Sequence record: OR836606.1
Strand: one strand, 5' to 3'
DNA length: 64,000 nt
Positions within the stretch are counted from its first letter, which is position 1; each line of letters opens with the position of its first letter. The translations under genes and the position numbers were made by a program. Positions 1-64,000 of this stretch are shown here, one piece after another. The notes beneath the pieces are model-generated. The model was not told the DNA's origin and did not search any database. It saw only the letters and a list, made by a program, of their open reading frames with translations.

Positions 1-84
1 CCATTTACACTTAATAATGATGGTTTAAGAACTCTACCACATCTATTTTACAAAAAAGGTTTTTCACGTAAATTTCAAGGTAAA

Positions 85-1596
85 ATGTATTTTAAACCGG
101 GGGAAAGGTATTTATTTGCGCCTTTACAAAATGGTATGTCTAAATTAAAAATAACAGACCGAAAAGGTTTTAATATAATTAATGCTACAGAGAACTATCA
201 ATTTAAAGCACCTACAGCTATATTTGATTTAAGAAAAGCTAATGATGAAGATGTAAGTCATTCTAATCTTGAATCAACAAGATTATCTTCAGTAAGTTTT
301 AATCAAGAAACCGGTTTATATGAAGTTAAAGGAGATATTTTAAGTAAATCTGATAAAGAAGATGAAAATTCTGCATCATTTGTTAAAATAACTTTAGATG
401 ATGAAAATGAAAATCCTAGAATGAATATTAAACGTTTATTAAATTATGATTTCTTTGCATTTAATATGGGGTATTCTACGAACTTTAAAGATAATAATCA
501 CCCTACGGCTAAATTAGTTTATGATATCACATTAACATCAAATACTGGTAAAGTTAAAAAAGTAAAGAATATATTCCCTTCAAATAATAAAAATTATAAC
601 ACACAAGGTCAAAAATCATATCTTAAACATATGATGTACAATATAAAGAATATTAAGAAAATGGAAATAGAAGTTAAATTAACAGATTTCATTGATAATG
701 TTGATCCAAATGAAATAATTCAAGTTAGTTTAGATGAATTTGAAATTGCAGGAGTTAGTCATAAAGAATTCGATAATACATTTATTGTAACTAAGGAAGA
801 TTGGTATAATATCGAGCTAGAATATAATTATTCACTTAAAAATCCAGATGGGTCGGATTATTTCTATGATGAAAGTAGATCAGGAATATATTTTAATCCT
901 ATGATAGTTGCATTGAGATCATATGGTACATTTCCTGTAAAAACTCAAACTTATACTGGATTTTATAATAAAACTTTATCTAAACAATCGTTAGGTAATT
1001 ATGGGTATATTAGTTTCATGGAAGGAACAACTAAATTTGATGATGACGCATTGAACTATGTGTATAGTCAAAACTTTAAATTCCCTAAAAATTACATTAT
1101 GACATTTAAATTAATTAATAAGAATAAAACTGGCGGAGCAGGAATTGTATTCGATTATAATACTCAACTTAATTCAGGTTATATGTTTTGGATATCTTCT
1201 CAACAAGAAAATTGGGATGTTCCTTACTTTGATTTGAATGATGAAGATGTTATGACAGATCCTGACCGTATCATGAAAACTGGTTTCTATGAAATTGATA
1301 AAGTATTTGGAAAACCTAAAGAATTATTCCAAGATGAATCAGAAAAACAATTATTTGTTACTAATCACGTTCCATTGGATATTAATAATAAATATATTAA
1401 AATAATTAAAAATGAAAATAGAATTAGAGTATTCATAGATAAGAATAAAAATTTTAATTACCGTAAACCAGATATCGATATTAAAGATATTGAAAATATC
1501 AATATGGAAGGTAAAATGGGTTTCATTTCTGCATTTTCAGGTTTAGAAGTCCAATTCGATAGTTATTATGAATATAAAGATAAATATGATGACTAA
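85..1596 (+). CDS. Hypothetical 503-aa protein, probably virion-associated; C-terminal beta-sandwich (ConA/lectin-like) domain possible
   Basis: Long ORF from the track; beta-rich C-terminus (AGIVFDY...IKIIKNENRIRVFID...GKMGFIS); followed by a terminator hairpin. Confidence 0.5.
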   Translation: MYFKPGERYLFAPLQNGMSKLKITDRKGFNIINATENYQFKAPTAIFDLRKANDEDVSHSNLESTRLSSVSFNQETGLYEVKGDILSKSDKEDENSASFVKITLDDENENPRMNIKRLLNYDFFAFNMGYSTNFKDNNHPTAKLVYDITLTSNTGKVKKVKNIFPSNNKNYNTQGQKSYLKHMMYNIKNIKKMEIEVKLTDFIDNVDPNEIIQVSLDEFEIAGVSHKEFDNTFIVTKEDWYNIELEYNYSLKNPDGSDYFYDESRSGIYFNPMIVALRSYGTFPVKTQTYTGFYNKTLSKQSLGNYGYISFMEGTTKFDDDALNYVYSQNFKFPKNYIMTFKLINKNKTGGAGIVFDYNTQLNSGYMFWISSQQENWDVPYFDLNDEDVMTDPDRIMKTGFYEIDKVFGKPKELFQDESEKQLFVTNHVPLDINNKYIKIIKNENRIRVFIDKNKNFNYRKPDIDIKDIENINMEGKMGFISAFSGLEVQFDSYYEYKDKYDD

Positions 1597-1609
1597 AAGC
1601 AGTATAATT

Positions 1610-1640
1610 GAGGTAATGACATATAATTTGTCATTACCTC
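1610..1640. terminator. Bidirectional intrinsic terminator between convergent genes
   Basis: GAGGTAATGAC / GTCATTACCTC 11-bp inverted repeat followed by a T-run. Confidence 0.75.
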
Positions 1641-1662
1641 TTATTTTTTGCTAAATCAACTT

Positions 1663-1887
1663 TTATTTCATATTTTTTCTAACTAAATAATCTTTTATTT
1701 CTTTAATGTCATATTTTTTAGATACTTCAAACATAAGTTCTCTAAGTTCTTTTAATTCTTTTTCTAGAGAATATTCTTCTTTATCTTTTAATATATCTTT
1801 TTCTACTTGCTTAGCGAATCTAAGTTGCATTCTTGAATAAAGTTCATCCATAGAAGAACCATTATCATTAAAAATATCTGGATTCAT
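1663..1887 (-). CDS. Small hypothetical coiled-coil protein
   Basis: ORF tightly packed in a minus-strand operon. Confidence 0.65.
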   Translation of the reverse strand: MNPDIFNDNGSSMDELYSRMQLRFAKQVEKDILKDKEEYSLEKELKELRELMFEVSKKYDIKEIKDYLVRKNMK

Positions 1888-1892
1888 AACTG

Positions 1893-2174
1893 TTATTTCC
1901 CTCCATTTTTATATAATAATCTATTATATCGGGATTTTATGCTTCTGTTATTAATTTTTTCTTTAGATAAAGCTTCTTTTAGCTCTTTAATTTTTCTTTC
2001 TTTTTCTTTATTATCTTCAACAACTTTACTAGCCAAAGATAAAGCTTTATCAACTCTATTATTTAAATTATAAAATTTCTCTTCTGCTTTCTTAGTTCTA
2101 GCTATAGTTTTCTTTACCGTATTGATAAATTCTTCTGAACTAATTATTCTTTTAATAGCATTCATATACTTCAT
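1893..2174 (-). CDS. Small hypothetical coiled-coil protein
   Basis: ORF with upstream AAGGA SD. Confidence 0.65.
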   Translation of the reverse strand: MKYMNAIKRIISSEEFINTVKKTIARTKKAEEKFYNLNNRVDKALSLASKVVEDNKEKERKIKELKEALSKEKINNRSIKSRYNRLLYKNGGK

Positions 2175-2178
2175 TCCT

Positions 2179-2454
2179 TTATTTAAGATTATCTCTGATA
2201 AAATTCTTTAAATACTTTTTAGTTACTTCAGAATGTGAATTTAATTCGTTAGAAAGACGAACTAATTCTAGTTTCACTTCATTCAATTTCTTTTCATTAG
2301 TTTGATTAGAACTTTCTATTCTATTAATTAATGTACATATGATATCATTTAAATAATGATAATTATCTTTCATAGTATTTAATTTAATTTCATTCATTCT
2401 AGTACGTTCTTCTAATTCGTCCATACGCTTAATTAAACTTTTTTCATTATTCAA
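2179..2454 (-). CDS. Small hypothetical coiled-coil protein
   Basis: ORF with GAGATGTG SD-like element; C-terminus resembles its neighbours. Confidence 0.65.
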   Translation of the reverse strand: MNNEKSLIKRMDELEERTRMNEIKLNTMKDNYHYLNDIICTLINRIESSNQTNEKKLNEVKLELVRLSNELNSHSEVTKKYLKNFIRDNLK

Positions 2455-2474
2455 AATAAAATCACATCTCTTTA

Positions 2475-2723
2475 TTATTTAAAGTTTTCTTTAACAATTT
2501 CGTTAGACAATTTATTTATATAATCATTCTTAAATTCTGTATGCTTAGAAATTGACACTATTGCTTCTTTAAGAAGTTTATTTTCTTTTTTAAGATTTTC
2601 ATTATATGCATAAAGATTATTTACAGCTTTATTTAATTTTTCAATTTCAAAATTAAGACGATCTAAATTAGCTATGCTCCTAAATTCAATAGTTTTCAAT
2701 TTTTCTTTAATTTCTTTATCCAT
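2475..2723 (-). CDS. Small hypothetical protein (paralogue family)
   Basis: AAGGGGTG SD; ends NEIVKENFK like 3191-3379. Confidence 0.7.
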   Translation of the reverse strand: MDKEIKEKLKTIEFRSIANLDRLNFEIEKLNKAVNNLYAYNENLKKENKLLKEAIVSISKHTEFKNDYINKLSNEIVKENFK

Positions 2724-2735
2724 TTTTAATCACCC

Positions 2736-3191
2736 TTATTTAATTAATTTAAATAAATTACGTCCAAATTCCTTATACTTTTTATTTTCTAATATACTGA
2801 AATCAACTAAGCTGCTATCAACTCTAAGTAAATATATTGAATCATCTTTTTTATTTTTATTATTTAATATAAAACTTCCAAAATAGATATTACCTTCATT
2901 AGGTTTTTCTTTTTTAACGTTTACTGCATTTTCATTAAATTCAAATTTATAAATGAAACCTAGTAATTGTATTGGACCGTTTTTAAATATATGATAATCG
3001 AAATTATTTTCAAATTTATGGTCTTCATTATTAATTTTCTCAATTAATTCATCTTTAATAACTTCATTATAAAAAGATTCATCCACTTGACTTAATGGCC
3101 TTAAATATGATTCTTCATCTACCTTTGGTTCTAACATTTTAATTTTTTGATCTAAAGTTAATTCTTTGGCAATAACTTTTTCATTTGACAT
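2736..3191 (-). CDS. Hypothetical protein
   Basis: AAGGAGA SD; 151-aa ORF. Confidence 0.7.
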   Translation of the reverse strand: MSNEKVIAKELTLDQKIKMLEPKVDEESYLRPLSQVDESFYNEVIKDELIEKINNEDHKFENNFDYHIFKNGPIQLLGFIYKFEFNENAVNVKKEKPNEGNIYFGSFILNNKNKKDDSIYLLRVDSSLVDFSILENKKYKEFGRNLFKLIK

Positions 3192-3379
3192 TATTTTAAA
3201 TTCTCCTTAACAATTTCATTTACTATTTTATTTAATTCCTTTTCATCATAACCACTATTCTTTTTAATATTAATTATAAATTTTTTTAATTCTTTATTTT
3301 CTTCTTTTATCTTATTTGTATAGAAATTATCTATGCTCATGGAAATACCTTTTGAATTTACGTTTATAATTGAAGACAT
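3191..3379 (-). CDS. Small hypothetical protein (paralogue family)
   Basis: AAGGGG SD; ends NEIVKENLK. Confidence 0.7.
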   Translation of the reverse strand: MSSIINVNSKGISMSIDNFYTNKIKEENKELKKFIINIKKNSGYDEKELNKIVNEIVKENLK

Positions 3380-3391
3380 CTTAAATTCCCC

Positions 3392-3655
3392 TTACATGAA
3401 TTTTTTATTTAAATCTTTATAAATTAATTTTTTTAATTCTTTTCTATCATATTTATTTTCTTGATATAGTTTAAAAAGGAAACGATTGAGTTCCCTATTC
3501 TCTTCTTTAAGTTTATTAATCTCATCAATTTTATCTCGCCCTGATAAATTTCTACCTATACTATTTATATTTTTAGAAATATTATTCATTGCTGCTTGTA
3601 AATGATTTTTATTAATTTTACTACTCGCATTATTATTATTATTATTATTATCCAC
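3392..3655 (-). CDS. Small hypothetical protein with poly-Asn N-terminus (paralogue family)
   Basis: AAGGATG SD, GTG start, short AAT trinucleotide run; KLKEENREL motif. Confidence 0.7.
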   Translation of the reverse strand: MDNNNNNNNASSKINKNHLQAAMNNISKNINSIGRNLSGRDKIDEINKLKEENRELNRFLFKLYQENKYDRKELKKLIYKDLNKKFM

Positions 3656-3675
3656 TTATATCATCCTTATACATA

Positions 3676-4884
3676 TTATTGAACTACAATCAAATTCTTT
3701 TTAGCACGAGTGATAGCTGTGTATAATGACTTAAATCTATCTTTACTCATATTTTCACTAAATACTATTACATTATCAAATTCAGAACCTTGAGATTTAT
3801 GAATAGTGATTCCGTATGCAAAATTAAATGGATTTACTTTCATACCAAAATCAGACATCTCAGTTACATATCGTTTCTTAAATATTTTATTAATTTCATT
3901 ATCTCTGTGTCTTAGATCAAATAATTCTTGTTGATCTCCAATAGTGCCTTCAAAAATTAAATCATCATAATATATTCTACTAAATCTTTCCTTTTCAAAA
4001 CCTTTAGGTTTAAAATCCATTTGAGTTGATTTAGTCATAGGTTTTTTCTTACCAGATCTAGTTATATTTCCAATTAGACCGTTAGTTAAATATTGAGTTA
4101 TATCACCTTCATTAACTACTTTAGACCAATTATTTTTTAAACACATAATTTTTTCATCCTCTTTAGGGAATGGATTATTTTCAACATCGATATTTAATAT
4201 TTGACTTCTATAGAATCTATTAAATTGATCTACCGTTCTATTATAGCTCATTAAAACTTGATCTGCATTCTTATACATGTCTAAAGTTAATTCATCTGAA
4301 GTAATTACATGTACATTATCTCCATAAGAACCGTATTCTAAATCTTTACCATTACGAACTAAATTAGCTGCAACAAGTATAGGATTATCTAATGACTGTC
4401 TTACTGGTTCATCTAAGAATATGTCAGGTTTATCTAATAATTCATTTCTTCCTGATAAGCTTTTAAGCTGTGCGGGGTCTCCTAAACAAAGTATAGGTAT
4501 ACCAAAACTTTGAATTTCTTCTATCATCTTCATAGGAACCATTGAAACTTCGTCTATGATTATTAACTTAATATCACTTGGTAACTCATCTTTTAATGTA
4601 AAATTTACTTTACCAGTTTTCTCATCCATAAAATGATTATAAATAGTTCTATGGATTGTAGTTGCATTTAATCCTCTTTTGACTAACACACCTGCAGCCA
4701 TTCCTGTATATGCTATAAAAGAAACATTAGCTTCATGTAAACCTAAAGAATCGATTATTTTAGTCATTGTATAGGACTTCCCACTTCCAGCGATGCCTGA
4801 TAATACAAAAGGTCTATGACTATCATTATTATACCATTCTTTAGCTAATCTTAACCCTTCTTCTTGTTTTTTATTTAACCCCAT
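3676..4884 (-). CDS. dda: Dda/RecD-like SF1B ATP-dependent DNA helicase
   Basis: GIAGSGKS Walker A, DEVSMV, GDPAQL, ITIHKSQGSEFDNV, LYTAITRAKK; GAGGTG SD favours ATG at 4884 over the track start 4902. Confidence 0.9.
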   Translation of the reverse strand: MGLNKKQEEGLRLAKEWYNNDSHRPFVLSGIAGSGKSYTMTKIIDSLGLHEANVSFIAYTGMAAGVLVKRGLNATTIHRTIYNHFMDEKTGKVNFTLKDELPSDIKLIIIDEVSMVPMKMIEEIQSFGIPILCLGDPAQLKSLSGRNELLDKPDIFLDEPVRQSLDNPILVAANLVRNGKDLEYGSYGDNVHVITSDELTLDMYKNADQVLMSYNRTVDQFNRFYRSQILNIDVENNPFPKEDEKIMCLKNNWSKVVNEGDITQYLTNGLIGNITRSGKKKPMTKSTQMDFKPKGFEKERFSRIYYDDLIFEGTIGDQQELFDLRHRDNEINKIFKKRYVTEMSDFGMKVNPFNFAYGITIHKSQGSEFDNVIVFSENMSKDRFKSLYTAITRAKKNLIVVQ

Positions 4885-5228
4885 TATCTTAATACACCTC
4901 AATCAAATTTATTATATTTTTAAACGTCATTGATCTTTAATTAATATAAATTGGTTATTCAGATTTTATAAAATTTTTACTTATAAATTTTTAAAATTCT
5001 GTACTAATATATTACTTATATTAGTAAGTAATTATAAATTTAATAATTAGTATTAATATAAATATTATTAATAAATATATTTTTAATTAATAAAATATAT
5101 TAATACTTTGGATCATAGAAAACTCTAATAATAAAAATTTATAAACTTCAATTAATAATATAAATATATATTATTTTAATGGAGTTAGTAAGAATATTAA
5201 CTTCAAATAATTTTATATAAGGAGAGAT

Positions 5229-6119
5229 TTGGATATGGCAATTACAAGAAAGAAAATTACAAAAGAAAAAGAGGATTTAACTGTATTAGAATCGGCTAAG
5301 ATCAAATTATCAGAGGAACAAGGATATGAGGGAGATACAATTACATTTGATATCGAAACTATTCCAGAGAAATATGACAGAAAGAATTTAGTTTTAATCC
5401 CTGAAGATGATAATGTTATTAAGATTAATTATGATAAAAAAGAAATTTTCATCAATTCAGATGAACTTAAAGATGTTGAAATTAATCTTAAAGATATTCC
5501 AACAGAAAGTTCTTATGATAAAGTAACTGTAACAGCTTCAGGTATAAATCCAGAAAAAGCAAAAGAAATTAAGCAAAAAGAAACTAAGCAAGAAGAAGTT
5601 AAAGAAGAAGTTAAGAATCCAGTATTAAAAGAGAAAAAACAAAGTACAAAAGCTAAATCAAATCAGAAGGTTGGTAAAAAGAAAATGACTAATAAAAAGA
5701 AGAATGTTAAAAAATTCAGTGAGAAATCTTATACTAAAGAAGAACTTATTAACGACTTATTATTAAATCTAGAAGAGAATGAATATTCTAAAAAAGAATT
5801 AAGTGATATTATTAATAAAATTGATGAACTTAGAGAAAATGCATTAGTTAAAGGTAAAACAGTAACTATGAAAAATGTACATTTCTCTCGTAAATTAGTT
5901 AAAGGTCGTATTCATAACGCTAAAATGGAAACAATTAAACAAGCATCATTTGTACCACCTCATATTGCTATGGTAGCTAAAGTGGAAAATGAAGATAAAA
6001 AAGTAATTAAAGGTGAAGAAATTAATAAAGATAACTTTAAAACAGATGATGGTAAAGATATTAAAGTTTCAGATGTCAATGCCAAATATGAAGAAGAATA
6101 CAAAAAACGTTTTAGATAA
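5229..6119 (+). CDS. Two-domain protein: N-terminal beta-rich (Ig-like?) domain plus C-terminal HU/IHF-like DNA-binding domain
   Basis: TKEELINDL...SKKELSDII...ENALVKGKTVTM...FSRK...GRIHN follows the HU pattern; AAGGAG SD (start 5229 or 5235). Confidence 0.55.
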   Translation: MDMAITRKKITKEKEDLTVLESAKIKLSEEQGYEGDTITFDIETIPEKYDRKNLVLIPEDDNVIKINYDKKEIFINSDELKDVEINLKDIPTESSYDKVTVTASGINPEKAKEIKQKETKQEEVKEEVKNPVLKEKKQSTKAKSNQKVGKKKMTNKKKNVKKFSEKSYTKEELINDLLLNLEENEYSKKELSDIINKIDELRENALVKGKTVTMKNVHFSRKLVKGRIHNAKMETIKQASFVPPHIAMVAKVENEDKKVIKGEEINKDNFKTDDGKDIKVSDVNAKYEEEYKKRFR

Positions 6120-6133
6120 GACCAATTAAAAAT

Positions 6134-6802
6134 ATGGGGGAATTGTCAATGAAACATTTTTATAAGAAAAGAGAATCTATTGAATTAGATTTAAAAGCTA
6201 TGTATACAAATCATGTAGATGTAATTTCTCGTTACGATTTTGGTGATGAGGAGTTACATCAAATGGTAGATAGATTCATACCTCAAATAGTTGAAGAAAT
6301 TCATGAATTCAATTATGAAATAAATCAAATTACTAATAATCCTGAATGCAATCAATCTCGAAAGTTTGAATATATTAATAATGCATCAAAAGAATTATTA
6401 GATATTGTCCTTTACTTAATATCTATCAATTCAACATTATTAAGTAAGTATATGGACAATAAATTTCTTCAAAAAGATATTATCAATTATAATGAGACTC
6501 TCCTTTTAGCTAACGATAAAAGTATTAATGATTATAATAGACTTAATGGTATTAAAATGAAATTGAATGAATATTTAGTTGAATATATGGGATTGATTAG
6601 ACGTTCATTACCTAATAGAAAATATCATCAAGATAAAGAAGAAATTAGTCAAGAAGAACAAAATAAAATAGTGAATAATTCATTTTATATCACTCACAAA
6701 ATGATCGTATCTTTATTAGATACATTATTTACTAATTTAGTTTATACTAAAAATCTAGATGATGTATTGAATAAAATACAAGATGTAGTTAAAAATAAAT
6801 AA
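6134..6802 (+). CDS. All-alpha NTP pyrophosphohydrolase (MazG/dimeric dUTPase-like)
   Basis: IVEEIHEF...KELLDIVLYL matches the EExxE...ExxD metal-binding pattern; real start possibly 6149. Confidence 0.6.
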   Translation: MGELSMKHFYKKRESIELDLKAMYTNHVDVISRYDFGDEELHQMVDRFIPQIVEEIHEFNYEINQITNNPECNQSRKFEYINNASKELLDIVLYLISINSTLLSKYMDNKFLQKDIINYNETLLLANDKSINDYNRLNGIKMKLNEYLVEYMGLIRRSLPNRKYHQDKEEISQEEQNKIVNNSFYITHKMIVSLLDTLFTNLVYTKNLDDVLNKIQDVVKNK

Positions 6803-6807
6803 TATTA

Positions 6808-6868
6808 ATTCATCCTAACACATTTAGTCCTTAACTGGATTATTTGTGTTAGGATGAATATTTTATTT
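6808..6868 (+). terminator. Intrinsic terminator
   Basis: ATTCATCCTAACACA / TGTGTTAGGATGAAT 15-bp stem plus long T-run. Confidence 0.8.
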
Positions 6869-6908
6869 TTTTTTTATCTTTTAATTTAATCTATATGATT
6901 CTGATAGA

Positions 6909-6920
6909 AACATATATGTA
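6909..6920 (+). promoter_or_regulatory. AR9-type late promoter (AACA-N6-TA)
   Basis: AACA TATATG TA just upstream of the 1981-aa tail gene. Confidence 0.6.
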
Positions 6921-6954
6921 TTAAGAAAATCATGTTAGGGGGGAATTATGAAAC

Positions 6955-9900
6955 TTGGCTAAAAATAATAAAAATAAAAAGAATATTAGACAATTAGAAA
7001 ATAACAATAAATCAACTGTTATTAAAAATTCTTCTAAAAATACCGGCCGTATTCTTTTTAATGCGTTTATAAAATCTAACCCGTCATTAGATGCTATAGT
7101 GGGAGATTCAGGTTTAAAATTATTTAACAATGATGAAAGAAGATTAAAAAATTTTTCTGAAGTTAAAGGTTCTACTAATGATCTAATAAAAACTTTAAAA
7201 AATAAATCTAATGAAAACGATCTTTTTTCAAGTAGTAATGAAAAATTATCTAATGAAAAACCTGAATATGAATCAGTAACAGAATATATTGATAATCCTG
7301 ATGGAACTAAATCTGAAATTGTTAGTCTGTCAGATAAAAAGAAATCTAAAATAACAAATTCACCTCTAATAGCGATGAATAATTTGGCTGAGATAAATCA
7401 AAGAGGATTTGTTGGAACGAATATTGCAATGAACAATTATTCTCTATCAATACAAGCAACTAATAGCCTTATATATTCAGCCTTATCAAATTTAAGTACA
7501 ATACAAAATGGTATATATCAAAATACTCTAATGGAAGAAAATACTAAAAGAGATAAACAATCTAAATTACAATCCATAATAAATGGAAATATTAGTTTAT
7601 TAAAATATTTAGATGAGAAAACTAATCCTGAAAATTTATTAATGGGTATGATGACCGGAGAACAACTTAAATCAATGTTAATGGGAGTAGCTAAAAACCC
7701 TATTGAATTTGCTGCAACTCAAGGAGCTAAAATTGCATTTAATAAACTTCTATATGGTGATATTGGCGGGTATGATCCTGAAGGTAGTAATAAAAACATA
7801 TTTAACAGATTGAATAAAAGATTTGATCCTCAAAATATAGGATCTATGCTTATTAATAGAAATCTTGTTGAAGATAATAAACTTACTAAAGGTTTAGAAA
7901 GATTAACCGGTAATGATAATAAGTATATATCTAATTTAGGAAATGCTCTTTCAGATAGACTAAATCAATTAAAAGAAGAAGTATTGGGTGACGGTAAGGG
8001 CAGTATTTCTCTAAAAAATAAACGTAAAAAAGATACTCCGGTTCAATTTGATATGGAATCTCATACGTCTATTAATAAAGTTATACCGGACTTCTTATCT
8101 AGAATTCAAGGTAATTTGATAGCTAAAAAAGAAGGTCGTTCAGGCGGATTAGCAGATAATGCTGAATTAGGTAGTATTTATAATTATCGAAAAGGTATTT
8201 GGGAAAATCGAAGATCTGCTAAGAAAAATGCATTAGATGAAATTAAATCAGAATCTTTATTCAATTTTAAAGATACTTATTTAGGTAAAGAATTATTATC
8301 TAAATTAGATAATGATGAAGAAAGAACTAAAGAAGTTTTAACTGAATTAACTAAAATAGACAAACCTATTAAAGAAATTTCTAAACTTAAAGAGATAATT
8401 AATCAAAAAAATATAAATGTTAGCACTGAATCATTATCGGAAGTGTTTGAAAAGAATTCAGCTAAATTCAATACTGATTTATTCAATATTAAGAAATCTA
8501 TTTCAAATACTCTTGATAAAAAAGATAATTCAAGAATAATGTCATTTACTGAAATAGAAGGTTTAAATAAATCTAATTCAACATATTCTAGATCTAACAA
8601 TGATGATGATATTAATCAGATTAAAGATTTTGGCAATATTAACTGGGAAAATAGTGATTTAGAAGAAATTAAAAATATTTTCTTAGAAATAGAAAGAAAA
8701 TTAAATAATGACTTCAGTAGCGGTAATATTAATAATAATAAAGAATTTATTAATAATAAAGTCGATACAATCAATAATATTATAGACAAAGGCAAAATTT
8801 TCTCTGTTTTAAGTGGGAATAATGAATCTCATGCTTCTGTAATGGATAAGTTAAATAGTCTTTCTAATGCAGTTAATAAAGCTAAAGAATATAAAGAAAA
8901 TCCTACAAGTGCTATTAAAGATATAGCCTCTTCCTTAACTAACAGTGTCAGTCTTCCTCAAGAAAACAACCAATTAATGCGAAATAATGAATATCAATAT
9001 CAAAATGTAAATCATCAATCTAGCATTATAGATAATAATCCAGTAATGGATTTAATGAATAATATTCCCGTCTTAAATAGTTTAACGATTAATAACAATG
9101 AAGCTAATAAAGATGCTTACATTAAAGAACCAAGTAAAACTATAGATGATTTAACCAAAGAAGAAAAAGAAAAGAAAGCTAAAAGCACGATAATTGATTT
9201 AGTTAACACTGCTTTTGGTAATGACCCAACTATTAAAAAAGATATGGAAGATTCCCAAGATACTGGAGCTTTAGAAAGAATGAAACAAGGTCTTTCAACT
9301 GCTGATGCTGGAAAACTTGGAGAAAATGTTATGTCTACAATGACTGGGTCTAGTAAGAAAGAAATTGCTGAATCTATTAGAGGTAATATAAACTTTGGAA
9401 AAGGCGGAGAAGCTGAGAAATCTATTGGCACTAAAAAGATGATGAACGGAATGCTTGATTTTAGTAAAATGGGACCAGTTTTATTTGCTGGAACTTCTGC
9501 AGCTGTATTAGGTTCATTAATGAAAGGTAGAAATAGTAAGAAAGATTTAGAAGTCAGTGAAAAAGGATTTTTATCATCTGCTGGAGGATTTTTAGGTAAC
9601 GCCGCTATGCTAGGTGCTGGAGGATTCTTGGCTGCTAAATTTGGTCCTAAACTATTATCTAAATTATTACCGGGTGGAGTAGGTAAATTCTTCACTAGTA
9701 TGCCTGGTATGTTAGGTAAAATAGGCGGCGGAATTAAAAATATAGCTGGGAAATTTGGATTAGGAAAATTATTTAGAGGTATTAAAGGTGCTCCTAAAAA
9801 AATAGGTAACGTATTTAAAGGTATTGGAAAATTTGCTAAAGATAAACTACCTACTGTTAAGTCTTTAGGTAAAATGGTTATAGGTAAAGGTGCAGGATTG

Positions 9901-12900
9901 GTTAAAAAGGGATTAAGTACCGGTAAAACTATAGGTAAAGTAGCTAAAAGTGGTATATCTAAGATATTTAATAAAAAGAATGCTTCAGCTGCTACTAAAG
10001 GATTAAGCAAATTTGCTTCTAAAGGTTTTAACAGAGCTAAATCTATCGGTAAAGGTTTATTTGGTGGTTCTAAGAAACTTGGAGGGAAAGCTTTTGGTGC
10101 TATAGGTAAAGCTAAAAATAAATTATTTGGTAAAGGTGCAGCGAAAGCTGGAGGAAAATTTGCATTAAAGGCAGGATTGAAAACAGCATTACCATTCATA
10201 CCATTTGTTGGACCAGTGATTGGTGCAGCGATGTGGGCTCCTGATATCATTAAGACTATTAAACACCCTATAGAATCATTAAAACATCCAATTAAAACAT
10301 TGGGCAGCTTTTTCGGAATTGGAGAACATCCAGGTGATAAAATAGAAGATGAAGCTAAAAGTAAAGAAGAAAAACATACTGAAGATGAAACAGGTTTAGG
10401 ACGACTAATATTAAGCACGACTAAGCTAATGTTTAGAGCTTCCCCTATGTTCCCACTAGCTAAAGTTGGAGGGAATATGTTTAAAACAGTTACTGATAAT
10501 AAAATGCAATCCGGTCCAAAAGCTGAAGAAAATATTCAAAAAGATATATTCATGAGCACTCCTTTAGGTAGTTTATATCAAATTGCTAAAGGCGGAATCG
10601 ATTTCTCTAAATATGGTAAAGGTGAAATTGGAGATTGGTTCAGTCGTTTCTTAGTTAAAATGGAAGAAATGGTTGTTGCAATGTCTAAAATGAGAAATTC
10701 TAGTGGTTCTGGAAGTTCAAGTGGTAGTAGCTCAGGTGGAGATCAGCTTAAAGGAGATGAAATAGAAATAGATAAAAATGCTCCTTCTATTACTTCACAA
10801 GGTATTTTAAATAAAATACCTGATGACGCTGCCGGCGCTTGGTTGAAGAAACATGAGTTCTGGCAACCATTTGGTAATTATCAAGGATTAGCATTTAATG
10901 GAAGCTCAAAACACTGGGGTATAGATATTGGTATGCCTACAGGAACTGATGTATTGGCAATTGTACCGGGTACTGTTTCTAATGTCTTCGTTGATCATGG
11001 CGGAGGTAATATAATAGAGATTAAAAATGGCGGAATATACACTTGGTATATGCATAATAGTAAAATAATTGCCAAAAAAGGTGACAAAGTCCAAGTAGGT
11101 CAAAAAATCTCAGTTTCAGGTAATACAGGAGCTCAAACAACCGCACCTCACCTTCACTTCCAAGTCATGAAAGGTAGACCTTCAAATGAAACTGCTATAG
11201 ATCCAGCACCATATGTTTTCGCAAAAGTTAAAGGAAAAGGCGGAGACAAAGATGATGATAAAAAATCTGATAGTAGTGCTAAAAAAAGTAAGAAGAAAAA
11301 AGGTGATGATGGCGGTGGACACTCTGTTATCGGTGATTTAAATTCACATTCCATTCAGAGGGATATTAAAAGAAAAAGAGCTCAAGATATTAAAAATAGA
11401 AAAATCCAAGATCGCGTTATTAGACGAGAAGAACAAAGCTTAGCTAAGGCTGAAAGAGAAGACGCATTAAATGTTAAAAAAGTAGCCAAAAAAGTTAATA
11501 ATATATTCAAGAAATTAAAAGATTTAAAAGGAACTAAAGGTACACTTAAATCTTCAAATCAATTTAATAAAGTATTAATTGTTGGTGATGATACAATTAA
11601 TGATGCATCCGTAGATCTTAAAAAGAAAATTAAAGGTGCTAAAGTCGAATCTTCTAATGGTAAAGCATATAGTTTTGGACCATCATCAGGTAGAAAAATA
11701 CTTCAAGAAAATGTTTCTGAATATAATAAGAAAGGTATAGCTATTGTTATACAGCTAGGTATGAATGGTGGATTATCGACAGGAGAAGTTACAGAAATAC
11801 AACATATGTATGATAAAGCACATGTATACTTTGTGACTAATGCAATTAGTAAAAAATTAGAGAATGATACAGAACTATCTAATGCAATAGATGATCTGAA
11901 TGATTCATTAAAGATGTCTGCTGAAAATATAATCGAATGGGATAAAAAAGCATCTGAATCATTGTTTAATGAAGACGGAATCACTCTTAATAATAGAGGT
12001 AGAATGATCTTTGTTGATCTTATTAAATTGTATATAAACCCATATATTGGCGGAGGCGGTAGCTCTGATGAAGAAAAAATAGATAAGGATATAGATAAAG
12101 AAGAATCTAAAGCTGAGAAGAAAAAATCTAAAGAAAAAGATGAAGAGGAAAATAATGAAGAAACTTCAGATGATGAAGATAAAGGCTCTTCTGCCGAAGG
12201 ATCTTCTGAGTATAGTTTTAAAAATGGTACTTGGTACGGATCTATAACTGGAAGAGATGATAGAAGAATGGATGAAGAAGAACAAGAGGAATTAAATGAT
12301 CGTTTAATGAAACGATACGCTAAAATTTATGGCATTGATTACGAAGAAGCTAAAAGAATTGATCAAGAACAACAAGAAAAGAAAAAATCTGAAGCAGGAA
12401 ACAAAAAGTCTGAATCAAGTGCATCAAGTTCTAATAGCGATAGTTCTTCTGAAAATTCATCAAATAATTCTAGTTCCTCAGCATCAACTTCTAAACCAAA
12501 TAGCAATGTAAATATCGGAAACCCTCCTATATTCCAATTACCTACATTAGCTAACAGCGGATTTTCCAATATTAATAGAGGTAATAATACTTTTAATAAT
12601 CAAGGTAGTAAAAATACTCAAACAATTAATAATAATTATCAAACCGGACAAAGTGGTATTATTAATAATGAAAAAGTAAATAAAGAATTTATAAAAGGTA
12701 AGAATAGAGTAACTAACCATTATAATAAAATTGTAAATAATCATAAAAATTCTAAAATTGAAAATGGCAATTCTGGTTATACTTATGATTATGAAAAATT
12801 ATGGTATTCAGATGATTTAGTAAGAATGTTAGCTAATATTGATAGAAACACATTAGAGTCTACTAAAGAATTAGATCGTTTATTAGAAGAATTGAAATAG
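6955..12900 (+). CDS. Giant tail-associated (tape-measure-like) lysin with M23 peptidase and a degenerate OatA-like SGNH domain
   Basis: M23 motifs HWGID, YMHNS, HLHF (about 10900-11200); SGNH-like block 11566-12040; G/K/A-rich amphipathic segment; GGGGGA SD with TTG start. Confidence 0.8.
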   Translation: MAKNNKNKKNIRQLENNNKSTVIKNSSKNTGRILFNAFIKSNPSLDAIVGDSGLKLFNNDERRLKNFSEVKGSTNDLIKTLKNKSNENDLFSSSNEKLSNEKPEYESVTEYIDNPDGTKSEIVSLSDKKKSKITNSPLIAMNNLAEINQRGFVGTNIAMNNYSLSIQATNSLIYSALSNLSTIQNGIYQNTLMEENTKRDKQSKLQSIINGNISLLKYLDEKTNPENLLMGMMTGEQLKSMLMGVAKNPIEFAATQGAKIAFNKLLYGDIGGYDPEGSNKNIFNRLNKRFDPQNIGSMLINRNLVEDNKLTKGLERLTGNDNKYISNLGNALSDRLNQLKEEVLGDGKGSISLKNKRKKDTPVQFDMESHTSINKVIPDFLSRIQGNLIAKKEGRSGGLADNAELGSIYNYRKGIWENRRSAKKNALDEIKSESLFNFKDTYLGKELLSKLDNDEERTKEVLTELTKIDKPIKEISKLKEIINQKNINVSTESLSEVFEKNSAKFNTDLFNIKKSISNTLDKKDNSRIMSFTEIEGLNKSNSTYSRSNNDDDINQIKDFGNINWENSDLEEIKNIFLEIERKLNNDFSSGNINNNKEFINNKVDTINNIIDKGKIFSVLSGNNESHASVMDKLNSLSNAVNKAKEYKENPTSAIKDIASSLTNSVSLPQENNQLMRNNEYQYQNVNHQSSIIDNNPVMDLMNNIPVLNSLTINNNEANKDAYIKEPSKTIDDLTKEEKEKKAKSTIIDLVNTAFGNDPTIKKDMEDSQDTGALERMKQGLSTADAGKLGENVMSTMTGSSKKEIAESIRGNINFGKGGEAEKSIGTKKMMNGMLDFSKMGPVLFAGTSAAVLGSLMKGRNSKKDLEVSEKGFLSSAGGFLGNAAMLGAGGFLAAKFGPKLLSKLLPGGVGKFFTSMPGMLGKIGGGIKNIAGKFGLGKLFRGIKGAPKKIGNVFKGIGKFAKDKLPTVKSLGKMVIGKGAGLVKKGLSTGKTIGKVAKSGISKIFNKKNASAATKGLSKFASKGFNRAKSIGKGLFGGSKKLGGKAFGAIGKAKNKLFGKGAAKAGGKFALKAGLKTALPFIPFVGPVIGAAMWAPDIIKTIKHPIESLKHPIKTLGSFFGIGEHPGDKIEDEAKSKEEKHTEDETGLGRLILSTTKLMFRASPMFPLAKVGGNMFKTVTDNKMQSGPKAEENIQKDIFMSTPLGSLYQIAKGGIDFSKYGKGEIGDWFSRFLVKMEEMVVAMSKMRNSSGSGSSSGSSSGGDQLKGDEIEIDKNAPSITSQGILNKIPDDAAGAWLKKHEFWQPFGNYQGLAFNGSSKHWGIDIGMPTGTDVLAIVPGTVSNVFVDHGGGNIIEIKNGGIYTWYMHNSKIIAKKGDKVQVGQKISVSGNTGAQTTAPHLHFQVMKGRPSNETAIDPAPYVFAKVKGKGGDKDDDKKSDSSAKKSKKKKGDDGGGHSVIGDLNSHSIQRDIKRKRAQDIKNRKIQDRVIRREEQSLAKAEREDALNVKKVAKKVNNIFKKLKDLKGTKGTLKSSNQFNKVLIVGDDTINDASVDLKKKIKGAKVESSNGKAYSFGPSSGRKILQENVSEYNKKGIAIVIQLGMNGGLSTGEVTEIQHMYDKAHVYFVTNAISKKLENDTELSNAIDDLNDSLKMSAENIIEWDKKASESLFNEDGITLNNRGRMIFVDLIKLYINPYIGGGGSSDEEKIDKDIDKEESKAEKKKSKEKDEEENNEETSDDEDKGSSAEGSSEYSFKNGTWYGSITGRDDRRMDEEEQEELNDRLMKRYAKIYGIDYEEAKRIDQEQQEKKKSEAGNKKSESSASSSNSDSSSENSSNNSSSSASTSKPNSNVNIGNPPIFQLPTLANSGFSNINRGNNTFNNQGSKNTQTINNNYQTGQSGIINNEKVNKEFIKGKNRVTNHYNKIVNNHKNSKIENGNSGYTYDYEKLWYSDDLVRMLANIDRNTLESTKELDRLLEELK

Positions 12901-12923
12901 ATAACAGGAGGTGGAACTAATAA

Positions 12924-15900
12924 TTGGCTAGAAATAAAAAATTTAACACTAGTAAGATAGAGAAGGAGTTTAGAAATAACTCCTCCTCTAAATCTTCTAG
13001 AAAATATATAGATACTGAATTTAATAAAAATTTAAATAATATAAATTCTAACGATATGAAACGTATGATGGATCAAAACAATCCATTAAAAGCAGTTAAA
13101 GAATTAAAGAATAAAAAGAAAAAGCAACTACAAAAGATAAGTGAATCAACTAGAGATTTATCTAAAGAAGCTTTAGAATCTACTAAAAATACCTTTAAAA
13201 CTGGAGAAACAATTCAAGATAAAGGATCATTAAAAAACTTCAATAGTATGGGTATGGATTTCAGTGGAGATTTTGAAGATTTTAGTTTTGATGATAGTTT
13301 TTCAGATATAGATTCCGACATAGATAATTCTTTAGATGATGGAGATTTCAAATTTGATGACTTTGATAAGGAAGATGATAATAAATCTAAAATAGTGTCT
13401 TCCACAACAATTATCAATAATGACGGTTCTTCTGCTAAATCTACAGCACTATTAACTTCTTCTGTTTCTAATCTTTCTCAAATAAACACTACTGGATTTA
13501 CTTCTATGATTAATAACCTTAATTTAATGAGGGAAGCTAATGATAATATTAGAGAAAGTATGTTCCAGAACTTAAACGGATTAATTCAAACTAGTAATGC
13601 TATTAGACAAAATACTAAAATTAAAAATATATCCGAAATAAAGAATAGTAATTCATTAGAAGACTTATTTTTATCAAATATAACTTTATCAAATATATTA
13701 GAAGGATCTCAAGAAGAAGGATTTAAAGATAAAGCTAAAGACTTCATCAAAAAACAAGGAACAGAATTACTTAAAGAAGTTATTGGTTCTAAAAAACAAG
13801 GAATTAAAAGTTCAGGTTTAGTTGATTTAGCTAAAGGTAAAGCTTTTGATTTCCTTAATAATGAAGATACTTTTATAGAGAAAGCGGTTGGCAAATTTGC
13901 TAATAAAAAACTTAGTCCTTTTAGAGATAATGATAATGGTACTAAACAAAGGAAAAGAGATAAAAGAAGAGATGATTTACTTGAAGACGTTAAATTAGGT
14001 AAAAGCAAGTTAATTGATAAAATATTTGATAATGTAACTGGCGGTATATCAACTGCTAATAAAAAAGATAGAAATCAAAAAGTTGCTTTTGATGTGGAAA
14101 CTCATAATACAATTAATACAGTTATCCCTGGCTATTTATCTAAAATAGTTGGTTTAACTTCAGAAGATGGTCAAGAAATCCACTATGATTATGATTCAGG
14201 TTCTTTTAAAACTTCCAAATCTATTAAAAATGATATAGAAAAAAGAGTTAATAAAACTATCAAAGAATCTAGTTTTACTAAAGAATTTGAAAATATGGCT
14301 TCTGAAATGGGTATTGATCTGTTTAATAATGAAAGTAATAAAAATAAAGCCACATCTAAAATTAAAGAAATTATTTCTAGAAATATTAACAAAAGTGATG
14401 AACTTGATCAAATTAAATCTAATGACCCAAATGACCCATTTAATATTCTTCTAGATAAAATATTTAATGATAAAGAAGCTAAAACTAGTTTAACTAAAAC
14501 TAGAATGCAATTAAATAAAGAATCTAAAGATATTAAGAGAAAATTATCGGGTAGTTCTATAAATGCTCTTAATGACAAGAGTAAAAGAAAAGGTACTTCT
14601 AAAAATATTACATCCAAATTAAGTAATGGAAATAAAAGTGGTATTCTTAGTACTAACAAAGATACTTTATACGATAATATTAACTTTAATATCGTTAATA
14701 GAGATATAAGTGAGATCAAAAAGATTGTTTCTAGAATAAATAATAAAATACCTGAGAAAAGATATAATAATTCTAACGATAGTAAGTCAAGTGACTTTAT
14801 TAATAATACAAATCAATCTAATGATAATATTTCCAGAGAAATAGATCCTAGAGAGCAAACTTTAAACCAAAATACTTCTTCTAGATCAAATCAGAATAGA
14901 GAATATGATAATACTAAAAATGGAGATAATGGATCTACTATTATTCCTAATGAACAAATTTTAGAAGATGGACAAACAAAATCGTCTGAAAGTTCAGATA
15001 ATAAAGATTTTATAGATAGAATAGAAGAAGCTCAAGATCTTATCGATAGCAATAAATATGTTAAAGAGAAATTTGACAAATATAAAAATAAAGGTAAAAA
15101 CTTTGCTAAAGAAAAAATAGGTAAATTGTCCAATACTAAATTAGGTAGTAAAATAACTAGTATGGGCGGTGCTTTAACTGGTAAATTTGCTGCTGGCGGT
15201 GCTTTAATGGCAGGTGCAGGTAGTAGACTTAAAGGAAAACTTAAGGCTAGAGCTACTAGAATGGCTGCTGGAAAAGGTACTAAAAAAGCTATAGGTAAAG
15301 GATTACTTAAAGCAGGTTCTAAAGTAGGTGCTCGTGTTGGGTTAAATGCTATTCCCGTAGTTGGACAAATTGCATCATTAGCATTAGCCGGTCCAGATAT
15401 TATTAGAACAATAGCCAATCCAATAGAATCGTTAAAACATCCAATTAAAACATTAGGTAGTATTATTGGTTTCAATGACCACCCTTCTAAAACTAAAAAA
15501 GAACAAGAAAAGTTAGATTCAACTCAACCTGGCGGAGAAAATTTTGCAATTGATCCTTTAGTTGATACTAAAATGAATGGATCTATAGATAAATCTTCAA
15601 TTATTGGAGATTTTATTAAAGATAATCCATTATTAGCTTCCACTCCTTTATTAGGATTAGCAGGAATGGGTTTATATAAATCAATTGTAAAACCGGCATT
15701 CGGTTTAGGTATGAATATGGTTCAAAAAACTACCGGTATGGCTAAGAGTTTTGGAGATCAAACTGATATGGCTATGGAAGAGAAAACAAGTGGCTTTGGC
15801 GGTTTGATTAAAAAAGTTGTCGGCGGTGCTTCTATGTTAATGATGGCACCTTTGGCATTGGCTGGTAAAGGTTTAAGTAATTTAACTGGTATGACTTCAA

Positions 15901-18626
15901 CGCTTCTTCAAGGAGGAACTGGTCTAATTAAATCTGGTTGGAATTGGTTAAACGAAAAATTCTCTAGTTATGAAGAAGAAATGGGAAATATGAGTAAAGA
16001 AATGACTGAAGCTAGTAAAGAAGAATTAAGTTCATATCAAGAAGGAATTGAAAGTGAAGCATCTGATAGAGCTAAAAAAGAGATAGCGGAAATGCAAGGT
16101 ATGTCAGATAAAGCTAATAAAGATGCTGAAAAACAAGTAAAAGAATCCGCAGAAAAAACCAGAGACGATATTAAAAAAGATGTAGATGAAACTATGAAGA
16201 ATTCACCATTATCAATAATGGGTAGAATTGGTCATCAAATGAATAAATTGATGCCTAAAAATCTTATGAGTAAACTTAAGAAAACTCCTAAAAAATTAGC
16301 TGAAACTATGATGCGTATGTCTCCTTTTTATACTTTATTAAGTAAGAAGAAAAAGAAAAAATCTAAATTAGATATAAATGAGCCAGGCGGAGAAGTAGTT
16401 AATACTATTGGAGACTGGTTTGATAAGCTCGGCGGTATGATGAATGATATCATGGCTGGTTTTATGGCCGGCTCTGGATCAAGTTCAGCGGAAGCCTCTG
16501 AAATCTCAGATGGCGATGCAGCTTCAGTAGGCGGAGAAGGCGCTGAGAAAATATGGAATTTCCTAACTGGTAAGGGACTATCAGAAGAACAAGTTGCAGG
16601 TATATTAGGTAACTTTGAACATGAATCTGGAAATAGACCAGATAGAGTTCAAGGAGATGTAGCATTTGACGAAGCAAAAGCAAATAGTTCTATATCAGGT
16701 TATGGTATAGGTATTGCTCAATGGGATAATGTCCGTAGACAAGGTTTAATGAAGTATGCTAAAAAACAAGGTAAAAAATGGAGTGACTTGGATTTACAAT
16801 TAGATTATTTATGGTATGAATTACAAGGTCCCGAAAGTGCTGCGTTTTCACATCTTAAATCTACTAAAACAGTAGAACAAGCTGCTGCTTCATGGGTGAG
16901 TAAATATGAAAGAGCGGGTGTACCTGCATTAGGAAACCGTGTATCCTCAGGAAATGCTTTTCTTAAAAAATTTAGTGGTTCTTCTAAAAAATCAACTAAG
17001 AAAAAAGGCGGCGGTGGAGGAGGCTCTAATACAATAGATACTGCTTACTTAAAACAATTTTCTAATATGAGTTCTTCCACTAAAAATATTAATGTAAGAA
17101 AAGTTGCTTATAAAAATAAAGGACTAATTAAAGGAAATCCTCCTATTCAAAAAGGCGGCGGTGGAGGAGGCAGTAGTGGCAACGTTCAAGCTAAAATTAA
17201 GAAAGCTGTAGAATGGGCCAAGAAACAAGTTGGAGCTTCTTACTCACAACCTAACCGTGATGGTGCTAATTCATTTGACTGTTCAAGTTTAGTCTATCGT
17301 TCTTATAGAAAAGCAGGATTAACTGATGTTCCACAAGGTGCTACTACACATACTTTTTGGGATGGAGGTACTCCTTTCGAAAAAATAAACCCTAAAAAAG
17401 ATGGATTAAAAGTTGGAGATATTATTTTATGCGCTAATGTGGAACACGTAACAATCTATATCGGTAATGGAAAACAAGTAGAGTCAAATGGAGTTGAAGG
17501 CGTTGTTATCAACAGTGCGAATAAATATAAAAATCAATTTGGTATAGATGGATACATGCGTTATAAAGGCGGCGGACCAAGTGATGGAGGATCTGATAGT
17601 GAAGAGTCTGGAGGAGATTCTCCAGGCGCTTCAGAATACAGCTTTAAAAATGGCACTTGGTACGGATCAATTACTGGTCGTGATGATAACCGTATGGATG
17701 AAGAAGAACAAGAAGCTTTAAATGACCGTTTAATGAAACGTTATGCTCAGATATATGGAATTGATTATGAAGAAGCTAAGAAAATTGACCAAGAACAACA
17801 AGAAAAACTTAAATCTGAAGCTGGCAAGAAAAAATCTGAGTCAGGATCTTCATCTGGTTCGGAAGGATCAACGGGTTCATCTAGTTCAAGTGGATCTGAT
17901 GGAAGAGATGGGTCAAATGGACAAGATGGATCATCTTCATCAACTTCAGGTCAATCTCAACAACAAGGTTCAGGAAATTCTTCTGGAGGAAGTACTGTAA
18001 TTAACAATGGAGGAAATACTAATTCTACTATAGTTAATAATAATTATACTTCACCAGGTGCCGCTACTAGTAATTCAACTACCCAACAAATAATTCAAGG
18101 GAATAATAATACTGTAAGAAATATTTATAATATCACTAATAATTATAATAATTCCACGGTATCTTACAAAAATGGTCCTATGAAAGTTGATAATCAAAAA
18201 CGCATGGATTTAGATGAAATTACTAAGCATACAAGCAATATTGATAAGAATACGGCTAAAATGTTAGAACAGCTTAAGAAAATGTCATTTAAAGGTAATA
18301 ACTCTATTATTAATAATAAAGGTAATAATATCTTTAATAACACTACTATCAATGATAAAGGTGACTTAGTTGACCCTAAAGGTAATGTAATTATCAAAGA
18401 AATTAATAAAGAAATTGATAAAATCATTAAGGACAATTTACAAAATAACCCAGATATTATTAATAATGGTAATATTAATCCTAATGATTCATATAATCCT
18501 GGTACTGGTGGAAATAACGGTCCTTCACAAGGAGATCCAGATCTTCAAGAAGCTATTAATAGATCTTATGGAGATCAATTTAATATTGACGTGAGATCTG
18601 CTATACCAGTATTTTCAGGTAAATAA
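12924..18626 (+). CDS. Giant tail-associated lysin with phage-tail lysozyme and NlpC/P60 domains; paralogue of the upstream gene
   Basis: AGILGNFEHES...GIAQW...QLDYL...YERAG lysozyme signature; FDCSSLV...GDII...HVTIY NlpC/P60 signature; blocks shared with 6955-12900. Confidence 0.85.
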   Translation: MARNKKFNTSKIEKEFRNNSSSKSSRKYIDTEFNKNLNNINSNDMKRMMDQNNPLKAVKELKNKKKKQLQKISESTRDLSKEALESTKNTFKTGETIQDKGSLKNFNSMGMDFSGDFEDFSFDDSFSDIDSDIDNSLDDGDFKFDDFDKEDDNKSKIVSSTTIINNDGSSAKSTALLTSSVSNLSQINTTGFTSMINNLNLMREANDNIRESMFQNLNGLIQTSNAIRQNTKIKNISEIKNSNSLEDLFLSNITLSNILEGSQEEGFKDKAKDFIKKQGTELLKEVIGSKKQGIKSSGLVDLAKGKAFDFLNNEDTFIEKAVGKFANKKLSPFRDNDNGTKQRKRDKRRDDLLEDVKLGKSKLIDKIFDNVTGGISTANKKDRNQKVAFDVETHNTINTVIPGYLSKIVGLTSEDGQEIHYDYDSGSFKTSKSIKNDIEKRVNKTIKESSFTKEFENMASEMGIDLFNNESNKNKATSKIKEIISRNINKSDELDQIKSNDPNDPFNILLDKIFNDKEAKTSLTKTRMQLNKESKDIKRKLSGSSINALNDKSKRKGTSKNITSKLSNGNKSGILSTNKDTLYDNINFNIVNRDISEIKKIVSRINNKIPEKRYNNSNDSKSSDFINNTNQSNDNISREIDPREQTLNQNTSSRSNQNREYDNTKNGDNGSTIIPNEQILEDGQTKSSESSDNKDFIDRIEEAQDLIDSNKYVKEKFDKYKNKGKNFAKEKIGKLSNTKLGSKITSMGGALTGKFAAGGALMAGAGSRLKGKLKARATRMAAGKGTKKAIGKGLLKAGSKVGARVGLNAIPVVGQIASLALAGPDIIRTIANPIESLKHPIKTLGSIIGFNDHPSKTKKEQEKLDSTQPGGENFAIDPLVDTKMNGSIDKSSIIGDFIKDNPLLASTPLLGLAGMGLYKSIVKPAFGLGMNMVQKTTGMAKSFGDQTDMAMEEKTSGFGGLIKKVVGGASMLMMAPLALAGKGLSNLTGMTSTLLQGGTGLIKSGWNWLNEKFSSYEEEMGNMSKEMTEASKEELSSYQEGIESEASDRAKKEIAEMQGMSDKANKDAEKQVKESAEKTRDDIKKDVDETMKNSPLSIMGRIGHQMNKLMPKNLMSKLKKTPKKLAETMMRMSPFYTLLSKKKKKKSKLDINEPGGEVVNTIGDWFDKLGGMMNDIMAGFMAGSGSSSAEASEISDGDAASVGGEGAEKIWNFLTGKGLSEEQVAGILGNFEHESGNRPDRVQGDVAFDEAKANSSISGYGIGIAQWDNVRRQGLMKYAKKQGKKWSDLDLQLDYLWYELQGPESAAFSHLKSTKTVEQAAASWVSKYERAGVPALGNRVSSGNAFLKKFSGSSKKSTKKKGGGGGGSNTIDTAYLKQFSNMSSSTKNINVRKVAYKNKGLIKGNPPIQKGGGGGGSSGNVQAKIKKAVEWAKKQVGASYSQPNRDGANSFDCSSLVYRSYRKAGLTDVPQGATTHTFWDGGTPFEKINPKKDGLKVGDIILCANVEHVTIYIGNGKQVESNGVEGVVINSANKYKNQFGIDGYMRYKGGGPSDGGSDSEESGGDSPGASEYSFKNGTWYGSITGRDDNRMDEEEQEALNDRLMKRYAQIYGIDYEEAKKIDQEQQEKLKSEAGKKKSESGSSSGSEGSTGSSSSSGSDGRDGSNGQDGSSSSTSGQSQQQGSGNSSGGSTVINNGGNTNSTIVNNNYTSPGAATSNSTTQQIIQGNNNTVRNIYNITNNYNNSTVSYKNGPMKVDNQKRMDLDEITKHTSNIDKNTAKMLEQLKKMSFKGNNSIINNKGNNIFNNTTINDKGDLVDPKGNVIIKEINKEIDKIIKDNLQNNPDIINNGNINPNDSYNPGTGGNNGPSQGDPDLQEAINRSYGDQFNIDVRSAIPVFSGK

Positions 18627-18685
18627 AGTTAATGATTTAAATAAATAGAAGAACAACTTTTTTATATAGTAAAAATTATGCGGAT

Positions 18686-20245
18686 ATGACAATTTATTAT
18701 ATGTCATATCCGCATATATTATTTCAGAAATTAAAAAAGGATGTGAAATCTAAATTGCCTAATGAAAAAGATATAAAAGAACAAATTGAAAAAGCTGAGA
18801 AAAAAGCCAAAGAAAAAGAAATGGAAAAGCTTAATATTAGAGATGAAGATATAGCATTAATACCTCAGCCTGATGAAGGTAAAGGAGATTACGATTTCCA
18901 TGAATATGATCCTAGTCAAAATGATTTAGGTGTATTTAAAGACGCTACAGGTAATACTCGTGACATTTCTGAGTATGGAGCTTCTGATAAAACTAAATTG
19001 AGAAATGTTAAAGGGGAGTTAGATGTATTTGGAATGCCTATGTACTATTCTAGCTTAGATGATCCTAATAGAAGAATATATAAAAGAACATTTGAGTTAG
19101 ATTTGCCTTTAGTATTTATAATGCCAGGTATGCCTAAATTAAATGGTAAACTATTTGGTAAACCGGGTGAAGGAAAATTATGGAGTTTTGGAGAAGGTTT
19201 AGACAGATTAGCAAATACTACTGCTGGTTTAGTCGGTATAGGTAATACTAAAGATGGGCGTATGGTTAGTTTTGAACCTAAAATGAGTGAGTACTATAAA
19301 TACGTGCAAACTATGGGAAGTCAATTACATGCTTCTATGGGTTTAAAAGGTTCATTTGATTTGGGTGGCTCTCTAGATGATAAAAACTATGGATTAGCTT
19401 ATTATGCTGATAAAGCTACTAGTGTATCTGAATCTGGAATGCATGAATATAATCAATCTGATATAGCTTCTCAAATTAATAATAAAAACCAAGAAATTCG
19501 TGAAGAAAAAGAAATGGCTCGTATTGGAGGAGCTTCTATTTTAGGTAAAATTACAAGATCTATTAAAGATAGTATCAATGATATGGTTGCAAGTATGCCA
19601 GTATTGGGTGGTATAGTTGGTAACTTTATGGAAAACCTAGATGGTGCGTCTATGTATTATCCTGATATTTGGATGAATTCAACTTTTGACCGTACTTATA
19701 ATTTAGAATTTAAATTCTATAGTGCGTATGGAGATCCTCAATCTATTTTTGAAAATGTATACTTGCCATTTATGTCATTATTAGTATTAGCTTTACCTTT
19801 ACAAGATTCTATTTTCTCATATAAACAACCATTCATTGTTAGAGCAAATTGTCCTGGTAGATTTGAATGCCATACAGGTATTATAACATCAATGAATATA
19901 GTTCGTGGAGAAGAAGGTACATGGACAGCAGATGGTTTCCCTAGAGAAATAACAGTTTCACTAAATGTAAGAGATATGTACCCTAACTTAATGGCATCAA
20001 AATCATTCCAACGTATGAAATTTAATACAGGTTTAATTTCTTATATTGATTGTTTAGCAGGTATTAGAAGAGATCAACTATCAATTATAGATAAAGCTCA
20101 AATTAATATGCAAAATCAATATTCAAGAAGTATGCAAGTGTTAAAAGGAAGAGTATTTAAACAGCAAATAGATGATACAATTTATGGTTATAAATCTCAA
20201 ACAAACCCTCATCCTAACAGTGCTATTGGAAGTACATTATCATAA
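18686..20245 (+). CDS. Putative baseplate hub / tail-tube initiator protein
   Basis: C-terminal YNLEFKF...LALP...IITSMNIVRG...DGFPREITVSL pattern typical of tube-fold baseplate proteins; follows the tail lysins. Confidence 0.45.
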   Translation: MTIYYMSYPHILFQKLKKDVKSKLPNEKDIKEQIEKAEKKAKEKEMEKLNIRDEDIALIPQPDEGKGDYDFHEYDPSQNDLGVFKDATGNTRDISEYGASDKTKLRNVKGELDVFGMPMYYSSLDDPNRRIYKRTFELDLPLVFIMPGMPKLNGKLFGKPGEGKLWSFGEGLDRLANTTAGLVGIGNTKDGRMVSFEPKMSEYYKYVQTMGSQLHASMGLKGSFDLGGSLDDKNYGLAYYADKATSVSESGMHEYNQSDIASQINNKNQEIREEKEMARIGGASILGKITRSIKDSINDMVASMPVLGGIVGNFMENLDGASMYYPDIWMNSTFDRTYNLEFKFYSAYGDPQSIFENVYLPFMSLLVLALPLQDSIFSYKQPFIVRANCPGRFECHTGIITSMNIVRGEEGTWTADGFPREITVSLNVRDMYPNLMASKSFQRMKFNTGLISYIDCLAGIRRDQLSIIDKAQINMQNQYSRSMQVLKGRVFKQQIDDTIYGYKSQTNPHPNSAIGSTLS

Positions 20246-20275
20246 AATATTATAGAAAAGAGTTGAGTTATTATA

Positions 20276-22441
20276 ATGAAGCTTTATAGAATAGAAGAAT
20301 TAATTGACAGAAATAATAATGGTGAAATTGTTATTACTAAAATTAAAGATAATGAAAATAGACCATTGATTACAACCAAAACTAAAAAGAAAGAAAAATT
20401 ATTATTAAAAATAGAATTTGATTCTGAAGAATATAAAAAATTATCTTTTAATGAATATGAAGAGGTTAATCTATTTGAATCAACTTCATATATTAAAAAA
20501 GAATATGGTATTGAAAATCCCATATTAAAACAAAACGAATTAACTAAAGATGTTTTAGTATATGAAGAAAGACCTTATGAATTAATTGGTGAATTAAAAT
20601 ATGATTTATTCACTATTTATTATAATTACTTAGGTAAAATGGAAAGAATATACGATACCAACTATATAGGTAATATCGAGTATGAAGATTTAAATTTTAA
20701 TAATTTGGTAGAAAGAGAGGTGAAAATTGAGCCGTATCCGCCAATTTATAGAGATAATAATAAATACCCTAAAGATTATGCGTTTAATCAAAAAATATTA
20801 AAAGAATCTGAATTAGTAGATGGAATTATATATAATGGTTTAATAGAAGATGGAAGAATATTCTATGATGCATATTTAGGAGATACTTATAGAACTAGAG
20901 AAAGTGATTTCGATGGAGCATATAAGCGTAATTCAGGATATGACAGGTTCTTAGGAAAAGGATATGTGACTATAGAAGATGGAATATTAGAAATGAAAAT
21001 TAATATCCCTAAATCTTCTTATTATGAAGTAAGATTTGGTGCTGGAAACCATTATAATAATGGTACAGTAAATAAAGTGTTTATAGATAATGTAGGAAGT
21101 TATTTTAGAACTCCTACGAATAGAAGTTTAGTTTGGTTTAGATCTATATTAGAAAAATATAATGACACAACAGATGAATATTTTGAAGAGGAACCAATAT
21201 ATTTAGAAAAAGGAACTCATACATTTAAATTTGAATATGATAAAAACTTCTCTACTAAAGAAAATGATATAGATGTTATATTACTAAAAGAAGTTGAATT
21301 TCCTGAAGCTAAAAATCCTTTCTATTCTAAAAAAGAAAATTATTTCAAAGTAGGAACTAGAACTATAATACCTATCAAAGATTTCTATATAGATAACGAT
21401 TCTTATAATCAAGGAACTGGTAAAACTTTAGAGACTTTTAAAATAGATAATAATGCCACGAATATAGAAGAAGTTAGTAGTTTATCTGATAAATTTTCTT
21501 TAACTACAGGAACTGTCAAGAATATTGTAACTTTAACTGAATCTGGAATGTATGATTTTAAAATATTGTTTAGAAGAAAATTTAATAATGATGAAATAAA
21601 GAATTCTAAACAAGAGGAAGCTGTAGTAAATATTAATGGTAAAAACTATATTGCTAAGGTTCATGAAGATCATAACAATTTGTGTACTTTAGGTCTTTAT
21701 AAAAGATTTCCCGAAATGAATATAGATGAATATATCAATGAAATTTATCTTAGAAAAGAAAATAATATACAAATAACTACAGCTGATGAAAATAATTTCT
21801 TATTTGATTCTCTTATTATAAATTCAAATACTGTTAAGAAACATTCAGATGTTAATAAAAAGGCATTAGTATATCCTAATATTAAAAATTATTATTTTAT
21901 ATATGAAGATTATGTAATGACCAATGGAAATAATGAATTAAATAATATTGATTCAGATACTGACCCTAGATCATTTGATAGTATTCAATCATACAGTAAT
22001 GAAGGAATTGAGTATTATATTAAAGAAGAACCAATACATTATGCGCTTAATAATTTTGACTGGAAAGATAAAAAATTAAAATATGAAGTTCATTATAAGA
22101 ATAATATTCAAGGATTAGAAATTAAAGTTCCTATTGAATCTTATTACTTGCCTAAATTATTAATGATTCATGATGATATGGATTTTGATAGATATATGAT
22201 ATTTAAGCCTTATATATTTGAATCTATCAAATATACATCTAATGATTTAAGTTATGAAAATTATATACAAAAATTTAGTAAATATGATTCTAAATTAGTT
22301 CCTTTACAAAATTATACAGATGAATTATTATCAGAAATGATATATGACCTTGGAGAAGATTGGAAAGATAGACTATTGAACGAGGTAGTAAATCTGGATG
22401 ACATAACATTTTGTCATATTTACAGCAGAATTAATAAATAA
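20276..22441 (+). CDS. Virion protein with two probable CBM6/CBM35-like carbohydrate-binding modules
   Basis: YYEVRF...VFID...IYLEKGTHTFKF...IDVILL and GMYDFKI...VVNINGK...IYLRKENNIQIT...FDSLII. Confidence 0.45.
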   Translation: MKLYRIEELIDRNNNGEIVITKIKDNENRPLITTKTKKKEKLLLKIEFDSEEYKKLSFNEYEEVNLFESTSYIKKEYGIENPILKQNELTKDVLVYEERPYELIGELKYDLFTIYYNYLGKMERIYDTNYIGNIEYEDLNFNNLVEREVKIEPYPPIYRDNNKYPKDYAFNQKILKESELVDGIIYNGLIEDGRIFYDAYLGDTYRTRESDFDGAYKRNSGYDRFLGKGYVTIEDGILEMKINIPKSSYYEVRFGAGNHYNNGTVNKVFIDNVGSYFRTPTNRSLVWFRSILEKYNDTTDEYFEEEPIYLEKGTHTFKFEYDKNFSTKENDIDVILLKEVEFPEAKNPFYSKKENYFKVGTRTIIPIKDFYIDNDSYNQGTGKTLETFKIDNNATNIEEVSSLSDKFSLTTGTVKNIVTLTESGMYDFKILFRRKFNNDEIKNSKQEEAVVNINGKNYIAKVHEDHNNLCTLGLYKRFPEMNIDEYINEIYLRKENNIQITTADENNFLFDSLIINSNTVKKHSDVNKKALVYPNIKNYYFIYEDYVMTNGNNELNNIDSDTDPRSFDSIQSYSNEGIEYYIKEEPIHYALNNFDWKDKKLKYEVHYKNNIQGLEIKVPIESYYLPKLLMIHDDMDFDRYMIFKPYIFESIKYTSNDLSYENYIQKFSKYDSKLVPLQNYTDELLSEMIYDLGEDWKDRLLNEVVNLDDITFCHIYSRINK

Positions 22442-22453
22442 TTCAAAAATATT

Positions 22454-22483
22454 CCCCTAATACTAAATTAATAGTATTAGGGG
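22454..22483. terminator. Bidirectional terminator between convergent genes
   Basis: CCCCTAATACT / AGTATTAGGGG stem with A/T runs on both sides. Confidence 0.75.
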
Positions 22484-22503
22484 ATTTTATTTGAGAAAAT
22501 CTA

Positions 22504-23310
22504 TTATTTAAGATCTCCGTTACCAGAGCCGGTGATTCCGCCTTTATTATAGTCGAAATCAGATAAGTTGTCACCAGCAGTTTTAGGTGCAGCTGGATCG
22601 AACATACCTTGTTCAGTGAAGCTGTAAATTTCATTAAGTTTAGATTTAGCAAAATCATTTACACGTGAAGAGATTTCCATATTACCTGCAAAGTCTTGCT
22701 CAATTTGTGCTTCTTCATGAGTTTCCATAGTGTAGTTATGGTGATCAAGAGAAATACGAGTAGGCATTACTGCAGTGTAATAAGCAGCGAATTCAATATT
22801 ATTTTTAGATGTATTATTAGCATCCGGACGAGTTTGGATATATAATAATTCACCTGTATGGTTTTTAGCAGCATATTCTAAATTATGAATTTTAGGATAA
22901 GTTGCAATACCAGTACGAGGATCACGGATACCAGATACCCAATATTGATACATATTTTTAATTGGACTACCAGAAAATTCTTGGTGAGTCATTTGGAAAC
23001 CAGTGTTTCCTTTTGTAATACTAGCGGCTGTACGATAGTTATTACCATTAAACGTATGCATATATTCATTTGTAGTCATTTCAATATTTTCTAAACCTTG
23101 GAATGATTTAAAGTTCTTTTGTGTCATAGCTTTAAATCCAGGGAATTGTTTTTCAACCCAAGAAGGAATTTTAGTCCATACTATGAACGAATAACCAGTT
23201 ACGAATGGATCAAACTCAAGAGTTTGAAGGTTCATATGTCCATTATAGAACCATTTGTTCTTAGCGATGTTATTGTCAAACACACGCTGATTTTTACTTG
23301 GTAAAATCAT
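22504..23310 (-). CDS. Tail tube protein
   Basis: Directly downstream of the sheath; 268 aa; QYWVSGIRDP...Y...P tube-like pattern; AAAGGAG SD. Confidence 0.7.
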   Translation of the reverse strand: MILPSKNQRVFDNNIAKNKWFYNGHMNLQTLEFDPFVTGYSFIVWTKIPSWVEKQFPGFKAMTQKNFKSFQGLENIEMTTNEYMHTFNGNNYRTAASITKGNTGFQMTHQEFSGSPIKNMYQYWVSGIRDPRTGIATYPKIHNLEYAAKNHTGELLYIQTRPDANNTSKNNIEFAAYYTAVMPTRISLDHHNYTMETHEEAQIEQDFAGNMEISSRVNDFAKSKLNEIYSFTEQGMFDPAAPKTAGDNLSDFDYNKGGITGSGNGDLK

Positions 23311-23421
23311 ATATTATTTTCTCCTTTTCATTAATCTTATTTACATAAATGTATATTATAGAAGTTTATATATCATCTTCATACTTATAATTTAATATAA
23401 GATCTTTATTTATATAATAAA

Positions 23422-23455
23422 ATAGGATACGACTGTATATTAAGTCGTATCCTAT
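23422..23455 (-). terminator. Hairpin (terminator or stabiliser) between sheath and tube
   Basis: ATAGGATACGACT / AGTCGTATCCTAT 13-bp stem. Confidence 0.6.
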
Positions 23456-23463
23456 AAATTTAA

Positions 23464-26400
23464 TTATTTTTCAACATTAATGTCAATGAAGATACGTTCA
23501 ATAACATTATTGAATTTAACAGAAATTTTAATACGTACAATACGTTGAGATTTATCATATTCATCTGCGCTAACTTCAGCTTGAATAGTTTCACAGCTAC
23601 GGTTAGATACATAACGAGTAAGATAAGCATTCAACTCTGTACTCATAATTGAACGAGTTTCATCATCATTTAATTCAAATTGGTAATCAGAAACAAGAGT
23701 TTCTGCATCACGTTTAATTTGGTTTAATGTAAAGATATTATTCAAGTTAGATAATGGACCATCAGATTTAATAGAAGTCATCTGTGCACCAAATTTAGTT
23801 TTATCAATATCTTTTTCAATGTAGTTGATTTTAGAAGTATAAAGTTTTTCTTTATAAGGTTCATTAGGAGCCCAAGATAAAGCTTTATGGCCTTCAACTA
23901 AACCACGTCTAGGACCCGCAATTGGGAAATGTAAACCAGAGTTAACAGCTTGATAAGGAATCATTGAAGCTAAACGATAAGTTGGAGTGAAACGAATGTC
24001 TCTACCAGTGTACTCATCATAATAAGTTAAATCTTGAGAGTAAATAGCTGTATACTCAGAAGAAACAGCAAATTCTTCTTTTCTCCATCTAATTGCATCT
24101 TCAGGACTAACTGGATAACGATCAGTAACTGTGTCGGCTAAGAATACAAAGTCTTTACGAACATTTTTAGCTAATTCAGAGATAGCGAACTTAACTTCAT
24201 TAGAATAACGAGCATCAAGTACAACATCAAATGGATAAGCTTTAGTGTTTGTAATTTCTTCGTCTACTAAACCTTTATAAGCTTTAATTAATTCACGATT
24301 AACTGCATTTTTACGATCCTTATATGAAATATCTTCAGCATATGAGAAGTCGCCATCAGAACCGAATAAGAATTTAACTGGACTAGAAATATCAATAAGG
24401 TTTGTATTGAAGTATTTAGAGTTAGCCTTATTCAAGTTAGCAACTGCTAATTCAATATTTTGATGAGCGTTTAATGTAATATCTCTTTCTGTATAGTTAG
24501 AACGAGTTTGAATCATTTCGTCAATATTTTTACGGAAGATAGAAATATCATAATAGATTGTATTAACCGCAATACGGACTGCACGAGCAACTTTGTATAC
24601 AGAAGCCACTGATACAGCTCTATTAATTAAATCTACTAATTGATTAGCAATTTCATTACAAGTTACGAATACTTCTTCACGGTTAACAGCGTTATCTTCC
24701 ATTAATCCTAATGTAATATCGTCAACTAACATTTGTTTGTCAGCCAATGAATTTAACATGGATTCTGGAGAAACTAAGTCACGTTCTGAATCTTCATCGT
24801 CACCATCAGGAGTAGTGTTAATAAAATTAATTGCTTCTTCAGGGAGTCCTTCACGTACTGCTGGCATTAAGTTATCTATTACATAACGTAATTCTGTTTC
24901 AGTATCATTTAATACTTTAGCCATTCCTTCTAAGTTAGTTACAGATTTCATACCAATACGTAATTCAGCGATATCATTTGTAATATCTAAGATATTAGAT
25001 TTATGTTGAATACCGAAGATACGGATTTGGTCTTTCTGAGCTAATACATCACGTAATTCTTTAACATCAGCTTGATATTTAGGATTTGAAGAAATACCTG
25101 AATTAGATTTATAAACTAATTCGTAAGCAGCATTAAGTTTATTACCATTATCTAAGAATTCATTTAATAATAAAGAACCAATTTCTTCTGTTCCAGAAAG
25201 AACTGCAGAAAGGTTTTCTTCATTTGAATCTTCAAAATAAGTGTTATAATCTTGAACTAAACGTTCAGCTGCTCCAGCAGGTTTACCACCGAAATTAATT
25301 TCAGAAGGTTTGAATTTTCCAGCTAATTCTTCTTCAACTGCTTCTGCATCATTAATATCTGCAGATACATCTTCTTGATTTAATTTTTCAGAAACTAAAT
25401 TATCTTTAATAATTTTAGGTAAGTTACCTGTATCATCATCAAATAAACCATTAGATGGCACAATAATTTTATTCAATAATGATTTAAATTCTGTAAAATT
25501 ATCAGAACGTAAAGTTTTGTATTGATCTCTCATATAAGAAAGACGGTCTGAATCTGTAACGAAAGTTTTTTCACGCATACCATTATCTAATGAAATTAAT
25601 GCGTTTTCAACTGGATCATTAAAATCAGGTTTATTCAATACGTGTTTACCACTAATAGTTACTGGTAGACCTTTGTTATTATAACGGTGTAAAGCAATAT
25701 GAACATCTTCCGTTTGTTTAGTTTCTTCTGAATAGAAAGTTTCAGGAGTTCCATCAATACTAATTTTAGATTTACCAGAAATAACATCAATACTTGCAGG
25801 ATGTACATTAGGGTTAATTTCTTTAGCTAGATTTTGGAAGTTTTCTAGATTAAATTTGATGTTAATGTATTTAGAATAACGATTAACAACTTCTTCAATA
25901 AACATTGATTCACCGGTATCTGAAATCGAATCTGGATCAAATGTAACTAAGAATGGACCATCAATTACGTTAACGTTACCAAAATCATCAAATTCAAGAA
26001 CTTCTAAGTTGTAAACACGTTCAGTACGACCACTAGTGTCATAAGAAGTATTTAGAGTTAAACGAATACCTAAATCATTATAAGATTCACCACGACCATT
26101 AGGATAAGCTAAAAGTAAGAAGTTATTGTTATAACCATCTACTGTTTGCTCATTACCACGGTCTAAAGTAATTTCATTAACTAATTCTTCAATATTTCTA
26201 TTATTTTTCTTAACAAATGCAATTGTTGGACGAATTTTGACATCGTCAATTTTAACCAATTCATTTGATTCTGTTAAAACTTTTTTACCATCTTTTTGTA
26301 CTCTACTTTGTACGTTTAATATAGCATGTGAATAAGTTGCATTTTGCGGTAGAATACGTAATACATAAGCTTGACCACCAGAACGTAACCAGTTCACGAT

Positions 26401-26616
26401 GTTATAAGCAGATTGACCGTATTTCGTATAGTTTGGTTCACCATATTTAAAAATAAATTCTTCTTCAGTACCTACAAAATCAATAACTCCATCTTTACCT
26501 TTTTCAAAAGTGTCTGCAGCAAATAATGTTACTGGACCTTCAGCTGTTTGATAACTATTTTGATAAGAGTTGATTTGTGTTTGTACAGAAGGATGGAGAT
26601 ACATAAAGTCTGCCAT
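23464..26616 (-). CDS. Contractile tail sheath protein (1050 aa)
   Basis: N-terminal EEEFIFKYGEP...LRSGGQAYVLR; C-terminal AGPRRG, INYIE, VKFNNVIERIFIDINVE; GAAAGGAAGG SD. Confidence 0.9.
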   Translation of the reverse strand: MADFMYLHPSVQTQINSYQNSYQTAEGPVTLFAADTFEKGKDGVIDFVGTEEEFIFKYGEPNYTKYGQSAYNIVNWLRSGGQAYVLRILPQNATYSHAILNVQSRVQKDGKKVLTESNELVKIDDVKIRPTIAFVKKNNRNIEELVNEITLDRGNEQTVDGYNNNFLLLAYPNGRGESYNDLGIRLTLNTSYDTSGRTERVYNLEVLEFDDFGNVNVIDGPFLVTFDPDSISDTGESMFIEEVVNRYSKYINIKFNLENFQNLAKEINPNVHPASIDVISGKSKISIDGTPETFYSEETKQTEDVHIALHRYNNKGLPVTISGKHVLNKPDFNDPVENALISLDNGMREKTFVTDSDRLSYMRDQYKTLRSDNFTEFKSLLNKIIVPSNGLFDDDTGNLPKIIKDNLVSEKLNQEDVSADINDAEAVEEELAGKFKPSEINFGGKPAGAAERLVQDYNTYFEDSNEENLSAVLSGTEEIGSLLLNEFLDNGNKLNAAYELVYKSNSGISSNPKYQADVKELRDVLAQKDQIRIFGIQHKSNILDITNDIAELRIGMKSVTNLEGMAKVLNDTETELRYVIDNLMPAVREGLPEEAINFINTTPDGDDEDSERDLVSPESMLNSLADKQMLVDDITLGLMEDNAVNREEVFVTCNEIANQLVDLINRAVSVASVYKVARAVRIAVNTIYYDISIFRKNIDEMIQTRSNYTERDITLNAHQNIELAVANLNKANSKYFNTNLIDISSPVKFLFGSDGDFSYAEDISYKDRKNAVNRELIKAYKGLVDEEITNTKAYPFDVVLDARYSNEVKFAISELAKNVRKDFVFLADTVTDRYPVSPEDAIRWRKEEFAVSSEYTAIYSQDLTYYDEYTGRDIRFTPTYRLASMIPYQAVNSGLHFPIAGPRRGLVEGHKALSWAPNEPYKEKLYTSKINYIEKDIDKTKFGAQMTSIKSDGPLSNLNNIFTLNQIKRDAETLVSDYQFELNDDETRSIMSTELNAYLTRYVSNRSCETIQAEVSADEYDKSQRIVRIKISVKFNNVIERIFIDINVEK

Positions 26617-26694
26617 ATGTTTTGTAACCTTCCTTTCGAATATTTACATCTATGTGATTAATTTCAATAGATTTTATATTATAATCAAATTTTA

Positions 26695-26706
26695 TAATAG
26701 TATGTT
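26695..26706 (-). promoter_or_regulatory. AR9-type late promoter for the sheath operon
   Basis: AACA TACTAT TA on the minus strand. Confidence 0.6.
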
Positions 26707-26743
26707 TAATTTAGAAAACTATATACAGCGATGTGTTTTATGT

Positions 26744-26962
26744 TTATTTTAAACTTTCTTCCATTATTCTTAAAACTTCATCCTTAAATTCATCAGGTAT
26801 TTGGTTCCAATTAATTATCTCATGAAATAATAAGAATGACAAATAAGGAGGATATTTCTTTTTATTAAAGTTAAACTCAATAAATGTTAATACACTTCTA
26901 GATAATTTAAGTAATACTTTTGATACTTTCCAGAATATTTCCATAATATATTTCACTTCCAT
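26744..26962 (-). CDS. Hypothetical protein
   Basis: 72-aa ORF adjacent to 26966-27712. Confidence 0.5.
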   Translation of the reverse strand: MEVKYIMEIFWKVSKVLLKLSRSVLTFIEFNFNKKKYPPYLSFLLFHEIINWNQIPDEFKDEVLRIMEESLK

Positions 26963-26965
26963 TAA

Positions 26966-27712
26966 TTAGTATTTCATAACATCTTCTAAAGGAGATCGTT
27001 TCTCTTTACCACCCTTAGCAGTTCTACCTATAGATGTTACAATTGTATCATCCATGCCTTCAAATGTAAATGAAGCAAATGTGGAGTTAAGGTTAGGTAA
27101 TTTCTTAAGGTTATAGTTAATATAATCTAAAGGTCCAACATTCTGATTTTTATTTAAAGCTATTCTGTAAGGTGTTTCTACATTTTCTTTATATCTACAT
27201 AATTCAGCAATAATCAATTCATAAGTTAATGAATTAGATTTAAGGTTTACTTTATTACTATCTAATACATCATAATGGAGTTTAATAATATCATTATAAT
27301 CTATGAAGGTAGGTAGTTTCCCTGCATGGAATAAGAATAAGAAATTTTTAACCGTTTCAGCAGATTGTTCAATGTTAACATTAGCTACAAATTGACAACC
27401 TGTTCTTAATCTAAAAACTTCATACTGTATTGAATCCATATTGTCTGATAATTTTCCATCAAACTTAAAATTCTCTACATAATTAAAATCAATAGGATTA
27501 GGATATTTCATCTTTCTTAGTACACCTTGTTTACCTTCTTCAGCCTGTTTTTCAGTTTTAATTTCAAATTGGAACATTCCATAAGTATTAATATATTCAC
27601 CACGGTGTTCAGATAAACCTTTTTTAAATTGCTCCCTTGGAATATAAATGTCTAATATTTCACCAGTGAATATAATAGAATTTCCATCTCTTTTAAGTTC
27701 TTTAAGTTTCAA
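26966..27712 (-). CDS. Possible split RNA polymerase beta-prime C-terminal subunit (virion RNAP)
   Basis: YELIIAELCR and STFASFTFEGMDDTI...SPLE resemble the beta-prime C-terminal regions (HIEVIVRQM; SAASFQET); late promoter upstream. Confidence 0.5.
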   Translation of the reverse strand: MKLKELKRDGNSIIFTGEILDIYIPREQFKKGLSEHRGEYINTYGMFQFEIKTEKQAEEGKQGVLRKMKYPNPIDFNYVENFKFDGKLSDNMDSIQYEVFRLRTGCQFVANVNIEQSAETVKNFLFLFHAGKLPTFIDYNDIIKLHYDVLDSNKVNLKSNSLTYELIIAELCRYKENVETPYRIALNKNQNVGPLDYINYNLKKLPNLNSTFASFTFEGMDDTIVTSIGRTAKGGKEKRSPLEDVMKY

Positions 27713-27746
27713 TCCATTTTATCTCCTTTCTCATTAATTGAATTAA

Positions 27747-27758
27747 TATATCTTTGTT
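27747..27758 (-). promoter_or_regulatory. AR9-type late promoter
   Basis: AACA AAGATA TA on the minus strand, downstream of the nrdF terminator. Confidence 0.55.
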
Positions 27759-27783
27759 ACAGATCAAAATTTAGCGTAAAAAA

Positions 27784-27815
27784 TCCCCTAACAATCAATT
27801 AAGAATGTTAGGGGA
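27784..27815 (-). terminator. Terminator after nrdF
   Basis: TCCCCTAACA / TGTTAGGGGA stem followed by TTTTT on the minus strand. Confidence 0.75.
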
Positions 27816-27826
27816 ATACATGTAAA

Positions 27827-28897
27827 TTAATCTATATAATAACTATGACTAAATCTATCATCCGCTTTATTTTTATATGAATCGATTATATTCTTATTAA
27901 GTTCATTAATATCAATTGAATCATAATCTTCTTCTTTAGTATTTTCAGCTTTACCTAATAAATAACCATTTCCTTCTTGAGAGAAGAAATCGTGATTTCC
28001 AGTTGATGTCTTTAATCCTGCCATTACAATAGGATTTACATCTTCGTCAGTAGTTTCGAAAATAGGATCTAATTTAAGGTTTAATAATGCTTTATTGGCA
28101 TTGTATTGAGCAAACAATTTAACATCTTCAGCCCAACCAATTTCAGTATAAACTTCTTCAATGAATTCACATTCAACTTGATAAAGTTCAAATAGTAAGT
28201 TAGTTACCCACATTTTAGTTTCATTTTTTTCTTCTTCACTTAATTTTTCAAATCTCTTACTGAATTTATATCCAATATATGAACCATGAACAGACTCATC
28301 TCTTAAAATTAATTTTATAATTTCAAGAACTGATTTAAGACTATCTTTCAATCTTAAAGGAGTATAGAAACCTGAATAGAATAAGAATGATTCTAAAAAT
28401 ACTGAAGCTGCTTGAACTTTAAGAATGTCTCCAGATTGATAAGCTTCATTTATTAATTTAATTTTCTTTTGTACATATTTATTATTTTCTGCCCATTCAA
28501 AGTTTTCATCTACTTCTTTTGAAGTACATAATGTAGTAAAAATAGTACTATAACTACGAGCATGAATTGATTCCATAAAACCAATATTTCTTAATACGTC
28601 TTCTTCTAATGTAGTTAATGCGCTATGCATTAAAGCATCAGAACCTTCACGAGACTGAAGTGTATCTAAAATAGTTAATTCAGCAAATACTTTATTAACT
28701 ACCCCTTTAGTAACATCATCAGTGTTAGACCAAGCTTTAATATCATTTGAGACTGGAATACGTGTTGATGTCCAAAATTGAGACACTAAAGTATCATATG
28801 TCATAATATCTACATAATCATCTACTCTATTCCAGTTTACAGGTGTATAATAACCTTTATCTTTTGTATAACTTGTTAAGAAATCTCCTCTATCCAT
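27827..28897 (-). CDS. nrdF: Class Ib ribonucleotide reductase beta subunit
   Basis: LTILDTLQ, MESIHARSYSTIF, LESFLFYSGFY, IILRDES-like LILRDESVHG iron-ligand motifs. Confidence 0.95.
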   Translation of the reverse strand: MDRGDFLTSYTKDKGYYTPVNWNRVDDYVDIMTYDTLVSQFWTSTRIPVSNDIKAWSNTDDVTKGVVNKVFAELTILDTLQSREGSDALMHSALTTLEEDVLRNIGFMESIHARSYSTIFTTLCTSKEVDENFEWAENNKYVQKKIKLINEAYQSGDILKVQAASVFLESFLFYSGFYTPLRLKDSLKSVLEIIKLILRDESVHGSYIGYKFSKRFEKLSEEEKNETKMWVTNLLFELYQVECEFIEEVYTEIGWAEDVKLFAQYNANKALLNLKLDPIFETTDEDVNPIVMAGLKTSTGNHDFFSQEGNGYLLGKAENTKEEDYDSIDINELNKNIIDSYKNKADDRFSHSYYID

Positions 28898-28938
28898 ATT
28901 ATCTTAAACTCCTTCTTTTAATTTTAAATATTATGAAT

Positions 28939-28963
28939 TAGGATAGAATAAACATCTATCCTA
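28939..28963 (-). terminator. Hairpin between nrdE and nrdF
   Basis: TAGGATAGA / TCTATCCTA stem. Confidence 0.45.
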
Positions 28964-28975
28964 ATATTTCATTAA

Positions 28976-31339
28976 TTATATACTACAGCTTTCACATTCA
29001 ACAATACCTTGAGAACTTTCATCATGATCAGGTGAATAAATACGAGTATAATACATAGATTTAATACCTTTACTATAAGCATAGTTACGTAATCTACTAA
29101 TATCACGAGTAGTAGTTTCTTTATCTAAAGAATCTTTTTTCCATTCATAAAGTTCTGGATCAAGTTCATTCATTAAGTAAATATTCATAGAAATACCTTG
29201 ATCTACGTGATATTGAGCTTCTGAATATAAATCAATCATATCTCTCATATCTAATTGGTAAGCATTTTTCTTAAAGTATTCAAAGTTGTCTGGTGTAATA
29301 CCTGGCGCTGGATAGAAAGTAGTGCCTGTTTTACCTTCTACACGTTCTTCAATTAACTCAACAATAGGATGAATTGAAGGCGATACTTCTCTAACATAGC
29401 CAATAGACCCATTAGGAGCTACAGCTAATCTATTCTGATTGTATAAACCATCCATAACAATATTATTTCTTAATTGTTCCCAATCGCTATCAGATGGAAT
29501 AAAAATGTCTTTAAATAATTCTTTAACTTTTTCAGTACGTGGTTGAATATTTTTACCAATATAACGTTTATCAAAATAAGAACCATCAGCATATTCAGTT
29601 TTCTCAAATAAATAGAATGATTCATTTTTCTCTTTAGCAATTTTATTTGATTCAACTAATGTCCAATAATTTAATAACATGAAATAAATATTAGTGAAAT
29701 CTTTAGATTCTTCAGAACCATATTGAATGTGGTTTTCAGCTAAGAAAGTGTGTAATCCCATAGCACCTAAACCAACTGTATGAAATAAATCATTTCCTTT
29801 TTTAATTGTAGGTACAGCTTCGATATTAGATTTTTCAGATACTGAATTTAAACTTCTTAACATAGTTCCTACTGATTTACCAAAATCTTCCGATTTCATT
29901 AAACCGGATACAATAGTTGAAGCTAAGTTACATGAAATATCTGTTCCTGTTTTAACATATTGTTGATTATCATCAACTAATGAAGGATATTGTACCTGCA
30001 AAATTTCTGAACACAAATTACTCATTTTAATTTTACCATGACTGATTGGATTAGCTCTATTAGCTGTATCAATATTAATGATATAAGGATATCCAGATTC
30101 TTGTTGTAATTTACTAATTGTGGTTTCTAAATCACGAGCATACATTTTATCTTTACTAATACGTTTATCATCTACAAAGATATCATAATAAGTATTAAAG
30201 TCAATACTGTCGAAATCCAAATCGTAATATTTTTTAATGTCATATGGGCTAAATGTATATAATGATTTATTTTCTTTAACTAACTGATAATATTTGTCTG
30301 GAACGGTTAAACCTAATGAAATAGTTTTTAATCTCACTTTCTCATCAGCATTTTCTTTCTTAGTATCTAAGAATTTCACTACATCTTTATGGAAAATATT
30401 TAAATAGAGCGCACCTGCACCATTACGTTGCATTTATATTAACTATATGAATTTCATATAGATTAGACTATATCTTATACTTCTAATAAGTATTATTATA
30501 TTTAATCGTTGGACAATCATAAAGATTGATGCTGATTAAGTTTATAAACTTTTCCAGCAATTAATAATATTTATACTGAGCCATTAAAATTAACCCAGTT
30601 GATTTACATATGATAATGTATCTTCAAATACTTTCATAACCGGAACTACTCCTGAAGCGGCACCTTCTACACCTTTAATTGGATCATTATCTGCACGTAG
30701 ATTTGATAAACTGATTCCACAGCCTCCGCCTCTTTTACTTAATTGAGCTACGTTAGTAACAGTTCTATAAATTGAAGCTAGAGAATCTTCCATTGTAACT
30801 AAGAAACAACTTATTAACTCACCAGAACGTTTTCTACCTGAATTGAGAAATGTCGGTGTAGCGGGTTGGAAAGTTCCTGTAATGATTTCTTTAGCGATAT
30901 TCTTAGCTAATTCTTCATCTCCATCAGCTAAATATAAAGCTACAAATAAAATTCTATCTTCATATAGTTCTAATAAAATCTCCCCAGCATCATCTTTCAT
31001 TGCATACTGTTCATAGAATTTTTTAGCCCCCAATAAGCGAGTAAATCTATGCTTATAAGCCATTAATTCTTTCATTAATCCTTTAATGAACTCAAAATCA
31101 TAATTATTGATCATATCGCCATCAATATAATCATTATCAACTAGATAATTAATTTTTTCTTTATATGTTTTAAAGTATCTTACATTCTTATTAACTGAAT
31201 CTAAGAAATATTTTTTAACTGAAGCTAATTCAAATTCTAAATCTAAATTACCGTCTTTTAATTGTGACCCTCTTGAGTTTAATTCGTTATATGAATAATC
31301 TTTAAATTTTTCTGAAGTTAAATCAATTTCTTTTGGCAT
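28976..31339 (-). CDS. nrdE: Class Ib RNR alpha subunit, spliced: join(30593-31339, 28976-30430), 733 aa
   Basis: FQPATPTFLN, SCF, SNLCSEI, CNL, VAPNGS, KSMYYTR, C-terminal CESC; splicing gives YVNQLG|QRNGAG. Confidence 0.92.
30431..30592 (-). ncRNA. Minimal group I intron (162 nt) in nrdE
   Basis: Exon ends in U, intron ends in G; P1 ACUGGGU/GCUCAGU with U.G at the splice site; core AAUUGCUGGAAA, AAUCAGCA, CAACGAUUAAA, AAGAUAUAGUC; removal restores the frame. Confidence 0.9.
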
Positions 31340-31368
31340 TTTATTAAAGTCTCCTTTTATATAGCTTA

Positions 31369-32082
31369 TTAATTTATTTCTTGTATTGCTTTTAAAATTT
31401 CTCTTTTATTATAATTTATCATTTCTTTATCATACTTCATGATAACTTTTTCCAAATTCTTTACAATATCTTCGAAAATTTTTTCTGACTTTGGATATTT
31501 TAAACCAAATCTTGTTGGTTCATAAACTAATATATGTTCGATACTACTTAAAGTGTTAGAAAAAGAGTACCAAAATGATATTTGATCTGAAGATTTCCTA
31601 AAAGATAAAGTTCTTAAATCTTTTATCTTAGATTTTTTAGATATTTTTGTAGGTTTACCATTTGGTTTAAAATAATATGATACGTCTGAAGAGTTTATTT
31701 TCTTATCCTTCAAAAAACCTCCATTTTTATTAATTTCAGAAATTCCTTCTTTTATATAATTCGGAGAATTTTCTATAAAATTAATCATAAGTTTTTTACC
31801 GGATTTCTGAAATTGTTCATGGTCCATTGTATTTAATTTATCTTCTTTTAATTCATTCCATTTATCAATAAATAATTTTAATATATTTTCTTCTATATGA
31901 GAATTGGAGGTTTTTATAGAAAATGAATTATTTTTTATATTTCCATTCTTTTTATAATCTTCATTTACTTTTTGATAATATTTTAATATACCCTTACTGA
32001 TATTATCATTTTCATTTTCTATTTTTTGACTATTGTTTTTAAATGATTTAACTGAGCTGTAATGAATTATATTTTCTTCCAT
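31369..32082 (-). CDS. Hypothetical protein inserted between nrdI and nrdE
   Basis: AAGGAGA SD; 237-aa ORF. Confidence 0.65.
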   Translation of the reverse strand: MEENIIHYSSVKSFKNNSQKIENENDNISKGILKYYQKVNEDYKKNGNIKNNSFSIKTSNSHIEENILKLFIDKWNELKEDKLNTMDHEQFQKSGKKLMINFIENSPNYIKEGISEINKNGGFLKDKKINSSDVSYYFKPNGKPTKISKKSKIKDLRTLSFRKSSDQISFWYSFSNTLSSIEHILVYEPTRFGLKYPKSEKIFEDIVKNLEKVIMKYDKEMINYNKREILKAIQEIN

Positions 32083-32106
32083 ATTTTAAATTCTCCTTAC
32101 GGTATG

Positions 32107-32511
32107 TTAACTTATAATACTAGAGTTACTTAACATTTCTAATTTTTTATTTAATTCTAAATGCTCATTTTTTATTCCATGAAGCTCAATTCCCATTATT
32201 AATTTTTTATTGAAATCTTTACATAATTTTTTAGGTGTAGTCAAGAATTCATAATTGAGATTTCTATTACCTGAACCAACTATACCTACACAGTTCATTA
32301 AATTATTACCCTTATTAAAGAATTTTTCTATATGATTATATACTGCATGCGGAGTATTATAAGAACCGCAAATAAGAACATATTCTTCATTAATTTCTAT
32401 ATCTTCACAATTATTTTTATTAAGTTCAATAGGTTCGCCGATTATTGATTTATCTAATTTATGTGCAAATATTTTACTATTACCTGTTAATGTAAAATAA
32501 ACTAATCTCAT
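32107..32511 (-). CDS. nrdI: NrdI flavodoxin
   Basis: VYFTLTGNS...F, GIVGSGNRN motifs; within the nrd cluster. Confidence 0.9.
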   Translation of the reverse strand: MRLVYFTLTGNSKIFAHKLDKSIIGEPIELNKNNCEDIEINEEYVLICGSYNTPHAVYNHIEKFFNKGNNLMNCVGIVGSGNRNLNYEFLTTPKKLCKDFNKKLIMGIELHGIKNEHLELNKKLEMLSNSSIIS

Positions 32512-32550
32512 TTAAATCTCTCCAAAATATAAAATTTTTCGTTAAAAAGA

Positions 32551-32581
32551 GATCCATCATAGGTTATCCCTATGATAGATC
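32551..32581 (-). terminator. Intrinsic terminator
   Basis: GATCTATCATAGG / CCTATGATGGATC stem plus TCTTTTT on the minus strand. Confidence 0.6.
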
Positions 32582-32592
32582 AATTATATTTC

Positions 32593-32793
32593 TTAATATC
32601 CTACTTGACGATAATCCCATTTCCAATAAGTTCCATCTGATGAGAATGAATAATTCCAACCTTCAATACTAAAGTTATAGTTGTATTCTCCTTCATGAAC
32701 AGCTTTTGTATTTAATTCATTATCGTTATTTCTAGCTTTCTCAGCTAATTTTTTAAAATCCACTTCTTCTGGACTGTTAAAAATAGTTTGCAT
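32593..32793 (-). CDS. Hypothetical protein
   Basis: AAAGGAG SD; 66 aa. Confidence 0.6.
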   Translation of the reverse strand: MQTIFNSPEEVDFKKLAEKARNNDNELNTKAVHEGEYNYNFSIEGWNYSFSSDGTYWKWDYRQVGY

Positions 32794-32819
32794 AACTAAA
32801 ATCTCCTTTATTATATTAA

Positions 32820-33059
32820 TTAAGCATTAACTGTAGATAAAATTTGATTTAATTTAGCAGGATCATTACCAACGATTACATCTGTTCCAAAATCAATTAC
32901 AGGCAATGATTGATAACCTTTAGATAAAAGTTCTTCTTTAGCACTTTCATCTTCATCAATATTAATTTCAGTATAATCAACACCTTTATTATTTAAAAAC
33001 ATTTTACTGAAACCACATTTAGCGCAGTTATTCTTAGTATAAAATTTAATTTGTTCCAT
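32820..33059 (-). CDS. nrdH: NrdH glutaredoxin-like redoxin
   Basis: YTKNNCAKC CxxC, GYQSLPVI. Confidence 0.9.
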   Translation of the reverse strand: MEQIKFYTKNNCAKCGFSKMFLNNKGVDYTEINIDEDESAKEELLSKGYQSLPVIDFGTDVIVGNDPAKLNQILSTVNA

Positions 33060-33101
33060 CTTTTAATCAAACCTCTTTCTTATAATTTTTAATAATATAT
33101 T

Positions 33102-33848
33102 TTAGTATTTCTTAAGAATACCATTTATTACTTTGATAAAGTCTTCGTTCTGATCTAATTTATTGCCGAATTTTCCAATATAGTCAACATTTTCAGAAAG
33201 AGATTTTATATAGTAAGGATATTTTTCATAATTTTGCGACATGTATGAACCTAATGAACACATAAATTTGTATAATATATTTGATTCTTTAAAACTATCA
33301 TTATCTAAAGCATTTTTTAAATTATCATAAATTCCTTCTAAATCAATGTAGTTATATTCATTATTTTCATTTCCATGTAACTTATTATATCTATAAATTT
33401 TCATATTTAATTTTTCATTTAATTTTTTAAGTTTATTTTCACTAACAGGCAATTTACTAATATTAATATTCTCTACAAGATGTTTAGCTTCTTTACTATC
33501 TTTAATTTGCTGAATAATATTTTCAATATATTTAGTGTCTTTTATCTTTATATTTTTAAGAGGTTTAAGTCTTTCAGGAATATCATCTTCACTATCAAAA
33601 CTTAAATCACCATTGATAAAGTCCAATTTTTCTTGGTATCTATTAACTTTAGCATCTACTGAAATAGTATCATTAAGACTAATACTGTCTTTACCATAAT
33701 ATGAAGCTATTTCTTTATTAATCTTTTCTTTAGTTTCTTCTAATTCTTTCTCAATTTTTTCATTTTCTTTTTCAAATTCCTCATTAGCCCGTTCTATATC
33801 TTGTTCTAATTTTTCTAAATTCAATTCTTTGTTCTTATCTTCAGTCAT
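33102..33848 (-). CDS. Hypothetical protein
   Basis: AAGGAG SD; acidic coiled-coil N-terminus. Confidence 0.7.
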   Translation of the reverse strand: MTEDKNKELNLEKLEQDIERANEEFEKENEKIEKELEETKEKINKEIASYYGKDSISLNDTISVDAKVNRYQEKLDFINGDLSFDSEDDIPERLKPLKNIKIKDTKYIENIIQQIKDSKEAKHLVENINISKLPVSENKLKKLNEKLNMKIYRYNKLHGNENNEYNYIDLEGIYDNLKNALDNDSFKESNILYKFMCSLGSYMSQNYEKYPYYIKSLSENVDYIGKFGNKLDQNEDFIKVINGILKKY

Positions 33849-33872
33849 TTTAGTTTTTCTCCTTATATATTA

Positions 33873-34682
33873 TTATTTATACTTATTTATAAAATAATAT
33901 TGAACTTCTCGATGTAATACATTATTTTCTATAAAAGAATCTTTAAATACATTAATTAAATGGTTTTCAAATCTAACATCTGTTACAGACTGTTCTACTA
34001 ACATTCTATCAATTTGATAGTTGTTTAATTCAGATTCTTCATCATAGATAATGGTCTCTATTACATCTTCATTATCAGGAATATGAATACTGTCAATAAT
34101 CTCAGGAATGGAATATACTAAAGGAGTATAATCGTTATCAATAACTTTCTTTAAGTTATTATATGAAAGAGAATTAATGACATCATCGTCCATACTGTCT
34201 TTATAAGTTTTAGCTAATTGCATTATATTCTTTTCAATATAGTTAATAAATAAATTATTTAAAGTTTCTTTTTTATTTAATACAAAGAAATTATACAATG
34301 ATTTAATGTATTGAGCTTTATCTTCAATTAAAATATCTTCTGGAAATTCTAAAGAAAACTGGTAAGTAGTTTCAATAGATTCTTGAATTTCATTAAGAAT
34401 ATCATGATAAACTTGTTTAGTTTTAATTAAAATATCATTATCTTCTTTATATCTTTCTAAAATAAATTTAAATCTAATTTCAAAGTATTCAAAAAAATCT
34501 TTATGGTATTGATTAATATAAAATTGTCTTGTATTTGAATTTTCAATTTGTTCCTTAATATTATCAATCATAATATCTTCAGATATATTCATAATGACTT
34601 CATCATATTCTTCTTTTACCATTTCTAAATCATCTTTATCGTCAATTAAATATGTTTTTGTCAATTTATTTTCACCATCCAT
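33873..34682 (-). CDS. Hypothetical acidic protein
   Basis: 269-aa ORF downstream of the terminase. Confidence 0.7.
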   Translation of the reverse strand: MDGENKLTKTYLIDDKDDLEMVKEEYDEVIMNISEDIMIDNIKEQIENSNTRQFYINQYHKDFFEYFEIRFKFILERYKEDNDILIKTKQVYHDILNEIQESIETTYQFSLEFPEDILIEDKAQYIKSLYNFFVLNKKETLNNLFINYIEKNIMQLAKTYKDSMDDDVINSLSYNNLKKVIDNDYTPLVYSIPEIIDSIHIPDNEDVIETIIYDEESELNNYQIDRMLVEQSVTDVRFENHLINVFKDSFIENNVLHREVQYYFINKYK

Positions 34683-34756
34683 TTTTTATATACTATTTTA
34701 CTAAAATATCTAATACAATCTAGTTAGATTTGTTTTATAAAAATTTGCGATAATAA

Positions 34757-34789
34757 ATAGGTAATGACAAATAATATGTCATTACCTAT
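34757..34789 (-). terminator. Terminator after the terminase gene
   Basis: ATAGGTAATGACA / TGTCATTACCTAT 13-bp stem. Confidence 0.7.
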
Positions 34790-34796
34790 AATATAT

Positions 34797-37700
34797 TTAA
34801 TCTAATAGATTCATTATTCTTTTTGATTTCTGATCTGGAGAAGAATTGTTATTCTGTAATAAAGGATTACTAGGGAGATTACCATCAATAATTCCACTAA
34901 TACGTTTCATGGATGCAATATCTTTTCTTCTAGCTTGTCTTTCTTTTTCAATTTCTTCTGCATTATCTCCATCTGCAGATACCATTGAACCGTATTTAAC
35001 TTTAACAAATTTCTTAATGTCTTTCTCATAGTAATAAGCATATAAACAAAATAGATAACTCATAAGTAAATCGTCATGTCCGCCATCAGGGTGATCAATT
35101 CTACCTTTTTTCATTTGAAGGGATTTTATTTGTTGGAATAATGGTTTATTATTAACTAAATAAGGTTTTTCTTCAACAATCATTGATAAAATTTCATTGA
35201 GCATTAGATCTGCTATATAAATTCATGAGTTTAATTTAATTAAAATGAATTTATTCGACTTCGTCATCACTCTGACTTACTTTGCACTTTAAGTTTTTTC
35301 GTTATAAACTACTTCAACAGAAAGCTTTAATCAAAGCAGAGGTTAAAGCTCTTAAGTCATCGCATTTGGACATTTAGAGGAATAAGACCTCATTTAGCCT
35401 GCCCAACAAAACGCTTACCATACAGTTTTAAATTGACAGCAGCGTTATAATCTCTATCCATTTTATGTCCACAATCACAGGAATACCATCTATCTGATAG
35501 TTTCAACTTATCTTCTTTAGTTAGAATTTGGCCACAATTAGAACATAATTGAGTTGATGGAAACCATCTGTCAGCTACAATAATAGTATTACCATTGCTT
35601 TCAGCTTTTTGTTCAAGTAAAGTCCTAAACTGTCTCCAATTGGACTGTGCGATTGATTTGGATAGTTTTCTATTTTTAATCATATTTGAAACCTGTAAAT
35701 CTTCAATAGTTATATATTGATAATTGTTAATCAAGTTAGTAGTAATCTTATGAAGATAATCTTTTTTAATATTATTAATTCTATACCATACTTTTTGTAT
35801 TTTGGTTTTCAATACATTGTATTTATTAGAACCATAAACTTTTTTAGATAATCTTTTTTGGTAGTATTTGATTTTATTATAGAGTGAGATTAGTTTATTA
35901 TTTAATGAATGGTATTTTTTAAATTTACCGAAATCATCATTAATAATAGCTAAATCTTTTACACCTAAATCAATACCTACATGACTATTGTTATGAATTA
36001 ATTTTTTACTGTTATCAACTTTCATTACTATCGAAGCGAAATACCTACCAGCATATTTGGATATAGTTACTTCTTGTATAGAATTATAATCTTTGTTTAA
36101 AGGTTCTTTCATTTTAATTAATGAATTTACACCACGCAATTTAAGTTTATTATTTTTCTCACCTTTAATTTGAATAGCGTAAGGATCTTTCCTATAGAAC
36201 CTTGCTCTTAATTTAGATTTCTTTTTAGATTTAAATTTAGGATATTTACCATATCCTTTCCACATCATATTAAATGCTTTACCTAGATCTTCTGTAGAAG
36301 TTTCAATTATCATGATAATTTGATCTTTCTCCCAATCTTCTTTACATTTTTTAAGTTCATCACGAACTCTACGATGAGTTGGTTTTGGTAAAGATTTATC
36401 AATTTGATAATTATTCCACATATATTTCCATTTATTAAGTGCCTTGTTATAAATATAACGACTATATCCAAAAGCTTGATTAAATATCTCTCGTTGTTCT
36501 TTATTAGGTTTCAATTCGATTTTTATAGATTTGTACATGTGATTTTCACCTCGATTCATATTTCTAAATGATTTAGAATTTATAATTCATTGTTTAATAT
36601 ATCGAGGTAAAAATTATTTTAATTAAATTAAACTCACGAATTCCAGAAATCCCTTTCAGGTTCTGTTAAATAGCAAGACTATATCATGATCCATTAAATC
36701 AATGGACCCCTCGCACTTCGAAAAACTTCTGATGAAGTTAATCTACTCTACTCACTTCACATAGTATTTCAACTATGCTTATTCAGGTTAATCAAACCTG
36801 TGCTTTCGATAGTCGTTGAACGTTTATCCATCATGTGGACACTTCGCTGCTAGACTTCCCATTGTTTACAAACTTTAGCGATCTAGGGTTTTCACCTAGA
36901 CTTGTTTTCAGCATAGTTCATCTTAGAGATTTTTTCTGTCTTTCGACTGCATGTCACGCTATCCATTACTGGCATACGTTGTAGCTCTCTAAGCTTTAGG
37001 GTTTTACAAGCAATTCACGAGGTATTTTTACCACTAATTTCATGAATTAAAATTAGTTTAATTTACTTATATAGTAGCAGAGCGTGAAACATGAATTAAT
37101 AAGAATTTAAGTCTTAATTCACTTAAAATATCTTAAATTAAAACTGTTTCGTTACTCTAGATTTTTTAGTTGTATCAATACCATATCTTCTTACTTGTTT
37201 GGTAACTTTATTAGTGCTATTTCTAGGAATTTCATTAAATACTTGCTTATTAACTTCAACTTGTTTTTCTGCTACTCTATTCTTTAATGAGTAGAAAATA
37301 TTGTCTCCAATACCATCAGTTTGAATCATATCTTCTATCATTACAGTACCTGCATAGTTACGTTCAGGTATTAATACTGCATTAGGTATATAAAGCGTAA
37401 TAAGTTCTTTAATTAATTTTCTAAAAGTAGGTCCATTAATTACATTATTTTGGAAAATCATTACAGGCTCTAATGTACCTGGATCAACTACAGTAAATGC
37501 AGTATTATCTCGACCAAGACCACCAGATATATCAATACCAACAAGCCAGTTCTTTTCATGCATATTATCCATCTTTTTAACCATATAAACATAATAAGTT
37601 TTACCATTTATTTTAAAATCAATAGTATTATATATCTCTTTATTTGCATATAATGATAATTCTGACATTTGTTGTTCATCAAATAAAGAATCATCGTTAC

Positions 37701-39379
37701 TAAACGCCCATTCAAGAAGTATCTCACGTTTAACTGCTTCTAAAGAACCAATTTGACGTTTTTGCTTTTCTAACCAAGCATCATCTTTACCTAATTCTTT
37801 ATATGAATATTCTATATAGATGAATGAATTGCCTGAATTACTTTCCATATACTCTTCTAATTTTTCATTACCCTCTTCTTCAGAATTAATGTAATAATCA
37901 TATATTTTTTCTGTCCATTGTGCTGCATCATTCATTTGCTCAAAGAAGAACTGTCCTTGAGGTACATCCAAAGTACTCATATTTTTTATCCTATATTAAT
38001 TTAATATAGATAAGACTATATCTTAGTATATTATAATACCATTTATTATTTAGTCGTTAAACAAGTATTATCAACTTGATGCTGATTGTCTTAATAAAGA
38101 TTTTCCAGCAATTAAATAAATAAGCCCAGTTTAATTTTAGGCGTTGTTGTAATTAGAAGACCATAAGGTGTGCCATTTTTCTTAGCTATTGCAGATGCTG
38201 TAGAAACTGCCTTTTAATATTAATCTACATGGATTCCATATAGAATAGACTATATCTTAGTATTATATTAATACTATTTATTATTTAGTCGTTGAACACT
38301 ATAAATAGCGATGCTGATCGTCTTAATAAAGATTTTCCAGCAATTAAATAAATAAGCCCGCATTAATTTCAGGCCTCATTGCTTCAAACATTGTTTGGTT
38401 GTGTGGAATGAATGCCCACTCATCCAACCAGACCATAGGTCATTATGTTAACTATATTTAAAAAATATAGATCAGACTATATCATACTCATATAAATAAG
38501 TGAATATATTTAGTCGTTGAACACTATAATTAGTGATGCTGATTAAGATAATAATCTATTCCAGCAATTAATATTCTTTTACTACTGCAACTATCTACAG
38601 TAGAACCACGCTATTTTAGACTATATCTTCAATTTTATAATTGTCTTTTATTTAGTCGTTGAACACATATGTGATGCTGATCAAATTAAATAATTTGTCC
38701 CAGCAATTAAAAAGATTTATAGCAAGCCATGATATTAACCTGCTTTATTTGCACTCTCACTGTTAGTCGGAGGTGAAACTGTTTTAATAGTATTGTTATT
38801 ACTAGCTAATTGAAATTCGTTGATCTTATCTCTATCATTTTTATCTCCAAAATTAGCTAATACATATTCAGGTAAACATTTCTCTTTAAATAAGTTTTTA
38901 AGACGTTTTAAGTTCTCAGTTGTATCTGAATAAGATTTGTGTGTAAATAACATTGTATAGTTACTACCTACTAATAACATTATCCATGAATAATAACATA
39001 CTGCTGAATATGTTTTATAGTGCTGACGTGGAAGCATTATAGCTGTATCTAAATTGTGTAACATACAAAATGTCATCGCCATATTACCTCTATGAAGTTC
39101 ATACATAACCTTACCGCCAGGAACAGGAACTCTTATAACTTCCCTTAAATAAAACCATATATTAATTTTAGCTTCCCTTAATACACGGGTTTTCATTTCA
39201 TCAGAAAGTTCAGGATCCCAAGGATCTACTCCTACAAGATTTTTATCATATAGAGTTAATGGAATCCCATAATTTCTGACGTTGTTCTTCTTAAGATCCC
39301 TAGCCACTCTTAAAAAACTAACATTATTAGTTTTATAATCGTAATAAACTTTTTTCTTTAATTTTGGTTTAATTGTCAT
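34797..39379 (-). CDS. terL: Terminase large subunit in six exons: 38738-39379, 38597-38610, 38371-38440, 38139-38210, 37155-37977, 34797-35209 (677 aa)
   Basis: Walker A LPRQHYKT; splicing gives KAG|RGSTV|PMVWLDEWAF...MRP|AVS...ITTTP|STL...KKSR|DLML; nuclease motifs GIDISGG, ERN, HDDLLM; exon total 2034 nt is divisible by 3. Confidence 0.88.
35210..35400 (-). ncRNA. Putative TnpB omega-RNA scaffold (guide would extend into terminase exon 6)
   Basis: Structured non-coding right end after the tnpB stop (AAGAGCTTTAA/TTAAAGCTTT, TGACTT/AAGTCA); position follows known TnpB biology; 5' boundary approximate. Confidence 0.6.
35390..36538 (-). CDS. tnpB: TnpB RNA-guided nuclease (IS200/IS605/IS607 family), 382 aa
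   Basis: HTH N-terminus IKIELKPNKEQ; RuvC GIDLG, IEDL, DRDYNAA all intact; CSNCG/CDCG zinc finger; GAGGTG SD favours ATG at 36538. Confidence 0.92.
   Translation of the reverse strand: MYKSIKIELKPNKEQREIFNQAFGYSRYIYNKALNKWKYMWNNYQIDKSLPKPTHRRVRDELKKCKEDWEKDQIIMIIETSTEDLGKAFNMMWKGYGKYPKFKSKKKSKLRARFYRKDPYAIQIKGEKNNKLKLRGVNSLIKMKEPLNKDYNSIQEVTISKYAGRYFASIVMKVDNSKKLIHNNSHVGIDLGVKDLAIINDDFGKFKKYHSLNNKLISLYNKIKYYQKRLSKKVYGSNKYNVLKTKIQKVWYRINNIKKDYLHKITTNLINNYQYITIEDLQVSNMIKNRKLSKSIAQSNWRQFRTLLEQKAESNGNTIIVADRWFPSTQLCSNCGQILTKEDKLKLSDRWYSCDCGHKMDRDYNAAVNLKLYGKRFVGQAK
36548..36608 (-). promoter_or_regulatory. Hairpin sequestering the tnpB SD, with an internal late promoter (36583-36594)
   Basis: ACCTCGAT pairs with ATCGAGGT, which contains the SD; AACA ATGAAT TA lies between the arms. 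Confidence 0.65.
37978..38138 (-). ncRNA. Minimal group I intron (161 nt), terminase intron 4
   Basis: After ...ACGCCU, ends AUG; P1 GCCU/GGGC; AAUUGCUGGAAA, AAUCAGCAUCA, UUUAACGACUAAA, AAGAUAUAGUC. Confidence 0.88.
38211..38370 (-). ncRNA. Minimal group I intron (160 nt), terminase intron 3
   Basis: After AGGCCU, ends AAG; P1 AGGCCU/GGGCUU; full core motifs. Confidence 0.9.
38441..38596 (-). ncRNA. Minimal group I intron (156 nt), terminase intron 2
   Basis: P1 CUACUGU/GCAGUAG with terminal U.G; ends AUG; full core motifs. Confidence 0.9.
38611..38737 (-). ncRNA. Minimal group I intron (127 nt), terminase intron 1
   Basis: P1 AGCAGGU/GCUUGCU; P4 UGCUG/CAGCA; P5 CAAAUU/AAUUUG; P7 GACUA/UAGUC; P8 CAAUU/AAUUG; ends UAG only 8 nt after P7. 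Confidence 0.88.
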
Positions 39380-39398
39380 ATTTATTTCAACTCACTTT

Positions 39399-40562
39399 CT
39401 ATACATTTAATCTATCTGATTTTTTAATTAATGTTTGAATATCAGAAAGTTGTTGTTTTAATTCATTTTTAACTTCTTTATCATTATTAGGGTTACTTAT
39501 TTCAAATTTTAATGTTTTAATAATAGCTTCAATTGAATCCGTTGGATAGTCTCTATAGTCTCTAATAAACAATCTACTTGGATATAATAATTTCCTAACA
39601 ATTTTACCTAATAAAGTTTTACCTTTTTTATTTTCAGATTTAGTTCTAAATGATTTGTATATGATATCATAAAAATTTATAATTTCAGTAGAATAACCGT
39701 ATAACGTAGGTAACTGATTAGCCGATCTTTCTGAAAGGTTGTAGTTCATTTTACCCACTCTTTCATTATCTAAAAGATTTAAAGTTACATTAGCTATAAA
39801 AGAACTGCCTAACACCAGTGGTAATACTCCTGTCAATGAAGTTAATCCAGCAACTAAAACTGTCATAGCTATAATCATAGGACCTGCGAATTTTAAATTT
39901 CTAGTTGTATCAGATTCAATGTCCTTAGTATACTGAAATTGAACTGGCTTGTTATCTTTATATTTTAATTCAAAAGCGGGTTCTTTTCCTTGGCTTAATA
40001 CTTTAATTTCGATAGGTAAAAATAGATTATGTCCCATTTCATGCAATAATAATGCAGTACACATTCTTTCATTAAAATTACTAAAAGTCACTTCTTTAGA
40101 AGATTTTTTCTTTTCTAAAAAGTATCTTATTGAAGATAACTCAATAAATACCTCAATTTCCCTAGGTTTAGCGTAATGTATACCATTTTTCTCTTCCATA
40201 ACTATTTTTGTTATGCCATCAATAGTATCTCTTATTTGTTCTGGCTTAATTAAAGTATAAGCCACTGATCTTACTCTAAATTTATCTTTACCTTTAGGAT
40301 CAGCTTCAACAAATTTTAATTGCATATTAGCATTAAATAATTTTTTAGTAATTTTAGAAATATTATTAGCTATTTTATTTATTTCATGTTTATCAATTAA
40401 ATCAAATTCAGATTTATCGAAATTATAGCTATCTAATAAAGTTTTAAATTCTTCATCTATTTCTCTAAGTAATGAAGTATTTTTACTGAAATTAAAAGCA
40501 TCTTCATTAATATTCATTATTTTATTAATTTTATTCAATTGGCATTCTTTTCGTAAATCCAT
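39399..40562 (-). CDS. HExxH zinc-metallopeptidase-like protein with hydrophobic segments
   Basis: LLLHEMGH, downstream SERSA, hydrophobic stretch; paralogue of 40590-41696. Confidence 0.6.
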   Translation of the reverse strand: MDLRKECQLNKINKIMNINEDAFNFSKNTSLLREIDEEFKTLLDSYNFDKSEFDLIDKHEINKIANNISKITKKLFNANMQLKFVEADPKGKDKFRVRSVAYTLIKPEQIRDTIDGITKIVMEEKNGIHYAKPREIEVFIELSSIRYFLEKKKSSKEVTFSNFNERMCTALLLHEMGHNLFLPIEIKVLSQGKEPAFELKYKDNKPVQFQYTKDIESDTTRNLKFAGPMIIAMTVLVAGLTSLTGVLPLVLGSSFIANVTLNLLDNERVGKMNYNLSERSANQLPTLYGYSTEIINFYDIIYKSFRTKSENKKGKTLLGKIVRKLLYPSRLFIRDYRDYPTDSIEAIIKTLKFEISNPNNDKEVKNELKQQLSDIQTLIKKSDRLNV

Positions 40563-40589
40563 AATTAAATAATAATCTCCCTTCTTTAT

Positions 40590-41696
40590 TTATATATCAG
40601 GTGTTAACCTATCAGACATTTTTATTAATTTCTGAATGTCACTAATAGTTTTCTTTATTTCTTCTTTAGTTTTAGCATCATTATTACTATTAGATAATTC
40701 TTTTTGTAATATTTTCACATTACTCTCTATTATATCTGTTTCCCAATCTTTATAATCTCTTATAAAAAGGTTGAAAGGATATAATAATTTATTTTTAATT
40801 TTATTAATTTTACTGTTGTTATATATTGGTGGTTTACTACCTTCTAATTTATCTATCTCTCTAACTATTATTGTAGTTTTAGTTAATTCTCTAGCATAAC
40901 CATATAAATTAGGAAGATAATCTGCAGTTCTTTCAGTTAAATTATAATCTTTATTATTTTTATTTTTCTTTATATTTCTGTTTAAAAAAACAGTTGTAAC
41001 CATTCCACTTCCGATACCTATAGGTGCATTAACAATACTTAAAAAGATAAAGAATAAAGTCATAGCAGATATCATAGGTATAGCAAATTTTTTATTTCTT
41101 TTTTCATCTTCTTCAATATCTTTTGAGTAAGAAAACATTTGAGGTGGATTATCTTTATATTTCAATTCAAATTTAGGAGTTTTTCCTTTATTAAGTACAT
41201 TTAATTCTAAAGGTAAAATTAAATTATGTCCTATTTCATGAAGTAAGACTGAAGTTAATAAACTTCCATCAAATAGATTGTCTATTATTTTATTTTTACC
41301 TTTTAATAAAATACAGTATCTTATAAAGTTTAACTCCATATCAACTATTATTTTAGTCGGTTTAGCATAATATATCCCATTTTTTTCTTCAGAGACTATT
41401 TTTAATAATCCCAATGCTATATCTTTTGCTTGTTTTTCATTCCATCTTGTTTGACCTATGAAATTACATGAATAATATTTAGAATCATTCAATTCTAAGA
41501 AATTAAATCTCAAATCAGTGTTAAATAATTCATTACATATTTTCTCTATTTCTTTTTCTTTATTTTTAAAATTAAAGTCAATAAATTCTTCTTTATTAAG
41601 ATCATATGAATTTATTAATTCATTAAATACATTATCAATTAATTTTAGCTTATTCTTATTTTTACTATTAATAAACATATCTTCGTTAAGAAGCAA
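40590..41696 (-). CDS. HExxH zinc-metallopeptidase-like protein with hydrophobic segments
   Basis: VLLHEIGH, downstream TERTAD, hydrophobic stretch; tandem paralogue. Confidence 0.6.
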   Translation of the reverse strand: MLLNEDMFINSKNKNKLKLIDNVFNELINSYDLNKEEFIDFNFKNKEKEIEKICNELFNTDLRFNFLELNDSKYYSCNFIGQTRWNEKQAKDIALGLLKIVSEEKNGIYYAKPTKIIVDMELNFIRYCILLKGKNKIIDNLFDGSLLTSVLLHEIGHNLILPLELNVLNKGKTPKFELKYKDNPPQMFSYSKDIEEDEKRNKKFAIPMISAMTLFFIFLSIVNAPIGIGSGMVTTVFLNRNIKKNKNNKDYNLTERTADYLPNLYGYARELTKTTIIVREIDKLEGSKPPIYNNSKINKIKNKLLYPFNLFIRDYKDWETDIIESNVKILQKELSNSNNDAKTKEEIKKTISDIQKLIKMSDRLTPDI

Positions 41697-41729
41697 GTTC
41701 TCTCACACCTTTTTCTTTTTATAAAATAA

Positions 41730-41759
41730 ACCCATACATTCACTAAGGAATGTATGGGT
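41730..41759 (-). terminator. Terminator after the major capsid gene
   Basis: ACCCATACATTC / GAATGTATGGGT 12-bp stem plus T-run. Confidence 0.8.
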
Positions 41760-41789
41760 AATATAAATAACAAAAATAAAGTATTACTC

Positions 41790-43394
41790 TTATCGAGCGT
41801 ATACTGAACCGTTGTTGTTTTTGATTGTAATACGTCCAATGATCGGAACGAATGATTCAACTGTATATCTACGAGTCATCATCATGTTAGGAACATTAGG
41901 GTTACGAGTATTTAAGTAACCTCCACCATTTACAACATTGAATGTGTAAGGGTAGAACATAAATGTTTTATAGTTATCTTGTTGAGGGACAGCAATAATA
42001 GTCAATTCACCTTGACGAACTAAGTCAGAACCGATAATACGGTAGTTAGCAGTACCTGAAGCAGCACCTAATGAATAGTTAATTTTGATTCCGTTAGAAT
42101 ACGCATCAGCGTTACGGTCTCCACCATTGAAAGTCCAAGAAACGTTAGGAATTAAACGAACGTCTAATGGGTTACCAACGATAACGAATTGAACATCATA
42201 TAATTTATAATCATTTTTCATTGATTGAGTAGTGTGGTCGATTACTTCACGTAAACCTTCTAACCAATCTTTAGGATGTGCGCTGTAATCACTATGTGGG
42301 AATACATCGAAGCTGAAATGATATTTAGCATCAGTTTCTTTATATTCACGATCTAAGAATTCAATAATGTCTAAGTCAACTTTTTGACTAGATAATTGAG
42401 ACATAGTTTCTGATAAACGAGCAACGCCATCGATATCATAAGTAGCTTTCATATCTTGAATTACTTCAAGAGGTACTGTAGCTTCGATGTGTTGAGCTGT
42501 ATCAATAACAACATCTTTACGAGTTAATCCAAGTTCAACGTTTGTAGCTGAAGTATGTTGTTCTGAAGCTACATAACCTTTGACTTTAACATCAGTTAAT
42601 TTACCTGAAGCAGAAGTCAAAGTAAGTTCACCTGAAGAAACATCCACTTTACCTAAGATAGTGTCAGTTTCAACTTCACCATCACCATTTGTAGGATATT
42701 TAATTTGTCCTACTAATGTGTCATTGTCTTGTAATTTAACTACGTTAGAACCTAATTCAACGAATCCAGCTTCAGAAGTACGTTCATCATATGAATCGCT
42801 CCATTTAGCTTCAACGATTTTGAATTTACGATCTAAACGGTCAATACCTTTACGAACTTCTTTACCTTCTTTTAATCCAGTAAATAAATCGTAGTCAGTA
42901 ATTTTTCCACCGTCAACTTGGATATCTTCTTTAATTTGAACTAATCCAACTAGAGTTTCAGGAGTGTTGTTAATTGATTCTGGTAAAGCATGTCGGTTAC
43001 CATCTGCATCTACAACATATGGAGTTAAGATTGGAACTGTAAAGTTTGGTTTATTAGCAACTTGAGTTGGTAGAGCTTCAGTTAAAGCTAAACGAGCCCA
43101 TAGTTTAACTAAAATAGGCATAGAAAGTGAAGCGTAAGGTTGGATAGGACCCATTGAAGATTCCATTAAGATTTCTTCACGAGTATTGTCTAACATTCCA
43201 GCTAAAGCTTCTCCTTCAGCAGCGTCAAAACCTTCTAATAATTGATCTTTATAACTTTCAAATACTGCATCATCAGTAGCAATAGCAGCGAAATCTCCGC
43301 CGATAGTACTAAGATTATATGATTCATTAATAGAATTTTCAATATCTTCTAAACGAATCGAAAATTCATCTTTAATTCTGTTTGGGTTTAACAT
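41790..43394 (-). CDS. Major capsid protein (534 aa precursor)
   Basis: Strong SD, own late promoter and terminator; HK97-fold-like order (MGPIQP...; EVIQDMKATYDID; VIVGNP; RY at C-terminus); near protease and terminase. Confidence 0.8.
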   Translation of the reverse strand: MLNPNRIKDEFSIRLEDIENSINESYNLSTIGGDFAAIATDDAVFESYKDQLLEGFDAAEGEALAGMLDNTREEILMESSMGPIQPYASLSMPILVKLWARLALTEALPTQVANKPNFTVPILTPYVVDADGNRHALPESINNTPETLVGLVQIKEDIQVDGGKITDYDLFTGLKEGKEVRKGIDRLDRKFKIVEAKWSDSYDERTSEAGFVELGSNVVKLQDNDTLVGQIKYPTNGDGEVETDTILGKVDVSSGELTLTSASGKLTDVKVKGYVASEQHTSATNVELGLTRKDVVIDTAQHIEATVPLEVIQDMKATYDIDGVARLSETMSQLSSQKVDLDIIEFLDREYKETDAKYHFSFDVFPHSDYSAHPKDWLEGLREVIDHTTQSMKNDYKLYDVQFVIVGNPLDVRLIPNVSWTFNGGDRNADAYSNGIKINYSLGAASGTANYRIIGSDLVRQGELTIIAVPQQDNYKTFMFYPYTFNVVNGGGYLNTRNPNVPNMMMTRRYTVESFVPIIGRITIKNNNGSVYAR

Positions 43395-43457
43395 AAATTT
43401 TTTCTGCTCCTTTTCTTAAATATATTAGCGTGTAGTTTATATTTATTAATTTTATTA

Positions 43458-43469
43458 TATAAATTTGTT
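43458..43469 (-). promoter_or_regulatory. AR9-type late promoter of the capsid gene
   Basis: AACA AATTTA TA on the minus strand. Confidence 0.6.
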
Positions 43470-43581
43470 TATAAAAAATAATCATTATTTGTAATGAAAT
43501 ATTTCTTTTTATATGTTAATGTTATTAATGTTATTAATTTTATAAATATTAACAAAAAAGAATAAAATCTGAAATATAAAA

Positions 43582-44190
43582 CTATTTGCTTTTTTTGTCT
43601 TTATTCAATTTATTATATTCTTTTAAATAAATATTGAAGATTTCATTATAAGTATTTTCAAACTTCTTATAAAGTTTTTTACATTTATCAGCATCAATAT
43701 TATTTATAAATTTATTGTTAAATAAATTAATACTGTCAATTAAACTGTCTAAGTTATTTGAAGTTTGTATTGTAATTTCATTCATTTTTTCTTTTTCATT
43801 TTTATCAAATAATTTCATATTTTTTTCATTTATAATATCTTTAAATTTTAATGAAACAGATATCAAATCATTTAGTTTATTAAATATTTGTAATTTTAGA
43901 TATTTATCAGAATTAGTTTCTTTAGGTTCATTATTTTCTTCTTCAGATTGATCATCTTCATTATTGTTATCTTGACTATCTTCTTCGGTTTCTGTATTTT
44001 CTTCTGAAGATTCTTCATTATCACTATTGGCATCTTCAGAACTTGTATCATCTGTATTAGTATCTGGAGAATCATTATTAGTTTCATCATCTTCAGCTTC
44101 ATTAAGAATATTATTACCATTTAATAATTTTTTAATTGATTCAGATAAAAGATCTCTATTATTAATAGTCATATGATGACCCACTATCAT
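43582..44190 (-). CDS. Hypothetical head/scaffold protein with an acidic linker
   Basis: ORF with ILNEAEDDE followed by a D/E/N-rich tract; located in the head module. Confidence 0.55.
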   Translation of the reverse strand: MIVGHHMTINNRDLLSESIKKLLNGNNILNEAEDDETNNDSPDTNTDDTSSEDANSDNEESSEENTETEEDSQDNNNEDDQSEEENNEPKETNSDKYLKLQIFNKLNDLISVSLKFKDIINEKNMKLFDKNEKEKMNEITIQTSNNLDSLIDSINLFNNKFINNIDADKCKKLYKKFENTYNEIFNIYLKEYNKLNKDKKSK

Positions 44191-45181
44191 TTACATCTCC
44201 ACGAGAAATCGCATTCTTAGTTTTTTCAATAGATTTCTTTTGGAAATTAGCTTTCTTAAGTTGAACTTCTAAATCTGATTTTAATATTCTTAATTCTTTT
44301 CTTTTTTCTTCATCATCAGTTGAATCAATTCTGTTTTCTAAAGTTTGAATTCTTTCTTCTAATACAATGATAAGTCTATTAAGTTCATTACCTTTAGTTG
44401 CATTATAAACAATTACAGTCAATAAACCTATTAAAGCCGTTTTAGCTTTACCAATACCTGCTGAACTAATTTTTAAACCAATACAGAATAAAATTCCAGT
44501 TAATAGAGCTCTTACGAATCTAATACGATTAGCTTTAGCTAATTGTTTATCATTCATATTTTTAGAAGAAGCTGTTGCTTTTTTAACAGAGCTAATTAAT
44601 TTATTTAAATTTTTTTCAGCAACTTTGGGGTCTTTAGAAGTTTCAAAACTACTATCAAGACCATCAAGATAATCTTCATCATCGTCATCATCATAAGCTT
44701 CATTAAGATAATTCATATTACCCTCCATTAAGAAGTTAATAACAGCTTTTCTTTCTAATTTAGAATCAGCAGGGCTTTCAGCTAGTGCTACAGTCAATTG
44801 TTTAAAATTAAATTCTGTATTAATATTAGAACTAAAATCTTCTTTATATAAACTATCTATGTATCCGTTATTTGGGACACGTTTATTAATATAAAGAGTG
44901 TTATATTTATCTTTTAAAAATTCTATTTTATGAAGAACCATATTAACTGCCATTTCAGACTGTTCATTTTCAATTTCAAATCTTTCTAACGAATCTTTTA
45001 AAGTAACAAGATATTTAACAGATTTTCTAACTTGATCGCTTGTAAAAGAATCCACATCTGCATACTTTTCAATGTCAATTAATTTATCATATAAATCAAC
45101 AGGAAAAGAATCATTATCTGTTTGTTCTATGAAATATTTTAAATCACTTTCTACTTCATTGAAATTCTTCAAGTATTTCAC
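44162..45181 (-). CDS. Hypothetical head-associated protein
   Basis: 339 aa; YLNEAYDDDD, hydrophobic segment, C-terminal coiled coil; late promoter upstream. Confidence 0.6.
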   Translation of the reverse strand: MKYLKNFNEVESDLKYFIEQTDNDSFPVDLYDKLIDIEKYADVDSFTSDQVRKSVKYLVTLKDSLERFEIENEQSEMAVNMVLHKIEFLKDKYNTLYINKRVPNNGYIDSLYKEDFSSNINTEFNFKQLTVALAESPADSKLERKAVINFLMEGNMNYLNEAYDDDDDEDYLDGLDSSFETSKDPKVAEKNLNKLISSVKKATASSKNMNDKQLAKANRIRFVRALLTGILFCIGLKISSAGIGKAKTALIGLLTVIVYNATKGNELNRLIIVLEERIQTLENRIDSTDDEEKRKELRILKSDLEVQLKKANFQKKSIEKTKNAISRGDVNDSGSSYDY

Positions 45182-45209
45182 ATCCTATTCATATTTTCAT
45201 TAAGGTTAA

Positions 45210-45247
45210 TATTCTATTGTTAAAATTGCTTATCAAACATTTAAATA
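45210..45247. promoter_or_regulatory. Back-to-back late promoters (45210-45221 minus; 45236-45247 plus)
   Basis: AACA ATAGAA TA (minus) and AACA TTTAAA TA (plus) in a short divergent intergenic gap. Confidence 0.6.
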
Positions 45248-45283
45248 TTCTAAATTTAATATATGAAAGGAAGTTAAATAAAT

Positions 45284-46645
45284 ATGTCTAAAGATATAAA
45301 AGCTTATCTTATTAATGAATCTAACACAACTTCTCAACCAGAAGTAGTTCAAGATAATAATAAATCGGTTAGATTCATTGCTGAGTTACAAGAAGCTGAT
45401 AGACAAAACCGTAATGGTCGTGTTTATCGTAAAGATGTTATTCAAAGTGGTTTAGATAGTCCAGTAATACAAGAAAAATTAGCAAGAAAAACTTTTTATG
45501 GTGAGTTTTAGGTTAAATGGCTCACATTAAATTATATTAATTGCTGGAAAAGATTATTATCTTAATCAGCATCAACTTAATACAAGTTGTTCAACGACTA
45601 AATATATAGCCTAGATGATATAGTCTAACCTTTATTAAAATGATAAAGAATAATAATTTGCAGGACATCCTTTAAGTGATGAACCTAAACGACAAATGTA
45701 TATTGATCAACGTAATATTTCTCATATCGTTACTAGAACATGGTGGAATGGTAATAAATTAATGGCAGAAGTAGAAACGGCACAAACAGCAGCTGGTAAA
45801 GATATGAAAGGTTTAATCGGACAAAAGTCTGACGTATCTTTCTCAATGCGTGGTTTCAGTAAAATTAATAGAACACCTTCTGGCGAAGTTGAAGTTACTA
45901 AACCTTTAAGATTAATCTGTTAAATTGTAGCAGCTTTATATAGAAATATATATTGAAAAAGAATATTAATTGCTAAGAAGTTTAATTAAGCCAATTAGCA
46001 TCAACTTAATACAAGTTGTTCAACGACTAAATATATTTACTCTTAATAAGAGTATGATATAGTCTAATCTTAATAGTAAGATCTATTAAGTTAATATAAT
46101 GTACGATAAAATAAACCTTGTCGCTTCTTAAAGCAATTTAAGAATGATAAAACTATTAATTGCTAAAATCTTTTATTAAAGTAATTAGCATCAACTTAAT
46201 AAAAGTTGTTCAAAGACTAAATATAGTTTATCCTTTTATAGGATAATGATATAGTCTGATCTATATTATACTAATATAGATAACATAAATGTGGGTAGTA
46301 ATTCCATCTCATCAAGATTCTTACATTCAAAATATTATTTCAGAAGGACACAATAATTATAATCCTAATGATTTACAAATGGTAAATGAATCAATTGATA
46401 TGTTCACTAATGGTAAAATTACTGAATTTTCTCCTAGAGAAGTTTTAACTTATATTAAAGAAAATTCAGATAATGTAAAATACATTGCTGAAGATATGGG
46501 GTTTGCTGGAGTTGATGAATCTAATATCAGTTATGATAAAGGATCTCAATTAGCTTCAATTAGAGAAAGTAATAAAACTATTAAAGTTTTCTTAGAAGAA
46601 TCTGTTCTTAATGGACTTGATGATTTCTATAGAAACTTTAAATAA
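45284..46645 (+). CDS. Prohead core protease (T4 gp21-like) in four exons: 45284-45506, 45661-45920, 46102-46107, 46292-46645 (280 aa)
   Basis: NRNGRVY; splicing gives GE-S-GHP; ISHIV; SFSMRG; IC|YD|WVVIPSH; exon total 843 nt is divisible by 3. Confidence 0.9.
45507..45660 (+). ncRNA. Minimal group I intron (154 nt), protease intron 1
   Basis: P1 GUGAGU/GCUCAC; AAUUGCUGGAAA, AAUCAGCAUCA, GUUCAACGACUAAA, GAUAUAGUC; ends UUG. Confidence 0.9.
45921..46101 (+). ncRNA. Minimal group I intron (181 nt), protease intron 2
   Basis: P1 CUGU/GCAG; compensatory P4 UGCUAA/UUAGCA; R and S elements; ends AUG. Confidence 0.88.
46108..46291 (+). ncRNA. Minimal group I intron (184 nt), protease intron 3
   Basis: P1 CGAU/GUCG; P4 UGCUAA/UUAGCA; GUUCAAAGACUAAA; GAUAUAGUC; ends AUG. 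Confidence 0.88.
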
Positions 46646-46669
46646 TATGTATGGATGTGATTAAAGGTT

Positions 46670-47383
46670 ATGTTAACCAATACAGAAATACTTAATTATA
46701 TTGAACGTGATGTAGGTTTCATGTTCACTGATTTAGAATTAAAACCTGATGATATTATTAAAACAGTGGAAAGATTCACTATTCCTACATTTAGTAAATT
46801 TCATCCTAAACAAGAAAGAGTAATTGTAAAACCAGAAGATAAAGTAGAAGGTACTACAAATATATATTATATTGATTCTGAAAATCCTATAGTTAATATT
46901 AATAGAGTAATTGGAGCTAATAATCCTATTACTAATTTAACAGGGTATGCAGGTAACATGAGCTCTTATGCAGGATTTGCTATGGGTAACCCAATTGATG
47001 GACAAATGATGTCTGATTTAATGGCGATCAATTTATCTCCATCTACTTTTAGATATCATCATCCTAATAAAATAGAAATATTGAATTCTGCTGTAATCGG
47101 TTCAGTTAATTTACTAATTGTTCTAAATACTTATCATGATAAACATTTTGGTTCTATACCAAATAATATGCATGATTATTTCTTAGAATTAGCTTCTTAT
47201 GATGTTCAAATATCATTATATGCTATGAGAAGTAGATTCCAGAACTTACAAACTACTTTTGGAGAGTTAAATCTTAATATGGATGATTTACGTGAAGCAA
47301 AAGATAAACGTAAAGAATTAGTAGAAAAGATGGAAAATTATTCTATATTTAATAGTAACAGAAAGAAATTATATTTCGGTTAA
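46670..47383 (+). CDS. Putative neck/head-completion protein
   Basis: Co-oriented after the protease; 237 aa; positional inference. Confidence 0.4.
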   Translation: MLTNTEILNYIERDVGFMFTDLELKPDDIIKTVERFTIPTFSKFHPKQERVIVKPEDKVEGTTNIYYIDSENPIVNINRVIGANNPITNLTGYAGNMSSYAGFAMGNPIDGQMMSDLMAINLSPSTFRYHHPNKIEILNSAVIGSVNLLIVLNTYHDKHFGSIPNNMHDYFLELASYDVQISLYAMRSRFQNLQTTFGELNLNMDDLREAKDKRKELVEKMENYSIFNSNRKKLYFG

Positions 47384-47390
47384 TAAAATA

Positions 47391-47430
47391 CCCCAATACC
47401 ATTTTTCTATGGTATTGGGGATTTATTTTT
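47391..47430 (+). terminator. Intrinsic terminator
   Basis: CCCCAATACCA / TGGTATTGGGG stem plus T-run. Confidence 0.8.
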
Positions 47431-47752
47431 TATTTATATAAGGAGTAAATCATAAATAAAGATTAAAATAGAAATTTAATCATTAAGCGAGCAATTTTTT
47501 ATTATAAAAACTTAATACGCTAATATATTGTAAGTTATTTATAAATTTGACATGGCAGTTTGTCCAATAAAGCTTATAAGCTTTATCAAATTAGCTAAAA
47601 AAATTATAAATAGCAAAGTTTTATACTATACGAAGTTAATAGCAAAATGACTTTGAAATCAGAGCACAAACATAAGACAAAACAAAAGGTAAAACAATAT
47701 AGAAATCTAAATTTCTATATTTATATTGTTAGTAACAAAATATAAATAAATT

Positions 47753-48376
47753 TTATTTCATTACATTATAAATATTAAATTGATTTTTTAATCGCTGTTT
47801 ATCAAATCTATTCATAGGTTTAGTTTCAAAACGATTTTCATCAAGATGATCGAGATAATCATCTCTATAAATTTCATCTAACAATTTTATCTCATGAAAA
47901 CTTAATCTATGTCTTTTACATAAAGGTACTAGTAATTTATCTGCTAAATGTTTAAACATACGCGTATCAGGGTTATATAAATTAAAATCATCAGCTATAG
48001 CTATTAAAAGACTATTCCTATACTTCTGAGGTATAATTCCTTTATCTGCTAATTCTTGAAGATAATAACTAGGTTTATAATCAGATAATCCTTCCATAAC
48101 AGCGTAATCTTTATCTATCAATTCTACATAATAGTGCATAGGTAATGCTCTAATATTAGCATGTCTAATTAGATAATTCTGAACTTTACCCCAAGAATAT
48201 TTATAAGATCCTTTAAGTAAATCTCTATCACTAAATTTATTTTCCTTAAGTATTAAATTATTCATATGAGTAATTATTACATGTGTTTGAAAAGTATTAC
48301 TTCTTCTTCGTCTATCTTGTTTAATTTCATAATACATTTTTTTAGTAACCTCGTTTCTAACAATAACTAATTGCAT
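47753..48376 (-). CDS. Divergent Amidase_2-like (N-acetylmuramoyl-L-alanine amidase) protein
   Basis: HVIITH, PMHYYV, NSLLIAIADDF...P...L..L, SFHE in the amidase-2 order; N-terminus overlaps the previous gene so the start is uncertain. Confidence 0.4.
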   Translation of the reverse strand: MQLVIVRNEVTKKMYYEIKQDRRRRSNTFQTHVIITHMNNLILKENKFSDRDLLKGSYKYSWGKVQNYLIRHANIRALPMHYYVELIDKDYAVMEGLSDYKPSYYLQELADKGIIPQKYRNSLLIAIADDFNLYNPDTRMFKHLADKLLVPLCKRHRLSFHEIKLLDEIYRDDYLDHLDENRFETKPMNRFDKQRLKNQFNIYNVMK

Positions 48377-49025
48377 TGTATTTTTCTATTAATTTGTTAA
48401 ATGTAATTGGGCCAACTTCTCCATCTTGTTTAAGGTTATTATCTTTTTGGAATTGTAATAATGATTCTAACATAGTTCTATCGAATATATAGTTTTTACT
48501 ATCATATTTATTGACAGAATATCCTAGACCATACAATGTTATTCCTACTACATTAACGTCATTTCCTGTCATGTTTTCTTCTCTATACATAAGCAATCTA
48601 TAATAATTCCCTTTTATTTGTCTTCTATTAGGAATATGAGGTTCTTCAGGTTTATATTTTCTTGGAAGATGCATGTCATAATAGTATGGAAATTTAGGAT
48701 TTCCATTATGGAATTTAAGTAAAACTCTGTCATATAATTCAGGTTTTCTTAAAGGTTTATCAAGATCATTATTCATCAAAGGTTGACAAACTAAATAATT
48801 TCCAATATCAATATTCTCAGATATATTTAAATCTTCTATATTGATAATATTCGATGCATATAGGTTTCTTTTGATATTTCTTGGGGAATCCTGCAAGTTA
48901 GTCATTATCAGCTCAAACACAAATAGCTTAACTTCATATTTTGTATCAAAATCTGAGTTATCTATAACTACGGCTTCAAAATCCCTTCCGAAGTCAAATT
49001 CTTTAAACGATTTTTTATAATTCAT
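48357..49025 (-). CDS. Baseplate spike-like protein: gp5-type OB fold plus C-terminal peptidoglycan-binding domain
   Basis: AVVIDNSD...KPELYDRVLLKFHNGNPKFP; LLQFQKDNNLKQDGEVGPIT (PG_binding_1 pattern). Confidence 0.6.
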   Translation of the reverse strand: MNYKKSFKEFDFGRDFEAVVIDNSDFDTKYEVKLFVFELIMTNLQDSPRNIKRNLYASNIINIEDLNISENIDIGNYLVCQPLMNNDLDKPLRKPELYDRVLLKFHNGNPKFPYYYDMHLPRKYKPEEPHIPNRRQIKGNYYRLLMYREENMTGNDVNVVGITLYGLGYSVNKYDSKNYIFDRTMLESLLQFQKDNNLKQDGEVGPITFNKLIEKYNAISYC

Positions 49026-49094
49026 AGTATCTTCATCAATGCTCCTTTTTTCTATAAATTTTTTCTATAATGTAAGTACTGGAGGAAAACGCTA

Positions 49095-49313
49095 TTGATA
49101 CAGCTTATTATCCTTTGCCTCTTAATATATTTCTTATTGATAAGTCTACCATTAATTATAAGAACTAAATTAATTCTTAATTATTTAGAAGACATATCTA
49201 TAAGAATTAATATAATAGAAAAAGAAAATAGAAATCAAAGAAAAATAATAGATAAATTATCTACTTTTAATGAAATCTTGTTAGAAGAGATAAAAGAACA
49301 AGATAAAAAATAA
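49095..49313 (+). CDS. Small membrane protein (one TM helix plus coiled coil)
   Basis: GGAGG SD; hydrophobic N-terminus. Confidence 0.6.
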   Translation: MIQLIILCLLIYFLLISLPLIIRTKLILNYLEDISIRINIIEKENRNQRKIIDKLSTFNEILLEEIKEQDKK

Positions 49314-49317
49314 ATAT

Positions 49318-49347
49318 ACCACAACGATATCAATTTATCGTTGTGGT
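49318..49347. terminator. Bidirectional terminator
   Basis: ACCACAACGATA / TATCGTTGTGGT 12-bp stem between convergent genes. Confidence 0.75.
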
Positions 49348-49354
49348 TATTTTA

Positions 49355-50191
49355 TTAAATATAAATAATATATTCTATATCTAATCCATCTGATAAGTTC
49401 TTCAAAGAACGACTATCAAATGTAAGTCTTGTAGCCAATTCAGTACCATCAAATTTATTTTCATTTTCATTATATTTAGCTAACCATAAACCTAACTCAT
49501 TTACAATAGAACCTCTAGCTTCATCTGGTTCCACTGACATTTTTAATGAAAATGCAACTGATCCATCTTCATTATCAATAATCCATCCTTTTGAATCTCC
49601 AAGAGGATTTTCTTTAGTCGCATTAGTAAAACGTTTACCATAGAAACTAGTAGTTCCATCTTGTTTATCTTCAGGGAGATAATATTTTTTTCTCTGTTCT
49701 TCAGATAATTCTTCAATCATACTAGGATTATTTGCAGTTAAATCGGAATTTTCTTTATCCGGATTTTCTACTACAAATGGAATTGGTCTGTTTAATTTTT
49801 GATCTGAATACTTAACCGTATAAGGTGAAAAGGCGGCATTGTTAACATCCGCACCACCTGACCCAATTGAAAATAAACAAATTGTACGATCAGGGGTATC
49901 ATCTGCATTATAATTTGAAGGTACACCTTTACCAAATAATTTTTCTAATAACCAAACACGAGTTCTCATTAAAACTAAATTTTCTTCTTGATGTATTAAT
50001 TCACCCGTTTTAGGATTAGAAAATTTAACAATACCTTTAATATAATTCCCGATATTTTCTTTAAAATCTGATTTGTTATCAATAGCATTAGACACTCTTG
50101 ATTCTACTCTTGAGCTTATCTCATCTATTTTTTCTTGTTCCATAGCTTTACTTTCAACAAGTCTTCTTGAAAATCTATCAAAATTAAACAA
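49355..50191 (-). CDS. Putative baseplate / tail-collar structural protein
   Basis: IGSGG...VNELGLW...TRLTF pattern; tail module context; AAGGGAG SD. Confidence 0.45.
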   Translation of the reverse strand: MFNFDRFSRRLVESKAMEQEKIDEISSRVESRVSNAIDNKSDFKENIGNYIKGIVKFSNPKTGELIHQEENLVLMRTRVWLLEKLFGKGVPSNYNADDTPDRTICLFSIGSGGADVNNAAFSPYTVKYSDQKLNRPIPFVVENPDKENSDLTANNPSMIEELSEEQRKKYYLPEDKQDGTTSFYGKRFTNATKENPLGDSKGWIIDNEDGSVAFSLKMSVEPDEARGSIVNELGLWLAKYNENENKFDGTELATRLTFDSRSLKNLSDGLDIEYIIYI

Positions 50192-50195
50192 GCTT

Positions 50196-52760
50196 TTAAT
50201 CTCCCTTCTTAACTATTGAGAATTTCAGTTCATCTCTAATCTCAATATTTTCTTTTCTATTAATTTTGTCAGTAATATTTTTATTATCAAGCGTATTTAT
50301 TTTATCTACTTTTTTAGAGTTTCCATTATATTTAATATTAGATTCATCTATCAAATTTATACTATTTTCAAATTTATCATCTAATTTAAATAATAGACTA
50401 GTATAAATTAAATCAGTTGAATAGGATTTAAATAATGTAATTAAAATAGTGATATAGTCTCTGATAAAATTAACTATACCTACAAAATTACTATTAGTAA
50501 AATACTGTTCTTTTAAATTTAAATGGTTATCAATACTGCTGACTAATTCAAAAATCCGTTCTCTAAAAATAGTTTCTCTATCAAATGTATCTTCATCGTA
50601 TATTTCCGATTCTACAATAGTATAATAATACAAATCAGGTTCTTTAAATTTAAGATAATCTGAATAAGTCTTAAAACCATTAAATACATCATTACTAGAA
50701 TTATTAATAAATAGTTGTTTATGCAGTGTAATAAATTTTTTTCTTAAATGTGGATCATCTGCATTATATATTAGTTCTTCTAGTTCTTTACGGAATTTCT
50801 CATTATGTTTATACATATCAATAATATCATAAATATTTATTAAGTCTTTATCAGAATCATCGTAAACTAATATATCTGAAATATATGATTTTAATGCAGG
50901 ATATCTAGATATTTGTTTTTTAGAAGTGTATTGATTATTTTTAATTGAATAATCTATAGATTTCCTAATTGCATTAACTATATTTTCGATAGTTTCTCCA
51001 TTTTTATTATCTTTATATCTTTTATATGATTCATTTAAAAATCTAACATTCATAACTTTAACAAAATCTTTTAATTCTTTATCAATTGAATCATCTTCAA
51101 TCATTATTTTATATACATCTTCTCTATTAATTCTTCCATCTCTTACCATTACATTTAAGAATTTCTTATATATTTTCATAAAGTTTTCATAATAAGAAAT
51201 ATTTTTAAATAAAAAGTTTCTTTCTGGTTTTGATATTTGAGTCCATAAATATCTCATGCCATCAATGATTAAATCATTTTCAATATAATATTCTAATTGT
51301 GTTGATCCATTTTCACCAGTTAGCATTTCAGAAATAAATTTAAATTGTCTTTGAGCTAAATCAGAAGATTCATATTCATTTATAATATCTTCATAACTTA
51401 ATGTATTTCTATTTTTAAATTTCTTAATATTAAGAAAATTTAGTTCTCTAGCAAAAACGATATAATCCGATTTATCAAATTGTCTAGAATAAATATAACT
51501 ACGAATATCATCTACAGTTTCTTTTATATCTGAATTAAAATTATACGCATATATATTCATATTTTTATCATTTTTAATTCTATCATTCCATTTAATATAA
51601 TTTATGACAAGAGTATTAAGCGTAACAATTCCGTCAAAAACATTAAACTTCCTAGAACTAATTCTTGTATTAGTCATATTAAAACTATCATCTTCAATAA
51701 TATTTTTATCTTCTTTCATTGAGTTAATTAAACTGTATAGAAATGATAAAGATTTACTATTATTAATTATATCTATGACAGCATCAGTAGAAAGATATTT
51801 AGTTTGTATTACGTTAAATGCTTTATCCATAATTTCTTCTTTAGTATTTCTCCAATATGGATCAAGATCAACAATTTCATTGTAACTATACTGATTATCT
51901 TTATATGGATTAAAATTGTCATTTACATTGGTTTTATAAAATTTTAAATCATTTGAATGTTTAGCTAAGTAATATTTATTAATATCAATAGAATTAATAG
52001 AGAATATTTCTTCAATTATAGGAAATATTTCATTAGTGCCTTTATTTCTAATTAATTCATTTAATCTCTTGTAAGTTCTTCTTTGATATTCAAGCGGGAA
52101 CTCGTCAAAATAATCCAAACCATTAGATATAAATGCATTTTTAAGATCCCTCTTTGTATATCTATCAACATCAAATATTCTATACATAGTTTTATTAATA
52201 TATCTATGTAAAGTTGCATTAATTAGATACATATAAAACATTTCTCTGTAATATATTTGATTATTAAATGCTCTAGTGTGAGTTACTTTTTTAAAATATT
52301 CAACTGATTCTGTATAGCTTTCCAATAATAAAGATTCTTCTTTACTATCTAGAGTCTTATTAAGTGCCTTTATTATTTGAAAATCACTAGTCGTTCTTGA
52401 ATCGTACGGATCAATATTATATAAATTTTTTAACTTACCATAATATGGATTTTTTTCTTTATATGTTCTTAATATACTATCTCTATCGAAAACTGAATAA
52501 TAATCGTCAAGAGTGTTATCTTTAGCTCTTATATATAAATCAGATTCCATCATTGAATCATTTGATTCTAATTTATCTGCCATTGATTGATCTTTAATAA
52601 TTAGACCTTGACAATACTTAATGACATCATCTAAATTTTCTATATCTTCTTCAGTAAATGCTTTATAAAAATAGAGAGGATTGTATTTTCTTAAATCATC
52701 TTTACTGAATCTATTAAAATCATTAAATTCTATAGCCATTATATCTCTTTTAATCCTCAC
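50196..52760 (-). CDS. Putative baseplate wedge protein
   Basis: LIRNKGTNEIFPIIEEIF (KGT motif of wedge proteins); late promoter upstream. Confidence 0.55.
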   Translation of the reverse strand: MRIKRDIMAIEFNDFNRFSKDDLRKYNPLYFYKAFTEEDIENLDDVIKYCQGLIIKDQSMADKLESNDSMMESDLYIRAKDNTLDDYYSVFDRDSILRTYKEKNPYYGKLKNLYNIDPYDSRTTSDFQIIKALNKTLDSKEESLLLESYTESVEYFKKVTHTRAFNNQIYYREMFYMYLINATLHRYINKTMYRIFDVDRYTKRDLKNAFISNGLDYFDEFPLEYQRRTYKRLNELIRNKGTNEIFPIIEEIFSINSIDINKYYLAKHSNDLKFYKTNVNDNFNPYKDNQYSYNEIVDLDPYWRNTKEEIMDKAFNVIQTKYLSTDAVIDIINNSKSLSFLYSLINSMKEDKNIIEDDSFNMTNTRISSRKFNVFDGIVTLNTLVINYIKWNDRIKNDKNMNIYAYNFNSDIKETVDDIRSYIYSRQFDKSDYIVFARELNFLNIKKFKNRNTLSYEDIINEYESSDLAQRQFKFISEMLTGENGSTQLEYYIENDLIIDGMRYLWTQISKPERNFLFKNISYYENFMKIYKKFLNVMVRDGRINREDVYKIMIEDDSIDKELKDFVKVMNVRFLNESYKRYKDNKNGETIENIVNAIRKSIDYSIKNNQYTSKKQISRYPALKSYISDILVYDDSDKDLINIYDIIDMYKHNEKFRKELEELIYNADDPHLRKKFITLHKQLFINNSSNDVFNGFKTYSDYLKFKEPDLYYYTIVESEIYDEDTFDRETIFRERIFELVSSIDNHLNLKEQYFTNSNFVGIVNFIRDYITILITLFKSYSTDLIYTSLLFKLDDKFENSINLIDESNIKYNGNSKKVDKINTLDNKNITDKINRKENIEIRDELKFSIVKKGD

Positions 52761-52779
52761 TTTCTTATTTTATATTTAA

Positions 52780-52791
52780 TAAAAAGTTGTT
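52780..52791 (-). promoter_or_regulatory. AR9-type late promoter
   Basis: AACA ACTTTT TA on the minus strand. Confidence 0.6.
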
Positions 52792-53180
52792 AAGTAACAT
52801 TATATATTTTATATAATATTTTAATTTATTATAAAGGTATCAGGATAATACATATATAAGAAATCTTCTTACAATTATATTAACTTGATATAGATTTATT
52901 AAAACTTAATATTATAAAGAAGAATTAATATATTTATATTTAAATATAAATATATTAATTCACACTTTTAATTTTTTATAATTAAAGAATCTTTATTAAG
53001 TTAATATAAATTACTGTATTTATTAATTTTATCATAATTTTTTTAATAATTGAATTAATAATTAATTATAGTTGCTTTTGAATAACTATTTAAATATAAA
53101 TTTTTAATAAATTGATATAATAATTATATATAGATTAGTAAATAATAATTTTTAAAAATAAGGGGGATTAGGGGGTAGAA

Positions 53181-53270
53181 AATTTTTTAATAAATATATT
53201 TTTAATTAATAAATTTTTAATAAATATATTTTTAATTAATAAATTTTTAATAAATATATTTTTAATTAAT
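53181..53270. repeat. Three tandem 30-bp A/T-only repeats in a long AT-rich intergenic region
   Basis: Unit AAATTTTTAATAAATATATTTTTAATTAAT x3, preceded by AGGGGGATTAGGGGG. Confidence 0.85.
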
Positions 53271-53279
53271 AAAAAGGAT

Positions 53280-53924
53280 TTGATAAATAAAATGAATAAT
53301 ATAGATATAAAATACAAAAGTGATAATATTAATAATAAAGTTAAATTAAATAGAAATAATAGAATCAATAATATATTAATTAAAAAAGATTCAAATAATA
53401 ATACAACATTAGTAAATAAAAAAAGTAAATTTCAAATATCAAGTTTATACTTTGAAATAGAATCAGAAAATAGTTTAAAGAAATTTATTAAGAATGTAGA
53501 AGGATTGGTAAGAAGATCAAATGAATATAAAAAGTATTTATCAATATTAAAAGAAGAATATAATTTAAAAAATGATATAACAATGTCAAATTTATCGGAT
53601 GATATGGTTACAATGGAATATCATCACTTTCCTTTTACATTATATGAAATTGTAGAAATAGTAGTTAATAGAGCTATTATGGAAGACGAACAATTCACAT
53701 CAATAGATATAGCAGAAAGAGTTATGAAATTACATTTCGATAATAAAGTAGGCTTAGTATTATTATCCAAAACAAATCATCAATTAGCTCATGCAGGTAA
53801 AATTATCATTCCACTATCTTCAATATTTGGTAAAGTAAATGAATTTGTTTCGTATTATAAAGACTATATGTTAGATCATCAAATAGAACAGTATAATGAA
53901 TTATTAGACGCTTCAAATATATAA
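53280..53924 (+). CDS. Hypothetical protein with a possible HNH-like motif
   Basis: MEYHH...VLLSKTNHQLAH pattern. Confidence 0.45.
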   Translation: MINKMNNIDIKYKSDNINNKVKLNRNNRINNILIKKDSNNNTTLVNKKSKFQISSLYFEIESENSLKKFIKNVEGLVRRSNEYKKYLSILKEEYNLKNDITMSNLSDDMVTMEYHHFPFTLYEIVEIVVNRAIMEDEQFTSIDIAERVMKLHFDNKVGLVLLSKTNHQLAHAGKIIIPLSSIFGKVNEFVSYYKDYMLDHQIEQYNELLDASNI

Positions 53925-54004
53925 TAAAATTATAAACATTATTTAAATATATATTATATAAATGAGATTAATAATAGTTAAATAATCTTAAATAATTTTT
54001 ATAA

Positions 54005-54808
54005 ATGGAGATGAAATGGATAATGGAAGAATTAAACCAAGCAATTGAATTATTTAATAATGACTTAGAAAGAATTAATGAAGATATTTCAAATGTATTA
54101 ATGAAAGAGATGAAAGAAGAATCTAATAGAAAAGAATTAGAAATCTTAGAAGAACGATTAGGTTCAACTGGAGATAGTAAAACATTTAGAGATTTTTATA
54201 GTATGAAAATGATTAGAAGAAAATCAGATAATATTACTGGTTTGTCATATTCTGATTTTATTAAATTCTTTACTGATGAAAATGAATTAAACAGTGAAGA
54301 AAATTTTGCAAGAAATATTATGGATTTCTTATCTATGTCTAGAAGTGTAAATATTAGTGAATTTCTTCCAGAAGGACAAAGTAATATTAGTGAAAGAGTA
54401 TTTGCATTAATGTTAAGTTATACCGATGAAAATATGGGAACTAATTTAAACTTTCAAGAAATATATAATATAATTTTAGTGACTTATATTGATTTATTTG
54501 TATACTATAATAAATCAGATTTAATTAAAGGTAATGATATCACTAAAAAAGATAATAAAATTATTAAGAATTTTTCAGATTCAATTATTAATGAATTTTT
54601 AAATGAATCTATTAAAGCCATGCAAGCTAGTGAAGCTATTAAAATTAATTCAAGAAAAATTCCTAAGAATATTAATCCGATAGAAATGATATCTTTAGAA
54701 CAAATAGGCAAAATTAAAGCTGAAGAAGCTGAAGGAACTTCTAAAGAATTAAATGCTAATATGCTTTTAGTAAAAACTATTCTTGAATATAGAGCTAATG
54801 TAAAATAA
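54005..54808 (+). CDS. Hypothetical protein
   Basis: 267-aa helical ORF followed by a terminator. Confidence 0.65.
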   Translation: MEMKWIMEELNQAIELFNNDLERINEDISNVLMKEMKEESNRKELEILEERLGSTGDSKTFRDFYSMKMIRRKSDNITGLSYSDFIKFFTDENELNSEENFARNIMDFLSMSRSVNISEFLPEGQSNISERVFALMLSYTDENMGTNLNFQEIYNIILVTYIDLFVYYNKSDLIKGNDITKKDNKIIKNFSDSIINEFLNESIKAMQASEAIKINSRKIPKNINPIEMISLEQIGKIKAEEAEGTSKELNANMLLVKTILEYRANVK

Positions 54809-54815
54809 TAAAATT

Positions 54816-54847
54816 GAGGTAACTATCATTAATTTGATAGTTACCTC
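54816..54847. terminator. Bidirectional terminator
   Basis: GAGGTAACTATCA / TGATAGTTACCTC 13-bp stem. Confidence 0.75.
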
Positions 54848-54863
54848 TAATATTTTATTTTTT

Positions 54864-56126
54864 TTAAAATATATCCATTTTGTATAAATCTTTTTTTCTT
54901 CCTTGATTTATTAATTCATTTATCATATTAATCTTACGTGTATCTGTATACATTACAAGTGTATGAACTTTATTATCTTCAGGTTCTTTTACAATTAATT
55001 CAAAAGTATCATAATCAACAAAATATTCATTTTTACTCATAGGTTTATTATTCTTAAATAGTTTAAATTCTACAATTTTTTGAATATCTCCATTAATTTT
55101 ATTAATCTCTTTAATTGAGTTTATAACATCTTTTTCCAATATTTCTTCAATCTGAGTTGAATCAAATTTAACATTCATTTCAGTATTAAAGTTTCTTTCT
55201 AATAGTAACTTCATTCCTCTTTCATTCTCTTTAGGAATCATATCTTGTAAAATAGCAATATCAAATTGTAAAACATCATCTGAAATTGAATCAATTTCTC
55301 TTTGAATATTAAAGTCATCTTCAATTTCTAATATATAGCTACCAGGTACCCACAATTCAGCAGATATCGCATATCTAACCGAAGCTGATTTATTTATTAA
55401 ATTAGTTATTTCTTTTTCATAATTAGTTAAATCAGGGTAATTTAATAATATATTAGTGGTATAATCATAAGTATATTTTTCTTTGCCTGTAGATAAATCT
55501 TTTTTATTAGTAATTGGACCTAATCCATTTGTCATTAAATAATCATTCAATTGCATTCTATCTTTATTGTTATTAATATCTAAACCTAATTTTCTACATA
55601 TATTAACAATAAATATCTCTGGTAATTTTGTTGGTATTCTTATTCCGTTAGCGTAATTATATCCACCATTTTCAAATGTTTGATTAATGTGATTAAGAAC
55701 ATTCCAAGCGCCCATTTCTGTTTGTAATAATATACCATAATTAAATACTATTTTATATCTTTGAGGTACTGTATATATTCTAATTCCTCTTGTATCATCT
55801 TCAAATATTAATCTATAATTTCTTTTAAGATTTTTCATTATAAATCTATCAGTTTTATGCCACATAGGTAAACCTGACATAAAACCATCTCCTAATTCAA
55901 ATTGAGTATTCATTGATAAATGAGGAAATCCTCTTTTACGTTCTTTCATATCTTTTAATGAATTTGAATTAAGGGAAGTATTTACATAAGTTGAAACAAA
56001 AAAATTGCTAGGGAACATTGATTTAAAATAGTTCCACATAAATGATTGCACTCCTGATATAACGCTAGATAATGAAGGCGATGCAGTACACATGGAATAA
56101 CCATTTTCTTTTCCTAAATGAGGCAT
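54864..56126 (-). CDS. Hypothetical structural protein (tail-completion-like?)
   Basis: 420-aa ORF with AGGTAG SD; function inferred from context only. Confidence 0.4.
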   Translation of the reverse strand: MPHLGKENGYSMCTASPSLSSVISGVQSFMWNYFKSMFPSNFFVSTYVNTSLNSNSLKDMKERKRGFPHLSMNTQFELGDGFMSGLPMWHKTDRFIMKNLKRNYRLIFEDDTRGIRIYTVPQRYKIVFNYGILLQTEMGAWNVLNHINQTFENGGYNYANGIRIPTKLPEIFIVNICRKLGLDINNNKDRMQLNDYLMTNGLGPITNKKDLSTGKEKYTYDYTTNILLNYPDLTNYEKEITNLINKSASVRYAISAELWVPGSYILEIEDDFNIQREIDSISDDVLQFDIAILQDMIPKENERGMKLLLERNFNTEMNVKFDSTQIEEILEKDVINSIKEINKINGDIQKIVEFKLFKNNKPMSKNEYFVDYDTFELIVKEPEDNKVHTLVMYTDTRKINMINELINQGRKKDLYKMDIF

Positions 56127-56243
56127 ATATCTCTACCTACTTTCTATTAGTTTCATAATAAATAAAATGTTGAGTAATTTTTTAAAATGCTATAATAACT
56201 TAATTTATATTATAAATATTAATTTAAAAGGAGTTTTCTAAAA

Positions 56244-56666
56244 ATGGTAGAAACAATTGAACAAGTTACAATTAAAAATAAAGATTTGCAAACTGTATAT
56301 GATGTGTTATTTAACATCCCACTTAATGGTAATAAATCTAGACATAGAACTAAATTTGTAAATAATATCAAAGAGGCGTATGAAGAATATGCTAAAGATA
56401 GACAAGATATGATTAATGAATTTTCTAAAAAAGATGAAAATGGTAATATTATTAAAGATCCTAAAGACTCAAGAAGTATCATCCTTAATATAGATGAATT
56501 TCCGAATGCTAAAGAAGATATATTGGCTATTGATGAAGAAAAAGCAGTAATTGTTGTTAGAGATAAATATATTTTATTAGATATTATTGATAATATGGAA
56601 ATTCAACTATCAGGGGAAAAAGCTATTATTATTGATACGTTAGCTGAACAATTAGAAGAATATTAA
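56244..56666 (+). CDS. DUF1617-like phage tail-region protein
   Basis: LNGNKSRHRTKF...EEYAKDRQDMINEFSKKDENGN pattern; AAAAGGAG SD. Confidence 0.55.
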   Translation: MVETIEQVTIKNKDLQTVYDVLFNIPLNGNKSRHRTKFVNNIKEAYEEYAKDRQDMINEFSKKDENGNIIKDPKDSRSIILNIDEFPNAKEDILAIDEEKAVIVVRDKYILLDIIDNMEIQLSGEKAIIIDTLAEQLEEY

Positions 56667-56678
56667 TAATTGATATGA

Positions 56679-56690
56679 AACACATTAATA
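56679..56690 (+). promoter_or_regulatory. AR9-type late promoter
   Basis: AACA CATTAA TA upstream of the giant fibre gene. Confidence 0.6.
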
Positions 56691-56720
56691 TCAATTAAAT
56701 GAAAGGATGGTGAATTAAAT

Positions 56721-59700
56721 TTGATTAGTATTCTAGATAAAGAACGTAAAAGAATTGAAGGTAAATTAGTTTCAGGAACTTTTGAAAATGTAATTTCCTA
56801 CGAGAAATTAGTATATGATTTTAGTAAGAAAACTGAAATCATTAACATTGAATTCAAAAGTAAAAACTATATTTCAGAAAATACACATATAATTATTAAA
56901 GATGAAAGCAAGAATAATTCTGAATTTGTATGTATTAAAGAAGATGGTTTAAAATCTTCATTAATCCCTGCTTATGTAAAAGATTTAAATAATATTTTTA
57001 TGAATTCCAATAAAGAATTAAAGGGACAATTAAAATCAATATTGAGTACTTTATTACTAAATACAGGATATAATATCGAGTATAATGATTTGGTTGTTGA
57101 TGAAGAAATTACTTTATCTAAAAGTAATAAATCAGTATTCGAAAAATTATTGGATATTTTATTTGAAAAAGATTTATCTATTAGACATAAGTATGATATT
57201 AATACAAATGAAAGAGCTTTAATAATTAATAAAGGTAAAGATTTAAGAAAATCTAATCCTAAAGAAATTTCTGGTAGAATTCCTGGTTTTGAATTTAATG
57301 TAGATAAACCAAATATTAAAACTGGTTTAATTATGTATAATGAAAATAACGAATCTATTACCGTTAAAGATTCATTAAACCAAGCTAGATTTATTAAAGA
57401 TGAAAATTATATATTTGATACTATGGAAGTTAAAGGAAAAACCAGAGATGAAATGGAAGAAATCGCTTTTAAGTACCTCAATGACAGTTCTTTGAATGCT
57501 ATAGATTTAAAAATGACTGGTTTAGTATTAAGAAATTGGACTAACTGTCATTATAATAAATTTATATCAAGTCAAATATTCATCAATTATAAAAATATAA
57601 AACCTGAATTAATCGCAGGTTTTCAAATATATAAATTAGAGAGAAGTTTATTCGATTACAATATAGAGAAATTTAACTTCTTTGCTAAGTATAAAAATTC
57701 TAATGAAATTTATAAACCTGAAATGTTAGAGAATTATACTAAATATGCTAATGATGACATCTTTATTAAAGACAATACATCTTCTAAAAATAATAATGTT
57801 AAATTAGTTGAATCTTTAGTTAATAAACAATTAGAATCATTTAAAAATTATATTAATGATATTAGCGGTGATAAATATAATGGCGTAGATGGATTAAGTG
57901 TATTGCAATCAAATAAAGAACTTAATTTTGATGCCATTATTTCCGATTTTAATTTAATTAAATCTCAAAAAGATCAAGTTGTTAACCAATTAAAATCTAT
58001 ATTTGATTCAGCTTATCTTAAAGAAGATTCAATTAAGATTCAAGTTAGAGATAAAATTAATGAGATTGATAATGAATTTAATAAAATTAAATCTGAAGTT
58101 AATAAGCTTAATAGGGCCGACCAAAATGAATCATTAATGAAAGATATTAATAAATCTTTTGTAGAATTCTATTTTGTAGTTAATAGTACCAAACGTATTA
58201 TTGAGTTATCTAATGAAGCTATTAATTTGGAAATGAATAAACTTCAAAATGAATATTCTCATGGCATTAAAGATAGTGTGTTTTCTGAAATTGGAAGAGT
58301 TTTAGGATTATCTTATGATAGTAAAACTCAAAAATTAACAGGAGATATTAATGTAACTGAAGATATCAATGAAGTAAAAACTTCTTTAGAATTAATGAAA
58401 ATTAAAGTTGCTAGAATTGAAAATGAACTTAATGATTCTGATAGAGAACTAAAAGAAAGCTTAATTCAATTAAAAGAAAATATATCAAAAGTATTAGGTT
58501 TACCTCTTAACTCTGAATCTGGTTTAATAGATGGTACTATAGATAAACAGGATACGTTTGATCTTATCCAAGAACATATTCAAAAAACTAAAGATGAAAT
58601 TGCTGAAACTAAATCCAACTTAGAGAATGCTAAAACAGAATTAGAAAAACAAAAAGATGAATTAGATCAAAAATCTAAAGACATAGATAAAGCTATGGCT
58701 GAAGCTAATAGAGTTAGAGAAGATTTAGGTCAAGAATTAGAATTATCAAAGAAAGAATTTAATTATTACATGGATTCTCGTGGAGATAATTTAATTTTTA
58801 ACGGTAATGCAGATCAAGGAGATGAATCAAACTTTCCTGGAATGTATTATGATAATTCAGATGCCTTCCAATCAGCAGCTTCATTTAGAATGGAAGGATT
58901 TAACGCTACCGTTTCTTCTGAAAGATTAATACCAATTAATCCGGAGAAAACATACAAACTCTCTATGTTTATGAAAAATAATACTTCTCTTCCTTCTTCT
59001 ATAGGTCATTTAAGTTATGATAAAGACGGACAATTGATAGAATCTCAACATGTAATGGGTAGTGAGAAACCTGTAATTGAACTAGCTCAAGAATTAAGAC
59101 AAGGAGATAAAGTTATTTATTTCAAAAGTCTTGATGGTCTCGATGACACTTATAGATTTCAATCTGCACCTTTAGAAGATGAAGATGATACACCTGTTTA
59201 TGATTATGATAGAGGTGGATCGGTTATATTACCTAGTGATGCAGACGATATTCTTTCTATAGATGATCCTAACGCATTACCTGATGAAGAAGATAAAGTG
59301 ATATATGCAGATGATACTCCTGAAGAAGATAAAACTATAGAACCTGATGTCCCGATGCCTGATTCTGATCAACCAGTTGAAACTAATTCAACACCTTTAG
59401 ATGAAGAAGAAGCTATTAAAAATATGACTAATAACTACAACGTATCTAATGCTGGAATTATTAATAGAAATATTAATCCTAATTTAACAGATTATAATGA
59501 TAATCATTCATTAGTTATTTGGAATTTCAAGAGTAATGATGGTTATAATTATGGAGAATCAACATATTCTAGAAATGTATTCATGAACGGTTGGGATTTT
59601 GGAGCTATTGATAGAGAAAATAATTGTATCTATTTAAATAGACCTTTTGATTTAATTAACTATGATTCTGAAGATGGAAGTTTCCCTGCTGACACTAAAG

Positions 59701-62700
59701 TATCAGGAACATTTACTGACAGTAATGTAGAATGGTCTTTAATTAAGGATGAAGATATTCCTAATGCAGAAGAAGATGATGATCCTGAAGAATTTAATGG
59801 ATGGTATCATCGTCAAAGTTTAATAACTAAAGAGAATGTTAGAGGCACTAATGGTTTTCTATATGGCGCTTTTTACATGACTTTATACTTTAAAGTAAAC
59901 CAATCTGAAGATTCAGATATAATTGAATTTGAAGATGGATCGAATGAACCTAAATTCTGGGTTACTAATTTAGAAATGTATGACGTTACTGGATTAGAGT
60001 CAGTTAAGAAAACAGTCATAGATACCAATGAATTAGTTGCCACTATGATGACTAAAAAAGAAATGGATGATTATCGTAAACAAGTGGTTGATAGTTTCTC
60101 TAACGTTAGTCAAACAGTGGAAGCTATTAGACAAGAAGTAACTAAAAAAATAGAAGATCTAGATGATGAAATAATTAGAGATATAAGTTCTAGACTAGAA
60201 ACTGTTGCAGGAGAAATTTCTGCTATATCTGAAGAACAAAAAGTAACTAAAGAAAATATTACTAATTTAGAGGGTAGTCTAAAAGTAGCCACTGATAATA
60301 TCACAACATTAGTTTCTAGAATAGATAGAAGTGATGAAAATTATTCATCTCTATTTACTGAAGTAGAACAACTTGATAATAGATATACAGTTACTGCTGA
60401 AAAAGTTGAAAAACAAGGTGAGAATATTACGGACCTCTCAGGTAAATTAACAGTTGCTAATGATACCATAACTCAAGAAGTCATAGATAGAAAATCTGCG
60501 GTTAATGACGTTATGGAATCTTCTAAAGCTCTAATTAAAGTTGAATCCGATAGAATTACTAATTTGGTAACTAGACAAGAAGCTACAGATAATACTGTAT
60601 CTAATTTAGAAACTAATATTACTGCTGAAATTGGTAGAATTGATCAAAGAGTTACTTCTGAAACTAGTACTGAAGCTCTAGCAGGTAAAATTAAAATTGG
60701 TACTAAGAATATGCTATCTGGTACTGAAAAATTTGATTTACCTTTTTTAGCTAGCATTACTAAAAGAGATAATAATGGTATTACTTATGCTAATACTAAA
60801 ACAGGTTTAGCTGAAGTTTCTCAAATAGTTGCAGTTAAACCTAATACGAATTATGTGTTAAGTTATGATGCTTATTCAGCAGCCGCCTCTCCAGTAATTA
60901 AAACACCTATTACAAGAGCTTCAAGTCTAACTAATGAGATTTCACCTAAAGATTATCTTATTACTATGGCTGAATCTGCTAAGACATTGACAACAACTCC
61001 TACTCGTTATGAGCTGAGATTCAATTCTAGAACAAACAATTTCATTAAAATTCAGTTCACTGCAGATAATGCGACTAAAGATACTTATGTGGGTCATATT
61101 CAATTAGAAGAAGGAAATGTATCTTCCGCTTGGGATATTTCTCCGGGGGATTATAAGAGTAGATTTACTAAAAATGAAACTCGTATAACGCAAACTGAGA
61201 GAGATATAAATTTAAATACTTCTTCTATTACAGAATTAGATAATAAGACTACTAATCAATATAGTCAACTAAAATTAGAAACTGATAAAATTACTTCCAT
61301 AGTTAGTAAGCAGGAAGAAATGGACGGAAAAATTTCTGCCAACACTTCTAGTATTAAACAATTACCAAATAGTATTTTATTAGAATCTAGAAAGATTACT
61401 AACGAAGAAGTTGATAAGGTTATTCTTAAAAACCCTAACTTAGCTTTAAGAACGAGAAGTAGAACAGATAAGAATAACATTGAAGTAGTAAATGGTTTAG
61501 CATTTAATACTCCTATAACATCTTCTTCTAACTGGGAATTCTGGGGATATGATAAAACAGCTTATGATATAGCCAAATCAAGTTACCAAATGTATTTGGA
61601 TTCCTTAGCTGAGGGAGTGACTGACTATGCTGAAAACTTATTAATTGGTACTACTTTGTCTAAACCGCCTGAAGGTTTTGGTTCTCCAATGGTAAGAATA
61701 CTTACAGATGAATATGGTGATCGTTATGCCGATGTTACTAAACTAGCCTTTTCAAATTCAGGTATTGTTTTTTCTAGAACAGCACCTAATTCGACTTCAT
61801 TATCTGCTAATACTAAGTATAGATTGAGTTTTGAATATAGTACAAGAGATGTTATAGGATTTAATTATCTCTATATTATGACTGAAGGTTCAGCCCCTAA
61901 TATAAGTCTTACATCATTATTGTCAATAGAACAAGGTTCTCCAACTGTATTAAGCTCATCATTAGACGGTGACAAAAAGGAATGGAATACATGGACCGGT
62001 ACATTTACTCTTAATACAGATGTTGATTCGGGTTCTATTATGATTGCACATACCAACTCTAATGGCTCTAGATTCTTAATTAAGAACGTCATGTTAACTG
62101 AAGGTGAAGCTATATACCCTTGGAATCCTAACACATTAGACTTAAGTGAAGAAGTCGGTGGAGAACAAGAAGTTAATGCAGGGTTATACTTTGATCTAGA
62201 AGGCAATTTTAAACCAGTACCAAAGCAACCTGTAATAGATTACTACAATGACAATGGAGATTATGTATTAATAGATACAAATCAGATTCCTAGTGATATT
62301 AACAATATGTTACTTAATACTAGATTTCAATCTAATGATTCATCTGGTTGGAGAGATTGGACTCCTTCTTCAGGAATTAGGGAAGTAAGACCTATATCGG
62401 ATAAAACTATCGGTTTTAAATATGCTCTTTATTTTAAAACAACTGTTGAAAGGAAACAACATGGTTGGGCTCAAGATAATATCACGGTTATGCCTGGTGA
62501 AATGTATACAGCTAGTTGTTATGTTTTCTTTACGTCTGGTTCTAAGGGTAACTTTGTTATTCAAGAAGGATACTCTTCAGCTACTGGAGGATGGAAATCT
62601 AAAGATTTCAGAGTAACTAGTGATATGATAGGTAAATGGGTGAGACTTTCTTGGACCTTTATGGCTAGAAATGAAGTCACTAATATTTATTTCGGTCAGA

Positions 62701-64000
62701 ATAGTACTTCTGGACCTGGTGAATTAATTACAGCCATGATGACCGGTTTTCAATTAGAGCACGGTTCCGTATTAAGTGAATATACTTCTGGAGTATCTGA
62801 TGGATACTATGGAATAATATCAGAACCTAACTCATTTGCTATTAAAAAAGATGAAGAATTGCAAATTGACTTTGATTATAAAGGTGTTGGTGCAGTAGGT
62901 TTACAAGAAAGCTTTATTGTTAATGGAGACAATCTAAATGATACTGGTCCAGCATATAGAACTTATTTAAATGAATTAAGAACTGATCTAGATAAACTTA
63001 GATATGATAACGAATGGAGAACTTACTCATTTAAGGTAAATCCTACCTTTACAGCAACTAATGGGCGTGTTGTATTGGCTTCAGATCAACGAATGAATGA
63101 GAATGCTACTGGAATTTCTGGTGTACGTAATGTTAAAGTGTATAATAAAGAAATACCTAACCAAAATATAACCGGTACTAACTTCTTATTTGAGAAAAAG
63201 TTAGAAGTAGGTACTTCATACAAACTTAATGCAATACTTAATAAAATTAATGAAGCATCTCCTATAACGGAAGTCACTATTATATTCAATGATAGAAGTA
63301 CAAATAACTTTGAAGAGTTTAATTTAAGACCTTCATTTAGTTCTGGTAAAGCTACTTTAAATTATACATTTGTGCCTAAGAAGAATGGTTTAGATGAAGT
63401 TATTATACTTCATGGAAATAAATCTCAACAAGAAACATCCAATCTTATGGAAATATCTGAATTGTCTCTAATAGAAGGCACTTCATTACCTAATCCTTAT
63501 AAGTGGTATCCTAATACCAGAGACACTACAGAATCATTTAAAGAGATTGTATCCCAAATCAATTTAACCCCTGAAACTATTTCTATTAATGCCGATAAAA
63601 TTAATTTGGGTGATGGAGACTTAATTGTAGAGAATAATACAGTTAAAGTCAAGTCTCTTTCTCTTAACCATTTAAGAGGTGGTACGGCGACTTTCGGAGG
63701 AACTGATTATATAGAAGACCCTAACAGCTGGGAATCTATAACTAACCCTGATGGAACTGTTGTTCAAGTTAATAAAAAGATAGCATATAAATATCCTGAT
63801 GGTGTAATTAAAATGCTAGATTCAACTAACAAAGACCAAACTTCTGTAGAAATTAAATCTAGAGGTGCTAGTTGGTTTAAAGAGTTAACTGTGGATAAGC
63901 TTAATGTGTCTAATATCAATGGCGAAATCAATAACTATGTTAGAGAAAATCCTAATACTATTACGTATTATGTAATTGGCAGTTCAGGAAGTGATACCGA
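56721..64000 (+). CDS. Giant tail fibre / receptor-binding protein (>2400 aa, runs off the window; missing from the ORF track)
   Basis: AAAGGATGG SD plus TTG at 56721; frame open wherever I spot-checked it; Tal-like N-terminus, coiled coils, several CBM-like repeats (NLIFNG, NMLSGT, NLLIGT, NMLLNTRF), ends TITYYV. Confidence 0.8.
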   Translation, partial: MISILDKERKRIEGKLVSGTFENVISYEKLVYDFSKKTEIINIEFKSKNYISENTHIIIKDESKNNSEFVCIKEDGLKSSLIPAYVKDLNNIFMNSNKELKGQLKSILSTLLLNTGYNIEYNDLVVDEEITLSKSNKSVFEKLLDILFEKDLSIRHKYDINTNERALIINKGKDLRKSNPKEISGRIPGFEFNVDKPNIKTGLIMYNENNESITVKDSLNQARFIKDENYIFDTMEVKGKTRDEMEEIAFKYLNDSSLNAIDLKMTGLVLRNWTNCHYNKFISSQIFINYKNIKPELIAGFQIYKLERSLFDYNIEKFNFFAKYKNSNEIYKPEMLENYTKYANDDIFIKDNTSSKNNNVKLVESLVNKQLESFKNYINDISGDKYNGVDGLSVLQSNKELNFDAIISDFNLIKSQKDQVVNQLKSIFDSAYLKEDSIKIQVRDKINEIDNEFNKIKSEVNKLNRADQNESLMKDINKSFVEFYFVVNSTKRIIELSNEAINLEMNKLQNEYSHGIKDSVFSEIGRVLGLSYDSKTQKLTGDINVTEDINEVKTSLELMKIKVARIENELNDSDRELKESLIQLKENISKVLGLPLNSESGLIDGTIDKQDTFDLIQEHIQKTKDEIAETKSNLENAKTELEKQKDELDQKSKDIDKAMAEANRVREDLGQELELSKKEFNYYMDSRGDNLIFNGNADQGDESNFPGMYYDNSDAFQSAASFRMEGFNATVSSERLIPINPEKTYKLSMFMKNNTSLPSSIGHLSYDKDGQLIESQHVMGSEKPVIELAQELRQGDKVIYFKSLDGLDDTYRFQSAPLEDEDDTPVYDYDRGGSVILPSDADDILSIDDPNALPDEEDKVIYADDTPEEDKTIEPDVPMPDSDQPVETNSTPLDEEEAIKNMTNNYNVSNAGIINRNINPNLTDYNDNHSLVIWNFKSNDGYNYGESTYSRNVFMNGWDFGAIDRENNCIYLNRPFDLINYDSEDGSFPADTKVSGTFTDSNVEWSLIKDEDIPNAEEDDDPEEFNGWYHRQSLITKENVRGTNGFLYGAFYMTLYFKVNQSEDSDIIEFEDGSNEPKFWVTNLEMYDVTGLESVKKTVIDTNELVATMMTKKEMDDYRKQVVDSFSNVSQTVEAIRQEVTKKIEDLDDEIIRDISSRLETVAGEISAISEEQKVTKENITNLEGSLKVATDNITTLVSRIDRSDENYSSLFTEVEQLDNRYTVTAEKVEKQGENITDLSGKLTVANDTITQEVIDRKSAVNDVMESSKALIKVESDRITNLVTRQEATDNTVSNLETNITAEIGRIDQRVTSETSTEALAGKIKIGTKNMLSGTEKFDLPFLASITKRDNNGITYANTKTGLAEVSQIVAVKPNTNYVLSYDAYSAAASPVIKTPITRASSLTNEISPKDYLITMAESAKTLTTTPTRYELRFNSRTNNFIKIQFTADNATKDTYVGHIQLEEGNVSSAWDISPGDYKSRFTKNETRITQTERDINLNTSSITELDNKTTNQYSQLKLETDKITSIVSKQEEMDGKISANTSSIKQLPNSILLESRKITNEEVDKVILKNPNLALRTRSRTDKNNIEVVNGLAFNTPITSSSNWEFWGYDKTAYDIAKSSYQMYLDSLAEGVTDYAENLLIGTTLSKPPEGFGSPMVRILTDEYGDRYADVTKLAFSNSGIVFSRTAPNSTSLSANTKYRLSFEYSTRDVIGFNYLYIMTEGSAPNISLTSLLSIEQGSPTVLSSSLDGDKKEWNTWTGTFTLNTDVDSGSIMIAHTNSNGSRFLIKNVMLTEGEAIYPWNPNTLDLSEEVGGEQEVNAGLYFDLEGNFKPVPKQPVIDYYNDNGDYVLIDTNQIPSDINNMLLNTRFQSNDSSGWRDWTPSSGIREVRPISDKTIGFKYALYFKTTVERKQHGWAQDNITVMPGEMYTASCYVFFTSGSKGNFVIQEGYSSATGGWKSKDFRVTSDMIGKWVRLSWTFMARNEVTNIYFGQNSTSGPGELITAMMTGFQLEHGSVLSEYTSGVSDGYYGIISEPNSFAIKKDEELQIDFDYKGVGAVGLQESFIVNGDNLNDTGPAYRTYLNELRTDLDKLRYDNEWRTYSFKVNPTFTATNGRVVLASDQRMNENATGISGVRNVKVYNKEIPNQNITGTNFLFEKKLEVGTSYKLNAILNKINEASPITEVTIIFNDRSTNNFEEFNLRPSFSSGKATLNYTFVPKKNGLDEVIILHGNKSQQETSNLMEISELSLIEGTSLPNPYKWYPNTRDTTESFKEIVSQINLTPETISINADKINLGDGDLIVENNTVKVKSLSLNHLRGGTATFGGTDYIEDPNSWESITNPDGTVVQVNKKIAYKYPDGVIKMLDSTNKDQTSVEIKSRGASWFKELTVDKLNVSNINGEINNYVRENPNTITYYVIGSSGSDT

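Follow-up and report, generated by a model that had tools for sequence, protein, structure and literature searches.

Staphylococcus aureus owes its lysozyme resistance mainly to the O-acetylation of MurNAc by OatA, and how phages handle this modification is poorly understood. SGNH-fold modules have been described on several phage tail proteins that attack the cell envelope, namely, the C-terminal domain of the phi11 Tal protein Gp44, which resembles the carbohydrate esterase 2WAO (PMC4876445), and the O-antigen-deacetylating tailspikes G7C gp63.1 and epsilon15 gp20 (bioRxiv 10.64898/2026.07.31.742079). These SGNH/GDSL esterases come from other SGNH subfamilies and retain their catalytic residues, whereas the domain described here is a catalytically dead one of the OatA type, carried by a tape-measure-like protein. 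Tail-delivered lysozyme and M23 endopeptidase activities are likewise familiar from phi29 gp13 and other virion-associated hydrolases and tape-measure proteins. An SGNH domain is not mentioned in the literature that we found on the phages most relevant to this locus (MarsHill/Madawaska/Machias and DC4).

The window analyzed here is a 64,000-nucleotide stretch of record OR836606.1. It is 100% identical to Staphylococcus phage LY01, whose host is S. aureus YZ4, which bears out the Staphylococcus-type host proposed in an earlier note made from the sequence alone. LY01 is an S. aureus jumbo myophage with two paralogous tape-measure-like tail proteins of ~2,000 amino acids, referred to here as P0001 and P0002 (Table 1). 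P0001 is annotated as a "hypothetical protein" in the record, and its homologs in MarsHill, PB50, SA1, and PALS_2 are annotated as tape measure proteins; PHROGs tape-measure families match P0001, all of them via its M23 part. A tail-module gene bearing a wall-degrading domain, it fits the description of a tape-measure-like or virion-associated peptidoglycan hydrolase. The P0001 orthologue was absent from the 15 virion proteins detected by shallow, low-coverage mass spectrometry of the sister phage DC4, so the virion location of P0001 rests on annotation and gene context.

Table 1. Features of the LY01 tail locus (positions in the 64,000-nt window)
Feature	Position	Strand	Basis or detail
P0001 gene, 1,981-aa tape-measure-like tail protein	6955..12900	+	ORF list, translation; WRM43543.1
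Approximate recombinant cassette, aa ~1261-1740 (M23, linker, dead SGNH)	10735..12174	+	Sliding 60-aa identity
Peptidase M23 domain, aa 1319-1417 of P0001	10909..11205	+	Pfam PF01551, E 7.3e-23
Lys/Asp/Glu-rich M23-to-SGNH linker, ~120 aa	11206..11565	+	Translation
OatA-C-like SGNH domain (pseudo-esterase), aa ~1538-1695 of P0001	11566..12040	+	phmmer, AlphaFold2, Foldseek, VIA-align
Asp codon (gat), aa 1546, at Block I Ser nucleophile position	11590..11592	+	Alignments, codon read
Asp, aa 1550, four residues past nucleophile position	11602..11604	+	Alignment with Block I Asp of S. aureus OatA
Met-Asn of Block III (GMNG)	11761..11766	+	Alignment; oxyanion-hole Asn, aa 1604, codon aat 11764-11766
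Block V: Asp aa 1674 retained (gac 11974-11976), His replaced by Thr aa 1677 (act 11983-11985)	11974..11985	+	Alignments, codons read
P0002, paralogous 1,900-aa tail lysin	12924..18626	+	BLASTP versus P0001, Pfam
Phage tail lysozyme domain, aa 1207-1350 of P0002	16542..16973	+	PF18013, E 1.1e-36
NlpC/P60 (cysteine peptidase/amidase), aa 1449-1534 of P0002	17268..17525	+	PF00877, E 2.2e-9; PF05382, E 1.3e-6
Virion structural protein gene	18686-20245		In tail module
Tail sheath gene	23464-26616	-	Near P0001 gene

Peptidase_M23 was the sole domain that Pfam found in P0001. This domain has its zinc and catalytic motifs (HWGID and HLH) and looks active; among solved structures, it is closest to S. 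aureus LytM and lysostaphin (E 1e-27 to 1e-21), both of which are glycyl-glycine endopeptidases. The SGNH domain is the second globular "bead" of the protein, in frame with the first. It is flanked on either side by Gly-rich flexible linkers, and the stretch that separates it from M23, which matched no Pfam family, is the fastest-evolving part of P0001. BLASTP aligned P0001 with P0002 in three collinear segments (E 3e-38, 3e-20, and 7e-10), so that N-terminal, central, and C-terminal modules are common to both and the equivalent slot of P0002 is filled by the lysozyme and NlpC/P60 domains. The P0002 lysozyme domain is related to the N-terminal lysozyme domain of phi29 gp13 (E 3e-7) and is 83% identical to its MarsHill counterpart. 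The adjacent M23 peptidase and the lysozyme in a partner protein, both part of the earlier proposal, are thus present. Compared with phi29 gp13, LY01 divides the activities between two large paralogs with two beads each, and a pseudo-enzyme makes up one of the four.

That the second bead has an OatA-type SGNH fold, as had been suggested from motif resemblance, is supported by both sequence and structure. The best phmmer match was the C-terminal domain of S. aureus OatA (6WN9; E 6e-9), and Pfam-A gave no SGNH/GDSL match to the domain, even with E values up to 1. The AlphaFold2 model (pLDDT 83.6, pTM 0.81) has five strands alternating with helices, in keeping with the three-layer alpha/beta/alpha fold around a five-stranded parallel sheet that characterizes the SGNH superfamily. 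Its top structural matches were again the OatA C-terminal domain structures 6WN9 and 6VJP, which have the same compact ~155-residue fold, both with Foldseek (E 3e-8, TM 0.75 to 0.77) and with VIA-align (Z 19.8, root mean square deviation of 1.9 Å over 147 of 155 residues), and nearly all of the top 50 structural neighbors by VIA-align were SGNH/GDSL proteins (Z 14.2 to 19.8).

The corresponding residues of S. aureus OatA are numbered Ser453, Asp457, and His578, with Asp457, at Ser+4, being its water-ordering Block I Asp. In the alignment, GDS of OatA pairs with GDD of LY01, GTNG with GMNG, and DGIH with DGIT. The two domains are only 24% identical; they have in common the Block I Gly-Asp, the Block III Asn, the Block V Asp, and the Asp at Ser+4, and they differ in that Ser is replaced by Asp, His by Thr, and the Thr before the Block III Asn by Met. 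The Gly in NGK of LY01 aligns with that in VGRQ of OatA, an inferred Block II assignment in which model residues 45 to 49 have pLDDT values below 50. With respect to the definition of a catalytic SGNH domain, LY01 therefore lacks the Block I Ser and the Block V His and retains the Asn and the triad Asp; the replacement of both Ser and His had been noted earlier and was confirmed by reading the codons. Roles of OatA residues were taken from a review, according to which the Block I Asp of S. aureus OatA orders a water and favors transfer over hydrolysis (PMC9487903). P0001 also differs from OatA in belonging to a phage tail, OatA being a membrane enzyme of the host, and in having no AT3 membrane domain, while true OatA-type matches such as P0008 carry PF01757.

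We examined these positions in an alignment of 25 SGNH sequences, 5 of them from "dead" phages. The earlier note had asked whether related phages keep Ser and His, and the answer is divided. Ser, Asn, and His are kept in 20/20 nondead family members, including the five sister jumbo phages MarsHill, Madawaska, S6, PALS_2, and DC4; the Ser position is Asp or Glu in 5/5 dead phages. The latter (LY01, PB50/Machias/AH12, and SA1) form a monophyletic clade (support 99/97). Members of the dead clade have D/E at the Ser position (D, E, and E across its three lineages), M/L/I before the Asn, where all active-looking members have Thr or Ser, and T/M at the His position. The Asn itself is invariant in 25/25 sequences. 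At Ser+4, the dead clade has Asp and the MarsHill-type and conjugative-element domains have Gly; SA1 additionally lacks the Block II Gly. Conservation within the clade peaks at Block III and the following loop (QLG-x-NGGLSTGE), and the alignment of dead-clade phages revealed no Ser or His conserved elsewhere that might substitute. A sequencing error or recent decay was rejected as an explanation, because each substitution needs at least two base changes and the changes are the same in kind across phages whose domains are 43 to 56% identical in deep comparisons.

The MarsHill-type domain occupies the same slot, after M23 and before the common C-terminal module. It is 36% identical to that of LY01, has the same fold family, and is its sister group in the tree. 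Unlike the LY01 domain, it retains GDS, GTNG, and the Block V Asp and His and so appears catalytically competent. It has Ser at the Block II Gly position, a change also found in the active S. pneumoniae OatA (PMC9487903). The dead clade nests with the MarsHill-type phages (85/72) and, strongly supported, with conjugative-element proteins (98/95). Since these outgroups look active, a single ancestral catalytic loss from an active ancestor accounts for the dead clade. The view that the domain had been "captured" from OatA did not hold up: given the 24% identity, recent capture of a host oatA was rejected, and the LY01 domain falls in a separate clade of phage and conjugative-element proteins (96/91, 98/95), while the AT3-fused set is where S. 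aureus OatA belongs. A true OatA match occurs in two "phage" records (SA 1298/1306 Kay), which are unverified contigs bearing a full host oatA gene.

The dead domain is under continuing purifying selection. This was measured on a PB50-type member of the dead clade rather than on the LY01 version: over the 477 nt of the SGNH domain, PB50 and AH12 show 9 nucleotide differences, of which 9/9 are synonymous (dN 0, dS 0.10). Their M23 domains differ at 12 nt and 2 amino acids, so the SGNH domain is at least equally constrained. In deep pairs, dN/dS for the dead SGNH domain was 0.36 to 0.50, still below 1; between LY01 and PB50, the SGNH domain (0.36) evolved faster than M23 (0.08). The LY01 domain is clearly homologous to an enzyme family, has lost residues essential for catalysis, and belongs to a clade whose PB50-type member is maintained by purifying selection; it is thus a pseudo-enzyme.

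Comparison with its relatives indicates how LY01 came by this domain. By sliding 60-aa identity, LY01 and MarsHill are 85 to 98% identical outside the cassette listed in Table 1, except for 63% at aa 661 to 720 and 60% at aa 1801 to 1860, and are 30 to 53% identical inside it; the cassette boundaries are accurate to about 60 aa. LY01 and PB50 are 83 to 90% identical across M23 and 37 to 70% identical across the SGNH domain. LY01 thus gained a PB50-like cassette of M23 and dead SGNH by recombination into a MarsHill-like backbone. We also considered whether the MarsHill-type cassette is unusually conserved and rejected this, as MarsHill and DC4 share 97% identity across the entire 3.5-kb region.

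We favor, at a probability of roughly 45%, the reading that the LY01 domain is a pseudo-esterase retained as a noncatalytic wall-binding module. Wall binding would be its probable sole present role, since the catalytic residues are lost, selection continues, and sister phages carry active-looking versions. The ancestral active domain, having no AT3 acetyl-donor partner, would have acted as a peptidoglycan O-acetyl esterase and cleared 6-O-acetyl-MurNAc so that the partner could cut the glycan, and the active-looking relatives, judged by their residues, may still be esterases. The dead version would instead keep the tail-tip protein, once extruded, attached to the staphylococcal wall together with its Gly-Gly endopeptidase while the wall is being penetrated. 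Consistent with this, the domain sits in a wall-degrading context, with the LytM/lysostaphin-type M23, the lysozyme and NlpC/P60 paralog, and a tail sheath gene nearby. Moreover, O-acetyl groups on S. aureus peptidoglycan matter for attachment of phi11, adsorption of which drops to 50% on an oatA mutant (PMC4876445). What the pocket would bind is less certain. It may no longer take acetyl, because Asp or Glu at the nucleophile position and Met, Leu, or Ile before the Asn add charge and bulk; a carboxylate and a hydrophobic pre-Asn residue might equally suit an unacetylated sugar, a cation, or an acetyl group.

We also considered a structural relic that binds no wall component and is kept as a spacer or assembly element (for length, folding, tube packing, or contact with another tail protein). 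The purifying selection described above would likewise be expected of a domain that merely needs to fold. Three active-site positions are all substituted, and the deep dN/dS of the SGNH domain is about as high as that of the nonenzymatic N-terminal and TM/Gly scaffold parts (0.2 to 0.4 in deep comparisons); the high divergence of the dead clade and its faster evolution relative to M23 fit a looser, perhaps purely structural role. In addition, LY01 combines a MarsHill-like lysozyme partner with a dead domain, which implies that the enzymatic function is dispensable. We nevertheless regard this explanation as rather unlikely: the former oxyanion loop is where the dead clade is most conserved, and the Asn, the Block V Asp, and the Block I Gly-Asp are kept; the replacement of Ser is always a carboxylate rather than random; and the flexible linkers suggest a free bead, not a packed element.

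In another explanation, Asp1545, Asp1546, Asp1550, and Asp1674 beside Asn1604 would form a repurposed pocket for a cation or a positively charged wall group instead of O-acetyl-MurNAc. Candidate ligands include divalent metals, the amine on the D-alanyl esters of teichoic acids, and free amines in the peptide stem or the cross-bridge. Three of three dead lineages changed Ser to Asp or Glu and have Asp at Ser+4 where the active phage and conjugative-element domains have Gly, the OatA domain was crystallized with Zn, going by the title of entry 6WN9, and the adjoining M23 acts on the peptide cross-bridge. We consider this improbable, as the argument uses residue identities from the alignment and clustering of the side chains is assumed from OatA active-site geometry. 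To our knowledge, there is neither a comparable SGNH-derived cation site nor an SGNH-fold enzyme with an Asp or Glu nucleophile. An enzyme of altered mechanism, in which a carboxylate acts as the nucleophile or general base in place of Ser and His, would agree with the conserved acidic residue, the retained oxyanion Asn and Block V Asp, and the strong recent purifying selection but is very improbable, as replacement of Ser or the oxyanion Asn abolishes SGNH activity (PMC9487903), the dead clade conserves neither a His nor any other general base, and the His position is Thr or Met, the latter chemically inert.

Returning to wall binding, it is conceivable, though we think it doubtful, that sibling staphylococcal jumbo phages swap "eraser" cassettes (active, stripping O-acetyl groups) and "reader" cassettes (dead, recognizing wall glycan and possibly the O-acetyl mark and so anchoring M23) by recombination, as happened in LY01, to match the wall state of the host. 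If true, an esterase would have been converted naturally into a lectin on a device that phages use for penetration, which would provide a ready-made probe for peptidoglycan O-acetylation. What can be said directly is that staphylococcal jumbo phages bear an OatA-type SGNH module on a wall-piercing tail protein and that active-looking and dead-but-selected versions occur in near-isogenic backbones; the two versions thus offer a clean experimental pair for questions of de-O-acetylation and pseudo-esterase function. If it binds the wall, the domain could also be used to target engineered lysins or to probe wall acetylation.

An exhaustive search of 1.8 billion representatives gave only 16 matches at E values up to 1e-3, one of which, the Cna_B repeat protein P0007, is spurious, and a word-index protein search with the domain region gave the Machias orthologue only. 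Scanning IMG/VR with the phage alignment yielded no matches, as did a GTDB genome scan and a plasmid search with the conjugative-element domain; a plasmid search with the LY01 domain returned only two distant Bacillus acyltransferases. A check for second copies found one OatA-like domain per phage in LY01, MarsHill, and PB50. PF13472 and PF19040 gave nothing in that check, a weak negative given that the known copy, too, escapes Pfam. Any resemblance to a muramidase in the middle part of P0017 was nonsignificant (E 0.02 to 0.75).

The nearest nonphage relatives of the LY01 domain are large metagenomic membrane proteins from conjugative elements of Gram-positive bacteria (P0004 and P0006/P0028; 33 to 38% identity, 98/95). 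Their neighbors are a MobL relaxase and a type IV secretion system coupling protein, and, like the phage tail, they are part of a machine that crosses a thick wall. The element DNA has a G+C content of 37%, and its relaxase is 42% identical to a Staphylococcus plasmid MobL. Unlike the LY01 domain, these SGNH domains look active (GDS, GTNG, and GVH), are N-terminal behind a signal-like segment, and have no M23. This kinship suggests that machines transferring DNA across thick Gram-positive walls have the module as a common tool. Besides these proteins and the tape-measure proteins of jumbo phages, the mobile-element clade holds one independent metagenomic protein in which M23, an active-looking SGNH domain, and NlpC/P60 are joined in a single chain.

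Structure prediction relates one domain of P0001, the tape-measure-like protein of phage LY01, to the SGNH domain at the C terminus of OatA, the peptidoglycan O-acetyltransferase of Staphylococcus aureus. Pfam gave no match at this segment of P0001. The AlphaFold2 model (input alignment of 12 sequences) had a pLDDT of 83.6 and a pTM of 0.81, and Foldseek ranked the OatA structures 6WN9/6VJP first for it (E 3e-8). VIA-align also placed them first, with a Z of 19.8 and an rmsd of 1.9 Å over 147 of 155 residues; the runners-up were S. pneumoniae OatA (Z 17.3) and PatB peptidoglycan O-acetyltransferases. OatA structures thus headed both searches, and the likeness that an earlier note had drawn is correct. 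The motifs it quoted are found in the translation of the window, an SGNH fold is predicted for the segment as it supposed, and alignment and codon positions bear out its claim that both the Ser nucleophile and the His are replaced. Domains of this kind are called dead below; those retaining Ser, Asn, and His are called active-looking. Each genome checked had one OatA-like domain, and no second copy was found in any of them.

Features of the tail locus and related records (window positions unless another record is named)
Feature	Position	Strand	Residue or description
P0001, 1,981-aa ORF holding the SGNH domain	6955-12900	+	LY01 annotation, hypothetical protein; sister records, tape measure protein/tail lysin for the pair
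433-aa open frame	9117-10418	-	
SGNH domain of P0001	11566-12040	+	aa ~1538-1695
Block I Ser nucleophile	11590-92		Asp1546; lost
Block II Gly			Gly; appears kept, model confidence low at that site
Residue preceding Block III Asn	11761-63		Met; replaced (Thr/Ser in every active-looking member)
Block III Asn	11764-66		Asn1604; kept
Block V Asp	11974-76		Asp1674; kept
Block V His	11983-85		Thr1677; lost
P0002, 1,900-aa ORF following P0001	12924-18626	+	LY01 annotation, hypothetical protein; sister records as for P0001
L009, metagenomic protein	ENA ERZ26881239 contig (80 kb), 10001-14989		with the P0004 cluster, 1,518 to 1,662 aa
L011, metagenomic protein	ENA ERZ28568169 scaffold, 4475-8158		1,227 aa
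L005, oatA record	OR844999.1, 78215-84646		apparent full host S. aureus oatA gene

Over the 11.7 kb that were compared, the window matches LY01 (OR836606.1; 258.9 kb) with 100% identity. LY01 is a pig-farm isolate with S. aureus YZ4 as its host, and its closest kin are the S. aureus jumbo myophages MarsHill, Madawaska, S6, PALS_2, DC4, Machias, PB50, AH12, and SA1. Our alignment comprised 25 domains: those of 10 jumbo phages, that of S. aureus OatA, and 14 matches found when 1.8 billion cluster representatives were scanned exhaustively with HMMER. Of the 25, 20 retain GDS, G[TS]N, and Asp...His. The remaining five carry, at the Ser position, before the Asn, and at the His position, D, M, and T (LY01); E, L, and M (PB50, Machias, and AH12); or E, I, and M (SA1). 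Whether related phages keep Ser and His, a check that the earlier note proposed, therefore has a divided answer: the first five kin listed do, with an active-looking SGNH domain at the same place and of identical protein sequence in all five, whereas PB50, Machias, AH12, and SA1, like LY01, do not.

In a maximum-likelihood tree of SGNH domains (20 rows), the dead set forms a single clade (99/97), which joins the MarsHill type with moderate support (85/72) and next two large conjugative-element proteins (98/95); a metagenomic M23-SGNH-NlpC/P60 protein branches next outside these (96/91). S. aureus OatA and other proteins fused to AT3, the membrane acyltransferase domain, lie on the opposite side of the tree. 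On the simplest reading, catalysis would have been lost once, in an active ancestor belonging to a mobile-element branch within the OatA-C family. With an identity of 24%, the idea that the domain was recently captured from the oatA gene of the host is not supported.

Compared with MarsHill in 60-aa windows, LY01 P0001 is mostly 82 to 98% identical beyond aa ~1261-1740; two windows outside this cassette, aa 661-720 and aa 1801-1860, fall to 63% and 60%, respectively. Within the cassette, identity to MarsHill is only 30 to 53%, and identity to PB50 is 83 to 90% over the M23 domain and 37 to 70% over the SGNH domain. P0002, the partner lysin, is MarsHill-like along its whole length (85% overall; lysozyme domain, 83%). 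Together, these comparisons argue that LY01 is a MarsHill-like phage given its M23 and dead-SGNH cassette by a dead-clade member outside the sampled set. As judged from sequence, then, S. aureus is infected by LY01 with a MarsHill-type lysozyme and without an active SGNH domain.

The NG86 dN/dS values for deep pairs among LY01, PB50, and SA1 were 0.36 to 0.50, with dS near saturation; they were similar to those of scaffold parts of P0001 and, for LY01/PB50, higher than that of M23 (0.08). The PB50/AH12 pair is unsaturated and hence more telling. Over the 477-nt SGNH domain, all nine differences between these phages were synonymous (dN 0, dS 0.10), compared with 2 amino acid changes among 12 nucleotide differences in M23 and 5 among 12 in the M23-SGNH linker. 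We estimate that nine silent changes out of nine would arise by chance about once in 10^5 to 10^6, assuming that about three-quarters of random changes are nonsynonymous. Since all nine are silent, the dead domain is maintained by selection, at least in the PB50 lineage; the test rests on the PB50-type member, the LY01 version being without a close relative.

Function, as distinct from fold, residues, phylogeny, and selection, we infer. An SGNH domain standing free on a tail protein lacks an AT3 partner that could supply acetyl groups, so for the active relatives the only plausible chemistry is hydrolysis, i.e., action as a peptidoglycan O-acetyl esterase. In S. aureus OatA, the Block I Asp orders a water and restrains turnover, and its replacement made transfer to water almost 4-fold faster, with a still larger gain for carbohydrate acceptors (review PMC9487903); at the aligned position, the domains of MarsHill-type phages and of conjugative elements have Gly. 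By removing 6-O-acetyl groups, the active form would make the glycan strands of staphylococci accessible to the lysozyme-type partner. The dead version is predicted to be incapable of this de-O-acetylation, because substitution of Ser or Asn abolishes activity in the SGNH family (PMC9487903).

Fold, oxyanion Asn, and Block V Asp are all retained in the dead version, as is a Block III loop that is strongly conserved, and selection acts on it; our leading interpretation, to which we give a probability of roughly 45%, is that it is a putative noncatalytic wall-binding module. It would fasten P0001, once extruded, to peptidoglycan together with its Gly-Gly endopeptidase. In other S. aureus phages, O-acetyl groups are known to play a part in adsorption (PMC4876445). 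An unacetylated sugar or a cation could equally be favored by the acidic residue in the nucleophile's place and the hydrophobic one before the Asn, so we make no claim of an acetyl preference. That the domain is a purely structural bead, for which the scaffold-like dN/dS of the deep pairs might speak, seems unlikely beside the retained Asn and conserved loop. Still less probable is repurposing of a putative acidic pocket for a cation or charged wall group, which would suit the Asp or Glu at the Ser position. Residual catalysis through another mechanism is very improbable with Ser and His both gone, even with the Asn and Block V Asp in place.

P0001 and P0002, both putative tail proteins, are paralogs with three modules in common: an N-terminal region with 25% identity across some 500 aa, a motif in the center that is 47% identical over 101 aa, and a module at the C terminus that is 45% identical over 241 aa. 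In each, the slot between the second and third of these is filled by two globular "beads" with Gly/Ser-rich or charged linkers separating them: M23 and then the OatA-like SGNH domain in P0001, and a phi29-gp13-like lysozyme (PF18013) and then NlpC/P60 in P0002. The M23 domain retains its HxxxD and HxH motifs, and its nearest solved relatives are the glycyl-glycine endopeptidases S. aureus LytM and lysostaphin (E 1e-27 to 1e-21). Jointly, the two proteins would supply three active-looking wall-cutting domains and one pseudo-enzyme. Genes for a virion structural protein and the tail sheath lie close downstream, and the G+C content of the window is ~25 to 30%. TTG is the first possible start codon listed for both giant ORFs (6955 and 12924), whose coordinates match the public record. 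The 433-aa minus-strand frame lies entirely within the Gly/Lys/Ala-rich, membrane-segment part of P0001 and is probably a by-product of biased composition, not a gene.

Phage tail proteins with SGNH esterase domains are already known, for example phi11 Gp44 and O-antigen deacetylating tailspikes, and phi29 gp13 is a known example of tape-measure/tail proteins carrying lysozyme and M23 domains. New here are an OatA-type SGNH module in a tape-measure-like protein of staphylococcal jumbo phages, the division of close relatives between active-looking and dead but selected forms, and the kinship of the module with conjugative-element wall proteins. In the preprint on MarsHill, Madawaska, and Machias and in the paper on DC4, only M23, PF18013, and PF00877 domains are named, and a full-text literature search on phage tape-measure SGNH modules and peptidoglycan found no description of such a module.

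Among the metagenomic kin, L009/P0004-type proteins bear a signal-like segment at the N terminus, an SGNH domain of OatA type that looks active, several membrane segments, and a coiled-coil tail of great length. Their genes are flanked by an AAA ATPase on one side and a type IV secretion system (T4SS) coupling protein on the other, with a MobL relaxase near (42% identity to Staphylococcus plasmid relaxases), and the proteins look like a component that modifies the wall in a Gram-positive conjugation system. In the L011 protein, a disordered N terminus is followed by a membrane segment, M23, an SGNH domain from the mobile-element clade that looks active, a region of ~250 aa, and NlpC/P60; the protein thus holds in a single chain the toolkit that LY01 divides between P0001 and P0002; Pfam gave no matches among the adjoining genes. 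L005 and OR850378.1, labeled [quoted passage not shown] carry what seems to be the full host S. aureus oatA gene, with the AT3 membrane part and a C-terminal SGNH domain that matches 6WN9/6VJP residue for residue wherever the two align; both contigs probably represent host, not phage, DNA.

Follow-up and report, generated by a model that had tools for sequence, protein, structure and literature searches.

Miniature group I introns that interrupt three essential genes in the Staphylococcus jumbo phage LY01, and their probable kinship with IStron ribozymes

Results

The DNA considered here, referred to as the window, forms the final 64 kb of the genome of Staphylococcus jumbo phage LY01 (record OR836606.1). 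In the window, three essential genes, nrdE, terL and the prohead protease gene, are interrupted by eight inserts of 127-184 nt that lack an open reading frame (ORF). All eight are preceded by T and terminated by G, and together they make up one repeat family with a mean column identity of 65% (alignment A1). The pattern AATTGCTRR..TYAGCATC occurs eight times when 0.01 matches are expected, and GATATAGTC occurs 11 times when 0.72 are expected. A covariance model (CM) of the family, a check proposed in an earlier note on this DNA, returns exactly the eight inserts at 99.5-123.6 bits, with the next match in the window at 16.5 bits, and it also finds matches in other phages.

In the sister phage SA1 the three genes are uninterrupted, and the alignment of its DNA to the LY01 exons breaks exactly at the insert boundaries. 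With the inserts removed, the exons sum to 2202 nt for nrdE, 2034 nt for terL and 843 nt for the protease gene, the lengths that these genes have, uninterrupted, in SA1 and DC4, and the protein can be read across the joins as ANKAG|RGSTV|PMVW..MRP|AVST..TTTP|STLDV, NQLG|QRNG, FYGE-S-GHP and RLIC|YD|WVVI. The insert coordinates of the earlier note are all exact when judged by the empty sites of SA1 and DC4, the exon sums and the family model. Its claim that removal restores the reading frame also holds, with the addition that the terL sum requires the removal of a fifth, larger insert. The boundaries leave two micro-exons, one of 14 nt (38597-38610) and the other of 6 nt (46102-46107).

The simplest case is nrdE, which encodes the alpha chain of a class Ib ribonucleotide reductase (RNR) on the minus strand at 28976-31339, with exons at 30593-31339 and 28976-30430. 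Its single 162-nt intron (30431-30592, minus strand; 111.2 bits with the family CM) corresponds to an empty site in SA1, and the Pfam domain Ribonuc_red_lgC stops at profile position 74 in exon 1 and restarts at position 75 in exon 2. The intron has P1 and P3-P9 and no P2, and its P1 is the 7-bp helix ACUGGGU/GCUCAGU.

The terL gene (34797-39379, minus strand), identified by tblastn matches to annotated terminase large subunits, consists of six exons (38738-39379, 38597-38610, 38371-38440, 38139-38210, 37155-37977 and 34797-35209). Intron 1 (38611-38737, 127 nt, minus strand; 99.5 bits) is the smallest mini intron in the LY01 genome and retains P1 and P3-P8, without P2 or P9. In MarsHill the same intron is found with an A-U to G-U change in P6. 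The 14-nt micro-exon that follows codes for RGST-V and corresponds to SA1 nt 643-656; as read by hand, it supplies both the P10 partner of intron 1 (CGUGG/UCAUG) and the P1 partner of intron 2 (CUACUGU/GCAGUAG). Intron 2 (38441-38596, 156 nt, minus strand; 117.9 bits) has a P1 of 7 bp, and intron 3 (38211-38370, 160 nt, minus strand; 101.5 bits) one of 6 bp. Intron 4 (37978-38138, 161 nt, minus strand; 106.3 bits) comes directly after the LLITTTP motif, at a site that in AH12 is occupied by a different family member. Intron 5 (35210-37154, 1945 nt, minus strand) is an IStron, in which a larger group I ribozyme is combined with a TnpB ORF (35390-36559) carrying the Pfam domains OrfB_IS605, Cas12f1-like_TNB and HTH. 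Its ribozyme scores 26.1 bits with the Rfam model RF00028, and its site is empty in MarsHill, SA1 and DC4. With G as the last base of the 5' exon and CAG closing the element, its junctions fit the group B / CsISt1 rule (PMC4227781).

The prohead core scaffold/protease gene (45284-46645, plus strand) has exons at 45284-45506, 45661-45920, 46102-46107 and 46292-46645. Intron 1 (45507-45660, 154 nt, plus strand; 113.9 bits) is without P2 and P8. Intron 2 (45921-46101, 181 nt, plus strand; 119.3 bits) has a P2 with a GAAA loop and the P4 helix GCUAA/UUAGC, and intron 3 (46108-46291, 184 nt, plus strand; 123.6 bits) has an 8-bp P2 with a GCAA loop. Between introns 2 and 3 lies the 6-nt micro-exon TACGAT (46102-46107, plus strand), which codes for Tyr-Asp where SA1 reads RLICYDWVV. 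When the pairings are read by hand, these six nucleotides provide the P10 partner of intron 2 (UACGA/UUGUA) as well as the P1 partner of intron 3 (CGAU/GUCG).

The group I fold and its limits

The P, Q, R and S elements of the group I core are found in order by pattern in all eight inserts, and the RF00028 alignment shows them as AAUUGCUGG, AUCAGCAUC, GUUCAACGACUAAA and GAAGAUAUAGUCU. The joiners J4/5 and J8/7 and the catalytic core elements are fully conserved. Each insert has its own P1, which counts 4-7 bp from the splice-site U.G pair (4 bp only in three cases). The features earlier ascribed to the inserts, a U before, a G at the end and a P1 with U.G at the splice site, are present in 8/8. 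The reported covariation of P4 is likewise real, with GC to AU and GU to AU changes in two members. Over seven helices and 97 distinct sequences, in an alignment that was itself fitted to the model, 95.2% of the cells are paired, as compared with 64.1% after shuffling and 32-42% when the partners are slid, and the covariation score is 0.64 versus 0.14. Changes on both sides are seen in P3, P5, P6, P8 and P9, and P7 is nearly invariant and paired in every cell. For the long-range helix P3, pairing in 34/34 copies at four positions is evident already in the raw MAFFT alignment. Unconstrained minimum free energy (MFE) folds recover P1, P4/P5, P6, P7/P8 and P9, with z values from -2.3 to -5.9, the lowest for protease intron 3. 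The G+C content of the intron RNAs is 19-28%, their helices are short and their MFE is -25 to -42 kcal/mol.

Scans of the whole window with RF00028 give no match to any of the eight introns. In small windows, the cmsearch advocated in the earlier note gives full-length matches for four, terL intron 1 (42.1 bits) and protease introns 1, 2 and 3 (34.8, 33.3 and 27.8 bits); the gathering threshold of 50 bits is reached by none of the eight, and the terL introns of Bacillus phage AR9, used as a control, score 70-93 bits. For terL intron 2, the small-window search gives partial matches only (17.1 and 11.8 bits). In terL intron 1, P1, P3, P4, P5, P6, P7 and P8 are mapped and P2 is deleted; P1, P3, P4, P5, P6, R, P3', P8 and S are placed on the consensus, and the core compares with that of Rfam as AAUUGCGGg / AAuCCGCAGC / GUUCAaAGACUAAA / AAGAUAUAGUCu.

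The full set of helices from P1 to P9 is not kept throughout, as P2 is missing in 6/8 introns. Furthermore, terL intron 1 has no P9 because just 8 nt follow P7, and protease intron 1 has no P8 because the spacing between R and S is just 13 nt. P8 and P9 normally belong to the conserved group I scaffold, and for these two introns unaided catalysis is therefore uncertain. Genome-wide in LY01, P8 is missing in 8/34 copies, and a GNRA-capped P2 occurs in at least 10 of the 26 copies with P8, as against none of the eight without it.

The family across phages and its link to TnpB

The earlier count of eight is correct for the window, but the LY01 genome contains 34 mini introns in all, and terL has its fifth intron besides. 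Matching places number 34 in LY01, 29 in AH12, 29 in Machias, 20 in PB50, 11 in Madawaska and 8 in MarsHill, and there are none in the four relatives S6, PALS_2, DC4 and SA1. LY01 and its five intron-carrying relatives are plaque-forming isolates. In IMG/VR, 108 loci match the core pattern, and the family CM gives 355 hits in jumbo-phage contigs, with E-values down to 3e-15.

LY01 has five TnpB elements of IStron type, of which three have a larger ribozyme and two a mini ribozyme; no ribozyme was found adjoining the sixth TnpB. The two mini-family members with TnpB (LY01 record 80914-82557 and 134552-136201) reach 121.5 and 119.4 bits against the family CM, inside the range of the ORF-less copies. 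Both are exact insertions after GGAT with ACAG at their ends, and their TnpB ORFs follow the ribozyme. A 296-nt ORF-less copy has the 3' end AACAAGACAG in common with the TnpB-carrying copies. The absence of a homing ORF, as claimed earlier, thus applies to the eight inserts, in which neither an IS part (TnpA/TnpB) nor any ORF was found, but not to the family as a whole. From the two TnpB carriers follows that the family is IStron-related and not an orphan, and the ORF-less copies therefore look like stripped-down IStron ribozymes. Sequence similarity makes this the best reading.

Discussion

The eight inserts are very probably real group I introns, reduced from a phage/IStron-type (IA2-like) ribozyme and removed by RNA splicing. 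For LY01 and its relatives we infer splicing from the fact that the host genes are essential and an isolated phage is viable. The last 4-7 exon bases pair with an internal guide sequence to form P1, which has its U.G pair at the splice site. P3, P4-P5-P6 and P7 make up the core, as a rule joined by P8 and P9 and at times by a GNRA-capped P2. If the standard group I mechanism applies, a free guanosine bound by the core would attack the 5' splice site, after which the terminal G would take the same pocket, P10 would align the 3' exon and the exons would be ligated, restoring NrdE, TerL and the prohead protease. Stripped-down IStron ribozymes would have spread through essential phage genes, probably by recombination between co-infecting phages, where TnpB-guided cuts at empty sites, or reverse splicing, may have helped.

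How much of this the RNA can do alone is a separate matter. One alternative, to which we give a serious chance a little short of even, is that the introns are derived from group I but too reduced to act by themselves, so that splicing in vivo needs a phage or host protein, such as a maturase-like factor or an RNA chaperone, or unusual ions. The low G+C content of 19-28%, MFE values of just -25 to -42 kcal/mol and the loss of P2, P8 or P9 in individual members all point this way. So does the confinement of the GNRA-capped P2 to copies that keep P8 (at least 10/26 versus 0/8), since copies without P2 or P8 would then miss that stabilising contact. Protein cofactors are, moreover, required by many group I introns that are larger than these (PMC2813881). 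Against a helper speaks the full conservation of the core elements, J4/5 and J8/7. Nor was a candidate found: those LY01-specific ORFs, from part of the LY01-specific segments, that were scanned with Pfam are TnpB or have no domain, and the sole annotation of RNA-chaperone type in LY01, a 'cold shock protein', is by Pfam a staphylococcal-nuclease homologue.

A bolder version of the splicing account, which we hold only tentatively, is that no natural self-splicing group I ribozymes smaller than these have yet been seen: they would reach down to 127 nt and include working members that lack P2 and P9 or P2 and P8. They would be non-autonomous, MITE-like offspring of TnpB IStrons at 30 or more essential-gene sites, with exons down to 6 nt serving as P10 and then as P1. 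If so, the 6-nt exon of the protease gene must act as P10 of one intron and as P1 of the next.

It is very improbable that the inserts stay in the RNA and that the broken genes work as fragments, each translated on its own, or are relics that the phage can do without. The GenBank records do list the pieces as separate 'hypothetical proteins'. But exons as short as 6 and 14 nt are impossible as separate proteins, several inserts begin with an in-frame stop, and the RNR barrel would be severed, as would the Walker-B-like region and the TTT region of TerL. In addition, LY01 and its five insert-carrying relatives form plaques, and their exons are conserved to the same degree as in the intron-free SA1 and DC4. 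Equally hard to credit are miniature transposons at the DNA level (MITE-like remnants of IS200/605 that would be tolerated, without RNA splicing, because the DNA is excised or translation bypasses them), for in spite of the kinship with TnpB-carrying elements and the many copies at similar short target sites (GGT, GAT, CCT, TGT), what is conserved and covaries is a group I core with a P3/P7 pseudoknot rather than transposon-end hairpins, all eight retain the splice-site U.G and the terminal G, the inserts are stable in assembled genomes and 127-184 nt far exceeds known bypassed gaps.

Comparison with known systems

The usual model of minimal self-splicing is the Azoarcus pre-tRNA-Ile intron, of subgroup IC3 and about 205 nt. 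All eight LY01 introns are shorter than this, as the earlier note had said, and judged by size they may rank with the smallest group I ribozymes in nature. They resemble the Azoarcus intron in being ORF-less, with a bare P1-P9 core and few peripheral elements, and in some members the GNRA loop on P2 hints at an L2-P8 contact of the Azoarcus kind. In minimal introns of the Azoarcus type, the tetraloop-receptor contacts L2-P8 and L9-P5 keep the bare core together; in the LY01 introns, neither a receptor motif nor an L9 tetraloop was found. The Azoarcus intron differs in being G+C-rich and very stable, with P2, P8 and P9, while the LY01 introns have 19-28% G+C, are 20-80 nt shorter, belong to another subgroup and sit in protein-coding genes.

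A second comparison is with the IA2-type terL introns of AR9, which have the same P/Q/R/S core in the same host gene and belong to the phage lineage of LY01. Three of the four match the LY01 family model at 53-63 bits and two share core motifs, and for the four LY01 introns with full-length matches the RF00028 alignment runs from one end to the other. The AR9 introns are larger, however (247-281 nt and 70-93 bits with RF00028, as against 127-184 nt and 28-42 bits), and the LY01 introns are without their R-S insert of P7.1/P7.2 type, of about 130 nt, and variously without P2, P8 or P9. Introns in this phage clade have been inferred from protein alignments by Korn et al., who also cite experimentally determined sequences of mature AR9 mRNA (10.1101/2020.12.14.422802).

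For gut Jug phages, ORF-less group I introns of like architecture are published: PMC12880540 gives 2513 group I introns with a mean of about 206 nt, and metatranscriptomes that support the splicing of 37 out of 76. Jumbo-phage contigs of 200-400 kb in IMG/VR, by their size putatively Jug phages, show the same order P1-P2-P3-P4/5-P6-P7-P8-P9 with the same core words, and their introns are, as in LY01, ORF-less and densely clustered, splitting terL and other essential genes. The hosts are different, Bacteroides for the Jug phages and Staphylococcus for LY01, and so is the size. The Jug introns average about 206 nt and normally keep P2 and P9; in LY01 the median is about 161 nt, and the shortest intron has 127 nt. 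In the passages of PMC12880540 consulted, no link to TnpB is mentioned for Jug phages.

In an IStron, a group I intron is joined to an element of the IS200/605 or IS607 type. Derivatives without an ORF and ribozymes of the IA2 type have been described for IStrons, and the surveys cover mainly bacteria and two C. botulinum phages (PMC4227781, PMC13565253). IStrons carry an IS part and the eight LY01 inserts do not. In the literature we found no report of an IStron in a Staphylococcus phage, of an IStron ribozyme part as small (about 190 nt), or of introns pared down to 127-160 nt that have lost P2, P8 or P9. The suggestion that the inserts form an undescribed compact class is nevertheless too strong, as introns are known in the clade and those of the Jug phages are published; what stands of it is that a reduction to 127-160 nt is still unusual. 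We rate the LY01 introns as a miniaturised form of a known kind of group I intron.

Boundaries of the Inserts and Restoration of the Reading Frames

The window agrees at 100% identity with the final 64 kb of OR836606.1, the 258,897-bp record of Staphylococcus jumbo phage LY01, and a window position is obtained when 194,897 is subtracted from the record position; positions are those of the window unless marked as record. LY01 is related to the AR9/PBS1-like Staphylococcus jumbo phages MarsHill, Madawaska, Machias, S6, PALS_2, DC4, SA1, PB50 and AH12, and no paper on LY01 itself was found in a literature search of incomplete coverage.

The earlier note had described eight ORF-less inserts, one in nrdE, four in terL and three in the prohead protease gene, as members of one repeat family, each preceded by T and ending in G. 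This description is correct and statistically solid. The mean column identity of the eight in their alignment (A1) is 65%, all eight have the T and the G, and a covariance model built from the family, run on the window, singles out precisely these eight, which score 99.5-123.6 bits, the next best match having 16.5 bits. The core pattern AATTGCTRR..TYAGCATC occurs eight times in the window versus 0.01 times expected. In the sister phage SA1 the three genes are uninterrupted, with lengths of 2034 nt for terL, 2202 nt for nrdE and 843 nt for the protease, and the lengths in DC4 are identical. The SA1-LY01 DNA alignment blocks break precisely at the insert coordinates first proposed, which are thus exact, and the joined LY01 exons read locally as the SA1 protein, so that the claim of a restored frame stands as well. 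The nrdE exons sum to 747 + 1455 = 2202 nt and the protease exons to 223 + 260 + 6 + 354 = 843 nt, while within the Pfam RNR barrel domain nrdE exon 1 ends at profile position 74 and exon 2 restarts at position 75. Three inserts open with UAA in frame, and in a fourth the reading frame meets a stop within 5 nt.

The boundaries of the eight introns were set by the SA1 alignment together with the family alignment. Micro-exons defeat a brute-force search for junctions with flanks of 14 nt. A spliced-alignment program resolved most sites, but it mis-split the two protease introns that flank the exon of 6 nt, and at record 40788-41148 it joined two introns into one.

Architecture of the Intron RNA and Its Detection with Rfam

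When all members are read segment by segment, P1 is formed by the exon end and the internal guide sequence, P2 is optional, and then follow the 5' strand of P3, AAU, P4 (UGCUGG), the P5 hairpin, P4' (UCAGCA) and the P6 hairpin. GUUCAAC-GACUA provides R and the 5' strand of P7 and is followed by AAU, the 3' strand of P3 and the P8 hairpin, after which AAGAUA-UAGUC provides S and the 3' strand of P7; the RNA closes with the P9 hairpin and about 12 nt of tail, the last base of which is G. Such a topology, with its P3/P7 pseudoknot, is that of group I, and it supports the assignment of the inserts to the group I introns. Counted from the U.G pair at the splice site, P1 has 7, 7, 7, 6, 4, 6, 4 and 4 bp in the eight introns, and the comparison of cognate with non-cognate P1 pairings is weak, since related introns have target sites in common. 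Unconstrained minimum free energy folds yield P1, P4/P5, P6, P7 enclosing P8, and P9, with z-scores of -2.3 to -5.9 versus dinucleotide shuffles.

The Rfam group I model RF00028 recognizes the introns when the target is short. Applied to a few hundred bases, it aligns terL intron 1 (38611-38737, 127 nt) over its whole length with a score of 42.1 bits (E = 6e-10), matching P1, P3, P4, P5, P6, R, P3', P8 and S with P2 deleted, and it gives the three protease introns 34.8, 33.3 and 27.8 bits; as a positive control, the four terL introns of Bacillus phage AR9 score 70-93 bits. The curated cut-off of 50 bits lies above every score of these LY01 introns, the model passes its filters only in windows of 0.2-0.8 kb, and Rfam scans of the whole window gave no matches, either at the gathering threshold or at E<=10. 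The mini introns are therefore unannotated because their scores fall below the cut-off and their signal is absent from larger scans. A further consequence is that, in at least six deposited genomes, the annotation wrongly breaks TerL, NrdE, RNA polymerase subunits and other genes into fragments.

Covariation of the Paired Segments

The 34 LY01 members were gathered by pattern and aligned with MAFFT (alignment A2). In this raw alignment the P3 strands, about 70 nt apart, pair at four positions in all 34, by AU, UA and CG pairs. With a P3-P9 model, 105 matches (97 distinct) were then aligned, which come from LY01, MarsHill, AH12 and jumbo-phage contigs of the gut. In the 40 pairs of the seven helices, standard pairs fill 95.2% of cells, versus 64.1% in shuffled alignments and 32-42% with partners slid 1-3 columns away, and the covariation score is 0.64 versus 0.14 (shuffled) and 0.07-0.10 (slid); since this alignment was fitted to the model, these figures are somewhat inflated. 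Both the raw P3 pairing and the slid control speak for a genuine signal. Changes on both sides are seen at every pair of P3, P5, P6, P8 and P9, while P4 is half invariant and P7 nearly invariant.

Degree of Reduction

All eight introns are smaller than the Azoarcus intron. The lengths in LY01, taken from the spliced alignment on DC4 with the T...G rule, are 127, 140, 142, 146, 153 and so on up to 188 nt, with a median near 161 nt. The G+C content is 19-28%. Six of the eight window introns lack P2. In terL intron 1 only 8 nt lie beyond P7, and P9 must therefore be absent; in protease intron 1 only 13 nt separate R from S, from which the absence of P8 follows. P8 is missing in eight of the 34 LY01 copies, where its usual replacement is the segment AUAUUACUAAGAA. 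A GNRA-capped P2 occurs in at least 10 of the 26 copies with P8 versus none of the eight without it, which hints at a possible L2-P8 contact in the fuller members. Full-model matches of 97-100 nt, from P3 to the 3' tail, occur in IMG/VR jumbo-phage loci (L009 11679-11775, L069 5246-5342, L064 2409-2507 and L087 5892-5991), so that extreme reduction is not confined to Staphylococcus phages.

In the incompletely covered literature, no paper was found that describes a group I intron within 127-160 nt or one without P8, and there is a real chance that the family includes the smallest natural group I ribozymes. The suggestion of an undescribed class is only partly borne out: the extreme reduction is unusual, and the introns are best placed as a miniaturised form of known group I introns. 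If they splice, they redefine the minimum of the group I scaffold in nature, without P2, in some cases without P8 or P9, and at about 20-25% G+C, and work on ribozyme folding and engineering would gain a new minimal model from them, for instance for compact splicing or circularisation modules.

Micro-Exons

The intron boundaries imply two striking exons, one of 14 nt in terL (38597-38610) and one of 6 nt, UACGAU, in the protease gene (46102-46107). Read from the sequence, UACGAU pairs with UUGUA, directly 5' of the guide GCAG of protease intron 2, as a canonical P10, and with the CGAU at its end it forms P1 with GUCG of protease intron 3. The 14-nt exon likewise forms P10 with terL intron 1 (CGUGG/UCAUG) and P1 with terL intron 2 (CUACUGU/GCAGUAG). 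The same exon bases cannot serve in P10 and P1 at once, and neighbouring introns therefore probably splice successively; on paper, both orders would be feasible. Very short exons separate many of the clustered introns elsewhere in LY01, for instance exons of about 9-16 nt at record 40954-40962, 131441-131456 and 176622-176630.

Probable Splicing and Possible Routes of Spread

The introns are very probably removed by standard guanosine-initiated splicing in two steps, which would restore NrdE, TerL and the protease, three essential proteins. An active ribozyme is favoured by the catalytic core and its joiners, which are fully conserved and also speak against a need for a chaperone or cofactor. 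The very low G+C content, the short helices and the missing scaffold helices argue that such a need may exist. The LY01-specific ORFs scanned are TnpB genes or have no domain match, with no helper candidate among them, and dependence on a helper is conceivable and somewhat the less probable case. The annotated "cold shock protein" (record 59368-59739; locus L117 9868-10239) is dismissed as a helper, being a member of the staphylococcal nuclease family (PF00565) with no cold-shock domain. The idea that AU-rich ribozymes explain the plaquing of MarsHill-type phages only at 30 C is not supported either, as intron-free DC4 was handled at 30 C too, while the growth temperature of SA1, also intron-free, was 37 C.

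The introns may have spread by recombination in co-infections or by reverse splicing, with short P1 targets (GGU, GAU, CCU and UGU) as the guide, and the ORF-carrying copies possibly by TnpB-guided cutting at empty sites.

Distribution among Phages and Wider Relatives

The 34 LY01 copies, on which pattern, covariance model and blastn agree, are often grouped, with two to four per gene. Among 50,697 phage records six match, LY01 at 34 places, AH12 and Machias at 29 each, PB50 at 20, Madawaska at 11 and MarsHill at 8, and in five of the six the best-matching place lacks annotation. No family copy is found in S6, PALS_2, SA1 or DC4; the last is about 92-95% identical to LY01, and its sequence is continuous at the sites where the alignment can be resolved. 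MarsHill has terL introns 1-3 and lacks intron 4, and AH12 carries another member of the family in the position of intron 4. Presence and absence among such close relatives imply recent gain or precise loss, and LY01, with about 40 introns versus none in close relatives, is a natural system for the spread of introns without homing genes.

Other differences from DC4 are a 384-nt insert at record 176820-177203, within a mini-intron cluster and without a family-core match, and the non-intron segments 11181-12197, 31378-32084 and 61371-64000, which have no DC4 counterpart; a 237-aa ORF at 31369-32082, adjoining nrdE, falls in such a segment. In Listeria phage LPJP1, where the annotation divides terL among three hypothetical proteins, a weak family-model match (32.5 bits; L003 4639-4823) lies between the terL pieces, and the gene is probably also split there.

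Introns in MarsHill, Madawaska and Machias were inferred by Korn et al. from protein alignments, with neither a reconstructed TerL nor a description of the intron RNAs (10.1101/2020.12.14.422802). For LY01, the junctions reported here solve the TerL reconstruction. The DC4 paper reports no introns by Rfam (PMC10638138), in agreement with the present analysis.

In IMG/VR the core pattern is found at 108 loci, mostly on contigs of 200-400 kb, with 355 model matches, and the elements have the helix order of LY01 with P2 and P9 present. Judged by their length alone, these contigs look like Jug phages, the gut jumbo phages for which 2513 group I introns were reported, averaging about 206 nt and splitting terL and nrdD, with metatranscriptome reads that support splicing of 37 of 76 introns (PMC12880540). 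The strict pattern has no match in 185,579 genomes of bacteria and archaea. A looser R..S pattern finds 39 loci (L126-L164), mostly in candidate-phyla-radiation (CPR) and other MAGs and also in Bacillus, Sporosarcina and Vibrio; they score 28-58 bits with the family model, and their P3-to-P9 spans go down to about 100-125 nt, many of them in CPR. Very small group I cores may be more widespread than annotation shows.

A Fifth terL Intron and Its Relation to IStrons

The eight inserts listed earlier are all real, but the terL exons listed with them sum to less than 2034 nt because a fifth insert was missed. Comparison with MarsHill, SA1 and DC4 places the last 138 TerL codons at 34797-35209, separated from the rest of the gene by terL intron 5 (35210-37154, minus strand, 1945 nt), which is absent from MarsHill. 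When it is counted, the six terL exons give 642 + 14 + 70 + 72 + 823 + 413 = 2034 nt. The element is an IStron, a group I intron joined to an IS200/605- or IS607-type element, and carries a TnpB ORF (35390-36559, 389 aa) with OrfB_IS605, Cas12f1-like TNB and HTH_OrfB domains. Its group-I-like core is larger and scores 26.1 bits with RF00028 in a small-window scan.

LY01 has six TnpB genes, and no TnpA is seen alongside them. Three belong to large-ribozyme IStrons, namely that of terL, one at record 182832-184743, ending in CAG, and one at record 53610-55607, with a 5' exon ending in G and an element ending in CTG. For a fourth, annotated "mobile element protein" (record 62152-63497), no adjoining ribozyme was found. 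The remaining two, of about 400 aa, are joined to ribozymes of the mini family, at record 80914-82557 (L117 ~31414-33057) and record 134552-136201 (L118 ~35552-37201), which score 121.5 and 119.4 bits with the family model. These elements, of 1644 and 1650 nt, are exact insertions relative to DC4, preceded by GGAU and terminated by ACAG, and at both sites the exon reads CGGAT in LY01 versus CTGAT in DC4, the LY01 form strengthening P1.

The 3' end AACAAGACAG is common to both elements and to a 296-nt ORF-less member (record 59891-60186); the 296-nt copy looks like an intermediate in the loss of the transposon part. The terminal word of ordinary ORF-less copies resembles that of the TnpB-carrying ones (UUAACAUAAAUG vs UUAACAAGACAG). 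On sequence grounds, the simplest reading would be that the ORF-less introns are stripped IStron derivatives, and the LY01 system ties introns without homing genes to TnpB transposons. ORF-less IStrons and IA2 ribozymes are on record in the literature (PMC4227781, PMC13565253), and no account of an IStron from a Staphylococcus phage was found there. According to Tourasse et al., group B IStrons splice after G, and CsISt1, which has ORF B only, is inserted after AG and ends in CAG (PMC4227781). The terL IStron resembles these known elements, in that G closes its 5' exon and CAG closes the element.

Follow-up and report, generated by a model that had tools for sequence, protein, structure and literature searches.

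A probable stripped-down group I intron, 162 nt long, in the nrdE gene of the Staphylococcus jumbo phage LY01, and its mini-intron family

The nrdE gene of the Staphylococcus phage Twort contains a group I intron (intron 1), reportedly described by Landthaler et al. in 2002. It interrupts the same loop-2 segment as the 162-nt insert in nrdE of the Staphylococcus jumbo phage LY01 considered here, and the two share the core motifs CAACGACUA and GAUAUAGUCU. However, the Twort intron, as placed by alignment and the U/G rule, is situated one codon upstream (NQG/GKREG; here and below, a slash in exon sequence or residue numbers marks the boundary), and its length is about 429 nt. An Rfam search with this intron yielded no match at E ≤ 0.001.

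The nrdE gene of Bacillus phage BSP18 (Herelleviridae) has an intron at a boundary identical to that of LY01 (DQMG/QRQG) and another one located 22 codons further downstream. The former intron opens with an in-frame stop codon, as in LY01, and has the same J3/4–P4, J6/7–P7 and J8/7–P7 motifs, but it is longer (249 nt), richer in G+C, and its peripheral helices are longer. Its score with the Rfam family RF00028 is 94 bits, which passes the cut-off, whereas the LY01 intron scores 32.8 bits.

In Staphylococcus phage PB50 (vB_StaM_PB50, OR770614) the nrdE boundary is again that of LY01 (G249/Q250), and the two introns agree from the opening through most of the guide (UAAUUUUAAUGGCUCA), in the core motifs and in the 3' tail. 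On the other hand, the PB50 intron is 714 nt long, it has an HNH endonuclease ORF (PF01844) inside P8, and its P3–P6 region, compared by eye, is considerably different. The best blastn match of the LY01 intron in PB50 is at a different locus (76.6%). It is most likely that the LY01 intron, which has no ORF, is a relative of the family member with the HNH gene at the PB50 site. In Machias, nrdE contains the 162-nt intron and, at residue 208/209, a second one, which is about 982 nt long and includes an HNH gene; the GenBank CDS is a three-exon join that includes the LY01-type intron.

Introns in MarsHill, Madawaska, Machias and AR9 were predicted by Korn et al. (bioRxiv 10.1101/2020.12.14.422802) in the genes encoding RNA polymerase, protease, polymerase, terminase and gyrase B. 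These predictions were derived from protein alignment only, with no ribozyme class, structure or family relationship assigned, and the terminase could not be reconstructed. In the paper describing DC4, Rfam found no introns, in agreement with the sub-threshold scores obtained here and with the lack of introns in the terminase and protease genes of DC4.

The window, that is, the whole stretch of 64,000 nt analysed here, is the final 64 kb of the LY01 genome (OR836606.1, 258,897 bp), in the same strand; a window coordinate is the coordinate in the record minus 194,897. The host of LY01 is S. aureus YZ4 (pig farm). It belongs to a clade of AR9-like Staphylococcus jumbo phages together with MarsHill, Madawaska, Machias, S6, PALS_2, DC4, SA1, AH12 and PB50. 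LY01 encodes a cold-shock-type protein and has its own retron-type reverse transcriptase. The RNA polymerase subunits of LY01-type phages are split.

The interrupted gene encodes the alpha subunit of class Ib ribonucleotide reductase (NrdE). Its ortholog from PALS_2 is similar to solved NrdE structures along the full length (1PEM, E 1e-188; 6CGL, E 2.5e-182), and the neighbouring genes are nrdF, nrdI and an nrdH-like gene (Table 1). The gap between nrdI and nrdE contains a 237-aa ORF, which was considered as a free-standing homing endonuclease. It has no Pfam or PHROG match and is missing from two genomes that do have the intron, Machias and AH12, and this interpretation was rejected.

Two minus-strand ORFs cover nrdE in LY01. 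The ORF at 31339..30590 has 249 codons and ends with ...SYVNQLG, followed by a stop codon; the ORF at 30433..28976 opens with MQRNGAGALYLNIFH. The PALS_2 gene at this point is ...CAATTGGGT/CAACGTAATGG with nothing in between, and reads contiguously as ...CAATTGGGTCAACGTAATGG. The LY01 sequence reads ...AAT CAA CTG GGT (to 30593), then TAATTTTAATGG ... ATAAATG, and then CAA CGT AAT GGT (from 30430), and hence the insert occupies 30592..30431, 162 nt. With any other pair of cut points the intronless sequence is not obtained. The joined exons form a single ORF of 2202 nt, equal in length to the uninterrupted PALS_2 nrdE, and the proteins are 96.3% identical, with 123 synonymous and 27 nonsynonymous codon differences. 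Thus, the coordinates given for a 162-nt intron in the initial annotation are exact to the base. LY01, AH12 and Machias have the intron, and PALS_2, S6, DC4, MarsHill, Madawaska and SA1 lack it.

Searches of sequencing runs retrieved no run containing LY01 itself and no RNA-seq of LY01, AH12 or Machias. Relatives with about 90% identity were found in four RNA libraries, and their contigs skip exactly the intron. These contigs look like natural intronless alleles: one of them has the junction TTAGGA/CAACGT and is assigned to this class because there is no U at position –1, and the other is closest to the intronless PALS_2. Automatic calling of splice sites from the P1 strength and ORF openness was discarded, as it placed the 3' site of the nrdE intron 18 nt too far; since such calling is unreliable, the boundaries were taken only from intronless relatives.

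Table 1. Coordinates of the nrdE region, the predicted helices of its intron, and the terminase and protease introns in the window.
Feature	Position in the window	Strand	Comment
nrdF	27827..28897		neighbour of nrdE
nrdE exon 2	28976..30430	-	begins QRNGAG...
Predicted group I intron, 162 nt, ORF-less	30431..30592	-	in-frame UAA first; terminal (omega) G at 30431
nrdE exon 1	30593..31339	-	249 codons, ends ...SYVNQLG; final U pairs with G in P1
nrdI	32107..32511		neighbour of nrdE
nrdH-like gene	32820..33059		neighbour of nrdE
P1	30575..30599	-	exon ACUGGGU 30599..30593 with guide GCUCAGU 30581..30575
P3	30569..30564 with 30499..30494	-	UAUUAU with AUAAUA
P4	30559..30554 with 30535..30530	-	UGCUGG with UCAGCA; encloses P5
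P5	30551..30547 with 30542..30538	-	AAGUU with AACUU, loop UAUA, 5 bp
P6	30528..30524 with 30518..30514	-	CAAUC with GAUUG, 5 bp
J6/7 and P7 5' strand	30503..30513	-	UCCAAC (family consensus UUCAAC), GAUUA (consensus GACUA)
P7	30507..30503 with 30470..30466	-	GAUUA with UAGUC
P8	30493..30488 with 30482..30477	-	AUACUU with AAGUAU, loop AUUAG, 6 bp; position of the HNH ORF in PB50
J8/7 and P7 3' strand	30466..30476	-	AAGAUA, UAGUC
P9	30461..30455 with 30449..30443	-	CUAUAUG with CAUAUAG, 7 bp
3' tail, 12 nt, UUAAUAUAAAUG	ends at 30431	-	terminal G last
Large terminase paralogs, 4 introns	37978..38737	-	intronless DC4
Terminase intron, 127 nt	38737..38611	-	no P2, no P9
Terminase micro-exon, 14 nt	38610..38597	-	encodes RGST of the conserved ...AGRGSTVPMVWLDEW segment
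Terminase intron, 156 nt	38596..38441	-	
Terminase intron, 160 nt	38370..38211	-	
Terminase intron, 161 nt	38138..37978	-	
Head maturation protease paralogs, 3 introns	45507..46291	+	intronless PALS_2
Protease intron, 154 nt	45507..45660	+	
Protease intron, 181 nt	45921..46101	+	
Protease micro-exon, 6 nt	46102..46107	+	TACGAT, Tyr-Asp
Protease intron, 184 nt	46108..46291	+	

A segment of 100 residues around the junction aligns to residues 252–340 of E. coli NrdA without a change in length, and hence Q and R of NQLG/QRNG fall on Q294 and R298 of the E. coli protein. These are substrate-contacting residues of loop 2 (bioRxiv paper on E. coli RNR). The intron had been proposed to lie within the NQLG-QRNG loop, and the junction is indeed found between the equivalents of these two residues. 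A comparison with other nrdE introns, suggested at the same time, places PB50 and BSP18 at the same boundary and Twort one codon away. At least two phage lineages have an intron at this site in the middle of loop 2. The expectation that known nrdE introns are usually larger and often encode an endonuclease also holds: the PB50 intron and the second intron of Machias contain HNH genes, and those of BSP18 and Twort exceed 162 nt as well. Imprecise loss would destroy an essential loop, and this may be the reason why the intron is retained; the site is an example of the rule by which elements of this kind become established where their imprecise loss is lethal.

The classification of the insert as a group I intron is largely supported by the features assessed here at the sequence level. 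The initial annotation had described a 7-bp P1, a wobble variant of P7, tiny P5, P6, P8 and P9 hairpins and a bare core, and all of these reappear in the predicted structure (Table 1). P1 is formed by seven exon pairs, including the U·G pair of U30593 with G30581 at the 5' splice site, and two further intron-internal pairs, with the loop AUUUUAA. P7 is a G·U variant of the family consensus GACUA paired with UAGUC, the hairpins comprise 5, 5, 6 and 7 bp, respectively, and the 162 nt contain no ORF, hence no homing endonuclease is encoded in the intron. The P3–P9 core contains the P3/P7 pseudoknot. The minimum-free-energy fold features P1, P4, P5, P6, P8 and P9, with z = –2.8 relative to shuffled sequences. 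The G+C content of the RNA is 23%, and neither GNRA loops nor an obvious peripheral brace are seen. Subgroup IA2 (the T4 td/Twort type) is defined by P7.1/P7.2 between P3' and P8, plus P2. These features were not found in the nrdE intron, where P3' and P8 are separated by no more than one unpaired base, P2 is missing, and P1 directly precedes J1/3; the intron is placed in no subgroup.

RF00028 aligns with the nrdE intron end to end in a local scan of 451 nt (E 1e-6), and the joining segments and P7 agree with the Rfam consensus (AAUUGC, CAACGA.UAAA, AAGAUAUAGUC); J6/7 and P7 each contain one change unique to LY01 (see below), which may affect activity. Neither Rfam at the gathering threshold nor a whole-window E-value scan gave any hit, and the match is seen only in short local scans. 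The gathering cut-off of RF00028 is 50 bits, a curated value and not a biological definition; standard Rfam scans miss the nrdE intron because its score is below this value.

The intron is a member of a large family. A blastn search with the 162 nt in the reassembled LY01 genome retrieved about 34 related mini-introns (34 copies, 69–83% identity), and in the phage database it matched 33 places in LY01, 30 in AH12, 29 in Machias, 21 in PB50, 12 in Madawaska and 10 in MarsHill. RNAalifold applied to a plain MAFFT alignment recovered only P4, P5 and P7, since the variable hairpins were misaligned; it was replaced by a P3–P9 structure written by hand, a covariance model (R1) of the 34 aligned copies, and re-alignment. 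R1 recovers 33 copies with scores of 107–140 bits, and the nrdE copy has 129 bits. In the 33 paralogs, 97.6% of the cells form standard pairs, compared with 28–47% when the 3' partners are slid. Compensatory double changes are observed in 26 of the 39 pairs, and none of 500 column shuffles (33 copies) reaches the observed values; this alignment had been adjusted to the model and is slightly biased towards the structure. P4 and P7 hardly vary across the family, and P3, P5, P6, P8 and P9 covary. P1 varies among the copies, and in the clearly predicted ones it is complementary to the 5' exon of the respective copy and includes a U·G pair. In about half of the copies, including that of nrdE, P1 stands directly before P3 and there is no P2; most of the remaining copies have a P2 hairpin that ends in a GNRA loop. 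Several copies have no P8.

Seven further introns in the window were delimited by colinearity with the intronless head-protease gene of PALS_2 and the intronless large terminase gene of DC4 (Table 1). The terminase and protease genes of LY01 are annotated as fragments. All eight introns of the window are preceded by U at position –1 and end with G. Local scans with RF00028 match six of the seven terminase and protease introns, at 26.5–47.8 bits; in the terminase region there are three matches for four introns.

We conclude, with a probability of about 0.85, that the 162 nt in nrdE of LY01, the gene for the alpha subunit of class Ib ribonucleotide reductase, form a stripped-down group I intron. 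The expected steps are those established for group I introns. In the transcript, the seven bases at the end of exon 1 and the guide sequence would form P1, with the U·G pair marking the 5' splice site. The P3–P9 core would fold with the P3/P7 pseudoknot, and the G-C pair of P7 would serve as the guanosine pocket. Free guanosine would attack the 5' splice site, and then the freed 3'-OH of exon 1 would attack after the terminal G (30431). GGU would be joined to CAA, restoring the NQLG-QRNG loop 2, and the spliced product would contain the junction peptide VFEDTLSYVNQLGQR. The in-frame UAA at the start of the intron would halt ribosomes that otherwise enter the ribozyme; such an opening is general for the nrdE and nrdF introns (Tourasse and Kolsto, PMC2504315).

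It is possible, if on balance rather doubtful, that the intron depends for splicing on a helper protein of the phage or the host, either an RNA chaperone or a factor resembling a maturase. Autonomous folding is uncertain because of the low G+C content (23%) and the lack of P2 and of GNRA tetraloops or another peripheral brace. For many group I introns that are small or degenerate, splicing requires protein cofactors, and a cold-shock-type protein is available in the phage. Against a helper stand, indirectly, the favourable z-score of the fold and the wide occurrence of equally compact introns among other large phages.

Another description, to which we assign an even lower likelihood, is that the LY01 mini-introns are the smallest natural group I ribozymes self-splicing without protein, and that they spread to about 34 sites by reverse splicing and cDNA synthesis, possibly via the retron-type reverse transcriptase of the phage. 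The copies measure 127–184 nt where determined, with a G+C content of about 23%; P2 is absent from about half of them and P9 from one, and that of nrdE has no GNRA loops. Exons of 6 and 14 nt are packed between two ribozymes, and the sites of spread would match only in the short pairing with the guide sequence, often ...GGU.

It is improbable that the insert is a group I intron by descent that has lost splicing in LY01, nrdE being a pseudogene and the host ribonucleotide reductase supplying deoxynucleotides. Such a loss would be consistent with the minimal structure and with two substitutions specific to LY01, in J6/7 (GUUCAAC to GUCCAAC, U to C) and in P7 (GACUA to GAUUA, C-G to U·G). Both fall in the most conserved stretch of the core, at otherwise invariant positions, and are found in none of the 34 paralogs, nor in the AH12 and Machias orthologs. 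However, the change in P7 retains the pairing as G·U, and the J6/7 position is occupied by G in the Twort intron, thus it varies among related introns. Moreover, all helices are intact, as are both exons, whose differences from PALS_2 are mostly synonymous. We judge the two substitutions tolerable, with a small chance left that this copy is impaired.

Finally, two nrdE CDSs are annotated in GenBank both in LY01 and in AH12, and the second ORF is headed by an ATG (30433), as expected of a truly split gene, whose 249- and 485-aa polypeptides would assemble like the split RNA polymerase subunits, the 162 nt being a repeat-derived spacer; but this is very improbable, as this ATG is the last three nucleotides of the intron and belongs to the conserved 3' tail of the family (AUAAAUG), it has no Shine-Dalgarno sequence, unlike the seven neighbouring genes with AAGGAG-like sites 8–11 nt upstream, a break at this point would separate the equivalents of Q294 and R298 within the specificity loop, and the spacer holds a complete covarying ribozyme core.

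The interest of the nrdE intron lies mainly in the features of its family, that is, the cores of 127–162 nt, the micro-exons, and the invisibility to standard Rfam screening. The LY01 mini-introns are missed by Rfam-based screens, whereas boundaries derived from the ribozyme allow one to obtain exact mature proteins, among them the large terminase, which Korn et al. were unable to reconstruct. The family provides natural group I cores of very small size, with 34 paralogs in one genome and exons as short as 6 and 14 nt. This makes it attractive for establishing what group I catalysis minimally requires and for developing compact tools based on splicing or circular RNA.

The Azoarcus pre-tRNA-Ile intron, of 205 nt, is frequently cited as an example of a very small group I intron that splices itself. 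Like the nrdE intron, it has a compact group I core and a short P1 pairing. Unlike it, the Azoarcus intron is rich in G+C and has P2 and stabilising tetraloop-receptor contacts, whereas the nrdE intron is 43 nt shorter and has neither P2 nor GNRA loops. Jumbo gut (Jug) phages have on average 18.5 group I introns per genome, of about 206 nt, in the terL, ribonucleotide reductase and polymerase genes, and crAss-like phages are reported to have multiple self-splicing introns (PMC12880540). The Jug phages belong to a different lineage and infect other hosts, and the measured LY01 copies are mostly smaller (127–184 nt) and very A+U-rich. A search of IMG/VR for the compact P7–P8–P7' module yielded at least 119 stretches, many of them on contigs of 200–400 kb and some in giant-virus bins, and 80 of these stretches contain compact matches to R1, 102 in total. 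Given the Jug phage introns and the IMG/VR matches, the design of the LY01 intron is of a known and widespread kind. The nrdE intron of LY01 is a new, very small member of this known design, its copy in Machias being already implied in GenBank.

The large terminase gene, which Korn et al. (bioRxiv 10.1101/2020.12.14.422802) reported being unable to reconstruct, is split by introns of the paralogous group I family of the phage LY01. The predicted spliced product and the intronless terminase of the related phage DC4 are colinear at all exon junctions checked. The head maturation protease gene is also interrupted, and its intronless counterpart in PALS_2 bears out the intron layout together with the 6-nt exon, which consists of two codons.

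Terminase and protease gene features and two further ORFs of the window
Feature	Position	Strand	Basis or remark
Large terminase gene, split by four family introns	37138..39379	-	Colinearity with intronless DC4 terminase
Terminase intron 1, 127 nt	38737..38611	-	Lacks P2 and P9
Terminase micro-exon, 14 nt	38610..38597	-	Directly follows intron 1
Head maturation protease gene, three family introns	45284..46645	+	Comparison with intronless PALS_2 gene
Protease micro-exon, 6 nt	46102..46107	+	TACGAT (Tyr-Asp), between introns 2 and 3
237-aa ORF	31369..32082	-	Between nrdI and nrdE; good ribosome-binding site
389-aa ORF	35390..36559	-	Matches IS605 OrfB transposase, Cas12f1-like TNB and HTH_OrfB domains

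Contigs about 90% identical to LY01 nrdE (window 28900..31400) are present in the RNA runs X16 and X17 (organism E), where their depth is high, up to about 4400, and in X14, a tick metatranscriptome. In all three runs they lack an intron at the nrdE junction. The X16/X17 allele has GGA rather than GGU before the site, and hence is unable to host the LY01 nrdE intron.

The neighbourhood of nrdE differs among the relatives. The 237-aa ORF has no match in Pfam or PHROG. PALS_2, Machias, PB50 and AH12 lack it, and in all four nrdI adjoins nrdE. A small ORF between nrdE and nrdF is found in PALS_2, Machias and PB50, but not in LY01. Judging by its domain matches, the 389-aa ORF is a predicted TnpB-type protein.

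Another family copy (L007:17995-18149; LY01 genome ~165,035-165,150, minus strand) follows the same seven exon bases as the nrdE intron, ACUGGGU. The six-base guide core of the two copies, GCUCAG, is identical, and the host gene of the former appears to be unrelated to nrdE. This match could hint at targeting via guide-sequence pairing, or it could be a coincidence. The LY01 genome also has genes for a reverse transcriptase of the retron type (L005:24311-25813) and for a cold-shock protein (L005:10368-10739); that either of the two proteins bears on intron spread or RNA folding is speculation.

At gathering thresholds Rfam missed all eight group I introns of the 64-kb window, as did an E-value scan of the whole window (1..64000); they show only when stretches shorter than 1 kb are scanned. 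At least 119 stretches of viral contigs from IMG/VR contain the compact module GTTCAACGACTAAAT-N(8-38)-ATATAGTC. The carriers include phage contigs of 200–400 kb, with several copies within a few kilobases, and giant-virus metagenome bins. The covariance model R1, built from aligned LY01 copies, matched 102 sites at 45–91 bits in the IMG/VR contigs L017-L096.

Follow-up and report, generated by a model that had tools for sequence, protein, structure and literature searches.

A very probably functional, extremely reduced 127-nt group I intron in terL, the gene for the large terminase, of the Staphylococcus jumbo phage LY01

Group I introns are a leading model for how RNA folds and catalyses reactions, and the production of circular RNA by permuted introns is based on them. 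Their P9 and P9.0 elements normally make the fold more stable and help to define where the 3' splice site lies; in the Azoarcus intron, which has both P2 and P9, the loops of these helices dock on P8 and P5. The introns of phages Twort and T4 are about 250 nt or longer without their ORFs and carry extra domains (P7.1/P7.2 or P9.x); the small sunY 'miniribozymes' are laboratory deletion products. The Azoarcus intron measures 205 nt (PMC13168695), and the 'degenerate' introns of fungal nuclear SSU rDNA (Phialophora, Porpidia, Arthonia), at 56–81 nt, keep only P1, P7 and P10; one of these, PaSSU, spliced in vitro (PMC3160393). Several introns can share one gene in Twort, and nrdE and the terminase gene are targets in LY01 (reviewed in PMC3984707). 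For the AR9/PBS1-like phages MarsHill, Madawaska and Machias, Korn et al. deduced intron-split genes from protein alignments; the inserts were neither classified nor folded, and TerL of MarsHill was not reconstructed (10.1101/2020.12.14.422802). For phage DC4, a subsequent publication stated that Rfam detects no introns. IStrons are group I introns joined to an element of the IS200/IS605 family (PMC4227781). The papers examined contain no description of the 127-nt intron, the 14-nt exon or the family structure presented here, and queries for the 'smallest group I intron' and for size statements in reviews returned nothing usable.

The window analysed here is the terminal 64 kb of the Staphylococcus jumbo phage LY01 (PBS1/AR9-like), whose sequence it matches with 100% identity. 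GenBank shows its large-terminase gene, terL, only as fragments named 'hypothetical protein'. Comparison with the uninterrupted TerL of phage vB_StaM_SA1 (SA1) resolves the gene into six exons separated by the insertions I1 to I5:

34797..39379, minus strand: terL (large terminase), six exons, from the joined ORF against SA1 TerL
39379..38738, 38610..38597, 38440..38371, 38210..38139, 37977..37156 and 35210..34797, minus strand: exons 1 to 6 of terL
38611..38737, minus strand: I1, 127-nt group I intron (tblastn exon map with SA1 TerL, Rfam and the family covariance model, CM R2)
38597..38610, minus strand: exon 2, the 14-nt micro-exon CGUGGUUCUACUGU (R-G-S-T-V), which supplies sequence to P10 of I1 and P1 of I2
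38441..38596, minus strand: I2, related group I intron of 156 nt with P9 (CM R2, 106.6 bits)
38211..38370, minus strand: I3, related group I intron of 160 nt with P9 (Rfam and CM R2)
37978..38138, minus strand: I4, related group I intron of 161 nt with P9 (tblastn, Rfam and CM R2)
35211..37155, minus strand: I5, 1945-nt insertion (Pfam domains, and R and S motifs read from the sequence)

With SA1 TerL as tblastn query, exon 1 stops at 38738 (...AAA GCA GGT, K-A-G) and the 14-nt exon begins at 38610 (CGT GGT TCT ACT GT, R-G-S-T-V). The insert therefore comprises the 127 nt from 38737 to 38611, with the splice site GGT|CGT, and in the continuous SA1 terL the insertion point falls precisely after Gly214 and before Arg215. 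An earlier note on this DNA had placed a 127-nt intron here, and both the length and the boundaries, on the minus strand, prove exact; its splice site is backed by the intronless SA1 allele, by the restored full-length ORF and by covariation of P1 and P10 in the phages AH12 and Madawaska. I1 begins with UAAUAUCAUG and ends with AAAAUAG, the terminal G being 38611; it is very AT-rich (27% G+C) and contains in-frame stop codons. Excision of I1 to I5 gives an ORF of 2034 nt without internal stop and of the same length as SA1 terL, and the joined LY01 TerL is identical to SA1 TerL at 609 of 678 positions (90%). Across the I1 junction the spliced protein is predicted to read ANKAG-RGSTVPMVWLDEWAF.

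Exon position -1 is U at all four small-intron sites of LY01 terL; at the same sites the intronless SA1 gene has A at two and G at one. I2 starts 14 nt downstream of I1 and has its own P1 (CUACUGU/GCAGUAG), while I3 scores 47.8 bits with Rfam (E=5.7e-11) and 139.8 bits with CM R2. The micro-exon is also present in terL of MarsHill and Madawaska, and I4 is missing from the MarsHill gene. The large insertion I5 contains a TnpB gene at 36559..35390 (Pfam OrfB_IS605, Cas12f1-like_TNB and HTH_OrfB_IS605) surrounded by a 33-nt inverted repeat, together with R- and S-like motifs of a larger group I-like core; an Rfam search of I5 gave no match. Since an apparent group I-like core and a TnpB gene occur in one insertion, I5 may be IStron-like.

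The fragmentary annotation of terL, and the fact that the MarsHill authors failed to rebuild TerL, would fit a decayed, non-splicing remnant at the I1 site, with LY01 terL being a pseudogene or expressed in fragments. This is very improbable, because tailed phages require the large terminase for packaging, in keeping with the note's description of the host gene as essential, and because LY01 and MarsHill were isolated independently, with complete genomes deposited and hosts named. Moreover, exons 2–4 (14, 70 and 72 nt, including the conserved segments RGSTV and the Walker-B-like WLDEWAF) are unable to act as separate proteins, exact excision gives a full-length ORF, and compensatory changes keep P1 and P10 intact.

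The secondary structure of I1 and its flanks is composed of the following elements:

38738..38744, minus strand: 5' strand of P1, AGCAGGU, the last 7 nt of exon 1, covarying with the guide in AH12 and Madawaska
38728..38732, minus strand: intron strand of P10, UCAUG (intron 6–10), paired with CGUGG at 38610..38606
38721..38727, minus strand: internal guide sequence GCUUGCU, the 3' strand of P1 (intron 11–17)
38710..38715, minus strand: 5' strand of P3, UCUUUU, paired with AAAAGA at 38644–38649
38675..38705, minus strand: P4-P5 domain (RNAalifold, unaided; covariation; MFE fold)
38664..38673, minus strand: P6, 3 bp CAC/GUG with a 4-nt loop (intron 65–67 / 72–74, from the family alignment)
38653..38659, minus strand: 5' strand of P7, A(C)GACUA, inside the R element GUUCAACGACUAAAU, matching the Rfam consensus
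38630..38643, minus strand: P8 hairpin CAAUU-AUAA-AAUUG (intron 95–99 / 104–108)
38611..38629, minus strand: J8/7 and 3' strand of P7 (AAGAUA-UAGUCU, the S element), AAAAUA and the terminal G

The helices P1, P3, P4, P5, P6, P7 and P8, all of which had been proposed from the letters alone, can be drawn with canonical pairs only, and the core is complete: it includes the P3/P7 pseudoknot, P4-P5-P6, P8 and the joiners J3/4, J6/7 and J8/7. P1 (AGCAGGU/GCUUGCU, 7 bp), in which the 5' splice site is marked by a U·G pair involving U38738, also appears in the unconstrained MFE fold of I1, and P10 (UCAUG/CGUGG) comprises 5 bp, its exon strand being nucleotides 1–5 of the 3' exon. P3 consists of intron positions 23–28 / 89–94, P4 of UGCUGG/UCAGCA (33–38 / 58–63) and P5 of CAAAUU/AAUUUG with the loop AUUU (41–46 / 51–56); the P4-P5 domain includes the classical P and Q consensus elements. 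P6 has 3 bp, compared to 5–6 bp in the relatives of I1. In P7 (intron 79, 81–85 / 115–120, A(C)GACUA/UAGUCU) C80 is bulged, and the G81-C119 pair beside it is the presumed guanosine-binding site. P2 is lacking, because only the 5-nt joiner UAUAA (intron 18–22) separates the 3' strand of P1 from P3, so that P1 does run straight into P3 as first described. P9 is lacking as well, because only 7 nt lie between P7 and the intron end, which agrees with the initial reading that the terminal G follows P7 too soon to leave room for this domain. The terminal G (38611, G127) directly precedes CGU GGU of exon 2. A pseudo-P9 formed by the intron tail and exon 2 was considered and discarded: the pairing UAG/CUA is limited to 3 bp, and the terminal G would be tied up in it. 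In its thermodynamic fold I1 does not differ significantly from shuffled sequence (z = -1.5 when the exon flanks are included, -0.5 when they are not), and the evidence for the fold is comparative, not energetic.

Rfam model RF00028 aligns I1 over its full length with 42.1 bits (E=3e-9, relaxed filters, 811 nt searched), which is below the curated gathering cut-off of 50 bits. The match emerged only in this relaxed 811-nt scan; default filters and a relaxed scan of 5 kb gave no group I match. The shortfall arises because P2 is deleted, P8 is shortened and P9 can be filled with exon sequence only. The family model CM R2 scores I1 at 76.4 bits, and the assignment to the group I introns made in the earlier note is thus borne out by the full P3–P8 core, by P1 and P10, and by matches to both models. 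The core pattern AACGACTAAAT-N(10-40)-GATATAGTC, which represents the R and S elements, occurs six times in the window and not once in 100 shuffles; a tRNA scan found none. The entire intron family is missed by standard Rfam thresholds, which accounts for the fragmentary annotation of terL and of further essential LY01 genes; likewise, this is why MarsHill TerL was left unreconstructed in print and why DC4 was reported to be intron-free.

Introns at the I1 site are also found in other phages. The independently isolated MarsHill carries a 127-nt ortholog that is 98.4% identical to I1, while the flanking exons of the two phages share 83–93% identity; this high intron identity could reflect recent exchange rather than constraint. 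The introns of AH12 (206 nt) and Madawaska (bearing a homing endonuclease gene, HEG) at this site possess P9, and I1 was most likely derived by deletion from such a P9-bearing intron at the same site. Exon and guide covary in P1 (GCAGGU/GCUUGC in LY01, GCGGGU/GCUCGC in AH12 and GCCGGU/GCCGGC in Madawaska), as do exon and intron in P10 (CGUGG/UCAUG in LY01 versus AGAGG/CCUUU in Madawaska), and these changes accompany synonymous exon changes.

I1 is one of 34 members of an intron family that the covariance model detects in LY01, eight of them in the window. Besides the small terL introns these include:

30431..30592, minus strand: member of 162 nt in nrdE (CM R2, 121.3 bits)
45507..45660, plus strand: member of 154 nt in the prohead scaffold/protease gene (CM R2; contiguous homologs)
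45958..46291, plus strand: two more members in the prohead protease gene (CM matches 45958-46102 and 46148-46291)

The 5' part of the nrdE member, where P1 leads directly into P3, is nearest to that of I1. The 154-nt member keeps P9 and has no P8, and the homologs in PALS_2, SA1 and DC4, which are contiguous, support its junction; the pair in the prohead protease gene scores 77.6 and 90.4 bits, with spans that are the bounds of the CM matches. Absence of P2 is common in the family: LY01 members without it are 142–165 nt long, and eight lack P8. Even the shortest of the 33 relatives in LY01 exceeds I1 by about 15 nt. With 34 mini-introns plus TnpB-bearing introns, the 259-kb LY01 genome has an unusually heavy intron load.

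In the family fold (44 sequences) 95.8% of the cells are paired, versus 28–45% when the partners are slid, and 27 of the 42 pairs show compensatory changes, among them seven of eight in P3 and all five in P8. The covariation score is 0.438, compared to 0.05–0.08 for slid partners and 0.115 for shuffled ones, with the structure-guided alignment being biased toward the model's own structure. In CM R2, P7 is left unpaired owing to the P3/P7 pseudoknot and its pairs were counted separately; P7 is invariant in 43 of 43 rows. RNAalifold on a MAFFT alignment recovered P4, P5 and P7 only, because indels misalign P3, P6 and P8. Among the 43 rows that reach the P9 region, this helix is absent solely from I1 and its MarsHill ortholog. 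All other rows have an 8-bp P9, whose sequence CUAUAU...AUAUAG is highly conserved (41 of 41), and the family model could place a P9 of I1 only on exon sequence. A DNA similarity search with I1 gave matches in six Staphylococcus jumbo phages only, and a scan of IMG/VR for the R...S pattern retrieved 119 loci, which are group I introns in general; four of the 100 loci searched match the family model at E<1e-5. The close family thus seems to be confined to Staphylococcus jumbo phages.

Many alike copies in one genome are reminiscent of MITEs, and TnpB elements are present, which raises the question of whether the insert is an intron at all or rather a miniature DNA transposon or a ribosome-bypassed gap as in T4 gene 60. 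Such an origin is exceedingly unlikely: terminal inverted repeats and target duplications were not found, the conserved blocks correspond to the P, Q, R and S elements of group I introns, the pattern of covariation agrees with a pseudoknotted RNA, and the guide sequence follows each local exon. In-frame stops, and a length of 127 nt that far exceeds known bypass gaps, further speak against bypassing. The translational bypass, MITE and pseudogene readings were all rejected, on the grounds given for each.

Taken from sequence and comparative data, 38737..38611 is very probably a functional group I intron, though an extremely reduced one, within the LY01 large-terminase gene, and we strongly infer that it is spliced in vivo. 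In the proposed mechanism, which follows the usual route of group I splicing, P1 would arise from pairing between the exon sequence AGCAGGU and the guide GCUUGCU and place the U·G pair at the cleavage site. An external guanosine would dock at the G-C pair by the bulged C in P7 and attack after U38738; the terminal G at 38611, 7 nt past P7, would then take over the same pocket. P10 (CGUGG with UCAUG) would hold the 3' exon beside the guide, and exon ligation would result in ...K-A-G|R-G-S-T-V.... Whether an intron with no P9, a 3-bp P6 and 27% G+C can perform efficient catalysis unaided is uncertain. I1 may be an autonomous, guanosine-dependent self-splicing ribozyme, and would then be smaller than any other natural group I intron with a complete P3–P8 core, but we would give this somewhat less than an even chance.

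The AT-rich sequence and a predicted fold no stabler than shuffles would also suit an intron that is spliced in vivo but non-autonomous, needing a helper for folding or for the choice of the 3' splice site; to this, too, we assign a probability a little short of even. This helper might be an RNA-binding protein, of phage or host origin, or else the related intron I2 next door, which adjoins I1 in MarsHill as well as in LY01. Conservation of the P9 sequence in the 41 other rows suggests a role that I1 has lost, a shared cofactor would be economical with 34 related introns per genome, and many group I introns in nature depend on proteins as cofactors (PMC2813881). On the other hand, a candidate cofactor was not identified, the core elements, P1 and P10 of I1 are all intact, and the 205-nt Azoarcus intron is an example of a small core with very high activity (PMC13168695). 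I1 is furthermore conserved above its neighbours, a pattern to be expected of an intron with little built-in redundancy.

If I1 is indeed autonomous, P2, P9/P9.0 and a full P6 would be dispensable for accurate two-step splicing. A naturally maintained intron of 127 nt would reset the lower size limit of the full-core group I ribozyme, for which 205 nt is the benchmark, and the family would be useful for work on minimal ribozymes and for compact circular-RNA or trans-splicing scaffolds. The sister introns of LY01 differ by whole helices and form a natural deletion series ready for comparison. AT-rich mini-introns in many essential genes may also be heat-labile, and this might contribute to the reported lack of plaques at 37 °C in these phages.

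With respect to known systems, I1 and the bacterial Azoarcus intron are both compact and ORF-less with minimal periphery, and share P1, P10, P3–P8 and the terminal G. The Azoarcus intron, however, is G+C-rich, whereas I1 resides in a phage protein-coding gene, has 27% G+C and lacks P2 and P9. Measured against the 205 nt given in PMC13168695, I1 is shorter by 78 nt. In comparison with the degenerate fungal introns, which are likewise natural and very small, have P1, P7 and P10 and have been put forward as the lower limit of group I (PMC3160393), I1 retains a complete canonical core, whereas the fungal introns have no P3, P4-P6 or P8 and rely on the 3' exon. The description of I1 as near-minimal in the earlier note consequently holds for introns with a whole P3–P8 core, but not for group I introns at large, as degenerate introns of 56–81 nt have been reported (PMC3160393). 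Since the full core and the P, Q, R and S elements are kept, I1 represents the small end of 'complete' group I ribozymes and not a remnant. Like the introns of Twort (orf142, nrdE) and T4 (td, nrdB, sunY), those of LY01 are phage introns in essential or DNA-metabolism genes; I1 has no detectable DNA similarity to the Twort and T4 introns, its matches being restricted to the six Staphylococcus jumbo phages. I5 resembles IStrons (PMC4227781) in that a TnpB gene comes after an apparent group I-like core, within a coding gene, but differs in its ambiguous splice junction, in the G that would occupy exon position -1 and in the lack of an Rfam match. Finally, the AR9/PBS1-like phages share the targets of the LY01 introns, namely terL and the genes for the prohead protease, RNA polymerase subunits, gyrase and RNR.

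Over 36900-39400, the window matches Staphylococcus phage LY01 (OR836606.1) at 100% identity; LY01 is a PBS1/AR9-like jumbo phage of 259 kb whose record ends with the window (final 64 kb) and whose relatives are MarsHill, Madawaska, Machias, PALS_2, S6, UFV_DC4, AH12, PB50, and SA1. The 127-nt insert I1 lies on the minus strand within terL, the gene of the large terminase, and thus, as the earlier note had stated, in an essential gene. SA1 terL has 677 codons and no insert, and tblastn of the SA1 TerL protein against the window resolved six exons, with I1 in one of the gaps:

39379..38738, minus strand, exon 1
38737..38611, minus strand, I1 (127 nt)
38610..38597, minus strand, exon 2 (14 nt)
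38440..38371, minus strand, exon 3
38210..38139, minus strand, exon 4
37977..37156, minus strand, exon 5
35210..34797, minus strand, exon 6

The other inserts, I2 to I5, measure 156, 160, 161, and 1945 nt. Spliced in silico, the exons yield an ORF of 2034 nt that contains no internal stop, equals SA1 terL in length, and is identical to it at 609 of 678 positions. Because this joined ORF is intact and the exon map matches exactly, the splice site is GGT|CGT, the junction proposed earlier. The micro-exon (38597-38610, minus strand), flanked by the group I introns I1 and I2, pairs through its first 5 nt in P10 of I1 and through its last 7 nt in P1 of I2; it is also kept in MarsHill and Madawaska, and its skipping would cause a terL frameshift.

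I1 did not match RF00028 at the Rfam gathering threshold or when 5 kb were scanned with relaxed filters, but matches passed the filters when the search space was cut to 811 nt. Full-length alignments were then obtained for I1 (42.1 bits, E = 3e-9), I3 (47.8 bits, E = 5.7e-11), and I4 (26.5 bits). The classical conserved blocks of I1 are P = AAUUGCUGGGA, Q = AUCAGCAUC, R = GUUCAACGACUAAAU, and S = AAGAUAUAGUC. All helices drawn in the earlier note (P1 and P3-P8) can be built from canonical pairs only: P1 (AGCAGGU/GCUUGCU) ends in U·G, P3, P4, and P5 have 6 bp each, P6 has 3 bp, P8 has 5 bp, and the 6-bp P7 carries a bulged C80 adjoining G81-C119; P10 pairs UCAUG with CGUGG. Both reported absences hold as well, since the joiner between P1 and P3 is only 5 nt long, leaving I1 without P2, and since only 7 nt lie 3' of P7 (AAAAUA, then the terminal G), leaving it without P9. 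The thermodynamic fold of I1 is weak (z = -1.5 and -0.5; 27% G+C) and I2 invariably follows 14 nt downstream; therefore, splicing might depend on a cofactor or on this neighbor, a possibility that we take seriously while leaning slightly against it. The interest of I1 hinges on unaided self-splicing.

I1 to I4 are mutually related, and the window contains six occurrences of the R...S pattern versus zero in shuffles. A covariance model was built from four family members, and the version used for family counts (R2, E ≤ 1e-4) identified 34 ORF-less mini group I introns of one family in the 259-kb LY01 genome, none of which Rfam detected at default thresholds, and 10 more copies in the terL regions of MarsHill, Madawaska, AH12, and PB50. 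The LY01 copies split terL, nrdE, the prohead protease gene, the gyrB region, and other genes; eight lie in the window (R2 matches):

37978-38737, four copies (terL)
30431-30592, one copy
45507-45660, one copy
45958-46102, one copy
46148-46291, one copy

For the fold test, P7 was added as a pseudoknot to the 44-row R2 alignment, which is fitted to the model and hence biased toward the structure: 95.8% of cells were paired, versus 28-45% with partners slid by 1-3 columns, compensatory changes occurred at 27 of 42 pairs, and the covariation score was 0.438 versus 0.05-0.08 (slid) and 0.115 (shuffled). P3 (7/8 pairs), P5, P6, P8 (5/5), and P9 (7/8) covary; P4 and P7 are almost invariant. Nevertheless, the R2 fold agrees with the slid controls and with the P4, P5, and P7 that RNAalifold recovered unaided. 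The earlier observation is confirmed and the reading as a group I intron supported.

Eight family members lack any P8 and keep P9; in them, roughly 5 nt (CUAAG) separate the 3' strand of P3 from J8/7. These members are located in the window and in other pieces of the LY01 record (L128-L130):

45529-45660, plus strand, window
15165-15294, 14404-14536, and 1075-1204, L128
31689-31822, L129
32762-32892, 15609-15741, and 26784-26916, L130

A missing P8 core helix in apparently functional introns of essential genes is no less odd than the missing P9 of I1.

The insertion site of I1, which follows Gly214, is occupied in AH12 by a 206-nt relative and in Madawaska by a relative whose P1 loop holds a homing-endonuclease ORF; P9 is present in both. 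P1 tracks the synonymous change at the third position of the Ala codon in all three phages:

LY01, exon GCAGGU, guide GCUUGC
AH12, exon GCGGGU, guide GCUCGC
Madawaska, exon GCCGGU, guide GCCGGC

Likewise, P10 tracks the Arg codon (CGUGG/UCAUG in LY01 versus AGAGG/CCUUU in Madawaska). The last exon nucleotide before the intron is U at all four small-intron sites of LY01 terL (38738, 38597, 38371, and 38139), whereas in SA1, which lacks the introns, two of these positions are A and one is G, which may be a mark of co-conversion or of resistance of the intronless allele to invasion. MarsHill, an isolate independent of LY01, has the same 127-nt terL intron with two substitutions (P6 loop and J5/4; 98.4% identity), compared with 83-93% identity in the flanking exons. 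The terL exons of 14, 70, and 72 nt cannot function separately. Because two phages retain I1 in an essential gene with such tiny, non-autonomous exons, comparison of these genomes provides strong indirect evidence that I1 would be accurately spliced in vivo.

In this phage group, terL is a hot spot for introns, which occupy six or more different positions. At least five distinct sites fall within approximately 60 codons around the Walker-B-like WLDEWAF (Madawaska, PALS_2, PB50, and AH12 regions) and a sixth follows codon 540; homing-endonuclease ORFs are present in some of these introns and absent from others, and occupancy differs in each phage compared. In I5 (35211-37155, minus strand), a larger and more G+C-rich group I-like core containing R and S motifs precedes a TnpB gene (OrfB_IS605/Cas12f1-like TNB) enclosed by a 33-nt inverted repeat. 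Because of this combination, I5 looks like an IStron. A second full copy (L130:35340..33432) has 81% identity, and partial copies, TnpB-only and ribozyme-only, occur elsewhere. The splice junction of I5 (AGA|G...CA|G) is ambiguous and would leave G as the last exon nucleotide. Two tandem paralogous ORFs of 387 and 368 aa (39399-40562 and 40590-41696, minus strand; DNA repeats ~72-74% identical) lie in the interval from the major capsid gene to terL and share an HExGH motif (LLHEMGHNL/LLHEIGHNL) resembling a zinc-metalloprotease signature.

Genes split by introns have been inferred from protein alignments for MarsHill-like phages, TerL reconstruction not being achieved (Korn et al., 10.1101/2020.12.14.422802), and the Rfam search in the UFV_DC4 paper gave zero introns. 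No description of the LY01 mini-intron family was found in the literature searched, which did not include the AR9 genome paper. MarsHill-like phages reportedly plaque and propagate poorly at 37 °C (10.1101/2020.12.14.422802), which suggests a hypothetical link to heat-labile folding of the dozens of AT-rich mini-introns that interrupt essential genes.

Apart from I1 and its MarsHill ortholog, all family rows that extend to the P9 region form this helix, with 8 bp and a conserved stem CUAUAU...AUAUAG. Most likely, I1 would have originated from an AH12/Madawaska-like ancestor by deletion of P9 and the endonuclease-bearing loop. The direct passage from P1 to P3 is common to many family members, and as those without P2 have an estimated length of 142-165 nt, I1 is the shortest by ~15 nt. 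It is a new, extreme version of a group I intron. The benchmark compact intron, that of Azoarcus tRNA-Ile, has 205 nt (PMC13168695) compared with 127 nt in I1. The earlier description as "near-minimal" needs qualification, because fungal rDNA "degenerate" introns are smaller (56-81 nt); these, however, retain only P1, P7, and P10 (PMC3160393), whereas the core of I1 is complete, and the most fitting description of I1 is as the smallest group I intron with a complete core for which we found evidence.
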